A stretch of DNA of 64,000 nucleotides from Raja brachyura. Its lineage: Eukaryota. Positions 1-64,000 of the stretch are shown here, piece after piece. The stretch lies in contig OY740807.1 in the NCBI GenBank assembly GCA_963514005.1, positions 29,264,001-29,328,000 on the forward strand, in the 5' to 3' direction. Every line of letters starts with the position of its first letter. Within the stretch, counting starts at the first letter, position 1. The translations under genes and the position numbers were made by a program. Under the pieces are notes generated by a model. The model worked only from the letters and a program-made list of their open reading frames with translations, made no database searches and was not told where the DNA came from.

Positions 1-776
1 GGAGCGAAGGAGATAGGCGACGTTTCGGGTCGAGACCCTTCTTCATTTAATGCCAGTGCTTTTCATCTGTAAGTTAATTGTTTGGGTGACCAGTAGTTAC
101 CATCCGTGATTTGGCAGAGGGATGGAGCGCTGTAATGACACCACTGGTGGAAAGATAAAAATAGAATGGCAAATTAACATGGGAATTTAGCAATATAAAC
201 TTGGTCAAATAAATAAAATGTTAAAAAATTAAAATAAAGGGGCAAAATTATACATTTTAACAGGGACTGACCCATGCAGAAGAACATTATCCCAGTGTAG
301 ATAGACACAAAGTGCTGAAATAACTCAGCAGGACAGAAGGAGAGAAGGAATGGCTGTCCTGAGTTACTCCAGCATTTTGTGTCTATCTTCAGTGTAAACC
401 AGCATCTGTGATGAATCCACTGCGTCTAAGGTTATTTGAATCACAATACTATTAGATTTTCCCTCTACAGAGAATTTCCTTTAATTCATGTTAGAGAAAT
501 TGGGAATTAATCAGGAATCAAAACAAAGATACAACGTTAATAACCTGGAAAAATGTTGAAACTAATAATATAAATCCATTCCCAAATAATGCCTTGCGGG
601 ATATTGCTGGCTTAAGAATATTACTGAACATTGAAGGATTCTTTTGATGGGGGCTGTCATTTCATGAACATCTCTGCTCATCCAGCACTGGGTTTGGGCG
701 CTCAAAATGAGCCTATAAGAGGATTTACATATCAAATACTGATTACAAATTGTTAATTATTCTGATTCATCTTCAG

Positions 777-983
777 GCCAGAGAAGTTTCCAACAAGATC
801 CTGAAAGCATCCATTGAAAGCATCGTTTCAGATTCTGAAAGAAGTGGATTATTTGCACAGTGGGGCCAGTGGATTACTCATGACATAAGTTTAACTCAAC
901 CATCCAACAATATCCAGGCCTTCAGCAATGGCATCAACTGTGCAACATCATGTGTTCAGAAAGCTCCTTGTTTCCCCATTAAG
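777..983 (+). CDS. Gene A exon (207 nt), distal His region AREVSNKIL...[12 protein letters not shown]...PCFPIK
   Basis: cttcag|gcc acceptor, aag|gtacag donor; same length as the paralogous gene B exon. Confidence 0.93.
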
Positions 984-3900
984 GTACAGAATTTATTTTC
1001 CATTATAGACAGCTGAATCCAAACAGGCGGTGCAGTGACGCAATGGTTGAGCTGCTGCCCTACAGCGCCAGAGACTCAGGATTCGATCCTGACTATGGGT
1101 GCCGTATGTGTGGGATTTGTACATTCTCCCTGTGGCCACGTGGATTTTCTCAAGGCTCTCCTTCTTCCTCCCACATTTTAAAGACGTGCTCGTTTGTAGG
1201 TTAATTTTCTTTTATAAGTTGCCTCTATTGTGAAGGGAGTGGATGCGACAGTGAGATAACATAGAAATCGTATACAGGTGATTGATGATCAGCGTGACCA
1301 GGTGGATCGAAGGCCCTGCTTCCATGCTGTAAGCAAAGATGTTCTTAAGTGAAACCTGTAGGAATTTCATTTAGTTCCACCACTGGTAACATGAATGCTT
1401 TGCAGTCTAATTAATGTTAGCTGTCCTAATTCTTACAAAAATAAAATGTTACAATGCGCCAACATAATTAGCAGCAGCAATTGGAAAGATCCTGGTAGAT
1501 CCTAGTGCAGAATTCAAGCCCACCCTTGGACAAGCTAGTCATGTTAGTCTCTTGTATCCCTTTTCTTGTCTTCTTCTCCAGTTGCTTCTTCATGTTGAAG
1601 AAGTGAGCATGTTGAAAGATTATACAAGCAAGTGCCGTGCTAGAACATGAATGAAAAAAAACAGACTGAGGGAAGAACTCAGTGGGTCGAGCGGCATCAA
1701 TAGAGGCCAAGAGATGATTGTAGTTTCGGGTCAAGTTCCCTGCATCAGGAGCGTAGAGGGGAGAGTGCCAGTACAGTATATAGAAGTGAGAGGGAGGGGT
1801 GAGGCAGAGACTGGAGGGTGATCAGTGGAATCAACTGAGGTGGGAAGGTGGGGGAGGAGGAGAGATGATAGCTAGATGGAGCCAGTGGGGGAGTGGGGAT
1901 CTTGAGATGGTGGCTGGCTGTTGTTAGGAGAAACAAGTTAAGGGAGGGATGCTGAGTAGAGCAAGTAAGAATGTTAACCACAACCGAAGGGCATGCATTT
2001 CCCATTGATAAATTAAATATTAATCTGGGTGCATTTAACACTGCCAGTGGTGTTATGTTTACCTACTGAATTGGGGAGTATGCCAGCATTGAACAAAGAC
2101 TGTGATCTGTGATCAAAAACTGTGATCTGTGATCTGTGATCAAAAACTGTGATCTGTTCCCGAAAGCACTCCAAGTCAATTTCCACAGCTGCTCGGTACA
2201 TCATCTTTTGTTCTGCTTACCACACAAATTGATTGGATCTTCCAAACACTGGCGAGTTGCCCGAGGTACATGATCGCATGTCTTCGGAATTCCGCGGTTT
2301 CTTCCAGTGTGCTCCCAGGCACAATCTCCCAACAGGTGGTTGAGTGAAGCCCTGTAAACAACCATGCCTGGGAGAAGCATCGCAGAACTCTGAGAAAGTA
2401 CTTTAGCAGTGGTGTTTTGTCCTTAAAGCATAGAACAGGATAGCACAGGAACAGGCCCTTCAGCCCACAATGTCTGTGCCAAACATGATGCCAAATTAAA
2501 CTATATCCTCTGTCTGGACGTGATCCATATCCCCCATGTATATCCATGTGCCTATCTAAAACCCTCTTAGATGCCACTATTGAATCTACCTCCACCAAAG
2601 GACAAGGGACATTTTTTGTCACATACACCAATTGGTGCAGTGAAATTTGAGTTACCATGCAGCACACAAATAAGTTAAACCCCACTCTATAGAATTTAAC
2701 ATAAAACATCACCCACAGCGGAATCAACGTTTCCCACTGTAAGGGATGTTAACAGAGTTCAGTCCTCTTATTCACCCGTGGTCAGGGCCAATTGAGGCCT
2801 CCGCAGTCGCCGCAACGGCGGCCCAATGTTTCAGGCCCTCTCGCCAGGATGGTGCAACTCCGACATCGGAACGACACTCTCAGTGGCTTGGAGTTTCCGA
2901 AGCGGCCGCTTCCTACCAGACACCGCGGCTTCCGAAGTCTGCAGGCCAAGCTGGGCAGAGCTCCAACACTGGCGATCCTCAGCGAAGGATCCCAGGGCTC
3001 CGCGATGTTTGAGTCAGCGCCGCCCGCGGCTGGAAGTGCCGCAGACCACAGCTCCACGGTGTGCAAGTCGGCAGTCCCTCCGGAGCTCCACACGGCGATC
3101 ACGGTAAGGCATCGCCTGCTCCGCGATGGAATTCGGTGCTGCGCCGCCGCTGAAGCTCTGAACAGTCTCCGGCAGGAAAGGCCGCGCCAATCCAGATGGT
3201 AGGCCGCGAGGAGGGGGCGAAGATGCGGCTCGGAGAAAAGACGCAGGTAGTGACTAAGTTTCCCCCTTCCTCGCCCCCCCCCCCCCCCACACATAAAAAA
3301 GACTAAAAGACCTCCAAAAACAAACTTTTAGACTAAAAATAACAAAAAGGATGAAATGACAGACAGCTGCTGGCGAGGCTGCCACACTCGATAGTGCCAC
3401 CATTTGCGGATGGTGCAAGATGGTGCCACTTGCACCATCACCCCTGGCAGCACGTTCGAGGCACCCACCACCGTCTGTGTAAAGTAAAACTTTTCCTGCA
3501 CATCTCCTTTAAGCTTTGCCCCCTTCACCTTAAACCCATGCCCTCTAGTCTTTGACATTTCCACCCTAGAAAAAGGGTTCTGACTGTCTACTCTATCTGT
3601 GCCTCTCATAGTTTTACATGCCTCTTAACATTAAATGCCTCTTAACATGGATATTAAATATCATAGATATGTACAATGCTCAGTCTATTGATCCTGAGCT
3701 TTGCTTGCAAGCCACCTAATGTGAATCAAACACATAAACCTGGAGGCAATTAAAAAAAAACCTGAGCTGAATAACTGAGCCCAGACATTCAGGCAAAACC
3801 TTTGCAAGAATGTATAAGAAGGAACTGCAGATGCTGTTTATACACCGAAGGTGGACACAAAATGCTGGAGTAACTCAGCGGGGCTGAAGAAAGGTCTCGA

Positions 3901-6900
3901 CCCAAAACATCGCCCATTCCTTCTCTCCAGAGGCGCTGCCTGTCCCACTGAGTTACTCCACCATTTTGTGTGAACCTGGCCCTGATGCGCCCCCTGCAGA
4001 TCAGCTCGCTCAGCTGCAAGCTGCCTTGTGGATCAGTGCCGGGAGCACCTACTTACTGGGATACTCGGATCTCAGCGCTCCAATGCTCCGGGATGCTGCT
4101 TGTAGGTCAAGCAAATTCAATCCCTCCCTCTTCCCTACTCCAATAGTTTCAATAAGAGAAACCCAGAGGTATCGGTTGAAGATATGCTCCTTTGTGATGA
4201 ATTTAATTTGGAGCTGCCGTACATTCTGATGAATTGTTAATAGAAAAATTAAATCAGTCTTTGAAATCTTTTTTCGTATTTGCCAGAGCCTTTTATTCTT
4301 AATAGAAATCACATTATGATCCTCTTTCACATAGTGAGAACACCGTGTATACATTTGGGGAATCCAATGAATATATTAGAAGAATATCCAGGTCACAGGA
4401 CTTAAAACTGTTCTGGGAAAGTCAGGAAACAACCCATGGAGTCTTCATCTATTATATTAGAAACATAGAAACATAGAAAATTGGTGCAGCAGTAGGCCAT
4501 TCAGCCCTTTGAGCCAGCATCTCCATTCAATATGATCATGGCTGATCATCCAAAATTAGTACCCTATTCCTGCTTTGTCCCCATATCCCTTGGTTCAATA
4601 AGCTTTAAGAACTATATCTAACTCTCTTAAAAACATCCAGTGAATTGGCCTCCACTGCCTTCTGTGGCAAAGAATTCCGCAGATTCACAACTCTCTGGGT
4701 GAAAACGTTTTTTCCTCCTCTCAGTCCCAAATGGGCTACCCCTTATTCTTAAACTGTGACCACTGGTTCTGGACTCCCCCAACATCGGGATCATTTTTCC
4801 TGCATCTACCCTGTCCAATCCCTTAAGAATTTTATATGTTTCTTTAAGGGGTTGTCCCACTGCGGCGACCTAATCTGTGAGTTTAGAAGAGTTTTCCCTC
4901 GACTCAAACTCGTAGCATGGTCGACCTGTGGTCCTATGAGGTCACTGGAACTCTTCTTCATGCTCAAGGGAAGGTCCCGCATACTCACGGCCTCAGTTTG
5001 GTTGTAAATTTTCCGCTAGTAAAAATTGGTCAGCATGGTTCTTTTGAACTCATAGAGCAGTGGAGTGGGGTTGCTATGTCGTTATACGCAGTCGAGGGCA
5101 GCTGTAGGCAAGCTCCTTCGCTGACCAGGCATTTTAATTGGCTCATTGTCGTTTTCAGGACCAAGGAAAACCGACCGGTAATGTAAAATGCCCGCTAAAC
5201 TTTATTATGTTGTATGGCTTCTTAAAAGTGTCTCTCCCCCCCCCTTCTCCCCCCTTCTCTCTCCGCCCCCCCCCCCCCCCCCCCCCCCGCGCACTCTCTA
5301 GAGGACTTACCGTACACTGTGCAGCCGTCTTTTACATTCCTATTCATCGCGGGTGTGAATTTCAGACAGTGCTCCCCCGCTTTCCCTGGCCCCCGGCTTT
5401 GTTGTGTGTGTGTGTGCGTGCGGTCGGTCGATCCAGCTCACGGTTTCATCGCTGACGGTCGATCCAGCTTGAGGTTTTTCAGGCGAGTGCCCTCGAGCTT
5501 GAAGGTCGAAGACAGTCGCTGAAAGGTCGCGTTAGTGGGACAGGCCCTTTAAGTTCCCCTCTCATCCTTCTAAATTCCAGTGAATACAAGCCCAGTCGAT
5601 CCATTCTTTCATCATATGTCAGTCCCGCCATACCGGGAATTAGCCTGGTGAACCTATGCTGCACTCACTCAGTAGCAAGAATGTCTTTCCTCAAATTAGG
5701 AGACCAAAATTGCACAAAATACTCCAAGTTTCATCTCACCAGGACCCTGTACAACTGCAGTAGGATTTCCTTGTTCCTATATTCAAATTATTTCGCTATG
5801 AAGCCCAGCATGCCATTTGCTTTCCACACTGCCTGCTGTACCTGCATGTTTACTTTCAGTGACTGATGTACAAGGACACCCAGGTCTCAATGCAACTCCC
5901 CTTTTCCTAATCTGACACTTCAGATAATAATCTGCCTTTTTGTTCTTGCCACCAAAGTGGATAACCTCACATTTATCCACATTATACTGCATTTTATTAA
6001 AAACAATTGCTGTGATAATTTGCCCCTTGTAGCTCTTGATATTGGCAATGGAAGGAATGAATAACAATGTAAAATATAGAGTGACATTAAGGGCAATACC
6101 TATAGTGCAAAGTCATATGTCCTTTTAACTTGCACGTGTATTAATGCTGTCTCATCTTGCACCTGCTATCTTGGACCTTGAGAGAATAGTGCCTGACAAG
6201 ATTATGCAGTTAATTTTCCCCTTCTTGCTTCCATTCCCCGCCTTTACTGCTCCCTCAAACATTGTGAAATCTCTTCAATGTTAATTTACTCTCAGCCCTA
6301 GGGCAACCACTCCATGTATTTTCCACTATCCACAGACGGTAATTCAATATGCACTGTGGCCACTTTGAGATCTAAAAACCAGAACGATTGCAAATTAATG
6401 CAGGTGTACACTGATAGGTGTCAGTTGACAAGCACAAATTCTAGCAACACATGAGAGAAACGCACATCTTAAACAGTGTTACGGTGGTCAGCTGCTTTTT
6501 GAAAAAATGTCCAATTTAATTTAAATGTGAATCATTTCTGTGCACAGGGCTCTGTCCTATAATTAACTCTAATTCTCTTCCCACAGATGCACCTGACCTA
6601 CTTAGTATTCCAGCATTTTGTTATTATTTTAAATTGTACATTAAAACCATTCCAGAGACACTTCAATAGTAAACAGCTCATGCATTCATTAAACTGCTCC
6701 CCTACCCTGATCTATCACCCCTTCCCTTGTTGTTCATCCTCAGGTAACTTGTGATGACCTTCAGGCTACAGACAGTCGACGGTGCCTTCCATTCACCCGT
6801 TCGGCTCTCACATGCCGCTTGGGATTTGGGAACAGGAATGGATGTGAGCAGATCAATGCACACACAGCTTACATCGACGCCAGCAATGTTTACGGCAGCA

Positions 6901-9900
6901 CAGAAAACCAGGCAAAGAAACTCAGAAATTTCACCAATCAACTGGGCCTGTTGAAAGTCAACCCAACCTTTTCAGACCACAACCTGCAATATTTGCCTTT
7001 CAGAAATGTTAGCCAGCCAAATGTTTATCCAATGGCCTACAACAAGTCCTTATGCCCCAGTATTAATATTCCCTGTATGCATGCTGGTAAGAAATTGTTG
7101 ATGGTGATGTAGAATAAATATAACACCGTCCTAGTGTTCAAGTTATTGAATATCATGCACACTGTCCTCTGAGCCATCATTAAGCCTGCTAAAGGGATTG
7201 TCCCACTTTTACGACCTCTGCAGAGTTTGCCCTTAACTCATACTCGCAGCATGGTCGTCACGAGGTCGTAGGAGGTCGTAGGTAGGTCGTAGCAGGTCGT
7301 GATACTAGTCGTAGGTACTCGCGGCATCAAGTAGGTCGGGGTGTTTTTTCAACATGATGAAAAATGTCCACGAGTAAAAAAGGTTGTGAATTAGATGGTG
7401 AAAGTGGGACAGGGCCTTAATGTGAATACTGCATATTTATTTTTTATTTTTTTAAATATTTTTATTAGAAGCATGTATACAAATAATAGTACGTGACAAT
7501 GTAATTACAGAGTTCTTACATAGCTTCATTTTTTTTGATTTTTTTTTAAAGAATAAAGATAAAGAGAGAAAAAGATAAGAGAAACTATAATCTAATAAAG
7601 AGAAAAAGAGGACGAAAAAAGAAATTAAAAATAACAAAATTGTGGAGATAGATCCAGGAGATGTTAAGTGTAACTATTCATCCAATCCCAAACTCAGGCT
7701 TCAATGCTGATCTTGTGTTAAACCAATTTACTTTTTCAAGAATTCAATAAATGGAGACCATATTCTAACAAATAATTCTGGTTTGTCAATTAAGACAAAT
7801 CTTATTTTTTCCAAATGTAAGGTGTCGGTCATTTCCGTAATCCACATTTTAATTGTGGGGGCTGCTGTTTTTTCCCAAAATGTAAGTATTAATTTTTTCA
7901 CAGTTATTAGACTGTAATCAAGAAAGTGTCTCTGTACTGCACATTTAGACCACTGGATCAAATCTGAGAATCTCTGCCTTTCTGATCAATCAGGCCATTT
8001 ACCTGGTATACATTCCTCGAACCACCTCTGCTTTAACTAGTTATTTAGAGATTCATTTTGCCTTATTTGTTCACTCCTATTTGGTAATTGCAGATCCTCG
8101 GACTATTAATCGTAGCATAAATTCACTCACCCATACATTTTGACCTCACGTTTTCATCCTTGTGTAAATAATGCAATTATCCCATCAATCCTAGGCGATG
8201 GCCGAGCAAATGAAAATTTGGGACTGTTGGCATTCCATACGATATTTCTACGGGAACATAATCGTTTAGCGAGGGAGCTGAAGAGACTGAATCCACACTG
8301 GAGTGGAGAAACCATCTATCAGGAGGCGAGGAAAATCATTGGAGCTTTTCATCAGGTGAAGGCAAATTGGAGCATAACTGGAAATGATGCGAGGTTTTGT
8401 CAACCAGGTTTCCAAAGTTCATTCAGTTCTGGACATTTCTAATCTGTCTGGAGCTACCACAGATTAATTGATAAAGATTGACTTCCAGGATCATTTCTGT
8501 TATATCATGGAACCAGCAGGTTAGAGAAAGAGAAAAAGCAAACCTTTATCCACCTAACAGTTTCTGTATTACTGTATCTCCTGTGTTATTGTAAATGTGG
8601 GACTGTACACACGTGGCAATCTGCACCTCTTTGCATGTGTCTAAGCAGTTCCTTATCATACCTTTCAATAGTGACTTTGCATCCAAATTATAAAATTAAG
8701 TAACTTTATGGATGCTGGGAGATTGGCTTAGGGAGCATTGAAATAACTCTGGCTGGAGGTGACAATAAAAGCACAAATTCAGATTCCATTATTGAGTAGA
8801 TGAGGCAAGGACAGAGGCCGACTGTGTGAAATATAATCTCTCCTTATAAGTGGCAAAATATGAATTGGAAATCCAGCTCTGGTTAAGATATACATATTAC
8901 TGATTTTCTTTCATCTGAGACAGTAAGTGGGACAGAGAATGGGACCTGTGGCAAGGCTACCAGGTTTGTGATGGGTTCAAAGATGATTGTTTGGATTAGG
9001 TGAAAGAAAAGCAGGAGACATTCCTGTTACATCCCTGTACCCAGTCCATGCTCCTGCAGAGGAAGTCTATTTCGGAAAGTAGAGTAATGGAATGACAATC
9101 AGAAAAGAAAGTGAGAGAAATATTTTAAAAGCCATTTGGACAGATTCATGTATAGGAAATATTTAGAGGGATATGGCAAACCTAGGCAGGTGGGAGTAAC
9201 ACAGATGGAGCATCTTGTTTGTTGTGGGCAAATTGGGCCAAAGGTCTGTTTCTATACTGTCTGACTCCATGACTAAATAATGGAGGAGAATTAAGGAGTG
9301 TGAATCAACAATTAAAACAATATATAACAAATGTTTAATAATTCCTTTTTGCTTTTTCTCCAACAGATTATAACCTACAGGGATTATATTCCGCGGGTAA
9401 TTGGAAAGCATGCAACGAGGAAGTACTTATCCGAATATCAAGGCTACAATGAATCTGCCGATCCCAGGCTTGCTAATGTTTTTGCTACAGCTGCCATGCG
9501 CTTTGGGCATGTTACTGTGCAACCAGTGGTGAAACGTTTCAATGAAATGTACCAGGAGGACCCAAAATATCCCAGCAAATTCCTGCATGATACTTACTTT
9601 ACTCCGAGGAATCTAATCGAGGAAGGTCTGTAATATAATTATTATTCCATGTGCAAATAACAGCAGCCAAGTTAAATTATTGCTGCACTTTGGTGTTCAG
9701 TAATTGTGTTAGAGTGGGATCGGTCATAGAACAACTTTCTAAGTTATGCTTCCAAATTCCCAAACAGATACAAATAAGATCAACTACAGGAACTAATGGC
9801 TTTTGTACTTTCACATCAATGGCCTAGGTCTACCACGAGTTTGGTGCAGAGGTTGTTTCCACCATGTCTCATCAAATACTCATTATTGAGATATAGAATA

Positions 9901-12900
9901 AGGGGCAGCTGTAAGGGTGGCATGTGGCACAGCGGTAGAGTTGCTGCCTTACAGCGCCAGAGACCCTGGTTCGATCCTGACCATAGGTGCTGTGTGTACA
10001 GAGTTTGTATGTTCTCCCCGTGTGTACGTGGGTTTTCCCTGGGTGCTCTGGTTTCTTCACACAGTCCAAAGATGTACAGGTTTGCAGGTTAATTCGCTTT
10101 GGTAAAGATTGTAAATTGTTCCTAGTGTGTAAGATAGTGCTAGTGTATGGGGATCGCTGGTGGGCCGAAGGGCCTGTTTTCGCACTGTATCTCTAAACTA
10201 ATTAATTTGAAATGTCTGTAGGAAAGTGCAAGATCAAGACTATGTCATAATGGATGTTTGCTCTAATTTTAGTAGAAGACACCTTGTATGGGTGTAGTTA
10301 TAACTATACACAATATAGTTAGGTTCACATTCAAATGTACATTTCCTTTACATGCACTAAGTAGCCTTCTCACGAACTACATCAAACAACTATTTTTGGC
10401 TTAATATTTAAATGTACTGCCTTAATCGGAATGTACTTTACTCACACAACATCTGTAGCAAGTAATTACATTTCTTTATCAACTCGAGTCCCTCAACTCG
10501 ACTTCTCATAAAATAAAGATCAAACTTCAAACTGGTAAGTTCTCGCTTAATCTTACTATTTTCTTCCCCTTTAATTTATACCTGTAACTCCAAATCCACA
10601 ATTGCTCCACCTATCCATTATCCCACTATTTAATCCGACTGGATGACATGTGTTCTGAATTTTGTTGCTACACCTATTATGTGGCACCTTATCAACAGCT
10701 TCTGAAAGCCAATGCATATCACCTCGACTTTATCACCCTCATTGGCACTCTCATAAGTTAATAAGTGATAGGATCAGAATTAGGCCATTTGGCCCATCAA
10801 GTCTACTCCACCATTCAAATTATAGCTGATCCGTCTCTCTTTCCTAACTTCCTAACTCCATTCTTCTGCCTTTTCCCCATAACACCTGACACCCATACTA
10901 ATCAAGAATCTATCTATGCCTGCCTTAAAAAGGTTTAATTAGTAACCATTTAATTTCCTTCTGTACCTCAACTCAATACCCTAGGAAGTCTCCCATACTC
11001 TCTTGGTGACTTACCTACAATGAGTTATTTACATTTTTCTAATAATTCCGTGCCATTTAAAAAAAAAATCTGATTTACAATCCCATTTTCATTTAAATTT
11101 AATCAGGCATTAAATGTAAACATAAATAGCTGTTGTTTGTTGTTGTTTAGGAGGTATTGATCCAATCATCCGCGGTTTATTTGGTTACCCGGCCAAATTG
11201 CAGACCCAAGATGCAATGATGACAGATGAGCTGAGGGAGAAGCTGGTTGTATCAGAGCATGAGATGAATCAGGACCTATCTGCCATTAACATACAGCGAT
11301 CCAGGGACCATGGGCTCCAAGGTAATAGAAGATGGTTTCAGTGAAGGTCCTGACTTACTGATTCAGCTCCCTCAGCCCAATCAGTCACTAGGTGTCGATA
11401 ACTATTTTGCCACTCTGTGACTTATCCATTTGTTTAAAAAAAAATAGATGATGAATCATACAGGATGCTATATTACATAGGCTCAATTTGCAAATTCTCA
11501 GATTGCACAATTGTTGATGCTCTTTATTTTCTTGCACTTATCTTTTTTTTGTTTATCTTAACTGATGAGGAAACAATTAACCTCCATCTCCCAACCCCAA
11601 ATCCAGGTTACAATGCATGGCGAAAGTTCTGTGGACTATCTGAACCCCGTGGTCTCTTTGATCTTTCATTCATCCTCAAGAATATGGAACTTGCATCTAA
11701 TCTCCTCGAATTATATGGAACGCCAGAGAACATTGACGTGTGGGTCGGGGGAATCTCTGAACCCTTTGAGGAAGGTGGCAGGGTGGGCCCATTGTTTAGC
11801 TGCTTGATAGGACGACAGTTCAAGAACCTCAGAGATGGAGACAGGTAACAAATGCATTGTGATTTTAATTACAAACCTGTTGTGGAAACTGAATCTATCC
11901 AATCCAATGACTCGATCGGTTATACAGGTCCACCACTGGTTTTCCGGCACACTTGGTTCCAGCGCATTGCTGTATTACCCGCTTTGCTGGACCAACAGAG
12001 GCCCACAAAGTCAGCCGCTATGGGAACAGATCTGCCGGCTCCGACCGGGTCAAGTCCAGAGCCCCCGCAGCAGGGGGCAAATCCAACTCACCGATCGGCC
12101 ACGAAAGTCCCGATGAGGTTGAGATCGGTCACCTCACCCAGCCTAGGTACTACAAAATCAGGGTGACTTCTAGGGAGGGGGTTTTAAAGTGCGTTCTTGT
12201 AATTTTGTCCGGATTAAAGAAGGTGCTAGCCCACATTACTGGAAAATCGGTGGTGGTCCTGCAATTTTACTTCGCTCATCTTATTCACAATAAAGATGAT
12301 CACAATACAGTTTTAAACAGTATTAAACACAATACAGGTCACTCTTACTGCAGTCGGCAAAAACAAGTACACAAGATAGAAGAAACTACAGGAAAGTAAG
12401 AGGGTGTAAGGAGGGTATTATTTAAAATTGGGGAATTTAATGTTCATACCATTGGATTGTAAGAAGGAACTGCAGATGCTGGTTTAAACCCGAAGATAGA
12501 CACAAAAAGCTGGAGTAACTCAGCAGGACATGCAGCATCTCTGGAGAGAAGGAATGGGTCAAGTTTTGGTTTGAGAATGGTCTCGTTCCTCCCATTTGCA
12601 TGTGGCCTGGCAATGGAGGAGGCCCAAGACAGAAAGGTCATTATGGGGATATCTCTTCCTCTTTCTTCACAGTTCTTTGGCGACATAAGTCCTTGCTCAC
12701 AAGGCTTTTCCCATACCCTTTTTCTAGGAGTAAGCAGCTCCATGTTCAAATCACGAGAAAACAAGTACATAGCAATGTGTAGGGTTCTGTTTCTGGGCGC
12801 TTGAAGTAGCAATAGGGTTGTGCAGGTCAGTTTTCAAAACCTGATGGTTGTCGGAAAGGAGCTGTTTCTGAACCTGATGGTATTAGACGTCAGAATTCTG

Positions 12901-15900
12901 TGCCTCCTGCACGATGGTGGCAACAAGAAAAGGTGTAGCCCAGATGGTGGGGATCCTTGATGATATATGCTGCCTTTTCGAGGCAGTGCCTCCGGATGCT
13001 TTTGAGGGTAGGGAGCTGTGCCCAGGTTAAATGCAACCCTCTATGCAGCTTCTTGCATTCCAGTGTATTGGAAATGGTGGAGCAGGCCATTATACAACCA
13101 GTCAGGATAATCTCTGCAGAGTCACCTGGTGACATGCCAAATCTCTTTAAACGTCTAAGAAAATTGAGATGCTGCCACATCTTATGTGCTGGGCCCTGGG
13201 CAGGTCACCTGAGATGTTAAAGCCCAACAGTTTGAAGGTGACAATTCTCTTCACCACCAAAGAAAACTGGATGTGGTCTCCTGACTTTCCCCTGAAGGCA
13301 CCAATTAGTGCCTTGGTTTAGTTGAAGCTGCACGTTGTGAAGCGGCTCCACTTAACCAGGTGTTTGTGGTCTGAATGTGGCATTTAAGCAGACTAGCTGG
13401 CCTTCAGAATGATTCAATTAAGAACTCAGGCAATTCATGAATCACCTAAAGATATGCCTTCCTAAGATTCATAGACGGGGAAAGATTGTCTACATCAGGG
13501 AAAGATTGTCCACATATTGAAACAAACCCCGATTTGAAAATCTTTAATACCTTTGCTATTTTTTTAAAATATAAGTCATGTTGGAATTCCTAACATAGAT
13601 CTTGTGTAGAGGCATATTGGTATTTCTTTCCAAAATAGAAAACCTCAAAACCCGCTGCAAGTTCCAAGGGTGATGAAGCATTGGGTGCCCGTCAACATCC
13701 AGGATACAATGTGCCAATTTTTTGTGCAATAGGTGAATACATGAGGGAGTTTAGCTTACAGCAATCAATGGAAGACCACCAAATATAATTTGGTTTCTTT
13801 ACAGATCAACTAGGGAAATTGGTATGTGAATGTGCTGGATCCATATAAGTCCTGGGAGAATACAATCACAATAATACTTTATTAGCCAAGTATGTTTTGT
13901 AACATATGAGGAATTTCATCTGCCAAGTCAGTCATACAAATAAAAAGCAATGGAACACACAAAATACATTTTAACATAAACATAGAAAATAGGTGCAGGA
14001 GTAGGCCATTCGGCCCTTCAAGCCTGCACCGCCATTCAATAACATCATGGCTGATCATCCAACTCAGTATCCTGTACCTGCCTTCTCTCCATACCCCCTG
14101 ACCACTTTAGCCACAAGGGCCACATTGTAACTCCCTCTTAAATATAGCCAACGAACTGGCCTCTACTACCTTCTGTGGCAGAGAATTCCAGAGATTCACC
14201 ACTCTCCACCACAGTTTCTCCTCCACATTCCTCACAATGATGGAAGGCGAACAGAAATCTTCAAATCTCTTCCCTTCTTTCCTTTCCCGTGGTCACGGGC
14301 CTCGAGCCCTCTGTTGACAGGACGATCTTGACTCCCGTAGCCAGCGGTGTTTTGGCCCCCCGCATCTGGGCGATTAGCTCCTGCATCGGGGGGGGGGGGG
14401 GGGGGGATGTCAGCTACCCCGCGCCAGGCGATCAAACCCCGCGTCGGGGCTGGTCGAACCTCTGTGTCATTGGAGCTCCCGACTAGTCTCTCCCGAGACT
14501 GCTAGCTCCCAATTAAAGTCCGCAGGCCGCGGTTTGAGCGATCCCAGGCAAGGGATTGACTCCAATGTTAAGTCCGCGGTGGGGCCAAAATACAGTCCGA
14601 GGAGGCCTCCAGCTCCATCGATGGTAGGACGCAGAGCGACCGGAGATGCAATCCGGGAAATAATCGCATCTCAGGCAAGGTAAAAAACTGAAAAAAAGTT
14701 TCCCCCGCTCCCCTCCCCCCACATAAAACAAACCAGAGAACAGTTACAAGGCATTTAAAACGCACTAAAAATTAAAAAGAGACGAAAAAACAGACTGTTG
14801 GCGGGGCGCCAATCGTGTGGCGCTCTTGGTGGTACTGGCTCTTCCTTGTAATTGGATATTTACAAAAACAACTCTTCGCCCCATTTGCTTCAGGCATTAG
14901 AGAAGTCTGTGTTTTCAACATGTGACTTTATCTCTGGGTTTACACCTCTGAGTAAGTTTGGTCAACATTTCCTTTCCTGGTTTGCAGAAGCTCGCTACTG
15001 ACGCAACCTGGATAATTGCAACAAGCCAGCTTCCTGCCCATGTCATCTCAATTTATAGCATCATCATTATTTATTTGTAACAGGTTGCAGCCTGTAATGA
15101 TAATAGAAACAGGTCACTTGTCTTCCCCACATAATCCTGATGATTCTAGGCTTTTTAATTTACATTTGTTGCCCATATCTACACAGTGCAGTGTTCCTAG
15201 GGCATTCTGTAGAGTTTTCCACTTATTTGTTGACTCCACTGAACCAACCACAAGGGGAATGACAGGACAGCTGTAGACATGCGACCACAGGAGCGTGACT
15301 CATAGATCCTGGTCTCGTGTTGTGAATCATTTGCTCTGTTACATGTAGGTTTTCTTACAGCTCTGTGTTAATCTTTTTATCTTTGTGTTGGAGATTCAAA
15401 TCAACAGCCCTCTATTTTTTTTTAGAATGAATTACTTGATTTGTTATGTGTCAATAGACATTAGGTGCAGGAGTAGGCCATTCGGCCCTTCGAGCCAGCA
15501 CCGCCATTCAATGTGATGATGGCTGATTATCCCCAATCAGTACCCCGTTCCTGCCTTCTCCACATATTCCATGACTCCACTATCTTTAAGAGCCCTATCC
15601 AGCTCTCTCATGAAAGTATCCAGAGAACCGGCCTCCACCGACTCACAACTCTCTGTGTGAAAAAGTGTTTCCTCGTCTCCGTTCTAACTGGCTTGCCCCT
15701 TATTCTTAAACTGTGGCCCCTGGTTCTGGACTCCCCCAACATCGGGAACACGTTTCCTGAATCTAGTGTGTCCAAACCCTTAATAATCTTATATGTTTCA
15801 ATAGATCTCCACTCATCTTTCTAAACTCCAGAGTATACATGCCCAGCCGCTCCCTTCTCTCAGCATATGACAGTGTTTGCTCTCTTTCATGCTAATGAAT

Positions 15901-18900
15901 CACCACCAATCCAGTAAATCTTTTGCAGCTAGTTTCTAGAGCTAATTTCCTCTCTAACCTTTGACCACCTCCACCATTTATAAGCACCTTTTTCAAAGAT
16001 CAAGGTGACTCTCTGCCAACTGCAATCCTTTTCGGTTTCCTGCCTGAATCAACGGGGCAGGTCATAGGGTTGTCTTGCCAACAGCATGTCACTAACTATC
16101 AACTTTTGGCTACTGCCTCACCATTTTACTGGAAGCTGATCCAATAATTTGAGTTGAAATGCAATTATTTTCCGGATTGTATCTCCGGTCGCTCTGCAGC
16201 CTACCATCGATGGATCGATTTTTACTCTGTATCTCACGCCACAATTGCTGCCTGACCTGTTGGGTATTTCAAGCATTTTAAATTTTTATGTATGCACTGA
16301 TCTTGATTTAGATCAGCCTGTGGGGTGGAAGATTGCAGCCTTCACGTGGTCCGCCCAGTTTCAACGAATGCAATCAACCAGGCGTGCACAATCAAATAAG
16401 ATCAAATAGAACAAGTTGTCCTACACCTTTAGGCTGTGCACGCCATACGCACGAAGATCAGCCTGAGAGATGGAGAATGTGAAATGATTTGGGGATTCTT
16501 ACATCACATGCAGTTGAAAGACCAACCTTGACAAAGCCATGCCCCAGCAAAGCCAGGTGTCAGATAGTTGTTATCCCAGCACATTCCCGAAAATGTGCTC
16601 AGCAATTTTAAGGTCTGACGTATAAGTGTGGACATTTGGAATATTTTAACCTTAGAAATTTCTTTTAACTACATATAATACAATATATTTATTTGCAGTC
16701 CACCTAATGCCATTTTGTGTCCATGCACCAGAATGGAGAAGACCAGTTCTCAATATTATCCTTAACTTAAGAAAGACAAACAGGTTATCACAGTAATGTC
16801 TCTAAGGGCTCACATATATGAATAACATAGGTTGGTGATATTATTTAGGGAGACACAGTAGACAGAGCTCCGCTACGACAAATATCAGTTGCATTGGGAT
16901 ACATAAGCGATAAATGTTTTTTTTTTAATATATATATTTTTTATTAGAGTAGGTAAGCAGTACATTAGCAAACACATATTATGATAGTAATATTTCGTGT
17001 GCAACAATCATACATTATTAATATTATCAAATGAATAATTTTGTCTCTAATAAAACACTTTTTTTTAAAGAGAGAGAAACAGAGAGAAAAATAAAATATA
17101 AGTCAAAAAGAAATCATGAAGAATGGAATAATTTACCATTAATACGTCATTGGAGATAAGATCAAGGAATATAGAATATAACTTTTCATCTAATCCTGAG
17201 TCCAAATTTCAGTTAGGGTTCCCTGCCGAACCGATCTACCCTTTTAAGTAATCAATGAAAGAAGACCATATTCTATAGAACAAAGGGATAAATGTTGACC
17301 TAAATCTTCTCATTCTTCCTAATATCGGTCTCTGTATTTCTTTGTTTTTTAGATTCTGGTGGAAAAACAAAGGAGTTTTTACTGCTAAGCAACAGCAGGC
17401 TCTTCAACAGGTCTCATTCTCTGCCTTCATCTGTGATAATACCAGGATTGAAAATGTTCCTTGGGATGTACTTACATTCAGACCATACCCAGAAGCTTTT
17501 GTCAGGTGTGATCACATACAACGAGTGGACCTGAGGGCCTGGAGAGAAATGATTGATGGTATGTTGCTAATAAACCTTCAGTTAGTTCAGATATTTGGTT
17601 TGAATCATGCTGGCAGTGGAACCTCATGTTCACCCTATTTATGCTCTAGACAAAAAATAATTAAAAAGACTAAAAAATAAATAAGTAAATATAAAGATAG
17701 AAATAAGCCCTATTTTTGCCCCAGACACTAGACAGTGGGCATGCATTGAGTCTGGCGCTCACCGAAAGATTGGCAGAACTTATTCTGTCAAGCTTACGAT
17801 GCCACTGGACTCTACGTGGAGTCCTACGGCACGGCTCTGTAATGTTAATTTACGGTGTTTCACTGCAAAATTGTTTCTCAGGTTCCTCGCCCGTTCAAAC
17901 TCAGCGTTGAAACTTGATGAGGTCATCGGTTTAAACGGGGATTGTTAGATAAAACGGCGGGAGGTAGTTGGGAAAATATGTTACTTCACTTGATTTTAAA
18001 TTTATTTTGCCAACTTGATCTTTACTTTCTAACTTATTATTTCAACTATGAATGGTTCTTAATTATCCCTAAATGCCATTTACAAATTGTTAAAATCTCT
18101 TCCAACTCTGACAGTAGGGAAAACACACCGCTGGCTTTGTCTGTGGTCAGAGACAGGAGCTTTCCTCAATGGTCTAACCATTCCCTGGACAACATCACTG
18201 GACTCCACTGGGCAGAGAGCCAATCTGACAGCCTTCCACATCCAGCCCATGGTCAGTGCAATCATGCAGTGACCACAGGCACCAAGTCTAGGTTGACACA
18301 GTTATTTTTGTCCTAAAACTAAGATCAATGTGGTCAAATGGTGATGGCTCTTAACATTGAAGTAAATTCTGATTCTGACCTCTTAATAACACAAAGCTGG
18401 GTGGCAGTGGGAGCTGCGAGGAGGATGCTATGAGGATGCAGGGTGACTTGGATAGGTTGGGTGAGTGGGCAGATGCAGTATAATGTGGATAAATGTGAAG
18501 TTATCCACTTTGGCGGCAAAAACAAGGCGGCAGATTATTTACTGAATGGTATCAGATTAGGAAAAGGGGAGGTACCACGAGACCTGGGTGTCCTTGTACA
18601 TCAGTCACTGAAAGTAAGTATGCAAGTACAGCAAAATGTTCCCAATATTGGGGGAGTCCAGAACCAGGGGTCACAGTTTAAGAATAAGGGGTAGGTCATT
18701 TAGAACGGAGATGAGGAAAAACTTTTTCACCCAGAGAGTTGTGAATCTGTGGAATTCTCTGCCACAGAAGGCAGTGGATGCTAATTCGTTGGATGTATTC
18801 GAGGAGAGTTAGATATAGCTCTAAGGGCTAATGGAATTAAGGGATATGGGGAGAAAGCAGGAACGGGTGACTGATTTTGGATGATTGGCCATGATCATAT

Positions 18901-20961
18901 TGAATGGCGGTGCTGGCTCGAGGGGCTGAATGGCCTACTCCTGCACCTATTTTCTATGTTTCTTGATTATCCCCAGTTTTTAATGCTGCACTATAAGCTT
19001 AGTTTTGAAATTACTTCCCCGATTCTCTCAGTCTCTCTTTCCTCCTGTAAACACTCCTTTAAATGAACTTCTTTGATCAAGCATTTGCCTATCCGTCCAA
19101 TTATTTCCTTTGCTAATCTTCTGTCTTTCACTATGTTAAACTCACTTGTTCAACTTCAATATTTACACAACTTTTCTGAAGTGTTCTTTCTTACATTTAG
19201 AACATTCAGTCACTTTCCAGATCACTTTTCAAAACTTTAATTTATGTGATTGATATGTAACTGAAACACTTTAAACTACTGTTCAATTTTATACTTCAGA
19301 TGATTCCAACAACAATGCTGACAAAATCAGTTAAATGGATTAGGTTCAAAGATATTATCTAGCTAAGTACCGTGTAAAAAAAAAAAAGATCAGCATTTTA
19401 ATCTACTTTATAAATTATCAGTAGTATTTAACTTTAATCCGGTTCCTTTTCACTCTGTATGTAAACATCTTCTCAAGTCTGAGGTAATCTGTCAAAGACC
19501 CATGAAACACTTTACTTGTTGTCTTCGTTATATCTCTGCCTTCTTAGGCAGCTCCTTGGGATTAAAGATATATCACTTCCACTTTATTCTCTGTATTTCC
19601 CAGTGCCCAATTTATACATTCTGTAACCTGCAGAGTCTATGGTGCAGCAAATCTGTAACAGAGTGAGTTGGAGAAAATTATGGAGACGGCATAATGTTTC
19701 AACTATCTATGTCGGGTGCCTATGTGCTCAGGATGAAAGGATGAGATTCTCAGAGCCACCTAGATAGACTCTTCTCCGCTTTAAATAGTCACGGGTCATT
19801 ATCACAGTCAGTGATAATATGACAGTTTTTCCAAGGAAGATGTAGAATTATACTTAAGTAATTTCTTCTATCCACTTCATAATCTCTGCTGTGACAGATC
19901 TTGGAGCAGAGTGTCTGTTTCGTGAGCCTGGTGTCAGGCATACAAATAAGATGGCCTGTCCAAGCGACCCAGCTATGTGTAATTAAGCCTCAGTCACACT
20001 GACCCTGGTTCACATGGCTTGCCAGTAGATTTGTAAGATTTTGCTGAGACAGTATCAGTGATTCGTACAGTGCTTTGAAGTGTCTGTTGTGTTTTATGTC
20101 TCAGAAACATAGAGGAAGGCACAGATAACAGCTGCCTTGCAGCTCGGGGACCTTCAGTTGGGTTTGAGACCCCAGTCTCACACACTCTTCTACTCAAGTA
20201 GCTCAGGTTGCATTGAGGCACTGTGAGGCAATTGTGGAGTTCATCACCAGTGGCTGTCTTTGTTCTTTCTGCACTGACCGCCACTTACACTTATGATCCA
20301 GAATCACCTACATCTAAACTGGAAAAAACAACTATTTAATTTCAGTCAGTCTTATTGATAGTCAAAGGAAAGAGTTCCTCTTAAATATTCAACAACAGTT
20401 CAGATTATATTGATGTAAAGTCCATACGATAAGGACAGTGCTTATAATTTGACAAATGCTTATTCAGCTATTCCTTGGAACGCTAAACCTCTCTTTAATA
20501 ACAGCTTCCATTTCTTTTCTTTACAGGAACCTCTTGTGGAGCCATCCCTTTGGTCTCTCATGCCCATTTTTCAGTCTGCGAATCCTTGGTCACATACACC
20601 TGCCGACCTGGATTCGAACTGGTGGGAGGAGACACGATAAAATGCCTGAGCAATGGACTGTGGAACTCTGCACCACCTACTTGTACTGGTAAGAACAAAA
20701 AACCACTGGGGAAGGAAATATATTTAATCTTGCATTCTGCAATAAATTCTCTGTCACGTCACGATAAAAGTTATGTTTCTTTAGCATGTGCCAAATTTGA
20801 TGAGCGTAACCATGGTCATATTAAAAAATATATTTTCAGAACTTCCTGGAAACTTGGACAAAATACCAAATGAAGATGAAAATGAACTTGACTCAGCAGA
20901 ATTGGACCAGGTTACAGACTTTGTTGATGGTTCAGGAGATAGTCATTGGGCTGCAGTCTAA
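777..20961 (+). CDS. Gene A: heme peroxidase (EPX/MPO/TPO-like) with C-terminal Sushi domain, 5'-partial; join(777..983,6744..7086,8195..8355,9367..9625,11151..11321,11607..11844,17353..17558,20527..20688,20840..20961)
   Basis: Peroxidase motifs [67 protein letters not shown]. All introns GT-AG with matching phases; exons sum to 1869 nt (623 codons including stop). Confidence 0.93.
1025..1330 (+). mobile_element. tRNA-derived V-SINE/HE1-like SINE
   Basis: tRNA-like head (gattcgatcc B box) and central tttgtacattctccctgtg..gtggattttct domain. Confidence 0.8.
2100..2158. repeat. Short tandem repeat of ctgtgat / ctgtgatcaaaaa units
   Basis: Directly visible. Confidence 0.85.
2605..3410 (-). mobile_element. 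GC/CpG-rich non-autonomous retroelement-like repeat; related segments at about 14210-14835 (-) and 63540-64000 (+)
   Basis: Shared layout (G tract, cggcctaccatc motif, LINE-like 3' end aatttcactgcacc...gtgacaaaa); its ORFs have no recognisable protein features. Confidence 0.55.
4460..5990 (-). mobile_element. CR1 LINE 3' fragment with (atagaaac)n tail, interrupted by a MITE
   Basis: CR1 RT C-terminal peptides [54 protein letters not shown]. Confidence 0.88.
4847..5548. mobile_element. PIF/Harbinger-type MITE (TIR agggNNtgtcccact, TTA TSD) inserted in a CR1 fragment
   Basis: tta|aggggttgtcccact ... agtgggacaggccct|tta. Confidence 0.85.
6744..7086 (+). CDS. Gene A exon (343 nt), CLPFTRS...[18 protein letters not shown] (Ca-binding loop)...IPCMHAG
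   Basis: cctcag|gta acceptor, gctg|gtaaga donor; open frame. Confidence 0.9.
7193..7417. mobile_element. Harbinger-type MITE, TAA TSD, internal aggtcgt repeats
   Basis: taa|agggattgtcccacttt ... aaagtgggacagggcct|taa. Confidence 0.85.
7440..7934 (-). mobile_element. L1/Tx1-like LINE 3' end, 5'-truncated, with poly(A) and ~13-bp TSD
   Basis: ORF2 C-terminal-like peptide [19 protein letters not shown]...LHLEKIRF...IWSPFI; TSD tactgca(t/c)attta at 7427 and 7935. Confidence 0.8.
8195..8355 (+). CDS. Gene A exon (161 nt), [11 protein letters not shown]...[10 protein letters not shown]...GAFHQ (distal Arg and heme Glu)
   Basis: cctag|gc acceptor, cag|gtgaag donor. Confidence 0.95.
9367..9625 (+). 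CDS. Gene A exon (259 nt), [10 protein letters not shown]...[12 protein letters not shown] (proximal His)
   Basis: caacag|att acceptor, gaag|gtctgt donor. Confidence 0.94.
9918..10200 (+). mobile_element. V-SINE/HE1-like SINE
   Basis: tggcacagcggtagag A box, ggttcgatcc B box, CR1-like tail. Confidence 0.85.
11151..11321 (+). CDS. Gene A exon (171 nt), [10 protein letters not shown]...[16 protein letters not shown] (absent from the ORF track)
   Basis: Translated by hand; ttgtttag|ga acceptor, caag|gtaata donor. Confidence 0.94.
11607..11844 (+). CDS. Gene A exon (238 nt), [11 protein letters not shown]...NLRDGDR
   Basis: atccag|gt acceptor, acag|gtaaca donor. Confidence 0.95.
12820..13330 (-). 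mobile_element. Degraded Rex1-like LINE 3' fragment
   Basis: [15 protein letters not shown]...ILTGCIMA...IIKDPHHLG peptide. Confidence 0.7.
15455..15875 (-). mobile_element. CR1 LINE 3' fragment
   Basis: ggtgcaggagtaggccattcggcccttcgagcc 3'-UTR motif shared with other copies. Confidence 0.8.
16321..16454 (+). mobile_element. Short ~135-bp retroposon with 11-bp TSD AGATCAGCCTG
   Basis: TSD at 16310 and 16455; reversed copy at 26155-26296. Confidence 0.8.
16919..17286 (-). mobile_element. L1/Tx1-like LINE 3' end with 10-bp TSD GATAAATGTT
   Basis: T-rich tail; similar to 7440-7770; TSD at 16909 and 17287. Confidence 0.72.
17353..17558 (+). CDS. Gene A exon (206 nt), FWWKNKGVF...ICDNTRI...[11 protein letters not shown]
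   Basis: tttttag|a acceptor, gatg|gtatgt donor. Confidence 0.93.
18395..18965 (+). mobile_element. CR1 LINE 3' fragment with internal deletion
   Basis: [19 protein letters not shown] peptide; typical 3' end. Confidence 0.85.
19520..20310 (-). mobile_element. Degraded RTE-like LINE fragment
   Basis: Remnant of the RTE C-terminal GH...MPDTRL.KQ motif on the minus strand near 19910-19960. Confidence 0.5.
20527..20688 (+). CDS. Gene A exon (162 nt), Sushi/CCP domain CGAIP...VC...[30 protein letters not shown]
   Basis: CCP consensus (YxCxxGxxLxG...CxxxGxW...PxC); symmetric phase 1-1 exon, ttacag|ga and actg|gtaaga. Confidence 0.92.
20840..20961 (+). CDS. Gene A putative terminal exon, acidic tail [40 protein letters not shown]
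   Basis: tattttcag|aa acceptor 151 nt after the Sushi donor; the phase-1 frame is open for 40 codons to TAA; AATAAA at about 21519. Confidence 0.65.
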
Positions 20962-22544
20962 TACCAAACGTATTTAGCCTGGCAGAAATGAAATAGGGGA
21001 GGTGGAAACTGGATTAAAGCTCAGGGTTTCCTGGATGAAGATGAAATTTATCACTCGTTATTGCAAATATGAGCTCAGCCACTACGTGCATTCTGCTGAG
21101 GTCCAGGAAAAGTACGTGTCTAGAAGACAGGAATTTCCCACACTCCATCTGTAGTAGGTTGATCATTAGCAGTGCACTCAGTCACCAGTTCAAGATCTTT
21201 TGATTCCAGACCTGGTATTTTATGTTCATTTGATCCAGTGATATGAGTAACACTGACAAGGCAGCAAATATTGTGCATGGTAGTTGCTGGGAGAGCATGG
21301 TTGGCCTTTCTGGAACCTCTGCCTACTATGGTATGCTACCAATCACCAAATTATAATTTTAGTTAATCTAATGATTTTCACCAAGGGATATTGAAGAGAC
21401 TGTTCACACCAGCATGTTGTATGATTAAATGGGAGATTGGAGTTCTGATGATCTCAAGGTAATGCTGCTGATAGCTTCCTGGGATATGTTGGTTGTCTGT
21501 TCCCTGTAATTTCACTACAATAAAACCACCAGGAAGTTAAGACTCTGTTCTTCCCATCCTATTACTCCAACACTTGCAGAGAGTTGATTCCAAACATTTA
21601 GTGTCCAGTACAGAGTGCTATATAAAATATATTCTCTGAAGTTGGTTACTTCCTCTATGAAATTAACACCCTCCCCTCCCCCTGAACTCAACAAGAACAC
21701 TTTAAACCAGATGATGCAATTCAATGGGGGCATCAGACTCAGTTAGAGCAGGATAGATGAATTGGAGCTATTGTACAAGGCACTTCATGTAATTATCATA
21801 AATGCAGCATTTACAGTTGTTTCTATGTGGATGATACATCAAACTGAAGGTACATCGTTCTAATTAAAACCGAGCTCTGTTCTTGTGTCTCCTATGCCGT
21901 GTTCCCTCCTCCATCAATGAAACTCCTGCTGTTTGTGAGAACTGGCTCGACGAGACTTGCATGTCTCATTTGCCCTCATAGTCATGACGCAAGTTCAATA
22001 ATATTTAATCTGCGGTTGTCTAATGCATGTAATCCTATTTGTAATTTGATTAATTAATCTATTCGTACTCTGGATTAAAGTTGTTCCAAGCTAATACTCT
22101 GCCTTTTTAACTATGACAATAAATTTCTACTGTGATTATCTCTGCTTGTCAACGCTATAAAGTGAAGCAGCATTAAACAATATATTGAATGATGGAGTGG
22201 AAGTGTTCCTGGCATGATGACTTGCACTCATTCTGATAGCTAAGGGAGCATACTCCCTTTCATTCCTTTCTTCATTTCACAAATGTTAAGGTGCCACACC
22301 TGAAAATTTCCCAAAGGGGTTTAGGCATCACGTAACTTGTAAAGCATGCAATTAAATGAACATTAGTTGCAATGATTCTGGACTTGGTGCAGTGTTTAAT
22401 GAAAAGCTTGTTCAATGGAAGTTAAAGCTATTGTATTTGTTTTTTAAGGAAGTCCAACCATGCAGAAAGAGTGCTGCACAATTAATTTTAAAAATGCTTT
22501 AATTATCTTGGATTTAATTATGCTTAATCGGCCTGTCCCACTTA

Positions 22545-22916
22545 AGGGCCTGTCCCACTTTCCCGAGTTATTCAAGAATTCTCCCGAGTTATTCACGAAT
22601 TCTCCTGAGTTTTCAAACTCGCCGAATGTTCGTAACGAATCCGTAGGAGTCCATGGATATATCGTAGCGGCTCGTTGTGCCAGCCGTAGGTACTCAGGGC
22701 TATTTTTTTTACTCGTGGACATTTTTCATCAGGCCAGAAAAACATCCCGAATTACCTGATGCCCCGAGTACCTGCGGCTGGCATAACGAGCTGCTATGAT
22801 ATATCCACGGACTCCTACGGACTCGTTACGAACATTCTGTGAGTTTGAAAACTCAGGAGAATTCGTGAATATCTCAGGAGAATTGGTGAATAACTTGGGA
22901 AAGTGGGACAGGCCCT
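22545..22916. mobile_element. Palindromic Harbinger-type MITE (372 bp, TTA TSD) nested in the TIR of a related MITE (about 22529-23210)
   Basis: tta|agggcctgtcccacttt ... aaagtgggacaggccct|tta; long inverted arms with 21-bp subrepeats. Confidence 0.88.
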
Positions 22917-23730
22917 TTAGGCGATTTTTCAGCCGACTGCCGGCGAATGTCAAGTTGCCGGCAGTCGCCTGAAAAACTGGGAATTGGAACGGCGACTGTC
23001 AGAGTGGAACACACACAAACACATCGCTTCCTTCACCAGCCCATGTGAATTTTTTAGACAGCGCTTCCCCCCCTTGCCCTGTCTAAAAAACATACGGTGC
23101 AAAGCCAAGGTGATATACAGATACACACTGCGATGAACAGGAGGGTTGGCGCTGTAAAAAGACAGCTAAAACACGGTGTACGGTAAGTCCTTTAAAAGGG
23201 GGGGGGGGGAGAATCGCAGAGCAGACTCAATGGGCTGAATGGCCTAATTTGTTTCTATATCTTATGGTCTTATAGTCTACTATATCCTCCCCCCCCATCC
23301 ATTATTATCAGGGGGTCACTGTATATCAAAAATTCAACTGCATTAGCTGCACAAACACTTTTGGCTCCAAGAGCAGATCAGAAGCTTTGTAACCTGTGTT
23401 CAGTCACTTAGCTGGTGATACAACAGGTTTTTCAACATCTCTGAGGCCCACTTATGCTATAACCATATATAACCATATAACAATTACAGCACGGAAACAG
23501 GCCTTCTCGGCCCTTCCAGTCCGTGCCGACCATTTATTTTCCCCTAGTCCCATCTACCTGCACTCAGACCATACCCCTCCATTCCCTTCCCATCTTCTCC
23601 TCTTGCCAAGAAGAGGCACTACCTGCATGCTTCAGCCACAATGTTTGGTACAAAGCAGCTCAGTGAAGTGTTTATGCCACTCACTATCCAAAACACTCAT
23701 TCCTTTTCCTTCCCCTTAATTGAGCAAAAG

Positions 23731-24501
23731 CATCATAAGGTGGGGTTGGATGTAATTGGGTTGGTTGTGGGATATTATCCTCCAAATCTGATCAGAGACT
23801 TAGGGAATGGACAATGGAGCTGATGTTGCTCTTAATTATCAATGTATTCATTTCACATCCATGCAAAGTATCAAATTTCATTTACCTCAGTGCCTTGTTG
23901 TGGCTGCAGGATGTATCATCTACAAAATGCGCTGCAGATATTTTCCCCGTGCAGGTGCTACCCTGAAAGCACCTCTCAAACCTGCAACCTCTATCATTAA
24001 ACCCTTGACTTCACCCTTTTAGCCTTAATCTAACCTTTAACCCCTGACCCTCATCCTTCTCCACTCCAAGAGTCTTATTCAGTTGGAACTTTTCAAAGTC
24101 AAACTATTCATACAATCAGTGATACATCACAGCGTTTTTATTGGTTAATTCCACAACAGAATTACATTGCATCTCAGAAGCATAATCAGATGTGAATTAA
24201 TTTGTTCATTCTTGATTCGGTATCAGTGAGAACATTAATATATTCTAGAATTTTATAATTCTGTTAACCTAAATAATCATTTCATCCTATTTCCACCTAA
24301 AGCCTATGAGCGCCAGCAATGCTTAAGTTGAAGTTGGACTATAAACATCATAAGGTGAGGTTGGATGTGTTTGGATTGGTTGTGTGACATTGTCCTCCAA
24401 ACCTAATCATACTCACAGGGATTGGGCACAGGAGATGTTGCCGTTCGTAATTAGCAATGTATTCTTTTGAAATACAACCAAAGAAGTATCATATTTCGTT
24501 T
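23731..24501. repeat. Diverged direct duplication of ~155 bp (23731-23883 vs 24346-24501) covering the gene B stop region and 3' UTR
   Basis: catcataaggtg(g/a)ggttggatgt...tcctccaaa...caatgtattc...aagtatca aligns by eye in both copies. Confidence 0.8.
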
Positions 24502-24511
24502 GTCAATGAGC
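24489..24511 (-). CDS. Gene B putative terminal coding exon GSLTNEI*
   Basis: ttttatcctgtag|gc is a good acceptor with correct phase; too short to confirm by homology. Confidence 0.55.
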
Positions 24512-27500
24512 CTACAGGATAAAATGATTTAAAGCAAGTTAGAACGAACTGTAACCACATAGTTGTTACAAAAGAGTTGGATTCTCTCTTAATTTCTCAT
24601 ATTTACTTACAACATTGAAGGATCTATTCAGGCCATCAACCCCATGCCAGCTATTAAACGGACCCATCAATCATATTCCCCCACATGTTTCCCTGTCATC
24701 TATTCTCTTCAACATGTCAATTAAATCCCCACTTATTCTGCTGCAAATTTTCCAGCACTAGGAGCAGTTTAAAATACCCAATTAACCAACAAACCTGCTC
24801 ATCTTAGATAGACACAAAAAGCTGGAGTAACTCAGCGGGTCAGACAGCATCTCTAAAGAAAAGGAATAGGTGACGTTTCAGGTCGAGACCCTTCTACACA
24901 GTCTGAAGAAGGGTCTTGACCCAAACGGTCACCTGGACCTTTTCTCCAGATATGCTGTCTGACCCATTGAGTTACTCCAGCTTTTTGTGTCTATCTTTGG
25001 TTTAAACCAGCATCTGCAGATCCTTCCTACACATATCTCCTGCTCATCTTTGGGGGTTATGGGAGGAATGTGCAAAGGAGAACATGCAAACACCACACAT
25101 TCTTCACCGGGAGGTCAGGACTGAATACGGATCTTTAGGATTATGAGGCAGTAGTATTAGTCATACAGCACAGAAACATGCCCTTTGGCCTAACTCGCCC
25201 ATGTTAACATGGATACCTATCTGAGCTATCTAATTATTATGTGTTTGGCTACATCCTTCTGTACCTTTCCTATCCCATGTACCTGTTCATTTATTCCTGA
25301 TTGTAGACAAGAAAGTAATGGAGAAACTGTATAACATCTCCACAGAGAGTAGAAGGAATATCAAGGAGAGCTTGAAGGAATGCCATTGATGGAGTTTTGC
25401 CCTGTGGCTGATCAATAGTCTGACATGACAACATTATATGATGATATATGTGCCAAGTAGCAGAAGTAAAAAGGTGGAGGACATACCAATATTTAAGAAA
25501 TAAAATTGGAAAATAAATGTTTTGCTGATAACTTGTTTTATTTTTAAGAAGGAACTGTAGATGCTGGAAAATCGAAGGTAGACAAACATGCTGGAGAAAC
25601 TCAGCGGGTGAGGCAGCATCTATGGAGCTAAATAGATCCATATGCTCCATAGATGCTGCCTCACCCATTGAGTTTCTCCAGCATTTTTGTCTACTTGTTC
25701 TATTTTGTTGTGTCTGTATCTTAATACCACCCACAATGAGGAAGCTGCAGTGATTATAGTAAATCTTTGAAGAAAATTAAATATATGAAGCTGCCTAGCA
25801 GATATGTTGTATTTCTGACATTTTAACATTGGATGTCCAAAGTCATTAAATAAACACCAAAGACAACATCCCATGGTTAGTATCCGACTGATACCTGGGT
25901 TCCAGCCCTACCTGTGCAACTGGGTGGAGCTGGGTCCCACTGTCCATTGCTCAAACACATTATTGTATCCGCTCCCACCAGCATGTGTCCGCACTCACAG
26001 GTGTATCTGATTGAGGATTTACAGATCGAGAAATGGGCATGAGCCACAGTGGGGGCGGATCCACAGGGAATCACTACAAGAAGAAAATGTCATTTTTACA
26101 TTCATGACGATAACATCAAGGGTCTGAAATGCTAGGGTTTTAATGGTTTTGAACGTCTTCATCTTGCGTGTGGCGTGCACAGCCTAAAGGTGCAGGACAA
26201 CTTGTTCTATTTCATCTTATTTGATTGTGCAAGCCAGGTTGATAGCATTCGTCGAAACAGGGTGGACCACGTGAAGGTTGCAATCTCCCACCCCAGTGGT
26301 TTTGAACAACGAGGAAGGACAAAATAGGACTTTGGCCACAAAATGAATGAAGAAACAGTTTATTAAAGGACAGCAGAGTAGGATACTATTCAGCTCATCA
26401 TATCTCACGTTCTTGAAACTGACTATCCAATTAATCTCACTCTCCTGCTCTGTCCTTATAGTGCTGCAATGTTCTCACCTTCATCGACCCGAATCCCATT
26501 TATTGTATCTGCCAGTTCAACCAGTGCATCCCAGGTGACAACTCATCTATCAAGAAAAATCGCTTCCCATATCTGGTTGTTTTACAAATTATCTCTGTAA
26601 TTGTGCTTCCTTTGGCACTCCGTCACATCTTTAGTACTTTACAAGTCTCTGTTAGCTAAGGAGAGCCACCCCGGGTCTAGATCTCTGGTACCGCTCTACA
26701 AAATATTTTCTTTGCTCTCTCAGGGGTTGACTTCCTTCCAAAGGTGTGGTGCCCAGAATTGGCATGATGCTTAAATTGCAACGTATTCTCTAAAATAATC
26801 ATTTATATTGCCAACAGGTTCAAGAGGATTGTGATCAAATTTGAGAAAGAGTGTTAATAGAAATGAGCTGTAACTTGCTGGATTTTGTGGGAGAATAATT
26901 TAATTGTCAAGCAGCTAATAGATGGCAGACCCCTCTGATCATCACATCTCCGTAAGAAAGCTTGCTCTATTTTAAGAGTTGGCCCTGTTACCAGATCTAT
27001 GGTGAGCTCGGAACAGCTCCTGGCTTTAGCTCACGATCTTCAGATTCATACACAATCAGGGCACCTAAAGGTCTGACCTGAAACATCACCTATCCATTTT
27101 CTCCAGAGATGCTGCCTGACCTGCTGAGTTACTGCAGTACTTTGTGTCTATCTTCACCTAATGGTCAACCTGTTTGATCAGGAGAAAGGACTGGAGGAAA
27201 ACAGCATCAGTGGTGCCAGAGACAGAATTGGGCCTAAGGATTACTCCAATAATTTCCTTGCACGATGAAAATATTCTTAAGCTTAGCGTATTGTTGACTT
27301 CTTCAAAGCTGCATCTTCACATCTCGTCGAATTTCCATCAAATATCTAGTCAGCTCCAACATAAACCCAATTTATATATTGGTCATCATAGACACAAAAT
27401 GCTGGAGTAACTCAGCGGGAAAGGCAGCATCTCTGGAGAGAAGGAATGGGTGACATTTCGGGTCGAAACCCTTCTTCAGACCTCAGTCTGAAAAAGGGTC

Positions 27501-30500
27501 TCGACCCAAAACATCACCTATTCCTTCTCTCCAAAGATGCTGCCTGTCCCACTGAGTTGCTTCAGCATTTTGTGTCCATCTTTGGTTTAAACCAGCATCT
27601 GCAGTTCCTTCCTACACATTATATATTGATCACCTTTGCAAAGACATTCCTTCATCATTCTATTAGATGCTGTCTAATTATCTTCAGAATTAATGTATTT
27701 CTCCCTTTTTCGGATGACCTTGGCAAGGCTCTTTAACCCAGCACTCATGTCACTGTGTCCAGCAAGACTTCTCCAAAGTGCCCTCACACCCCTAATTGGT
27801 ATAAACACACTTTAAGCTCAGAAAGACTGAGAAAATCATTGTTCTACCGCAGGAATACTGTACCTTCCACATTCTCCTTCCAGGCACTCAGATCTACCAT
27901 TGAAATCTGCGTGCAACTTACATATCCTTCTGGATAGGACCTAAACCTAAATGCATCTCGAGGAACTTCTTCAATCCTGGTGTTATCACAGATGACCCTG
28001 GAGAGTGAGACTTGCTTCAGAGCTTTTTGCTGATCGATGGTAAAAACTCCTTGGTGTTCCCACCAGAATCTGAAGAACAAAGAAGGAATATAGTGGAAGG
28101 CATTTCTGAGATTCATTTGTCCATACACTTTATAAGGAGACAGTTCTCAGCAATGCCCAATGGGCAGTTTCAGTTGAATGCTGGATAAATTGTAGCTGCT
28201 CCATATCTACAGTTGCTCAATATCTTCTCCTCCTCCTATTCCAAATAGCATTAAATTTAATTCAATCAAAAATTGTCAAAAATGATCTGAACAGCAGAAG
28301 ATGCCACAAAAGTCAGGCAACTCTGTGCTTGTTACAGAAGTGGATCTGCAATCACGTATTACAATCGCTCATCTCTTTACTCTGCTGTACACTGTGGATG
28401 CCTCGATTGTAATCATGTATATTCTATAACTAAACTAACAAACTAGAAGAGTTTTAAGGCTTCAACATTGAGCTCGATAATTCAGACCAGAGATCTATTT
28501 CCCCTTTGCACGAGTGAAGAAATGATTTATAGGATTCAATCGTTGTTCATGTCTCGAACTGTAATCTCTTACCTGTCTCCATCTCGCAGGTTTTTGAACT
28601 GCTGCCCTGCCAAGCAGGCAAGCAACGGACCCAACCTTCCACCTCTCACCGATGGCTCTGACACTCCCCCTAGCCATGGCTCGATGTTATCTGCAGTTCC
28701 GTACAGCTTGAACAGGTCCCTTGCCAGACGAGAATTTCTGAGGATTGCTGTGAGATCCTTTACATTCTTGGGCTCAGCGAGACCACAGAACCTCCTCCAA
28801 GCATTATAGCCTGTGTTTATTGGTGAGAAGGGAAACAAAGAGTACTATTTCAATTTTACTTGCTGTCCTTTTCTTTTGACTACCCCTTCCGTGCCAAGCC
28901 CCTAACACGCCCACTCCCGGGTCCAAAAATGAACGAGTCCTTGCAGATTGGTTGCTCAATGACTATTCGTTCTTGGCAGAGAAATTACCAGTTTGCACCA
29001 TGGTCAGAAACAGAAGTGTTCATTCTGTACTTCATAATAAATGACATGTCCACTATCATTACCACTACCACAGTAGTCCAGCACTACTGAAAAAGCAGTA
29101 GACTGAGGACTAGATCTGATATGTGACATGGCATTTACGAATATCTCATTTATTGTGAGGGGAGATGAATATGAACATATGGAGAAGATGGATACAAAGT
29201 GGTGGAATAACTCAATCGGTCAGGCAGCATCTCTGAAGAGAGAGGATGGGTGACGAATTGGGTCAGAATTCTTCTTCAGACTGAAAGTAAAGGGGAGAGA
29301 ACTGAAGGTAGGAAAAGGCCAGAACAAATCATAAACCAACAGTTCCTTTCTACACATAAACATATGGAGTTACTGCTTCAGTTATTTGGGGATTGGCGAT
29401 TCCACTTCTGTAGTATTGTGTGCAACATTTTTTCAGAAAATATGTAACATTGGAAGTAGTTTTGAGAAGGCTCACTAAACTAAGAATAGATGGATTTTCT
29501 TATGATTAAAGATTTGATAGCTTATGCTCCACCCAGAGTCTCTCACAACCACCTACACTTTATAGTAACCAATTAACCTTCCAACCAGTGTGTAGGAAAG
29601 ACCTGTGGATGCTGGTTTAAAACAAAGGTAGACACAAAATGCTGGTGTTACTCAGTGGGACAGGCAGCATCTCTGGAGAGAAGGAATGGGTGATGTTTCG
29701 GGTCGAGACCCTTCTTCAGACTCAGTCTGAAGAAGGGTCTCGAGCCAAAACATCACTCATTCCTTCTCACCAAAGACGCTACCTGTCCCGCTGAGTTACT
29801 CCAGCATTTTGGGTCAACCTTCCAACCAACACAATTTTGGGAAGTGGGAGGAAACTAGAGCAATTGGGAGAATCCTACATCCAAACTCCACACAGACAGG
29901 ACTGGAAGTTTGTGGTAGTTGTGAGGTATCAGCATTGCCTCCATGTATGTAGGTATATCTGAGCAGACTATGTGTTCTCATGTGCGTGGACAAGTTCCTC
30001 CGCTCTCAGTACCTGGCAGCCCATGATCCCGGGACCGTTGCAGGTTTAATGAGGCCAGGTCCAATGGCAGCCGATTCGTCAACTCAAACAGATGCTGGCG
30101 CAGTTCATCCACTATCATTCGATTTTGCTTCTGCCTTTTGGCTGGATTGGCCAGTAATCCGCGAAGAATCGGTTCAATTCCACCTGGTAGAATAAAATAT
30201 AACTATGAACATACAAGTTGAGAGGCGGAGTAGAACACTTGGTCCTTCAAGCCCATTCAAAGAGATCATGGCTGATCTGATTATCAGGCCACTCTGCATT
30301 CCTGCCCATCTGCGACTCCAACTCTCCACCTCGCTAGTGCTACAAATATGTCTTGCATGTGTGTAGGGCTCAGCACATCTCAAATGCATCTTCAATAGCT
30401 TCACGTACATTGATGCTCTTATAGAAAAAGTGTTCTTACACTCTATAGTGAAAATCTGTAGAGAATTTATAGTGATATTGAAATATTACTTACCCTGATG

Positions 30501-33500
30501 CACGATTCTCCAGGGAGAGAAGAAGGAACTGCGCAGGGGTATGTTTGGATATTGTGGGTGTTCTTGATAGCTTTCGTTGAAGCGATGGACCAGTGGCTGA
30601 ATGGTGACGTGTGCATACCGAAAACAAGCTGTGGCAAAAACGTTGGCAATTCTGGGATCAATGGAATAATTGTAACCAACATAAGGTGGGAGAAATTTCT
30701 GCATTGCTGCTGGACCAATAAGTTTAGGGATGTAGTCTCGAAAGGTTATAATCTGCCAGAGACAAGAGGTAAGAGAAATGGAAAGGAAACTCAGAGAATT
30801 TTTGATTTCAGACAATAGCAGAACACTGAATTTGTGCAAAGTTAATAACAACTTGTTGTACTTGATATTACGAACAATTACCACAATTCCAATTGAAGGT
30901 CTTCTACCTGAAATGTTAAATCTGATTCTTCCTCTACAGCTGCCACCTGACAAGCTTGTATTAATGTTTATATTTGTCATTTGTAGCACTTGAAGGTCTT
31001 TTACTTTCCAATTAAAGCAAAGATCAACTGACCAGGAAAGGCCAATGGTAAAACATCTTTTTTTTTTCTTAAATCAATGGAAAATTAGAATTCTCCAAGG
31101 TTTTAGAATATCTGCGCATTACCTTTTATCACAACATTCGGCCTTTTTCCCGGAACTTATGGGCCTGTCCCACTTAAGCGATTTTTTAGGCGAATGGGCC
31201 GTCGCCACACGGTCGCCGGGATGTCCCCTGTATGGTCTCCTCAGTCATCCAAAGAGTCCTACCTTTTTTGTGGATGCCGATGGATTTTGGAGTGTTCAAA
31301 ACGTTTTGGTAGGCTTGATGCTAATGATCGTAGCCTGACGTAGGTGCTATCGCCAGGATGACGTAGGTTGTCACCATGTGACGTAGGTTGTCGCCGGTGC
31401 TGACTTTGGTGAATTCCATTGGCGACTACCTACGGCAACCGGCGACAGGTACCAGCGACTGAATTGTCTTAAGTTGTCTTCAGTTGGCGCCGACAGGGTC
31501 GTAGCTTGTCGCAGGTGGACGTAGGTTTTCATCGGTGTGGTCGTTGTTGGGTCGCCAGTTGTCGGTAGCTTGCCGCCGACTAGGTGGTAGGTTGTTGGCA
31601 TGTCGTCAGGGGATCCAGTCGCCGGTTTTTCGGTGACCTGCTACGACTATGACAGTCGCTGGCAGTCGCCGAAACAAATCGCCGAAGTGGGACAGGCCCA
31701 TTACTAACCCAAGAAGTAATATGTGTCAACAAGGGGTGAATCTGTTAATGATTCACAGCTCCAGGGATTGGGATTCAATCTTGATCTCAGTGCAATCTGT
31801 GTGGAATTTTCATTCTCACCCTGACCAGCTGGACTTCGCAAGTGCTTCCGTTTCCTCCATAGCTAAATATGTGCTGGTAGATGCACTGATTTTTGTAAAT
31901 TCCCTCTTAGTGTAGTAAAAAGAATGAAAGGGCAGCTGAAGGGCATTTGTGAGAGGGAATAAGATGCATTGAAATAAGGACAAAGAGAATGATCCTAATA
32001 GGAAAGCTCCTCTGGGAGCTGTAAGGCTTCCTTCTGTCTCATCACAAGGATGAGATTTAATGAATCTCTCTGCGAAAGTTATGTGAAAAGGTTGAGATTT
32101 TAACTTCAATGACTCTCGCCTCGGAAGTAAATAGATTATCACCATGTAATTTCCACTTCAGTGAACTATGCATGTCCATTTTAACCCGTTCTATCAGTTG
32201 ACAGAAATGAGTTGGAATGTTAGGTGGATGCTAAAATGAGACAGGATACAATGTAAGAAATATTCACCTTATTTTCCAGCCGTGCCCAATCAGGCAACAC
32301 TCTGGTGTGGTTTATAGAGTCGCTGCCTCCTAGTGCCAGAGACCCAGGTTCAATCCTGACCTTGGGTGCTATCTGTGTGTAGTTTGGACCTTCTCCCTAA
32401 GATTGCATAGGTATTATCAGCATGCTCAGTTTCTTCCCAGATCCCAAAGGGGTGCAAGTTGGTAAGTTAAGTCGTCATTGGAAATGACCCCAAGTGTACA
32501 GGTGAGCAGTAATATCTGGGGAGAGTTGTCAGCAATGTAGGGCGAATTTTTAAAAAAAGAGGAATTGGTATAAATGGTCGATGTGGACTCTTTAGGCTTT
32601 AGAGAAATAGCGAGGAAAAAGACCTTTCGGCCCACCAAGTCTGTACTGACCAATGATCATCCCATACACTAACACTATCACTCTAGGAACAATTTTTACA
32701 ACTTACTGAAGCCAATTAACCTACAAACCTGAGTGTCGAAGGAAACCAGAGCACCCGGTGAAAACCCATGCCTTCATGGGGAGAACGTACAAACTCCATA
32801 CAGACAGCACTGTAGTCAGGGTCGAAGTCAGGTCTCTGGCGCTGTAAGGCAGCAGCTCTACTGCTGTCACTGTGCTGTCCTAGGTGACTCGGTGGGCTAA
32901 AGTATATGTTTCTGTCCTCAATCTCTCTATGACGCCATGATTCGATTCTTACAGCATGCATCTCTTAGTAGAATGATATTTTACTTGATGAAATGCTCCC
33001 ATGATTTTCCTCGCCTCCTGGTACGTTGTTTCACCACTCCAGTGTGGGTTTAGTCTCTTCAGCTCTCTTGCCAAGCGATTATGTTCCCGTAGAAACAACA
33101 CATGAAAAGATAGGAGCCCCAGGTGCTCATTCACACGTCCGTCACCTGTAGGCCCAAGATAAATATTACATTGATTGCAATTTTGCATTATAGAAGAAAA
33201 TATCAACATTTTCTCAGTTACATTTCAGCCCAAGTTTGTAATAGTTTCTCATCATCCTTGCACAAGTTTTCATTCTGATGTTCACCTCCTTCATCTGAAA
33301 TAGAGTCATAGAGTCATGCAGCATGGAAACAGGCCCTTCGGCCCAACTCATCCTTGCCGACCAAGATGCCCCCTTCTAAGCTAGTCCCATTGGCCCATAT
33401 CCCTCTCAATCTTTCCTATCCTTGTACCTGCCCAAGTTTCTTTTAAAGAAAATAAAAACTTCTGTGAGATGAACCAACACAATTTGGTCAACAAAATGTC

Positions 33501-36500
33501 AACATCAGAGTTATGTATTTTGACCCTCCCCAACACCAGAACAATCAAGCATATTTAGGAATAGTGCTGAATGAGTTTCATCAATTGGGAATAATCAAAT
33601 GGGAAAGTGTATCAAATTCATGACAAGGTATTCTTAATAAATAAACCCGATGAAAAAGTCAGGAGTTTTTTTAAAGCTTCCTATAGGAATTCAGAGCAGT
33701 CACTTTGCTTCTGATTTACATGTTGGCAGCAAGAGACAATACAATTTTATCCAGAGGTCCTTTTAACAATTTCTTGCCGACATTGAATCTTCCTGAGAAG
33801 ATTGGCGTGATCAATTAATTCAGAGGATGTATAAACATTTCTTGTGGGGCACTCAGGAACATCATAGCAAAAGACTTTCCAAATTAACTTATATGGCCTC
33901 CTCACATCTTTCCTGTATCAGCTTAGAAAACCATCGCTCACTCAAGCCACATATTAATATTGTCACAATGTCATTGGACTCGGCTCTGCTTGGTGAAGAA
34001 AAATGACAGGTCAATGGTTGGATCCAGATAGGAAGTTGATCAGAATCAGAATCAATTTATTGGCCAAGTATGTACACATACAAGGGATTTGACTTGGTGC
34101 TTTGCTCTCACATGGTAAATCACAATACACAGCATTAAACGATTAAGACGATTAAAAAACAATTGTACTTTAAAAATGTAAAACTAAAGTGCAAGAGTAA
34201 AAAGGGGCAGCTTTGCTATATACTGCATGGCTATGTGTTCAAGAATTTTAACTGGTTCCTCACTGGGTTTACACGAGGATAATTGTTCATTCCTGGTAAT
34301 GAATTCCATTATTTTACTCAGAGCCGAAGATAAACTTTTTGTCCCCGTCTTGCTGAATTAAGCTTTTTTTGGGAAACCAGGACCATATTAACCAGTTTCC
34401 AACTTGCCGTTATCTCCCCAGGATCCGCTGTCTCCTTCACACTGATTCCAGACAAATCTCCTAGTCTCTCGCTCCCAACATAAATGAGCGCTGGCTTCCA
34501 TCTATTGCTGGGAATGTATTTATTTTGAGCCTCTGTATAGGACTTTAATGGTTTATGTTGACAAATTAATTCTGCTTCATTTATTTCCCTTTTGAGTTTT
34601 GTATGTCACTCACTTCTACCTGATTCAGTGCATGAAATGAGCAATTCGTTATTAATAGAAGAATTTCTCATGTGAAGTCACTCTGGGTGTTTACTTAAAG
34701 CCATAGATTCAACACAATGATACAACATGGAAATAAGCTGATCAGTTCCTTGGATATCTCCCACTTTCTTGAAAAGGGTATCCAGTTAGTATATTTTGGG
34801 GTTATGGGAGGAAACCCACATGATCACGGGGAGGGCATGCAAACTCTGTGCTGATCATTTTAATTACAAATATAAAATGATCCACAAAGAAGGAGTGTTC
34901 TACTTTCAATAGGATGATGTGCATTGGAGGTCTCACCTGCCATGAAGCAAGGAACTCCAGTGCTGTTGGGATTCATAGTACACGGGTTCTCTAGCTCACC
35001 ACTGCTGAATGGTAAGTACTCCAGCCCATTATCCGAGTAGTTTTGGTTAATCATCAGCATTCCCAGATCAGTGGTATGGTTTCGGATTCGATTTGCAACA
35101 GATTTGACGCTCCCATACACCATACTGGAATCGATAAAGGCTGTTACAGCATTTAGTTGTTCCCGAACGTGAACGTGAACGTGTCCAAAGATTGAGCCCA
35201 GATCACCAATGCCACATACAGGAGCTGATCGCAAGAAAGGCATGCAGACTACACTGCTATTGAACCTGAAGTCATTCCTAGGTATCTATTAATGACAGCA
35301 ATAAAACCAATTTCAGGCATCTGAGCATACACATGCTAATTCACAAGATAAATCAGCATCTCTGATAGATAAAGCTTCCTCACTCAGAAACACATACACG
35401 CATGTGCACACTTCAACTGAAATAAATCACTTTCCAAAAAATCAATGTTGCTATCAGTGGACATTTAACCTAACCTCCCGGTGCATTACATTTGCAGGTC
35501 TGTCCAGGAATCCCCATGAATTTAAGATTAATCTCTTAAAAACTGCCTGCATGCCAACAGGACAAAAAGCACTCTGACTTAAAATAGTCTTACATTTAAA
35601 AAAAAATCAATGTTGTGTTTTAGTAATAAAAATCCATAAGATGGGAGACAGGCTGAATGATTACTTGTGGAGCATGGGGCAAGGAGGTTTTAGAGAATTC
35701 CAATGTTCAATTCTTCAAGGATATAACTAAACAGATTTGAAACTAAACAGATCTGTACAATCATGAGGAGAAATGTGGCAAAATTCAGGACAGCAATCTA
35801 AGGTTAGCTGCTTAATTTGAGTGTGATGCATAATATAGTTTAAATGCAACATTGGTATCTGTGGATAACTCTCCTGCCAGTTATCACTGATAATCTTAAA
35901 GGCGACAAGGAACAGGGTGGTATTTTGTTCAGCAAGGGCTGAAGTGCCAGTAACAATGCAATCATTTTTGATGACTAAATTATCTATAGACATTAATGGT
36001 CAAATTCTCAGCAACTAAAATGAGGTCAGCCAATTTATGTCAGGTTATATTCAAGTTCAAGATGAAGCAATCTTCTAACACAAAATGACATTAGCAAAAA
36101 ACATAGAGGATATACAGAAGAAGCCACTATAGTCTGAGAGCGAATCCCTCTCGACCATCTCCAGTCACTTTCTGAAACACAGAAAGAACTACTGATCTGT
36201 AATCATTAGAATAAATGTTAACATCAACATGCAATTTAAAGCTGTGGGTGTTTACTGTGTATATTTCAATTACCAAACAAGACCTTATGGGTTCATAGTG
36301 GCGTCATGTAATCCTGAATATTAGCAATGTCCTTATGTCAGCAGAAACAACTCACGTTTATACAGAGCACTGAAAAGCATGTGAACATAGCAGAACAAAA
36401 TGGATACATGATCAAAGATGAAAGTGGTGGTGGCAAAAAAGTTAGATAAGAGGCAAATGTTCAAAATGGATTTTAAGGAGAATAGATTTGTGGGAAATAG

Positions 36501-39500
36501 TGGGCTTTTGGATGGAAATTCCAGTGCATAGGAGCTAATCAATGAAAGGCTTGGTCTTTAATGGTTGGATGAAGGGAAGGAGCATGCAGAAGAAGCTCGA
36601 GGAATGCAGAAATCATGGATTGAAAAGATAAAGGAGGTTGCAATGACATGAAAGAATTTGAACACAGGAAAGTTGTAGCTGTAGAAAAGACAATCCTGCA
36701 TTTGTGTGGGGTGAAGCAGCAGTTTAAAATAAGATGGAACCAAGGTTTGCACTATTTGTTGAGGAGAAACATTGTTGTTGACTTTAAAAGAACGGAGGAG
36801 AAAATATTTTCTCAAAAGTTTTGATATGTCAGCTATCTTCATGCTAATAGAAATATATTGCATTATTGCTGAAAACTAGGCTTTTAAAAAACAATTTATT
36901 TGGCAATATCTAAGGAACTGGTTAAAACTCTACTGTGCTTATTCTACCTCTATATATCAAGAACAAAGTATTCTGACCCTGATGGGAAAACATGGACTTC
37001 TCCGTGCACATGTTTTATCACAATGAATGCCTTCATTGAAAGTTTGGATGCTGCCTGATTGAGGGGCTAAGCCCAGGTCATGATCAAGCCATTGGCCCCA
37101 TTGCACAAAGATGTGAGCATAGTCCTGGTCCAAGGGTATCATCTGGTTGGACACCTGCAGAATTTTATTCGATACTCTTCGCACCTGAAAAATAAAAAAG
37201 GTAATAAAAGATATTGTGTTTGGAAACATGATTCTTGGCTCCTTAGAGAGTATCAGAATCTAGCAATGTCAACTCTTCATTACTGTATCTAGAGTCATGA
37301 GGGCTTTTGTTATTAATACAAGGCTTCCAGCTGCTAGGAGAAAAATAGCATAGGCCAGACAGGTCAGACCCAGTCTTTAGTGATCCATTAACCATTCAAT
37401 GGGTCTTACACTATTGTCACAAGGCCAGTGTACTTCATGGATTACCTGTGCGGAAGATGCTAAACTGAAGCGAAGGACAATCTTGAGATTGAGAGCCCCA
37501 TTACCTTGCTCCCACCTCTCCCATTGCCACATTTAGTTTGTGAATCTCTTTCCAGGGTCGACAGTAATTCTTCCGCATGCAAAGATCACAATAACAGGAG
37601 AAGCTGGGTGCCTGGTCTGCTGCGTCCTAGTGTGATTCATGGGCCTTCGGTCACATCTTTATCTTACTTGTGACAGGAATGCACTATTAACACTCATGCT
37701 GATTTATTCTTCACATGTTATAGATTTTCCTCTTCAACGTATCAGTGATATGAGTGTGTTTCAGGTATGCCATTGGAGAACAAAAGCCAGAGGAAATGCA
37801 TATGCCAGTTACGTTCCCCGGAACTGGATGCAGTGATGGGACTGAAAGCTGGAATGGAAGAAGTTTACCATCCCAGTATACGGACCGTATAATCCAGCAT
37901 CTGCAGTTCCTTCCTACACAAGGAAGAGGTTTCATTCATTAGGGATTCTGGTTTTCAATTGCTTAACTTAAGCCTCTTTTTATATATATAGTGCCACTTG
38001 GCTCCCCGAAACTGGAAATGGGGGAAATGGTTTTTCCCTTTGATTGCTAAGAGTGAGATTGTGAGAGAGGGAGAGTGAAAAGAAGGGGGGTTACACAAAA
38101 AGCTGGAGAAACTCAGCGGGTGCAGCAGCATCTAAGGAGCAAGTGAAAAGAAATTCTGCGCTGTCCCTAATTATCCATCTGAAGAATAACTTGCCTACCA
38201 GCGGCAGACGAAATCCTGAATATAACGTCCTTCTGCTCCAGCCCTTTGGAAGTGAAAACCCATCCTCATATTGAGCTGGGAGCCAGCGGGCAAATGCAAC
38301 ATTAGCCGCTCCCAGACGAGGATTCTTCCTAGAAAATTGACAAAATAAAACAGGTGAATGTAGCAACGTTACAAAATTTTGAGATTTAAAAAATCAAGTC
38401 TGCAATTTATCCCATCAGATAAAGCATAAAAAGAAGTTTAATTTGACACCTAATTTACTTTCATATCTTCAGTATTAAGAAAGTTATGGCCATTTTCATA
38501 CTCGGAAATTAGCATCTTGCTCCCCATTGCCTTTCAATTGACTTAACTCAAAAGCTGTGATCTGGGAAAGTTAAAAGCCCATAACTTTCTTAAAAATTAA
38601 GAGAACTCAATGAAATTTTCAGTTATTATAGATTGAAGCATTCTGAAACAAATATGAAACAATCTTACTTGGATGACCTGAAATTAAAGCATATAATTAG
38701 TTAGTTATCTAATTGTAGCTAATTACAAAATTCAATGAGTAGATCTAAACATCTATCCATGTCTTAAGAAAAGATAAACTTTTTTTAAATTGCCTAAGTG
38801 TCCAAATAACATTCACACAATAATCCACAATATAACATAATTTTTAAATCTCATTTTCATGAATTTCTGGGCCAAATGGAAGGAATTTAGTGTTTAATGC
38901 CTGTAAATTAATGGCCATTTAAATCAACTCGCGAGTGGGTTTTAGTGGAATGCGGTGGATTGGAACGTTGCGGTTAGCGGTGAACTCAGTATGAAAAATA
39001 CTGTTTGTTCATACATTTTTTTGGACCCCATTTCGCAACATAAAAATATTATTAAAGCCTCCCGAAAAACCAACTTTTAATATAAAAATAAACTATTTAC
39101 CTTTTTTCTCCCCTTTGCAAAATCCTTCCGGTTATCGGTTCTCACGGCTTTTGAAGGTGATTTTGAAATTACTCTAGTTAATAAATAATTTAGAGTAATT
39201 TAAAAATACCTTCATTCATGAAATGTCGGAGCGATTTTTCATCTGCAATGAAATCGCCCGACATTCATCGATTTTCCAGGTCTGTTGAAAAATGGCACTT
39301 TAAGCCCGCCCCCCTCTGAAAGGCGCCAAAGTCGCGCACACGGGGAGCGGCAGAACTGCAGCGCTGCTCAAGGTAAGTTTTGCAACATACCTAGTGAATG
39401 TATTTAATCTTATTTTTCCAAATTATTTCTGTCTCCATGAGTCACAAGTGATAGGAGCAGAATTAGGCCATTTGGCCCATCATGTCTACTCCGCCATTCA

Positions 39501-42500
39501 ATCACGGCTGATCTATCCCTCCCTCTCAACCCCATTCTCCTGCCTTCTCCCCATAACCCCTGATACACGTACTAATCAAGAATCTATCTATCTCTAACTT
39601 AATAATATCCATTGACAGCCTCAACATCCTCCTGTCGCAATGAATTCCACAGATTTGACACCCTCCGACTAAAAGCAGTTCCTCCTCCTTCCTCAAGGAA
39701 CGTCTTTTCATTCTGAGATTATGACCTTTGGTCCTTGGCTCTCCCACTAGTGGAAATATCCTCTCCACATCCACTCTATCCAATTGGTACAGGACTATCT
39801 GTCTTTCCAATCTATTATTGATGGCCCAATAATACTATTCTCCAAACTCTACAGTCCCTCAGGGCTGTCTTTCTAACTCTTTACCTATCCCCATTCTGAC
39901 ATAGGACTATCTTCCAGTCCCATGATATAGATATAGACCTGTTCTTCTAAGGGCTAATGGCCCAACATATTTTTTTAAGATTACCCGTCTAATTCCCACT
40001 GACCTTGCAACCCGCATGGGATCACACACTCACGACCCTGAACCATCTGATGCCGACTCTTTCACGTGCAGTTTTATCAATTCCTGCCTCAGGGAAAGAC
40101 CCTCTTCCTCAGTGGGTGCCAGGAAACAGACAATACAAAGAGATTACAACTCAGACAAGTTTACAATCGTGCACCAAATTCAGTACTGACAATGAGCCAC
40201 AGGGCTGTGCTGGTATAAATGGCTATCATATGCCTTTGCCAAATCTCAGTGCGTCTGGTAGTTTCACGCATGTGGATAGTACCACAGTTGTGTAAAACAC
40301 AAATTCATATCAATAGCCTTAAGAGTGCAACTCATAGTTGCCTCTTCATTGTACCTCCATCTGCACAAACTTCTTATCATTCCTCATCAGACTAACTCCA
40401 GGTGTGAGTGTGGCACGATACCAAGTGCAAATACTCTCCGGTATCTTGTGGGATTGAGTTCCATTATCAGGCTAGAGTTTGTCCCAGTGCCAGGTAGGAA
40501 TCCTGTTCAGTACCAGGTGAGAATCACTCCAGTCCCAGAGAGAAGTGCAGCCTAATGATAGGTTCAGTGCTGGGTGCAGTGCCAAACAGGGGTATGTTTG
40601 AGAGCTCGGTGATTGTAGTTTAGCTCCAGATCACTTGCTATGCTTATCATTTTACTGTAGGATATCCAATATTCTGAAATTAATCGAACAAAGAGATATC
40701 TTTGTCAAATGTAATGGTTGGGTTCAACTACACTTTTGATATTTAATTGATTAATGAGTTTTGGCTTTGAATTTTGTCCCTAATGAAACTTTGTATTGTA
40801 ATTACTGGCTGTGAATAACAGTACTTACTTTCTGGCTGTGAACAACAGTTCTATTTGATAATTGATTAAATTGAATGAAAGATACAGCATAGAAAGAGGC
40901 TCTTCAGTCCACGCCGACTATCAATAACTTGTTCACCCAAGTTCTGTGGTATCCCACTTTTCCATCCGCTCCCTATACGCTGGGAGTAATTTACATAGGC
41001 CAATTAACCACATCTCAAAGACGAGGAGGATGTAGGAGGCAACCAGAGTACCCGGAGGAAACCCGAACAGTCACAGGGAGAACATGCAAACTCCACACAT
41101 TCAGCACCCATAGTCGGGTTCGAACCCAGGTCTCTGGTGCTAGGATGCTGCAACTCTACCAGCTGTGCCACTGTGCCGCTCTTGCACAGTTGTGCCACCT
41201 CATCAATATGGTCACCAATTTAAAGGTTGTGTAATGCGACTGACTGCTTTCTAGACTGCAATGTTTACATAAATTCCAGCAACAATTTGTGACAATCCAT
41301 GGAATCAACCAGGCATTTTGACCCTTCTGCTTGTGGCTCGGGTATAACTCTGTACACTCAACAACAGGCTTTGCTGGAGGATAAGAACTCAGCGAGCACA
41401 TGTACTGTAGAAGCTTTTTTTAGTGCCTACCTGTTGTTGCACTGAGAGTTGATGGTCCTATATCTGTTTGACCAACAGTCACCCCCACAAACTGTGGGCA
41501 GGGATGGAGCTGAGCAGCCAGTGATCCTCGAGATGGTATCCAGATCTGTCTGCGTTAATAGATCTGCTCAACACACAAGGGAGAACACTGTAAACTCTGA
41601 AAGATGGTCCACTTCAAGGTCCCAATGCGGCAAATGGTGCAGTTTCATCGTGTGTGTCAAATACTGTGTAAGTTCATAAGATCATTAGTGATTGGAGTTG
41701 AATTAGGCCTTTCGGCCCATCAAGTCTACTCCGCCATTCAATCGTGGCTGATCTCTCTCTCCCTCCTAACCCCATTCTCCTGCCTTCTCTCCATAATCTC
41801 TGACACCCATACTAATCAAGAATGTCCCCGCCTTAAATATATCCACTAACTTTGTCTCCACAGCCTTTTGTGGCAATATGTACAAGAGAGTAAATTTATT
41901 TTGAAACAAAGATGTATTCCACAGCTCAAGTTTCAGTTGAGATCATTATCAAGCTAGGTTAGGGGATTATCGTTTATGTAAGTAGAATGTTTCCAGGGGA
42001 CAAATTCAAAGATTGAAACATTTTTATACTATGCAACACCAATTACAAACTCACAAATTTGAAGTCTCTGAATGAATTGAAATTTAACGGGAAAGCAGAA
42101 GCCTGCAGGTTAATTCATTAAACAAGACTGTGCTCACCAGTTTCATTGGGTCGATATTGGTGTAGTTGAGTTATTTGTAAAATATTTACCCTGATATACA
42201 CTCCCATCACTACTTCACTACCACATTCTGACATCACTGATAGTGTCCTTTCGGCCTCTTCTATAATGCTCTACCATCCAACCCAAACTCAGATCAATTG
42301 CCAGCCTCTGATGCCCCCATGACTGCATTGTCCTGCATTAATTGTACCTGCCAACTGAATCACATCCTGATATCCTCTCCCATACAATCATTGCCACAGA
42401 GGGCTGTGGAGGCCAAGTTAGTGGCATCATTTTAAGGCAGAGATAGACAAATTCTTGATTGGAATAGGTATCAAGGGTCATAGGGAGAAGGCAATAAAAT

Positions 42501-45500
42501 GGGATTAGGAGGCAGAGATCAACCACGATTGAATGGCGGAGTGGACTCGATGGGCGAATGGCCTAATTCTGTAACGTGAACTTGTGAACCACTCATCCCT
42601 CAGTATCATATCATCTGATGCTATCACTTCCCCGAAGTGGAGCTAGTGGAGGATAGACATATTTACTCATATAGGACAAACAATGACTTTGTATTCATGC
42701 TTGATTGCATGTCCCTGCCAGAATACCCTTCACAAAACTGGACTGCACTTGTCTGGCTCTATTAATGCATATTTATTCGACCATTTTTCAACCTTAAATG
42801 ACTTTCAAATATATATATTTTTTTAAGTCTGAAAAGAGAAGTTAGTTTTCCTGACCGGGGGACAGTCGCTACTTTAAGTTTAGAGTTAAAGCGTGGAAAC
42901 TGGACTTTCGGCCTACCGAGTCAGCAAACAAACCAATGATCACCTCGCACACTAACACTATCCTACACACACAAGGGAAAATTTAACATTTTTGGAAAGC
43001 CAATGAACCTACACACCTGTACATCTTTGGAGTGTGGGAGGAAACTGGAGCACCCAGAGAAAACCCATGCAGATCATGAAGAGAACGTACCAACTCCGTA
43101 CAAACAACACCCGTAGTCAGGATCTAACCTGGGTCTCTGGCGCTGTAAGGCAGTAACTCTACCGCTGCGCCACCGTGCCGCCCGATGAACTAACGTGTGC
43201 TATTGTAGATATCAGCAGTATTTGTATGCAGCAACTAGAAGATGAGGTCAGGGATGCCTGCCAATCTGAACTATCTCCTGGAGCAATAACAAGTGCAAGC
43301 CCATCATTGGTCTCCTGTGGGCCTGGCACTTTTCTAACTCACCTGTTATATTGAGCCGGTGTTTGTAGATGCCCTTGGCATTGTGCTGGATGAGCTTTAG
43401 TGCAGTTTCCATGTACTCAGCAGACCGCACCGCAGTTCTAGTCTCTCCCACAGGCTGCTTAAAATAGGCCAGCAGGTCAGCTGAAGTCAGGGCCCCTTTT
43501 GCCAGTTTAACCTTGTGGCTGAATAAAGCAACTGTTTTCAGATAAACTAAAATTGTATAAGAGATAACCAGACATCTTCATTTCTGTGACATTTTTTTAT
43601 GAAGAGTGACTTTCCAAGGTATTTCACGTAGGCACAAAGAACAAATGAAAAGATAAGGAATTGAGAATCAGCAGACAAATAGGAAAGACGTTTGGCCCAA
43701 CATTAGAAAGTTCCGATCATCTCCCCAACCCCTTGCAACATCCAATTTAATTTTGAGATACAATGGGGAAACAAGCTCTTCGGCCCACCGAGTCTGCACC
43801 GACCAGTGATCCCCGCACTTTAAAATTACCCTCCACACACTAGAGACAATTTACACATATACCAAGCCAATTAACCTACAAACCCTGTACGTCTTTGGAG
43901 TGTGGGAGGAAACTGAAGATCTAGGAGAAAATCCACGCGGTCAAGGGAAGAACATACAAACTCCGTACAGACAGCACCTGTAGTCAGGTTCGAACCCGGG
44001 TCTCTGGCGCTGCAAGCTCTGAAAGGCAGCAACTCTACTGTTGCGGCACCATGCTGCCCTAATTAAATTGTTTATGAAATGATTCCAAGAAATTCACTAA
44101 GTTTATTCTATGGTTTTAGTACAAAGATATCAGTCCTTAAGCTGCCACTTATAAGTTTTAACCTGCATAACGTTACTTATTTTCAATTCATCCCATAATG
44201 TCCGAGCTACTTTTCCCAATTCGGTCAATGTTGATTCTATCAGAAAGTTGACAAAATTATATTAAGCTTATATATTGGATGTGACTTGGAAAAAATAATG
44301 CTTCCAACATTGAATCCCTGCTGCACTGTTGAAATTTTCACTCCAGCCTGACCTTGATAGAGAATGCATAACTGATGAAATTCAGCAAATAAAAAATGGC
44401 AGAAATTAAATAACAGGACAGAAGGAATCAAATGTAGGACAGAGGAATCAGATACAGTACTAAATTATACGGATGATCAGATCCAGATGATCACAGATTC
44501 AAAAGGCAATGAAATGGTGAGGAAATATTACACTGGTAAAGATTCATCAACATTATGGGTGATTCCAGGTCGTAAGCTATGCACCCCAAAAATCCCCTTG
44601 TCCCTTGATAAAGTTGCCTTTTTCCTCCTCACGCAGTTTTCCAGCCGTATTATCTGATTTCTTCTTGTTCAGCTCCGATAACTTTTGCGCACCTATGTCA
44701 GAGTTAAAGTTCTCCTGAAATCAGACTAAATTTCTAGGGTAGACACACAAAGCTGAAGTAACTCAGCGGGACAGGCAGCATCTCTGGAGAGAGCGAATGG
44801 GTGACGTTTCATGTCGAGACCCTTCTTCAGACTAAATTTCTAGTCTGAATATCAAATAGCAAATAACAAAACAGACATCTAAATATTTTGTCACACCACT
44901 GATGCGAGTACACTGGAAATGATGTATGTACACTGGCATATTGTTTGTGTATTAACTGTTACTTTCAACATGCTGAGGTCTCTATTACCCTTAAAGAACT
45001 GTATCACGTGGTGAACCGTTGCAACATCTCTGGAGAACATGGTTAGGGGACGTTTCGAGTCCTGACACTTCTACAGACACTCGGTCTGCAACTGGGCCCT
45101 GGCCTACTGGCGGCCGGTGGCGAGACAAGGATTGGTGGAGTTGATGGTCGTGGCCCGCAGGCAGCCGGAGTACAGGTAGGGATCGGCGGTGACAGCAGCA
45201 TAGGTGCGGCCAAGGGAGCTGTGTGGGCCGGCGGTGTCTGGCCTGAAAGTAGTCGGAGAGCCACTGCGTGCCGGCATCGGCAGCCTGTCTTGGCGGTGAA
45301 AGTCGGTAGGACTAGTCTGGAAGCGGTTGAAGTGGTGGTGTAGGGCGGCAGCAGCTTTGGTGGTCCTGGCCTCAGAGAGACCGGGGAGGCGGTGAACAAT
45401 CGTGCTGCATCTCTCAATACCACTGCGGGTTTCGACATCGTGGCAGTCGGGTGCGTGGCGCAATCCAGCGGTGGTTTGACCGAATCCATGCTCTCCAGAG

Positions 45501-47294
45501 ATGCTGCCTGACCTATTGACTTACTCCAGCACTTTGCGTCCTTTATCATTGCACAAGTGTTGATTGAAGGAAATGCTTGTCAATTTCACTGGCCTCCACA
45601 GTGTAACTAACAGCCTATGTTCTTAGAGAGACATTGGTGACCAATTACTGTGAGACACTCGGTCCACTATAACCATTATAAGAGGTCCATAACAACAAGG
45701 GTTTACTATAATTCTAATTACAAAACTCCCTTTTTCATCTGGATCCAAGAGTGTTGGATTTATCTGATACAAATAAATATTAAACCAGTGAGCATGGTGC
45801 AGCTGCCTCCTGTATGAAGTCTACTTTTGAGGTAATTACTTACTCATCTCTGCTTTCTTTATATGCTCTGTCCACCATTTTGATCGCTTGCTGGACAGCA
45901 TTGTGAACAACCAACTTGCCTCGGACTTCCTCAGAACCTGTGCATTCAATAGGAATAGAGAAAGTCACAGAGTGCTGAAGTAGTTCAGTACATCAGTTTA
46001 GCCACACAGGTTATGGAGATGATCGAGTTTGTGGTAGACCTCCTACTGCAGGCGAGTAAGGAATGGAGCACAAAGGCACAACACAGCAGTTGGGTGAAAT
46101 AATAGGTGAAGCAGGATGCAACAGAACATACAGTAATACATCAGTTCAATCAGGAACTCTTTCCCAGATTAGTTTAGTGTAGTTCAAAGATCCAGCGTGG
46201 AAATCTACGCCCACCGAATCCGCACCAACCAGCGATCCGCGCACATTAACACTATCCTACACTCACTTGGGACAATTTACAATTTTACCAAGTCAATTAA
46301 CCTACAAACTTGTGCGTCTTTGGAGTGTGGGAGGAAACCAGAGTTTCCGGGGAAAACCCACGCAGGTAATGGAGTGAACGCACAAACTCCGTATGGACAG
46401 CGCCTGTAGTCAGGATCGAACCCGCGTCTCTGGTGCTCTAAGGCAGCAACCATACCGTTGCGCCACCATGCCACGCTGCTTTTGGAAAATATGATGAGCA
46501 CGGCTTAGTATAAACCAGGGATGGAGGCCAAGATTGTGAATGATGCCAGTTCAGCAGCAGACAGCATGTTATCTATTACAAGGTTGGGATCAGCAATCAA
46601 ACTATTTCTGGAGCAGATATTGGGAGCAAGAATATTCCTGTGCATTCATTCCACTCTTTGATAAAATAATTCTTTTGAATTCCCTTTTGAATTTATTAGT
46701 GGGTGACTAATATTATTGGCTTATTATTTTTCTACCTTCTCCCTTTCAAACAACTTTGTAAATGTTGAGAACTTGTTGAGTTACCTCTCTGCTATCTCTT
46801 TGCTGGGGAGAATGTCAGCCTTTCCAAATAAATGTATCCTCTCAGTTTAGAAACCTTCATCTGGGGTGGGGTGTGGTCTTGTTGGTTACCTCCAGATTAT
46901 TTTTTTAAAATCATGTAGAGGCCAAGTCTAAGTGAGTAATACAATACTTCACAACAATCCAAAGTTAACGTAGTATGTTTTTAATGCAGCCAGACTGCAC
47001 TTTGAACTTGTGCTGTCTAGATACCATGTGCAATATTGTCAATACTAATGTACAAATGCTGAATTGTAAGTACAACATCGCTGCTTCCTCCGGTTTGATT
47101 ATCCGGACATTAGTACCAGGCGAGCATTTTCATGTGGATTCAATTTAAGAAGTTTGCTTCAAGAGATAATTGCAGAGAAGAGTTATCAGGCACCTTGGAA
47201 GGTTCAGATTCAATTTCTCACCTGCATTTACTTCATCGGTCTGAAGCACAAAAAGTGCAGTCAGGAACATGTTCAGAATCCACAAAGGCACCAT
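24489..47294 (-). CDS. Gene B: secretory-pathway heme peroxidase (EPX/MPO/TPO-like) with C-terminal Sushi domain, ~793 aa; complement(join(24489..24511,25912..26073,27864..28069,28573..28810,30013..30183,30494..30752,32985..33145,34937..35285,36978..37184,38199..38328,41431..41563,43343..43518,45844..45937,47222..47294))
   Basis: Signal peptide, propeptide exons, [50 protein letters not shown]. All junctions GT-AG; total 2382 nt (794 codons including stop). Confidence 0.94.
24808..25035. mobile_element. Palindromic Penelope-derived repeat, full hairpin copy
   Basis: Inverted arms tagacacaaaaagctggagtaactca / tgagttactccagctttttgtgtcta. Confidence 0.75.
25912..26073 (-). CDS. Gene B exon (162 nt), Sushi/CCP domain CGSAP...[37 protein letters not shown]
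   Basis: CCP consensus; phase 1-1; same length as the gene A Sushi exon. Confidence 0.92.
26155..26296 (-). mobile_element. Short ~140-bp retroposon with 11-bp TSD TGGTTTTGAAC
   Basis: TSD at 26144 and 26297; same family as 16321-16454. Confidence 0.8.
27389..27618. mobile_element. Palindromic Penelope-derived repeat with hammerhead-like motifs; related copies or fragments near 1-46, 300-410, 3812-3970, 12460-12570, 25545-25695, 27068-27155, 29185-29285, 44740-44835, 48805-48930, 61475-61570 and 62770-62945
   Basis: Arms tagacacaaaatgctggagtaactcagcggg... and their reverse complement flank a central cttcttcagac/gtctgaagaag axis. Confidence 0.75.
27864..28069 (-). CDS. Gene B exon (206 nt), FWWEHQGVF...[10 protein letters not shown]...[10 protein letters not shown]
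   Basis: GT-AG; paralogous to 17353..17558. Confidence 0.94.
28573..28810 (-). CDS. Gene B exon (238 nt), [11 protein letters not shown]...NLRDGDR
   Basis: GT-AG; conserved motifs. Confidence 0.95.
29592..29818. mobile_element. Palindromic Penelope-derived repeat, full hairpin copy
   Basis: ~95-bp inverted arms centred on cagactcagtctg. Confidence 0.75.
30013..30183 (-). CDS. Gene B exon (171 nt), [10 protein letters not shown]...[16 protein letters not shown] (absent from the ORF track)
   Basis: Translated by hand; ctaccag| and |gtactg. Confidence 0.94.
30494..30752 (-). CDS. Gene B exon (259 nt), [10 protein letters not shown]...[12 protein letters not shown] (proximal His)
   Basis: GT-AG; paralogous to 9367..9625. 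Confidence 0.95.
31160..31700. mobile_element. Harbinger-type MITE, TTA TSD, internal acgtaggttgtc repeats
   Basis: tta|tgggcctgtcccactt ... aagtgggacaggccca|tta. Confidence 0.88.
32303..32878. mobile_element. Two V-SINE-like copies in inverted, tail-to-tail arrangement
   Basis: Plus-strand copy at about 32303-32560 and minus-strand copy at about 32600-32878. Confidence 0.7.
32985..33145 (-). CDS. Gene B exon (161 nt), [11 protein letters not shown]...[10 protein letters not shown]...GAFHQ
   Basis: Distal Arg/Glu motif; GT-AG. Confidence 0.95.
34937..35285 (-). CDS. Gene B exon (349 nt), IPRNDFRF...[11 protein letters not shown]...[19 protein letters not shown]...PCFMAG
   Basis: attaatag|ata acceptor, gcag|gtgaga donor; open frame. 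Confidence 0.93.
36978..37184 (-). CDS. Gene B exon (207 nt), VRRVSNKI...[13 protein letters not shown]...PCFPIR
   Basis: Distal His motif GQxxDHD; GT-AG. Confidence 0.95.
38199..38328 (-). CDS. Gene B exon (130 nt), [30 protein letters not shown]...LPL
   Basis: Conserved RWLPAxYEDG; GT-AG. Confidence 0.95.
38361..39393 (+). mobile_element. Non-autonomous DNA transposon, ~1.03 kb, TAG...CTA termini, 7-bp TSD GTGAATG
   Basis: TSD at 38354-38360 and 39394-39400; imperfect TIR tagcaacgttacaaaa / ttttgcaacataccta; highly similar inverted copy at 49763-50792. Confidence 0.88.
39440..39785 (-). mobile_element. CR1 LINE 3' fragment
   Basis: [24 protein letters not shown] peptide. Confidence 0.8.
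40880..41180 (-). mobile_element. V-SINE-like SINE
   Basis: Same head and body as 9918-10200, reversed. Confidence 0.75.
41431..41563 (-). CDS. Gene B exon (133 nt), [18 protein letters not shown]...[20 protein letters not shown]
   Basis: Translated by hand; YRTxxxxCNN motif; gagcag| and |gtaggc. Confidence 0.93.
42880..43183 (-). mobile_element. V-SINE-like SINE
   Basis: Reverse complement begins gggcggcacggtgggcgcagcggtagag. Confidence 0.85.
43343..43518 (-). CDS. Gene B exon (176 nt), HKVKLAKG...[26 protein letters not shown]
   Basis: MPO-family LLxYFKQPVxxTRTAVRxAxY motif; GT-AG. Confidence 0.94.
43755..44058 (-). mobile_element. V-SINE-like SINE
   Basis: Same family, with ggttcgaacc B box. 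Confidence 0.83.
45844..45937 (-). CDS. Gene B exon (94 nt), propeptide [31 protein letters not shown]
   Basis: Resembles the MPO/EPX propeptide motif (VDxAYK); gcacag| acceptor, |gtaagt donor. Confidence 0.9.
46175..46473 (-). mobile_element. V-SINE-like SINE
   Basis: Same family. Confidence 0.82.
47222..47294 (-). CDS. Gene B first coding exon, signal peptide [24 protein letters not shown]
   Basis: gttttcag|aATG acceptor 1 nt before the ATG, hydrophobic core, VNA cleavage-like motif, gcag|gtgaga donor. Confidence 0.85.
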
Positions 47295-47929
47295 TCTGAA
47301 AACATTCAGCAAATGAATCTAGCTGTCAATGCAGAGATGGCAGAAGATGCATGTGATCCATTTTACTGCAAACGGAGAAAGAAAAAGTTATATAATGACA
47401 GTATCAGCCCAGGTGCTGCTGCAAGCAAGGTTTTTATTGAACCTGATTGCAGGTTGCCAAAAATTACAGCGGGATTTTGACCAATTGGGATAAGTAGGCT
47501 GGGAAATGGCAAGTGGCATTCATTTCAGAGAAATGTAAGGCATTTTGGAAATTCAAAACAGGGTATGACTTTCACAATGAACCTTAGGGACCTATGATGT
47601 GTTACAAAACAAAGGAATGGAGTTGTACAAGTGGTTCAGAAGACATTTGGCACACTCATTTTTTATTGGTCAGGGCATGGGCTGAGTATGGGAGTTGGGA
47701 CATTATGTTGCAGTTATACAAAATGTTTGTGGCTGGTTCACAAATAGGAGAAAATTAAAAAGTATGCAAAGAAGATTTATAATAATGTTGGCAGCACTTG
47801 AGGGTCTGAGGTATTGACAGCGAGCAAGCAATGATTTTATTCCCTGTAGGAAAGGTGTGACAGAGGTGTAACCTTATAGAGGTTTATGGGATTATGAGGG
47901 CCACAGGTAAGCGAGCAAGGTAGTGTGCC

Positions 47930-48800
47930 TTAGTGACTACTGTCCAGTGGGTCTAATGTTCACCATCATGAAGTGCTTCAAGAGGCTGGTCATGAAGCAC
48001 ATCATCTCCAGCCACCCAGACAGCCATGATCCACTACAATTTGCCCACCGCGATAACAGGTAATATTAGATAATAATAGATAATAGACAATAGGTGCAGG
48101 AGTAGGCCATTTGGCCCATCGAGCCAGCACCGCCATACAGATGTTCATCCCCAATCTGTACCCGGGTCTGGTGTGGAGATCATCTCCTTGGTCCTAAACT
48201 CCTGGGCCTAGGAATTTGAAATTGGATCCTTGACCTCCAGACTCAAATACCATGATGAGTAATAATAAGTGACAAAACATTCTCCATAATAATTCTCAAC
48301 CCCAATGCCCCACAAGACTGTATTCTCTGCCCATTAGTGTACTCACTGTACACTCTTGACTGCGTGGTCAAATTCTGCTCTAATTCCACTTACACATTTG
48401 CAGATGGTACCACCGTACTGGGCTGGATCACAAACAATGACAATACAGAGTACAGGAAGGAGATTTAGGAGTTTAGAAGCATGGTGTAAAGACGACAACC
48501 CTCAATGTCAGTAAAATAAAGGAGCTGGTTATCGACTGCGGAAAGCATGATGGAGTGCATTTGGACTTGTTGATTACCTACAGATCATTTATGGTGGACA
48601 GCAGTTATGGTGCTGAAGTGGAGTGGATGAGGAGTTTCAAGTTCTTAGGCATAAATATCTTCAATAATTTATCCTGGGCCAACCACATTAACACTGTGGC
48701 TAAGAAAACACATCACACCTCTACTTCCTCAGAAGATGAAGGAAATTTGACAATGAGTCTCCAATGACTCTTCCCAATCTCTACAGATGCACCAAAGAAA
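47930..48800 (+). mobile_element. Degraded Rex1-like LINE fragment with a small CR1 3' insert
   Basis: IMKCFKRLV, DPLQFA, SFKFLGINIFNNLSWANHI remnants. Confidence 0.7.
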
Positions 48801-49762
48801 ACATTACAGATGCTGGAATCTTACCGGAAAAATAAACCGCTGGTGAGTCAGGCAGCATCTGTGGAGGAAAATGGACAGATAACCATTGCTGTCCATTTCC
48901 CTCCACAGATCCTGCCTGACACAATGACTTCCTGCAGCTGTCTGTTTTTTTACTCTAGATTTCAATCTCATTCGTGAACAGGAACCTGTAACTATACTTG
49001 ACCTGCATGAAAATGGTATGTGGTCACAACACAATTCCAGTACACCTCTCTCAACCATACCACCCTTTGTCGAATTTTAGTTAAATTAAAACAGGACAAA
49101 TATAAACACCTGTAAGAACACTTTTAGCTGTAATGATAAAGGCAACTGTAATAATGCAAACCAGCTAATTCTTAATGAAATACTCTGGCAGAGGCAATAG
49201 TACATAGTACAACACAGGAGCAGCTCCTCCAACCCACAATATCCATGCCTAAAGATGATGCCAAATTAAACAAATCTCCTCTACCTGCATGTGAACCATA
49301 TCCTAGTGCCTGTACAAAAGTCCCGAGGGAAAATGCCCCCTTTGTATCTGCCTCCACCACCACTTCTGCCAGCGCACTCCAGTCATCCACCACTCCCTAT
49401 ATAAAAAAACCTGCCCAGCACATGTTCTTTAAACTTTACCCCTCTTATCTTAAAGCTATGCCCTTTAGTCATTGACATCGGGGAAAAACGTTCTGATTGG
49501 CGTCCCTACCTGCGCCTCTCATCATTTTATAAACTTCCATCAGGTCGCCCCTCAACATCCGACACTCCAGAAAAAACAATCCAAGTTTGTTCAACTTCTC
49601 CCTATAGCTGATCCCTTCGAATGCAGACAGCATTAGAAACATAGAAAATAAAGTTGGCGCAGGAGGAGGCCATTTGGCCCTTCGAGCCAGCATTGCCATT
49701 CATTGTGATCATGGCTGATCATCCACAATCAGTAACCCGTGCCTGCCTTCTCCCCATATCAT

Positions 49763-50792
49763 TAGGTATGTCACAAAACTTACCTTGAGCAGCGCTGCAG
49801 TTCTGCCGTTCCCCGTGTGCGTGGCTTTGGCGCCTTTCAGAGGGGGGCGGGCTTAAAGTGCCGTTTTTCAACAGACATGGAAAATCGATCAATGTCGGGC
49901 GATTTCGTTGCGGAAGAGAAATCGCTCCGACATTTCATGAATGAAGGTATATTTAAATTACTCTAAATTATTTACTAACTAGAGTAATTTAAAAATCACC
50001 TTCAAAAGTCGTGAGCACCGACAACCGGAAGGATTTTGCGTAGGGGAGAAAAACAGGTAAATAGTTTATTTTTATATTAAAAGTTGGTTTTTCGGGAGGC
50101 TTTAATAATATTTTCATGTTGTGAAATGGGGTCCCAAAAAATGTATGAACAAACAGTATTTTTCCTCCCAACTTCACCGCTAACCACAACGTTCTAATCC
50201 ACCGCATTCCACTAAAACCCACTCGCGTTGATTTAAATGGCCATTAATTTACAGGAATCAAACACTAAATTCCTTCCATTTGGCCTAGAAATTCATGAAA
50301 ATTAGATTTAAAAATTATGTTATATTGTGGATTATTGTGTGAATGTTATTTGGACACTTAGGCAATTAAAAAAAAGTTTATATTTTCTTAAGAAATGGAT
50401 AGATGTTTAGATCTACTCATTGAATTTTGTAATTAACTACAATTAGATAACTAACTAATTATATGCTTTAATTTCAGGTCATCCAAGTAAGATTGTTTCA
50501 TATTTGTTTCAGAATGCTTCAATCTATAATAACTGAAAATTGCATTGAGTTCTCTTAATTTTTAAGAAAGTTATGGGCTTTTAACTGTTCCAGATCACAG
50601 CTTTTGAGTTGTCAATTGAAAGGCAATGGGGAACAAGGTGCTAATTTCCGAGTATGAAAATGGTCATAACTTTCTTAATACTGAAGATATGAAAGTGAAT
50701 TAGGTGTCAAATTAAACTTCTTTTTATGCTTTATCTGATGGGATAAATTGCAGACTTGATTTTTAAAATCTCAAAATTTTGTAACATTGCTA
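49763..50792 (-). mobile_element. Second, inverted copy of the ~1.03-kb DNA transposon, 7-bp TSD ATATCAT, inserted in a CR1 3' end
   Basis: TSD at 49756-49762 and 50793-50799; the CR1 sequence resumes in register afterwards. Confidence 0.88.
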
Positions 50793-51457
50793 ATATCATT
50801 TGATTCCGCTAGCCCCTAGTGCTCATTCTAACTCTCTTTTAAATTCATCCAGTGAATTGGCCTCCACTGCCTTCTGTGGCAGAGAATTACACAAATTCAA
50901 CTCTCTGGGTGAAAATGTTTTTTCTCATCTCAGTTTTAAATGGCCTCCCCTTTATTCATAGGCTGTGGCCCTGGTTCTGGACTCCCCCAACATTGGGAGC
51001 ATTCGGGTAAACCTCTTGTGCACCCACTCCAAAGTCTCCACATCCTTCTTGTAAAGTGGTGGCCGGAATTTCAGACAGTACCACAGGTGCAGTTGATCCA
51101 ATGTCCTATAAAGCTGGAACCTGACTTCCTGACTCATAATCAGGGCTCTGACCGCTGAAGGCAAACATCGCATTTGGCAAACTCGAGATAAAGCGACACT
51201 GCACCGAAAGTCCCAAATATAAACTAAAACTAACCATGACAACATTTCACCACTTCCGAGGAGACATGGAGAACGTGCCTACATCTGCCAGTCATTGTAG
51301 TAACTCCCATATCTTTAGAATGGAATGCAGGGCAAAGTCAAATTCAACAATTTACTTTTCACATTTAAGTTCATGGCTTGAATGTGGCAGCTTGATTTCA
51401 ACTGCTGTGACCATTCATTTCAATTGTAATAAATGATCTACAGACGATCCCCGTCTT

Positions 51458-51850
51458 AAGCCAGGGTCATGTCCCGTGGACCCTTGTATAAGTCAGACAT
51501 TACGCAAGTCAGAAACAGAAGTGCTATTGCGCACGCCTAAATTTACTGTTCGTTGGGGAGAACACGTGACGTTGGTCTTCAGATGGGAAGATGGGAGTTC
51601 CGACACGAAAAAGTTTTGAGAGTTCCCACGAAGGGACAACATGGGAACTGCGACACGGAGACCACGTGGGAGCTCTGATGTGGAGACCACATGGGAGCAT
51701 CCAATGAGAACAGTCGACGGGCATGCGACAGCAGCAGCGCACTGGTACTGAGAGTACCGAGACACACAACTTGGAAATAAAGAAGTGGGCTTAAAGAATT
51801 TCTCATTGAAATAAATTGCCTATTATAAATCAGAGATTGCTGTACTGAAG
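51458..51850. mobile_element. Possible Tc1/Tigger-like DNA element remnant
   Basis: Begins ta|cagacgatccccgtcttaag, a Tigger-like TIR pattern, with CpG-rich interior; other end not resolved. Confidence 0.4.
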
Positions 51851-51990
51851 GAAAGAGATACATTTTCTATTAGGTTAAACAAAACAAGTCCACAGGAAAT
51901 GTCAATATAACTAGACAATTTATGAAATTCAAATACTGCAGTCACACAAATAAAATACACATAATGCTGCGGTAAAATATTCTTACTCAC

Positions 51991-52047
51991 CTCGTACAAG
52001 TTACAGACTCACTGGGAGTGTTGCACTCACTCATCCCTCTATTTAAT
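51991..52047 (-). promoter_or_regulatory. Candidate gene B promoter (TATA-like ATTAAATA at 52047-52040) and short 5' exon ending in a consensus donor
   Basis: The ATG exon has an acceptor, so an upstream exon is needed; cgag|GTGAGT donor at 51990 lies about 50 nt downstream of the TATA-like motif. Confidence 0.45.
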
Positions 52048-53769
52048 GGTAGGGCCACTCCCAAATAAATCGTGGATGGATGCCCCTTCTGTGGCCACTC
52101 AAGTTTCAAATGCAGCAGTGGTGTTAAATCTACTCAATATAGGTGTGGCAGATTCATTTTAATCTAGTATTTAGTGTGAAACATCCAAAGGTTGACAAAA
52201 CATCAAGAGTGAAAGCCAAATGGTAGAGGTGGTACCAGCCCTGAAACCTATAATTACTGAATGGATTCCATGGCCTGCATTTTCTCCCACTTCATCAATG
52301 GTCGGAGCTCAATCTGGTGCGGTCAAGCCCATATCAATTTGGTAAAAAGGATCGTGTAATAGTATAAAGTAGGAAAAATCATTTGCCCGTGTGGCATCTC
52401 CCTTGGTTTCAAATAGGCTGCACATTCACTGTCACATACATAACATTATTGCACAAAGTCAACATCTATTCCAATATGTTTCCTCTCATTTTGTTCGAAG
52501 GCTTGCAAATTAAAATTATTTACCATAGGTTTGTAATGATGCCCTATAATAAGCTGCAAGACGATGGTGGTTTGCTGTGTACAAAATTGTCCATGATCGC
52601 AATTGGAAATAAGAATGACAAATATAAAGTGAAATCCGCCACAATAGCAAACTATTTACCGATTTATAATGATGACTTAAGAGAATGCCCACTTGGGCGT
52701 CATTTGCGCGACGGGCCAGTCGTGACTGACGCACGAAAATCGTCTAGCAGTACGAACGTCGCGCGCCAAGTGCACTTGAGGGCCCTGCATCTTTTGGGAG
52801 CCATTTGCGATCTCGTTCGTACTTAGTCCGATCTCCGTAGCAAGGATTTTCCCATCAGGAGAGCCAAACTTGTAACTCCTAACCATCAGGAGGGCACACT
52901 CTATAGTGAGTTCCAAAGGCAGAGCCATTTGTACATCGGCTGGAGTTCGTGGATCAGTTTTTAGGCTTCATTGGTTCAATTGGATATACAAAAGAAACAA
53001 GACGAGAGAACACTGGGTTCACTAAGTGTCAAGAGGCATTTCTTTAATAATGGGAGATCAACAACTGAAGCAGTTTGCAGAATGGCTGGGTGGTTTCATG
53101 ACAGAAACATTATCTGACCTGACAGGGAGCAAAGAATCTTTGATACCTTTAGTTACACAGAAAATTCATTTGCACAATGCATAACTTTTCATTATTTGAT
53201 CAATCTTGTCAAAGAAGCTTGCATTTCTCATCTGGCTCTGACCTGCTTGAGTAATCTCCTGCTTTCTAATTACAGCGTTGGCTGGATGGTTATGGAACTT
53301 GTTGCCGAGCATGAATAATTGATGGGAATCTAAATTGCTCCCTCGAGATAAATGGGACTGCTTTCATAGCAGTTTTGCCTCACCTTTACATTCCTTGTTG
53401 CAAAGTCTTATGACATGCAAAACACCATGCATCTACTTCAAAAATTCACACAATCCAGGTTATTATACCTAACATGATGCCAGAGCTCCTCAAAAGCATC
53501 TCAAAGGATCTGTCATTACTCTGAAGGGGTGCAAATGATCAGATTGCACTTAAATTATCAATTTGACAAGATGAGGAATTGTGAGATCTGTGTTGAACAT
53601 AGTTGTGGTTGCTTCAGCACCCACATGCTGGCTCTCACCATCACGTATGATGAGCATATCCCTTGTGTCTCTTTCACGAATGGTGTTTAATTACCCACAT
53701 TTATATATGACTTGGTGTCGTAGGGCTGCACAGTTTCAGTCTAATCCATTGGTTGTGAATACAGTTGTA

Positions 53770-54330
53770 CAAGTCATTGGCAAGGCCCCATTTGGAGTGT
53801 TGTGTTCAGTTGTGGTCACCTTACCTTAGGAAAGATTCCATTAGTCTGGAAAGGGTGCGGGAAGAAAAATGAAGGATGTCCGCAGGACTTGAGGGCCTGA
53901 TATGGGGAGAGGTTGGGCAGGCTAAGACGTTATTCCTCGGAGTGCAGGAGGCCGAGGGGTGATCTTATAGAGGTGTGTAAAATCATAAGGGTAATGGATA
54001 GGGTAAATGCACAAAATAATTTACCCAGATTGGGAGAATCAAGAACTAGAGAGCATAGGCTTAAGGCGAGTGGGGAAAGATTTAATAGGAACCTGTGGGG
54101 CAATGTTTTTACACAGAGTGGTGGGTGCATGGAAAAAGCTACCAGGGGAAGTAGTTGAAGTGGGTACAATAGCAACATTTAAAATACATTTGGATAGGTA
54201 CATGGATAGGAAAGGTTTAGAGGGATATTGACCAAACATAGGCAAATGGGATGAGCATAGATGTGGCATCTTGGTCAGCATTGATGAGATGGGCTGAAGA
54301 GCCTGTTTCCATGCTGTTTGACTCTAACTC
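53770..54330 (+). mobile_element. CR1 LINE 3' fragment
   Basis: RRPRGDLIEVCKIIR..ESRTREHRLK peptide. Confidence 0.8.
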
Positions 54331-55454
54331 AATGGGGCAACAATGATTCATCAGCTAAAGATGGGTAGTAATCAGTAGGAAGTTTCCTTGTCCATTTTTG
54401 GCCTTGTTGCCACAGAATCTCATGGGGTCTGGAGACAACATGAGGATTCCGATAAATAACCCTTCCGCCCTGAACACCATTATGCGGCTACCTATGGTGA
54501 ACCAGTGTTGGTGATGGAGGAAGCGTCTGGTACATTCTCTGTAAATTACAATTCTGTGAGTATATTTATGTCAGGATGTTGCTGGATTAGCTGTGGGACA
54601 GATCTCCCTCTCTGGACAACAAGTGCTTATGAGAAGGACTTTTCCTATATATTGACTGGGCTGGAACTGACTTTGCTGTGTTCACATTCAGTGCGTAGAT
54701 GGATGCCAGATGGTGCATCTGGTTTTAATCTTTCTCTGAACACAGCTGTAATGGTCCCGCTGATTGACTTCTGGAACTGCCTCAAGAACATTTAAAAGTT
54801 AACCACATTGATCTGGAGTCTTACATAGGCCAGACTATTCATGATGAGTCACATCCTCCTCTGAAGGTCATTGCTGAAGCAGAGGGCTTCTAATGATAAT
54901 CTGATAGTTTTTTCAGATAATTACAAAAAAGACCAGTTGTTTTTCCAAATTCCAGATAATTAATTGAATTTAAGTTCCACAGCTGCCGTGGATCTGAACT
55001 TGGATTGCTGCATTGTTATTCCAACTCCCTGGCAATTTAATTGCGTGTAATGTAGACCAGTGGGAATTTGGGTCTAATTTACTAACTTCCATATAAGCAC
55101 GCGCCTCATGTTGTGCACAAAATCAGATGGTGAGCAATAACGGCCAAGAATCTTGTCGAATAGAGCATTAATCTGAATACACACTTTGGGCATAGTTACA
55201 TACAAACCTTTATGCAAACCAATCACTAAATCGTTGCAGCACAGTGAGAGGCAATGTGTCTATTGAATTCCAGATCATGATGGTGGATTGAATGAGAAAC
55301 TATAACCTGGGCTGCCAATGTTTATGCTAAGCCTTTAAGTTCATGTCCTCTTCTTTTCAACCTATCTGCTAACTGTTTCGGTATCACTTTTTTTTTTTAA
55401 GTCCCTTCGTGACTTTTAACATCTCTATTATAATCATCTCTCAACAATCTGATG

Positions 55455-55945
55455 TTATAGGAAAGATATTGTCAAGACATTGTCAAGCCTGAAAGGGCTC
55501 AGAGAAGATTTACGAGGATGTTGCCAGGACTAGAGGGTCTTAGCTATAGTGAGAGGTTGAGTAGGCTGGGTTTCTATTGATGGTATAAAATTATGAGAGG
55601 AATAGATCAGGAAGATGCACGGAATCTCTTGCCCGGAGTAGGGGAATCGCAGACCAGAGGACATAGGTTCAAGGTGAAGGGAAAAATATTTAATTGGAAT
55701 CTGAAGAATAACTTTTTCACACATAGGATGGTGGGTGTATGGAACAAGCTGCCAGATGAGGTAGTTGAGGCGGGGACTATCCCAACATTTAAGAAACAGT
55801 TAAACAGGTACATGGACAGGACAGGTTTGGAGGGATATGGATGAAACTCAGGCAGGTGGGACTAATGTAGTTGGGACATGTTGGCCAGTGTGAGCAAGTT
55901 GGGCCGAAGGGCCATTTTCAACACTGTAACACCTCACAACTCTAA
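55455..55945 (+). mobile_element. CR1 LINE 3' fragment
   Basis: MRGID...GESQTRGHRFKV...FFTHRMVGVWNKLP peptide. Confidence 0.82.
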
Positions 55946-58900
55946 TCTCTGTTCCAAGAAAACATTTGCAAATTTCTTCATTCATGTAACTGAAATCCCT
56001 CCTTGCCAGGAATAAACAACTATATATTTTTGTTTCCTCTTAGGCCTACATTCCTTTTTGTGCACTGACAAGAAATGAATGCAATCCTTTGTACCTCGGG
56101 CCAAATCGACATTTTATAAAGATTCAGTAGAGCTTGTGTAACCTCTGCCACTGTATATTATCCTGAATGTTTTTTTTTAAATTGTTTCTGAATAGTCCAA
56201 CCACAGTCGATAATTTATGTACATATATTTCAGGTTTTTATGCATTCTTTTAGAACTGCATCATTTGCATCAAATGTTTTTCCTTGTACTTCCTTCTGTG
56301 GCATTGTTAAATTCCAATTGCCTTGTTCAATTGCTTTGCATAGTTCAGCAGTCTGTCTAAACTTCCTCAAAATGTATTGCTATTTTCCCCACAGATTACC
56401 ACACTTCTATGTGCTGTGGCAGTTTTTGAATTGGCACACTTTACTCCCAAAGGGTCCAAATTATTAAAATATATCAAGAGCAGCTGTGGTCATAGTACAG
56501 ACTTTCCTCTAGCCATATATACAGTTGATTTCATATCCATGCTGCCACCAACTCTCTAATTGCAAAGGCTTCAGTTCTGCTGATGTGGCTCTTTATCAAA
56601 ATTAAGCTCACTGCTGAAAATGTCACATAAAATGACTATATAGATTTAAATAACATTTATGAAACTGGAGAAGTTTAATCACCCCATCTTGTCTGAGCTG
56701 ACTTCAATCCAACCTAACCAACCCCCTCCCCCAATCCAGCATTGGGTCGACAGCCTTGCAGGTCATGAAGTCCCCAAAAAATACATCCAACCACGTTTTA
56801 CATTTAATGAAAGTTTTTCCCCTTTGCTAGGAGGAACAGATATGCTAACCTCAGCATAGCTAATACCCACAGATTCTTTAAAGACACCACATCCAACCCA
56901 GACCCCTCTGATGACCAATGTATCTGCAAGCCCAAGATTCCCAAGACTGTTATCAATGAAATACGTGGCAGTCTAGAGGAAGACCTCAGGGACAACATAA
57001 ATCCCGTTTCCCCTCAATCTCTGATGTTCTAGAGAAAAGTATGGCACCAGTGTTATTTGATGCGTTATTCTACTGCTTCACATCCCTTTACACTCCCAAT
57101 TTACACGCCCAATTTATGGGGTAACAGCTATGCTATTTTTGCCAAAACAAAGCTGCAGTAAGGAAATTGGACCCTGAATATTCACATGGAGTAATACTGT
57201 GCCATGTCCACTGAAGAATAACAGAGTTCCTCAGAGCGTATTCATGGGGTAATGGTTGTGTGCCATGCAGAACCACAGACATTTACCCTTTTGCTTTCCA
57301 TATCTCTTACAACATTCGAGTTGAATATTTACTAGTTTCCCAAGTTGATGATTTTTCTGGATCTTGTTTCACCGATTCCCTACAGGATGTTTCCACTGTT
57401 AAAGAATTAAAGGATGTTCCTTTGGGAAGGAGATGAGGAGGAATTTCTTTTGTCAGTGGGTGGTGAAGCTGTGGAAGTTATTGCCACAGAAGGTTGTGGA
57501 GGCCAAGTCAATGGATATTTTTTAAGGCAGAGATAGATAGATTCTTGATTAGTATAGGTGACAGGGGTTACTGGGGGAGATGGCATGAGAATGGGGTTAT
57601 GAGAGAGAGAGAGAGAGATCAGCTATGACTGAATAGACTTGATGGGTTAAATTATGAACGAACAGCATCATACTCATGTCAATGTTTCAGGCAGGAGCTT
57701 ATATAATGAGAACTTACAACGTCCCAATGGACCAAGCATTATTCTGCCTAAGCTCAACATGTATATACAGGATTTTCTATATTGCTTACTTGCCATGACC
57801 AGTATGTGTGTTAACTGTAAACATTGGGAGATGTCAGTGGAGAGGAAGAATACATTTTAAAATGAGGCATTGCAATGTTGGGCACTAGTATAATATCAAT
57901 GGGAAGGGCCTGTTGCTGTGGTAATGACACAGAACCTTTGTTCAAGTTACAATTATTACCTTCAATGCCAGAACAAATAATCAGTACCCTGTGGCAGTTT
58001 ATTCTGAAACTAGCAATTTTAATAAACTGGTGAATCTCAAGTTACTAAATCCAAACCATTCTTTTGCAATATAATGTAATTTATGATGTAAGAATTCTAT
58101 ATTAAAAACAAAAAAGACATAAAGTTTTATCCTTTGTGTTATTTTATCATTATAGGTACATTTAGAAATTACTAGACTAAGTTTGGACCCATTGGGCACC
58201 GTCCCCCAACGCAATATTCCACCACTGACCCATAGCCCCCAACTGCGCAGGCGCGGCTGACGGGTTCCCGTTGTGACGCGAGTCACGGCAACCCTCCCCT
58301 AACTACGCAGGCACAATCAAAGGTACATTTAGAAAAGATTTCATTGGTTGATATTATTTTATTGCTCATTAACTTACTGACCTTACAGCCAACAGGATTA
58401 GACAACTTAATTCTTAAGTGAAATGGGCCCTTTTATGACCCACTATCATAAGCAGTCCAGGGTAATGTGTAACCCATTCTCCCAAGCAATCCTTCTACAG
58501 CTAGAATTCTCTGCCTGAAAACCAGTTCTGTCATGTGATCTGAATACTGAACACTCTAGTGCAAGACTTAAATAAATCATGAATATAAACGAAGTACTCA
58601 ATATTTGTAAGAACCATACATCTAAAAATAAACACGAGACATAATTCTGAGAACACTCCAACCCACATTCATAGAGGGATCCTTATTTTTAGAATAAACT
58701 CACGTGGATCAAGGTCAATGCAGAAAATCTGTACGAAGCATATACCTGAATATGTCATCGGTCCCATTTCCACAGCGAATGTAACCGAGCTGAATGGTCT
58801 AGAAATAAATGAATCTAAACGTGAATTAATCAGGTCCCACGGATTATAATCAAGTAAAATTAAATTGGATATACGATACACATATTGCATTAGGTTGTTC

Positions 58901-59589
58901 TCGTGCATTGAATTTGACAAACGTCAGACAAGAGAAAATCATGGTTGCAATCGTGCAGTGATGCATGATTTATTAGATTATGAAGAAGGTCAGTAATTAA
59001 ATTTATTATTAACCTAGATATCATAGTAAAAGGGATTCAAGAACAGCGCATAATATAAAACAGGCAATCAAAAACAGGAAAAGTTCATTGTAAGTCCAGG
59101 GCTTTTTAAAAATATGCGTAACCAGAGAGAAAGTTGGGCTGCCAAAGGATAAAGGAGAGAGTTTTTGCTTGGATTAATGCAAGGTGCTCTAGGAGTACTT
59201 TGCATCTACATTCACCAAGGAGCAGGACTTTGATGGAAGCATATAAGACGCGAGAGGCACAGGTAGGGTAGACAGTCAGAACCTTTTTACCAGGGTGTAA
59301 ATGTCAAAGACTAAGGGGTAGAGTTTTAAGGTGAGAGGGGCAAAGTTTACACAACTTTTTATCCAGAGGGTGGTGTGTGCCTGGAATGGCAGAGTCGATA
59401 GTAGCAATTAAGAGACTTTGAAACAGGTGCATGGATATGGGAATAGAGGGATATGGATCATGTGCAGACAGATGAGATTAGTTTATCCTTGTAACATGTT
59501 CGGCACAGATATTGGAGATCTATGTGGGGATTACTAACATGCAAGGGCAGCTTGCGATCAAGAAGGAGGCAGTGTTCTGGCTCTAGAAG

Positions 59590-60110
59590 AGCACAGATAA
59601 GTCAGTGCCTGATGGGATCTATACCAGGTTATTGAGAGGGGCTAGAGAGAAGGCTGTAAGGGCTTGAAGAAGACCTCTGTATCTTTTCTAGCCACAGGCA
59701 AGTTCCCGAGGGACTGGAAAGAAGCCAATGTTGGTCCTTTGTTTAAGAAGGGAAATAGGGAAAATCCAGGTAATGAAAGGCTGGCAAGCCACATATCTGT
59801 GGTAAGGAAATTATTGAAGAGACTTCCTAGGATTAGGGTTTACTTTCATTTGGAAGAGAATGGGCTAATTAGGGTCGGTCAGCATGGCTTTGCTCATGGC
59901 ATGTTATGTCTTACAAACTTGTTTGAGTTTTATGAGGCGACAAAGGTGATCAAAGAGGATAGGGTAGTAGACGTTGTCTATCTGGATTTTAAAAGGCATT
60001 TGATAAAGTCCCTAAGGATTGGTTGATCCAGAAGGTTAAGATGCATGGGATAGGTGATGATTTGGTTGCTTAGATTCAGAACTGGCTTATTCATAGAAAA
60101 CAGAGGATTG
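59590..60110 (+). mobile_element. CR1 LINE reverse transcriptase fragment, degraded; probably continues at about 61580-62130 after the Rex1 insertion
   Basis: PRDWKEANVGPLFKKG...QHGF...CLTNLFEF...VDVVYLDF peptide. Confidence 0.85.
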
Positions 60111-60194
60111 TTCATGACTTCATAAGTGATAAGAGCAGACTTTTTGGGTCGAGAAAGTCTGAAGAAGGATCTCAAACCAAAACATCACTCATCA

Positions 60195-61465
60195 CACAGG
60201 CTTGTGCTGGCCAAACTGAAAAATATCACAAACCCCCTGCTGGACCCTCTGCAGTTTGCATATCGAGCCAATAGATCTGTGGATGATGCAGTCAACCTGG
60301 GCCTGCACTTCATCCTCCAGCACATAGACCATCAGGGTACCTATGCGAGGATTTTGTTTGTTGATTTTAGCTCTGCATTCGACACCATTGTGCCAGAGCT
60401 ACTACACTCCAAACTTTCTGAGTTGACTGTGCCTGAACCCCTCTGTCAGTGAATCACCAGCTTCCTGACAGACAGGAAGCAGTATGTGAGGCTGGGAAAG
60501 CACATCTCAGACCCACAAACCCTCAGCATAGGAGCACCGCAAGGCTGCGTACTCTACTCTCTCTAGACCAATGACTGAACCTCCACTGACTCCTCTGTCA
60601 AGCTTCTCAAGTTTGCGGATGACACAACCCTGATTGGACTGATCCAGGATGAGGAAGAATCTGCCTACAGACAGGAAGTGACACAGCTGCCGTCCTGGTG
60701 CCATCACAACAACTTGGAGCTCAATGCTCTTAAGACAGTGGAATTGATTGTAGACTTTAGGAGAGGTCCCCTTCCCTCTCACCATCAACAACACCACAGT
60801 CACATCTGTGGAGTCTTTTAAGTTCCTGGGAGCCATCATCTCCAAGGACCTTAAGTGGGGGGCTACCATCGACATCACAGTCAAAAAGGCACAACAGAGG
60901 ATGTACTTCCTGCGGCAGCTGAGGAAGCACAATCTGCCAAAGGCAATGATGATCCAATTCTATATGGCCATCGTAGAGTCTGTCAACATCTTCTCCATCA
61001 TGATCTGATTTGGCTCAGCCACCAAGCACGACATCCGGAGGCTGCAGCGAATCGTCCGATCAGCTGAGAAGGTTATTGGCAGCAACTTTCCCTCCATTGG
61101 CGAACTGTACACTGCAAGAGCCAGGAAGCGAGCGGGCAAGATCATCTCTGACCCCTCTCACCCTGGCCATAAACTCTTTGAATCACTTCCCACTGGAAGG
61201 AGACTCCGGATTGTCAAAGCTGCCACAGTCAGACATAAAAATAGCCTTTTCCACGAGTAGCAGCTCTACTCAATAACCAAAAATCTGTAGCCTCCTTTTG
61301 CTCTGGTATGTTATTTAATTCACATTTTTAATCAATAATGTTTTATTATTAATGCTTAATGTTTCATGGGTCATTCCTAACGGTCGCTGTATGTCATGTT
61401 GTCACTTGTGGGCGGGGCACCAAGGCAAATTCCTTGTATGTGAATACTTGGCCAATAAACTTATT
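60195..61465 (+). mobile_element. Rex1/Babar non-LTR retrotransposon 3' portion, RT with stops and frameshifts
   Basis: LDPLQFAYRANRSVDDAV...YARILFVDFSSAFDTIVP, KFADD, ESFKFLG...KKAQQRMYFLRQL; 3' aataaa and attc repeats. Confidence 0.9.
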
Positions 61466-63862
61466 AATTTATTCATTCCTTCTCTCCAGAGATGTTGCCT
61501 TTCCCGCCGAGTTACTGCAGCTTTTTGTGTCTATCTTCGGTTTAAACCAGCATCTGCAGTTCCTTCTTACGCAGTTCGATATAGACCATGTACAGAAATG
61601 GGTGAAGAAATGGCAGGTGGAATCCAATCCAAGTAAGTGTGACGTGTTGCACTTTGGGAGATCAAATGTAAGGGGAAAGGTTAATGGACAGTTAAAGGCA
61701 AGATCCTTAAAAGCATTGATGCACAGAGGGATTGTGAAGCCAAAGTCTGTAGCCTCTTGAAAGTGGCAACACAAGTTGATAGAGTGGATAAAAAGGGATA
61801 TGGTATGTAGGCCATAATCAATTAGGGCATTAATTATAAGTCATTGAGACACGCTATAGCTCCATAAGACTTTAGTCATGCGCATTTGATGTATTGCAGT
61901 TCCGGTCGCCCAATTACAGGAAAGATATGGAGGCTTTCTCCATCATCTCTCGCAGATGAGTGCCATCCACGTGCAGGTTTTGAAGAGGGTGCAGAATAAT
62001 GACCAGAATGACTCATGGATTAGGGGACATTAGCTATAAAGAGAGAAAGGATAAACTTGGGTTGTTTTTCTTTCTCAGAGGCTGAAAGGAAACCGGATAG
62101 AGATGTATCAAATTATGAGAGATACAGACAGAGTAAACCAGTGATTCCCAAAGTTTTGATAACTGTGTACCCTTCGTAAATTGTCATCAGCATCTTGTAC
62201 CCCTCATTAAAAACAATCATATTTCATTTTAAAAGGTAATACTAACCTATTCCCCTTCATTTTAACTAGCATCACACTCGCGATGTTATCAAATAACTGA
62301 GCACTTTTATTGATGTCTACTTAACCGTCTTAACTAAAACATTTACCCATAACCATATGATTATTCTTTTTTAGTCACTAACGCACATGAAGTGCTAACC
62401 ATTCGGGCATCTGAATGAGCTAGATAGGGCTCTTAAAGAGTCAGGGGATATGGGGAGAAGGCAGGAACGGAGTACTGATTGGGGATTATCAGCCATGATC
62501 ACATTGAATGGCGGTGCTGGCTCGAAGGGCCAAATGGCCTACTCCTGCACCTGTTGTCTATTTTGCAGAATATATGGGCAATTTATAAATAACATGTACA
62601 GTTTATGTTTTTGCATGTTGTCTGAGTCTATGTACTTATGCTGCTGCAAGTACCTCATTATACTTGCGTGCATAAACTCAACTTGATTTGAAATGAAATG
62701 GGAGGAACTGCAAGAGTGGATGGTGGGTTGGTGCACAGTGGGTAGGGTGAAATAAACTATATTGGGAAATGCTTAAGAAAGAACTGCAAATGCTGGAAAA
62801 AATTGAAGGTAGACAAAAATGCTGGAAAACTCAGCGGGTGAGGCAGCATCTATGGAGCGAAGGAATAGGTGACGTTTTGGATCGAGACCCTTCTTCACTC
62901 GCTCCATATATGCTACCTCAACTGCTGAGTTTCTCCGACATTGAGAAATGCGCTACATGTGGTCATTGCAACTATATTACCCATTGATTTTGGTAGGACT
63001 AGGACTTCATGTGCAGGAGGAAGGGTGATCATATAGAGGTATAAGATCATGAGGGGAATAGATAGGATAAATGCAGTCTTTGACCCAGAGTAGGGGAATC
63101 AAGAACCAGAGGATTTTGTTTTAAGGTGAGGTGGGGTAGAGTTAATAGGAACCTATGGGGCAACTTTTTTTTTTACACAAAAGGTGGCAGGTCTATAGAA
63201 TGAGCAGCCAGGGGAAGTAGTTGACGCGGGTATTATCACAACGTTTAAAAAAACATCTGGACAGGTACATAGATAGGTTTAGAAGAATATGGACACATAC
63301 AGTACAGGCAGGTAGGACTAGAGTGTGTTGGGCCAAGAGCCTGTTTTCACGCTGTGTAACTTTAAGATAGTCCACTGTGATCCCAAGGGCAGATATGGAT
63401 ATAATATGACAGTCCTTCTAGTAATGCCAACATTCCTAAAATTGTTCTTACAAAATTCTTTGCACCACAGCTGCTAGAACAAAAGTGCATTCAAGTACAG
63501 AGGACCAAAACAATTTAATATAAATGCAAAAGTATTGAGGGGGTTGGGGTGGTTGAGGGAAGCATTTTCTAATCTCTTACCTCAATGGAGATGTAATTTT
63601 TTTCTGTATCGTATCTCCATTCGGCCTAACATCGAGGAGTTGGCGGCCTTTGCTGGGGACTGGCTTTTGAGAACTTCACCACGGGAAGCCTACGGGACTT
63701 TAACATCACAGGGCCCGCGATCCCTTTGCCAGGGATCGACCTCGGACCTCCAACCGTGGGTGCTTGCGGACTTAGCATCACAGAGCTCGCAGTCTCTGGT
63801 CAGAGACCGACTTCGGGAACTCCAAGCCACAGGAGCTTTGAATGCCCCGACGCGGGAGTTTT

Positions 63863-63956
63863 GATCGCCCCGACGCAGGAGCTTCGACTGCCAGCTGCGG
63901 GAGGTTCGATCGCCCCGACACATGAGCTTCGACTGCCAGCTGCGGGAGGTTCGATC
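63863..63956 (+). repeat. ~45-bp tandem duplication gatcgccccgacNcaNgagcttcgactgccagctgcgggaggttc x2
   Basis: Directly visible; lies inside a GC-rich repeat. Confidence 0.85.
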
Positions 63957-64000
63957 TCACTGATGGCGGGAGAATAAAGAAGATTGGACCTTTTTGCCTT

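Follow-up and report, generated by a model that had tools for sequence, protein, structure and literature searches.

Genes A and B of the skate Raja brachyura are, in what we regard as the probable reading, intact cartilaginous-fish heme peroxidases outside the TPO lineage that are likely co-orthologues of MPO, EPX and LPO, are probably secreted or stored in granules, and carry an inherited chordate Sushi (CCP) domain that is likely held to the catalytic domain by a disulfide. Gene B and the 3' part of gene A lie in the window, a 64,000-nt stretch of contig OY740807.1 (positions 29,264,001 to 29,328,000).

Gene structure and C-terminal ends

Gene A, on the plus strand, encodes an intact protein of 824 aa in 14 coding exons, nine of which fall within the window at 777-20961 (Table 1). 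Coding exons 1-5 lie upstream, with the start 21,022 bases before the window (G000:C29:29,242,978). Only the 3' part of gene A had been visible to the earlier note on this DNA. Gene B, on the minus strand (47294-24489), also has 14 coding exons, and its frame is open over 793 aa with GT-AG borders at 13/13 introns. Both N termini are hydrophobic, and hydropathy and the orthologues make signal peptides likely. Because a splice acceptor lies directly 5' of the gene B ATG, a non-coding exon probably sits further upstream.

Table 1. Features of genes A and B, in positions of the window.
Feature	Position	Strand	Support
Gene A coding exon 6, 207 nt: distal Gln/His pair, heme-linking Asp replaced by Thr	777..983	+	
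Gene A exon 7, 343 nt	6744..7086	+	
Gene A exon 8, 161 nt: heme-linking Glu, distal Arg, and Asn where MPO has Met243	8195..8355	+	
Gene A exon 9, 259 nt: proximal His	9367..9625	+	
Gene A exon 10, 171 nt	11151..11321	+	
Gene A exon 11, 238 nt	11607..11844	+	
Gene A exon 12, 206 nt: catalytic domain end	17353..17558	+	
Gene A exon 13, 162 nt: Sushi/CCP including fifth cysteine (Cys748)	20527..20688	+	
Gene A last coding exon: acidic tail, 40 residues, then stop	20840..20961	+	same tail in P0047, P0300, P0302, P0308
Gene A likely 3' UTR, AATAAA at 22118, presumed end	20962..22140	+	run X2 record over 21023-22056 (RNA by guess)
Gene B first coding exon, 73 nt: likely signal peptide	47222..47294	-	
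Gene B exon 2, 94 nt: propeptide	45844..45937	-	
Gene B exon 3, 176 nt: propeptide	43343..43518	-	
Gene B exon 4, 133 nt: Cys144, putative partner of Sushi fifth cysteine	41431..41563	-	
Gene B exon 5, 130 nt	38199..38328	-	
Gene B exon 6, 207 nt: Gln233, Asp236, His237	36978..37184	-	
Gene B exon 7, 349 nt	34937..35285	-	
Gene B exon 8, 161 nt: Arg391, Glu394, His395 (MPO Met243 position)	32985..33145	-	
Gene B exon 9, 259 nt: proximal His489	30494..30752	-	
Gene B exon 10, 171 nt	30013..30183	-	
Gene B exon 11, 238 nt	28573..28810	-	
Gene B exon 12, 206 nt	27864..28069	-	
Gene B exon 13, 162 nt: Sushi/CCP including fifth cysteine (Cys750)	25912..26073	-	
Gene B last coding exon, 23 nt: 7-residue tail, then stop	24489..24511	-	spliced contig and database orthologue

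The 162-nt exons of both genes match Pfam Sushi (E 9.5e-11 in A, 3.7e-9 in B). No EGF exon was found near either gene: 11 relatives supplied an EGF profile, which matched only the TPO gene on contig C5 (E 5.7e-22), and its best score across the window plus 80 kb upstream (144 kb) was E 0.49. Neither protein has a membrane segment, as all hydrophobic 19-mers beyond residue 30 scored at most 1.21, compared with 2.91 in the membrane-anchored paralogue on contig C18. We give no weight to a six-frame hydrophobicity scan of the DNA because it returned 7 windows above 1.9 near the 3' ends and missed the TPO membrane exon. The window held no C1q match. Pfam, the EGF profile and the 19-mer hydropathy thus bear out the layout first described in the earlier note, a peroxidase and Sushi followed by a short tail without EGF or transmembrane parts.

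Related sequences have the same ends. The gene B model is identical to A. radiata P0001 at 762/793 residues and the gene A model to L. erinacea P0047 at 777/824, with the same C termini in each pair, and orthologues from three other skates repeat the short ends. A 3,550-nt Logan contig encodes an entire 824-aa A orthologue, acidic tail included, though gene A spans about 42 kb. In a related organism, a contig of run X1 at depth 3 splices 24375-24510 to 25911-26073, which is the last intron of B; this run is flagged 'RNA? probably DNA', and the reads of two small-share runs were compared over 20400-28200 only. Our literature search, with most subscription journals outside its coverage, found no description of Sushi- or C1q-bearing MPO-like proteins, although the supplementary alignments of PMC4420034 and PMC5787809 might include such proteins. 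The accessible portions of PMC7717901, PMC13113109, PMC13337447 and PMC2315650 contain nothing on a peroxidase-Sushi layout.

Phylogenetic placement and locus

Phylogenetic analysis was performed with IQ-TREE on 39 rows and 585 catalytic-domain columns (LG+G4 without a mixture model). A and B group with TPO and MPO apart from peroxidasin (100/100), and the tree contains a TPO clade (100/100), a non-TPO clade that includes A and B (100/100), and a C18-type clade that leaves both outside (100/99). A grouping of A/B with TPO was rejected (AU p 1.65e-54), and the same genome has a separate TPO on C5, with Sushi, EGF and an unsplit exon, about 0.2 Mb from a peroxidasin. An MPO-like clade uniting A/B with ray-finned mpx and tetrapod MPO, and separate from the C18 type, received 81/45 in IQ-TREE and 0.93 in FastTree; as this support is weak, the orthology of A/B leans on synteny, for which we take the human gene order to be MPO-TSPOAP1-SUPT4H1-RNF43. 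The skate peroxidase cluster has the only Spt4 (SUPT4H1) match at a distance of 175 kb and a gene of the RNF43/ZNRF3 type at 0.4 Mb, and by these neighbors the A/B locus is likely the MPO/EPX/LPO locus. A position of A/B at the base of all MPO-like genes of bony vertebrates fits the data (p 0.29), but such a position is simply that of the species tree. With the TPO clade excluded and the MPO-like grouping and locus in its place, the proposal that A/B are intermediate between TPO and MPO/EPX/LPO is not supported.

Both A and B have a 161-nt exon beginning at GDGRxxE, whereas the C5 TPO has one unsplit exon of 510 nt (349 + 161), and the large catalytic exon of human TPO is likewise unsplit. Exons of 133 and 259 nt are common to A/B and TPO. 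The difference from TPO that the earlier note expected at the intron before GDGRxxE thus holds within this genome, but the membrane-anchored C18 paralogue shares the intron, so the 161-nt exon is neither a marker of A/B nor a sign of intermediacy.

Distribution and origin of the Sushi domain

Proteins with a Sushi behind the catalytic domain come from amphioxus, Styela (a tunicate), lamprey, coelacanth and lungfish and include three TPOs and a teleost 'epx', as well as 50 of the 56 rows named as cartilaginous fish among the 120 matches listed (32 without anchor and without C1q). The layout of A/B itself also occurs in one coelacanth (P0027) and one lungfish (P0041) protein, which rules out an architecture restricted to chondrichthyans. 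The premise that only TPO has a CCP domain is correct for the mammalian proteins examined, but a further vertebrate lineage, the C18 type of sharks, sturgeon, a teleost and lizards, has one too. A single clade of all Sushi-less MPO-like rows was rejected (p 0.017). Given its occurrence from amphioxus, tunicate and lamprey to TPO, coelacanth, lungfish and most of the listed cartilaginous-fish proteins, the Sushi is ancestral and has been lost more than once. The layout of A/B, found in most shark and ray relatives as well as coelacanth and lungfish, is an old retained state and not a 'missing link'. The earlier note's view of soluble enzymes that retain an ancestral CCP module is supported.

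Catalytic residues and predicted chemistry

Both proteins have an An_peroxidase domain in which the catalytic Gln, His, Arg, Glu, His and Asn are all kept; the roles of these residues in family 1 peroxidases are taken from the available part of PMC3533774. Gene B has both heme-linking residues, Asp and Glu, and gene A has the Glu only, with Thr for Asp. Thr likewise stands for this Asp, with the Glu kept, in 12/12 rows taken as the A lineage, and Asp is present in 123/140 rows overall. The sulfonium Met243 of MPO is missing in both genes (Asn in A, His in B), which makes strong chlorination unlikely. Heme bonds have been tied to oxidizing power, and the single-ester-link state is described as unique to a Dictyostelium enzyme among the members studied (both from the accessible text of PMC5787809). 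From its residues, we predict an LPO/EPO-like gene B enzyme whose heme is held by two ester links; the gene A enzyme, with a predicted Glu link only, would be a weaker oxidant of the thiocyanate/iodide type. Signal peptide and propeptide would send both enzymes to secretion or granules, and H2O2 would give compound I, which may oxidize thiocyanate, iodide and, in B, bromide to antimicrobial oxidants.

A conserved interdomain cysteine pair

In human TPO, a Cys146-Cys756 disulfide fixes the CCP on the catalytic domain (PMC9986399, available portion). Both cysteines matching this domain-locking bond are kept in A (Cys144 and Cys748) and B (Cys144 and Cys750). We assume that TPO Cys146 equals Cys144 of A/B, a mapping based partly on TPO numbering. 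In counts that overstate independence because the rows are kin, the fifth Sushi cysteine (+14 from the first) is present in 22/23 peroxidase-attached Sushis and in that column of 0/4 stand-alone Sushis of the cluster; its catalytic-domain partner is present in 69/72 Sushi-bearing rows (one without, two unscorable), missing in 55/68 Sushi-less rows and kept in 12/68, four of which are lungfish or coelacanth proteins that may be complete. A pipefish TPO has lost both cysteines. AlphaFold predicted the Sushi confidently (pLDDT 84-94, pTM 0.88). By analogy with human TPO, a Cys144-Cys750 disulfide in B and a Cys144-Cys748 disulfide in A likely lock the Sushi to the catalytic domain. Because the pair is kept and tracks the Sushi, a structural role is favored over targeting. 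Peroxidasin uses a Cys736-Cys1315 bond to join monomers into trimers (PMC8533639), and since a cysteine taken to be at the same site links chains there, the bond in A/B could also be between chains.

Alternative explanations

The earlier note had suggested that the Sushi could target the enzyme to a binding partner; on this reading it was retained chiefly as a targeting or binding module for complement, matrix or a microbial surface. Its identity between skate and shark/ray orthologues (66-76%) is near that of the catalytic domain (70-85%) and above that of the propeptide, CCP domains often mediate protein contacts (PMC9986399, in the part available), and a stapled domain can still show a binding face. 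We nevertheless consider this role unlikely, as none of our results points to a partner, the cysteine pair explains retention without one, and the Sushi was lost more than once among MPO-like lineages. The slightest chance of the alternatives weighed here goes to the short tails being one isoform of genes whose other transcripts run on into far-off EGF, membrane or C1q exons. Each Sushi exon is followed by a strong donor and zebrafish mpx has two alternative ends, but A and B stand tail to tail with only 3.5 kb between their stops, the searches returned no EGF match in 144 kb and no C1q match in the window, and three other skates share the ends.

Fusion with neighboring Sushi-collagen-C1q genes, later trimmed, could also have supplied the Sushi of A/B: three such stand-alone genes lie within the cluster, and their C1q domains group with peroxidase C1q tails (100/98). 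This origin is very unlikely, as all four stand-alone Sushis lack a cysteine in the fifth-cysteine column and share 24-42% identity with those of A/B, which reach 58% with coelacanth and 44-46% with lamprey, lungfish and C18; a tree of 50 Sushi columns, too few to resolve the matter, also separates them weakly (82/83). Still less probable is that A/B are TPO-derived or form a true TPO-MPO stem lineage, possibly of iodinating thyroid enzymes. The CCP, the two shared exon lengths and the cysteine pair are common to A/B and TPO, and the basal position fits the data, though only as the species tree would have it, but the shared features are ancestral, the AU test rejects the grouping, and TPO is present separately.

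We favor descent of A/B from an ancestor with peroxidase, Sushi, EGF and membrane anchor. The A/B lineage would have dropped the anchor and retained the stapled Sushi; later, the Sushi and its partner cysteine would have been lost together from the MPO of tetrapods and the mpx of ray-finned fish. A third gene of the cluster encodes a peroxidase ending in Sushi-collagen-C1q, a tail to which the end of zebrafish mpx isoform 1 is related. We offer only tentatively, and lean against, a bolder history in which the earliest jawed vertebrates had as their myeloid peroxidase a trimeric peroxidase-Sushi-collagen-C1q fusion with a C1q-type recognition head of its own, the membrane anchor of TPO having been swapped for a module shared with the neighboring Sushi-collagen-C1q genes. 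The third cluster gene would then keep the whole, zebrafish mpx isoform 1 the collagen-C1q, A/B only the stapled Sushi (A with a single ester link), and mammalian MPO/EPX/LPO a bare remnant.

Comparison with known systems

Against the textbook view, a CCP is not a speciality of TPO but an ancestral chordate state, which soluble proteins of sharks, rays, coelacanth and lungfish retain and which was lost on more than one occasion. Our search of the PDB found no entry for the TPO catalytic domain-CCP unit, and soluble A/B-type proteins are natural models for it. The cluster also suggests a split of chemistry in cartilaginous-fish defense, with two heme links or one and no chlorinating Met. A related collagen-C1q tail is carried by mpx, the zebrafish protein used as the standard neutrophil marker, and there it lends itself to direct testing.

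The direct orthologues of A/B are XP_032902011.1, XP_055513990.1 and XP_055513991.1, which are 94-96% identical with the same domains and tails. Shark, ray and skate proteins named 'eosinophil peroxidase-like' or 'myeloperoxidase-like' are automatic annotations that show no difference of substance from A/B; as the pair is already annotated in public databases, the surprise is limited. MPO/EPX/LPO share the signal peptide, propeptide, catalytic domain and likely the locus. The B orthologue aligned with human proMPO over residues 24-729 (E 1e-242), and the predicted model matched the LPO and proMPO folds. MPO ends after the catalytic domain, whereas A and B have in addition the Sushi and its partner cysteine, at which human MPO has a 3-residue gap; Met243 is missing in both skate proteins and Asp94 in A. 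TPO resembles A/B in having a CCP of five-cysteine pattern immediately behind the catalytic domain, with the interdomain disulfide predicted for A/B, but differs in its EGF, its anchor, the 510-nt exon that an intron splits in A/B, its contig and its clade. Zebrafish mpx belongs to the MPO-like lineage but lacks the Sushi and the partner cysteine; isoform 2 (NP_997944.2) ends in a short acidic tail, and isoform 1 (NP_001338766.1) shares a collagen-C1q end with the third gene of the skate cluster. The C18-type membrane-anchored 'epx/TPO-like' lineage (sharks, sturgeon, Menidia, lizards) shares the Sushi with fifth cysteine and the 161-nt exon, but it forms its own clade and has a membrane segment and, in lizards and Menidia, an EGF too.

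Gene structure and genomic setting

Genes A and B encode proteins that are 53% identical to each other, and their exon sizes agree except at exons 7 and 14. In both genes the 162-nt exon encodes a Pfam Sushi domain, after which a short tail ends the protein. The same end is found in an Amblyraja radiata protein 96% identical to that of gene B and in a Leucoraja erinacea protein 94% identical to that of gene A. A full-length gene A orthologue is encoded on one 3,550-nt contig, and one contig from a related organism has the gene B Sushi exon spliced to the tail exon (depth 3; the run carries a flag saying that it is probably DNA). Neither protein has a membrane segment after its N terminus, and an EGF profile matched only the TPO gene of this genome, the best hit in the window and the 80 kb upstream having an E value of 0.49. 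Gene models, Pfam and the EGF profile thus confirm the architecture proposed in the earlier note, a peroxidase with Sushi and a short tail that lacks EGF and membrane segments. Many repeat copies lie inside introns in the window, and a reverse-transcriptase fragment lies at window positions 60126-60449 (Pfam RVT_1, E 1.5e-8).

Peroxidase genes and associated features of Raja brachyura (genome handle G000)
Feature	Location	Strand	Remarks
Gene A	9 exons in window, 5 upstream of window	plus	824 aa
Gene A exon without heme-linking Asp	window 777-983		
Gene B	window 47294-24489	minus	14 coding exons, canonical introns, open frame of 793 aa
Peroxidase-Sushi-collagen-C1q gene	G000:C29:28,263,928-28,289,383 (L066-L068)	minus	intact, 943 aa
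Eight tandem peroxidase copies	G000:C29:28.35-29.05 Mb		spaced about 90-100 kb
Three stand-alone Sushi-collagen-C1q genes	C29 29.141, 29.177, 29.219 Mb (L076, L077, L034)	minus, plus, plus	
C18-type gene	G000:C18:29.06-29.09 Mb (L041-L044)		membrane-anchored, with Sushi

Contig C29, which holds the window (29,264,001-29,328,000), carries a cluster of A, B, a C1q-tailed peroxidase (a 3,255-nt Logan contig encodes a protein with 83% identity to it), eight near-identical partial copies and, inside it, three stand-alone Sushi-collagen-C1q genes, one with two Sushis. Three of the tandem copies were compared over 38 kb, where they match each other at 99.5-99.8%, and coding exons 2-6 are missing from all three; a genome-wide search found the distal-His exon in none of the eight, one copy has a non-canonical donor, and their A. 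radiata orthologue is a whole gene. Amplification of a pseudogene, or an error in the assembly, is the likely explanation for these copies. The single Spt4 match (28.09 Mb) and an RNF43/ZNRF3-type gene (27.83-27.87 Mb) are also on C29; the human order is MPO, then TSPOAP1, SUPT4H1 and RNF43. At 26.23 Mb lies a B9-C2 gene that may be MKS1. The TPO gene, on contig C5, has Sushi, EGF and an unsplit 510-nt exon, with peroxidasin about 0.2 Mb away, and the C18 gene has no EGF.

Phylogenetic placement

Our tree used 585 catalytic-domain columns from 39 sequences, picked from about 330 proteins to cover lineages, with platypus, bird and amphibian MPO standing in for human MPO, EPX and LPO. Amphioxus and Styela branch first. 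TPO forms a clade (100/100) whose sister contains all remaining sequences, including A and B (100/100), and within that group are a C18-type clade (100/99) and nine shark-cluster sequences (90/85). The MPO-like set with lamprey reaches just 81/45. A 69-row FastTree agrees with this tree. Grouping A and B with TPO was rejected (p 1.65e-54), as was a single clade of all Sushi-less MPO-like sequences (p 0.017); a single clade of all bony-vertebrate MPO-like sequences was not (p 0.29). Because of these groupings and clade tests, A and B, previously called intermediate between TPO and MPO/EPX/LPO, are firmly not TPO; the reading that fits best makes them shark-lineage co-orthologues of MPO/EPX/LPO.

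Among the best 120 of 1,913 matches, Sushi is present in 50 of the 56 proteins from cartilaginous fish (by name), 6 of them with a membrane segment, 12 with C1q and 32 with neither; EGF was seen in none of those 50. In coelacanth P0027 and lungfish P0041 a short tail follows the Sushi. The domain also occurs in amphioxus, Styela, three TPOs and a teleost "epx", all with EGF except a pipefish TPO model, and in a lamprey protein with an EGF-like stretch and a hydrophobic segment. Since it is present across all these lineages, Sushi is ancestral for the family; its state needs at least three changes on the tree. The C18-type lineage, annotated variously as EPX or TPO-like, is found in sharks, coelacanth, sturgeon, a teleost and lizards, with EGF added in lizards and Menidia and no mammalian member among the matches listed.

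Human MPO has the intron delimiting a 161-nt exon. This exon, which the earlier note used to set A and B apart from TPO, is indeed in both and missing from this genome's TPO, but it is also in the C18 gene, as well as in the C1q gene and one modelled tandem copy.

The Sushi-catalytic domain cysteine pair

The partner site, the second Cys of a CxxxC ahead of CNN, is residue 144 in both A and B and probably corresponds to TPO Cys146. In the human TPO cryo-EM structure (PMC9986399), a Cys146-Cys756 disulfide holds the CCP on the catalytic domain. Cys756, 14 residues past the first CCP cysteine, is matched by Cys748 in A and Cys750 in B, and this fifth cysteine is present in 22/23 peroxidase-attached Sushis versus 0/4 stand-alone ones in that column. 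The partner cysteine is found in 69/72 Sushi-bearing sequences and absent from 55/68 Sushi-less ones; all these sequences are kin, so the counts stand for a few events, not 140. Twelve Sushi-less sequences retain it: seven are models that seem to be truncated or to skip exons, one is a peroxidasin and four are lungfish or coelacanth proteins. Both cysteines are gone in the pipefish TPO. AlphaFold modelled the Sushi confidently.

By analogy with human TPO, the Sushi of A and B is likely held on the catalytic domain by a disulfide. A bond between chains instead is possible, since Cys736 of peroxidasin joins chains (PMC8533639). The Sushi may have a binding role, as once proposed, in addition to the structural one; none of the analyses pointed to a partner. 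In carpet sharks there is a further, divergent MPO-like protein (the P0099 cluster) without Sushi or partner cysteine. Gene A has no counterpart of B Cys131, two extra cysteines (274, 305) and a fast-diverging propeptide.

Catalytic residues

The distal Gln, His and Arg, the heme-linking Glu and the proximal His and Asn are retained in A and B, and the MPO Met243 equivalent is absent from both. Asp94 is retained in B; the position is Thr, Ser or Asn in A and the 11 other sequences assigned to its lineage (12/12 without Asp). The heme-linking Asp is also missing in coelacanth P0027 and lamprey P0097. PMC5787809 gives potentials of -0.276 V for one ester link, about -0.18 V for two and +0.005 V for MPO. 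Based on the heme-link residues and this series, B is predicted to be an LPO/EPO-like enzyme and A a thiocyanate/iodide oxidiser.

Comparison with known peroxidases

The peroxidase-Sushi layout is real and ordinary for cartilaginous fish, and proteins of the A/B type with these domains are already in RefSeq. It is apparently little described: our literature search, with most subscription journals outside its reach, found no paper on it, and PMC4420034 names "minor subfamilies of fish peroxidases".

C1q tails from eight peroxidases of cartilaginous fish and seven of ray-finned fish group together, although not firmly (86/69); joined by the cluster's three stand-alone C1q genes, they make up a firm group (100/98) when set against 17 other C1q domains of the genome. 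The simplest reading is a single origin in the jawed-vertebrate ancestor; two independent fusions with the same neighbour genes could also have produced these tails. Shark A-lineage tails (P0017, P0035, P0038, P0044-P0046) have a short Gly/Lys/Pro stretch before the acidic end that, by eye, looks like a collagen remnant. Zebrafish mpx has a cDNA-backed isoform 1 ending in collagen-C1q and an isoform 2 with a short acidic tail, and the C1q tail of the 943-aa skate protein is related to that of isoform 1.

Follow-up and report, generated by a model that had tools for sequence, protein, structure and literature searches.

The window analysed here, a stretch of 64,000 nucleotides from the skate Raja brachyura, carries two peroxidase genes that lie tail to tail and share 56.5% identity across their common part. 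Gene A, on the forward strand, enters the window from upstream, where its 5' exons lie. The first exon within the window (777–983; Pfam An_peroxidase, E 4e-12) encodes the distal Gln (867–869), a Thr (ACT, 876–878), the distal His (CAT, 879–881) and the calcium-ligand Asp (GAC, 882–884). It is followed by exons carrying the distal calcium loop T-x-Y-x-D-x-S (6744–7086), the distal Arg (8203–8205) and ester Glu (8212–8214) together with an Asn at the Met243 site of myeloperoxidase (MPO) (8195–8355), the proximal His (9508–9510, in 9367–9625), the proximal Asn and Arg (11288–11290 and 11297–11299, in 11151–11321), a further part of the peroxidase domain (11607–11844) and its end (17353–17558). 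A sushi (CCP) exon (20527–20688; Pfam Sushi, E 9.5e-11) precedes the last coding exon (20840–20961), located by a tblastn search in which the Leucoraja orthologue matched at 88% identity, which encodes a short acidic tail and closes with a TAA stop (20959–20961). All nine exons have AG/GT ends and join into one open frame to that stop, and the product contains the animal haem peroxidase domain PF03098 and is 95% identical to the Leucoraja and Amblyraja proteins.

Neither an EGF domain nor a membrane anchor was found downstream of the gene A sushi exon, whether by Pfam or in the frame to the stop, and a search for membrane segments past the sushi exons returned just four hydrophobic stretches, apparently in introns or repeats. 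An EGF domain is missing from the orthologues of gene A as well. Since these begin with a hydrophobic leader, secretion is likely, and the gene A product is probably a secreted protein composed of peroxidase and sushi domains.

Gene B, the convergent paralogue, occupies 25912–47294 of the minus strand, with 13 exons found from the ATG at 47294 to a sushi exon at 26073–25912; the final exon and the stop codon of gene B were not found. It is 96% identical to Amblyraja P0029 and reads WGQWLDHD from 37100, with the Asp codon at 37085–37083. At 30752–30494 (minus strand) gene B shows C-x-R-Y at the proximal His motif, and the residue at its Met243 site is His; the other members of its clade share both features. 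Judging from the sushi exons on the two strands, both paralogues end as thyroid peroxidase (TPO) does, albeit without its EGF domain and membrane anchor, and a C1q domain has been added in many elasmobranch paralogues. The stretch that separates the two genes at their 3' ends contains a direct duplication of 160 bases, 77% alike (23727–23883 and 24343–24501), in which a shared open frame was not evident by eye. An inverted repeat of 380 bases with arms 85% alike (22541–22920) is probably a small transposon, and shorter inverted repeats are present at 24806–24996 and 25578–25694.

Loss of the ester aspartate in elasmobranch orthologues of gene A

In an alignment with human MPO from the PDB, the Thr of gene A matches without gaps the Asp that precedes the distal His. 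The spacing Asp260-His502-Asn587 in this alignment equals that of the numbering Asp94-His336-Asn421 given in a passage of PMC3533774, which fixes the site as MPO Asp94, the residue esterified to heme pyrrole ring C. The preliminary description of this DNA had reported Thr in place of the heme-esterifying Asp in gene A, Asp retained in gene B, and the distal His, Arg, Glu, proximal His and Asn of gene A intact, and the coordinates and alignment given above bear out each of these points. It had also considered a sequencing error unlikely. Public runs were checked over 740–1020, and three of them each yielded one contig across the whole stretch; ACT at 876–878 is identical in 3/3 contigs. These runs are labelled as three organisms, of which X1 is possibly the sample that the window itself came from; X2 and X6 are labelled as other organisms.

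A search with the motif exon led to five elasmobranch proteins, and the Leucoraja protein as query gave 1769 homologues. Among the best 120 of these 1769, the Asp is found in 107 and missing in 13, namely 12 gene A orthologues and one Latimeria protein, so that 107 of the 108 proteins outside the gene A clade (clade A) retain it. Further species were taken from cluster look-ups and one row was kept per species, giving 21 clade-A species (the window and 20 named ones). P0069 and P0083, which a simple motif pattern misread, were counted as Asp by alignment, and in P0310 the site was not readable. Three short, unrelated-looking proteins in the P0001/P0005 clusters (P0122, P0128 and P0137) are probably clustering noise and were left out of all counts.

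The Asp is missing in all 21 clade-A species, its place being taken by Thr in 12, Ser in eight and Asn in one. Thr is found in the window and 11 galeomorph sharks, and Ser in three skates, four myliobatiform rays and a sawshark, whereas Heptranchias alone has Asn. The three skates are the nearest named ones, Leucoraja, Amblyraja and Rhinoraja. The preliminary description had asked whether Thr is fixed among orthologues; with Ser in eight and Asn in one of the 21 species, fixation of Thr is rejected, and the fixed trait is the loss of Asp. It had also named Asp in orthologues or reads as evidence that would speak against the substitution, and none appears in the 21 species or the three contigs.

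Gln91, His95, Arg333, His336, Asn421 and Arg424 (MPO numbering) are unchanged in 21/21 clade-A species, Arg239 and Glu242 in 20/20 (the Rhincodon model is without that part), and the halide-site Gln is invariant in the clade. The Met243 site is Asn in 20/20 rows. The calcium site is looser, with Asp96 exchanged for Glu in 5/21 and Ser174 for Cys or Gly in 3/20 rows. In the window the ligands at Asp96, Thr168, Phe170, Asp172 and Ser174 are D, T, Y, D and S, and some orthologues vary. Clade A is further marked by changes at positions that are near-invariant elsewhere, including the equivalents of MPO Pro101, Pro151, Phe233, Arg370 and Leu420, and in 10/18 rows (batoids) by a change at the equivalent of Phe407, a residue of the substrate channel. 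These additional changes suggest a wider remodelling beyond the loss of Asp.

The window copy departs from the residue held by at least 85% of the clade at four sites, one of which is a Cys-to-Tyr change at 7026–7028. This Tyr (TAT), seen in a single genome copy, stands where Cys is found in 16/16 other clade-A rows and in 107/108 other rows, and a nearby clade-specific Cys may replace the one lost. The loop has three Cys residues, and different subsets of them occur in Mobula, Hypanus, Hemitrygon and Heptranchias. In the loop ahead of the calcium motif, in the exon at 6744–7086, clade A has an additional Cys just before E-Q-I-N; it is present in 16/17 rows, the position being Arg in 103/108 others. 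Our guess is that a bond between this residue and the Cys of the MPO dimer site might prevent dimerisation.

Open frames in the 20 named clade-A species, together with same-species-pair identities of 70–82% in clade A that resemble the 70–83% of clade C (78–85% in clade B), point to purifying selection on gene A; the pairs in clade C are perhaps not orthologous in the strict sense, and the 'Amblyraja' pairs of clade D use Leucoraja P0065. The motif exon agrees, with four synonymous and two non-synonymous changes between two related organisms (omega ~0.14, one-sided p 0.024, from six changes in one exon). Clade A nevertheless evolves faster than clade B, with batoids the fastest. Near-complete clade-A proteins of 824 and 741 aa are also encoded on two unnamed Logan contigs, 3550 and 2521 nt long; because gene A spans more than 20 kb, these contigs look like spliced transcripts. 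A pseudogene is unlikely in view of the open frame with canonical splice sites over nine exons and the low omega of the motif exon. Our verdict, on the strength of the sequences, is that gene A is real and biologically maintained.

Descent of gene A and history of the site

In an IQ-TREE phylogeny of 67 rows, from which the three motif columns had been removed, the 15 rows that represent clade A group together (SH-aLRT 100, stem 0.26), adjoined by the Asp-bearing clades B and C. A FastTree of 127 rows with 18 clade-A rows, in which the motif columns were left, agrees on clade A. A larger clade of 59 rows (SH-aLRT 99) contains clade A along with MPO-like rows from fish and tetrapods, and TPO-like and peroxidasin-like rows fall outside (these outgroups are unnamed representatives to which we assigned the labels). 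Gene A is thus placed by descent as a chordate family 1 peroxidase. It has the domain, descends within the chordate clade, has MPO, LPO and EPO as its nearest structures, and retains the distal Gln, His and Arg, the ester Glu (R-x-x-E), the proximal His, Asn and Arg, and the calcium site. What it departs from is the family 1 signature G-Q-x-x-D-H-D, whose first Asp is esterified to heme according to a passage of PMC4420034: the window has Thr, and Thr, Ser or Asn is found in 21/21 clade rows, for which reason gene A was not filed as a canonical member with two esters. The placement among vertebrate family 1 rows speaks against an identity as peroxinectin (family 3). The preliminary description had linked Thr at this site to peroxinectins, a link that was not confirmed, as the Asp-less invertebrate proteins in our sample, which includes no named peroxinectin, carry Asn, Val, Ala or Ser.

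Among solved structures, human MPO, EPO and LPO resemble gene A most closely, being its best PDB matches (MPO E 2e-203, LPO 1.5e-185), with the same catalytic residues, the same calcium loop and a similar propeptide; they differ in keeping the Asp and in being without a sushi domain. As the tetrapod MPO-like rows form a clade separate from clade A, gene A is not the orthologue of any single one of the three. An identity as myeloperoxidase proper was rejected, the Met243 of the sulfonium link being Asn throughout the clade. TPO shares with gene A the order of peroxidase domain and sushi domain, but gene A lacks the EGF-Ca domain and membrane anchor of TPO, and TPO-like rows keep the Asp; an orthology to TPO based on the sushi domain was therefore rejected, as the TPO-like rows lie outside on the tree and neither EGF-Ca nor a transmembrane segment is present. 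Pxd2 peroxidasins (PXDNL) are also vertebrate proteins without the Asp, yet by the account in a passage of PMC3533774 they have lost the distal Gln and the proximal Asn as well, both of which gene A keeps, and gene A is without the peroxidasin architecture. Databases label fish innate-defence peroxidases alike as 'eosinophil peroxidase-like', and clade-A proteins stand in RefSeq under generic names.

Sharks and batoids both occur within clade A, which places the loss of Asp before their split; on the tree, it would have happened on the clade-A stem after the duplication. The shark–batoid split dates to about 270–300 million years ago. Within clade A, parsimony needs three changes at the site and, on the species tree, gives Ser at the root and Thr twice. 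Since the three closest named skates carry Ser, the Thr of the window is probably a later Ser-to-Thr step, and it is common to the two related organisms among the three contigs. The gene tree places Heptranchias with its Asn first, which would fit a path from Asp over Asn to Ser or Thr in single-base steps, a nucleotide path deduced from the residues. The earlier argument that Asp to Thr takes two nucleotide changes thus holds against Asp as the starting residue, but the Thr of the skate can be a single step from the Ser that parsimony puts at the root.

Clade A was seen in elasmobranchs only, both among the best 120 of 1769 matches and in the 67-row tree. No chimaera orthologue was among these best 120, and chimaera P0032 as the outgroup to clades A and C was rejected (p-AU 0.002, the group having been picked after the first tree), so that a clade-A orthologue in chimaera has been lost, is unannotated or was missed.

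The Asp has been replaced elsewhere too. The myeloperoxidase-like proteins of Latimeria (XP_005992326.1 and XP_064425129.1) resemble gene A in having Thr in both records, in keeping the His, Arg and Glu, and in the combination of peroxidase and sushi domains; a single origin of Thr for Latimeria and clade A was however rejected (p-AU 0.004, again for a group picked after the first tree). The hummingbird Phaethornis likewise has Thr with His, Arg and Glu kept, and Colius P0304, which is absent from the tree, has His with the other checked catalytic residues retained. As far as sequences can tell, Latimeria (P0033/P0354/P0355), Phaethornis P0314 and Colius P0304 are independent vertebrate replacements. 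A different group comprises the unnamed P0184 (Thr), Pelobates P0252 (Ala) and Erpetoichthys P0301 (Gly), long-branch or degenerate family members in which the Glu or the distal His is also lost and which look like candidate non-covalent-heme or non-catalytic forms. The Asp is present in 26 of 30 additional proteins and in 118 of 130 motif matches from 149 further representatives, some of these matches being second domains or spurious; tetrapod sampling is thin, and such counts are not frequencies.

Predicted chemistry of the gene A enzyme

One paper calls the Asp, in a passage, fully conserved in this peroxidase family, and the covalent heme links are a hallmark of the family that sets which halides the enzyme oxidises. 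The formation of the esters starts with Compound I oxidising the Asp and Glu carboxylates, as described in part of PMC10679500. Ser, Thr and Asn have no carboxylate, hence the ring C ester should not form by this route, and the earlier expectation of at most one heme ester link in gene A would follow from the loss of Asp.

We consider it fairly probable that gene A encodes an active peroxidase with one ester, through Glu, similar to DdPoxA. After an ancestral duplication, the ring C ester Asp would have been lost on the clade-A stem and the site would then have moved among Ser, Thr and Asn. The heme would still be held by the proximal His, with H2O2 reacting at the distal Gln-His-Arg, and would probably be fixed once, via Glu. 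A lower reduction potential is predicted, such that iodide and thiocyanate would be good substrates, bromide a poor one and chloride none, and the oxidants would be milder than those of the two-ester paralogue gene B; a role of the putatively secreted enzyme in defence may be envisaged.

The model for these predictions is DdPoxA, which according to passages of PMC5787809 carries Ile where the Asp would be, shows a single ester, to Glu, in its crystal structure and has an antibacterial role, and which is the sole characterised natural one-ester case that we saw. Its E0 is -0.276 V, compared with about -0.18 V for LPO, and the potential forms a ladder with the number of heme links; rates with I- and SCN- exceed 1e8 per M per s, that with Br- is 15 per M per s, and chloride is not oxidised (PMC5787809, in part). 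Gene A shows the combination of features that marks this kind of enzyme, a non-carboxylate residue at the Asp site with the Glu and both the distal Gln-His-Arg and the proximal His-Asn-Arg triads kept, and DdPoxA is secreted as well. The two nonetheless differ in many respects: DdPoxA is an amoebal enzyme of family 6, distant from gene A (E 2e-58 vs 2e-203 for MPO), with Ile rather than Ser, Thr or Asn at the site, the passages of PMC5787809 do not mention a sushi domain, and the single ester was measured there and is predicted for gene A. The substrate prediction therefore leans on one distant enzyme. Other observations also weigh against it. In MPO and LPO crystals the Asp ester is fully formed and the Glu ester partial (PMC5377774, in part), so the Glu link may be weak in gene A too, and the calcium site beside the distal His is looser in clade A.

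A vertebrate subfamily without the Asp throughout sharks and rays, beside a paralogue with both esters that is 56% identical, amounts to a paired experiment set up by nature on the purpose of the Asp bond. It also suggests that fish innate-defence peroxidases divide their tasks in a way so far overlooked. The predicted effect of losing the Asp is a matter of tuning, for which there is a precedent. Compared with the preliminary description, the loss is broader, extending to a whole elasmobranch subfamily, and less singular, in that Ser and Asn also occur and it is repeated in other vertebrates. A description of clade A was not found among the papers listed in searches of the open literature, and passages of PMC7717901 and PMC9207270 hold nothing on gene A; subscription reviews of heme modification may show such sequences. 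More speculatively, and with considerable doubt, we propose that vertebrates several times (elasmobranch clade A, the coelacanth, some birds) made a deliberately low-potential one-ester form from a two-ester defence peroxidase. Sharks and rays might have kept it beside intact paralogues since before their split for a task of its own. It could oxidise iodide and thiocyanate on surfaces bathed in bromide-rich seawater, where a two-ester enzyme would be destructive, or it could cross-link the egg-capsule matrix. No other natural vertebrate subfamily with one ester and a complete catalytic site would then precede clade A.

An active peroxidase of little-changed chemistry, in which the Asp ester became dispensable after duplication and the clade was kept for its place or time of expression, strikes us as unlikely, though it has several points in its favour. 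Halogenation is not wholly abolished in MPO Asp94 mutants. In clade A the site has drifted among three residues, and the Asp has been lost six times on the 67-row tree. Moreover, by the title of a work cited in PMC9138014 the EPO Asp ester is partly formed in vivo, so that losing it may have smaller consequences than supposed. Yet no clade-A species among the 21 has returned to Asp, nearly all other proteins keep it (107/108 among the best 120 of 1769), other invariant positions alter on the same stem, and PMC5787809 (in part) describes a ladder of potentials that follows the number of links.

Somewhat less likely again is that gene A acts in the one-electron peroxidase cycle as a cross-linker of a tyrosine- or catechol-rich matrix, such as the egg capsule formed in the oviducal gland, and not as a halide oxidant. 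Elasmobranch egg cases undergo peroxidase-type tanning, and the restriction of the clade to elasmobranchs among the matches and on the tree, the changes at the equivalents of MPO Phe407 (batoids) and Leu420, and the lack of the Asp in matrix-type invertebrate peroxidases, e.g. the Trichinella 'mlt-7' with Val, would be compatible with such a function. The gene is however kept in live-bearing rays and sharks, an orthologue was not seen in the egg-laying chimaera among the best 120 of 1769 matches, the halide-site Gln is invariant, and among the papers listed on egg case or capsule and peroxidase none deals, by its title or the opening of its abstract, with gene A.

It is improbable that gene A is a pseudo-enzyme of the PXDNL type, retained because its sushi domain and surface serve in binding or adhesion. 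The loss of Asp does accompany decay in the Pxd2 peroxidasins (PMC3533774, in part), and in our sample P0184, Pelobates and Erpetoichthys have lost Glu or His along with it; within clade A, variation is seen in the calcium ligands and in one cysteine loop. However, the eight other heme-site residues checked are all invariant there, unlike in the decayed cases. A sequencing error or a decaying pseudogene in one genome, for which the four off-consensus sites of the window copy including Cys-to-Tyr at 7026–7028 and the location of the 5' exons outside the window could be cited, is the least credible reading and appears largely refuted already by ACT in all three contigs, the open frame with canonical splice sites over nine exons, 95% identity to two named skate proteins, and the clade-wide loss of Asp.
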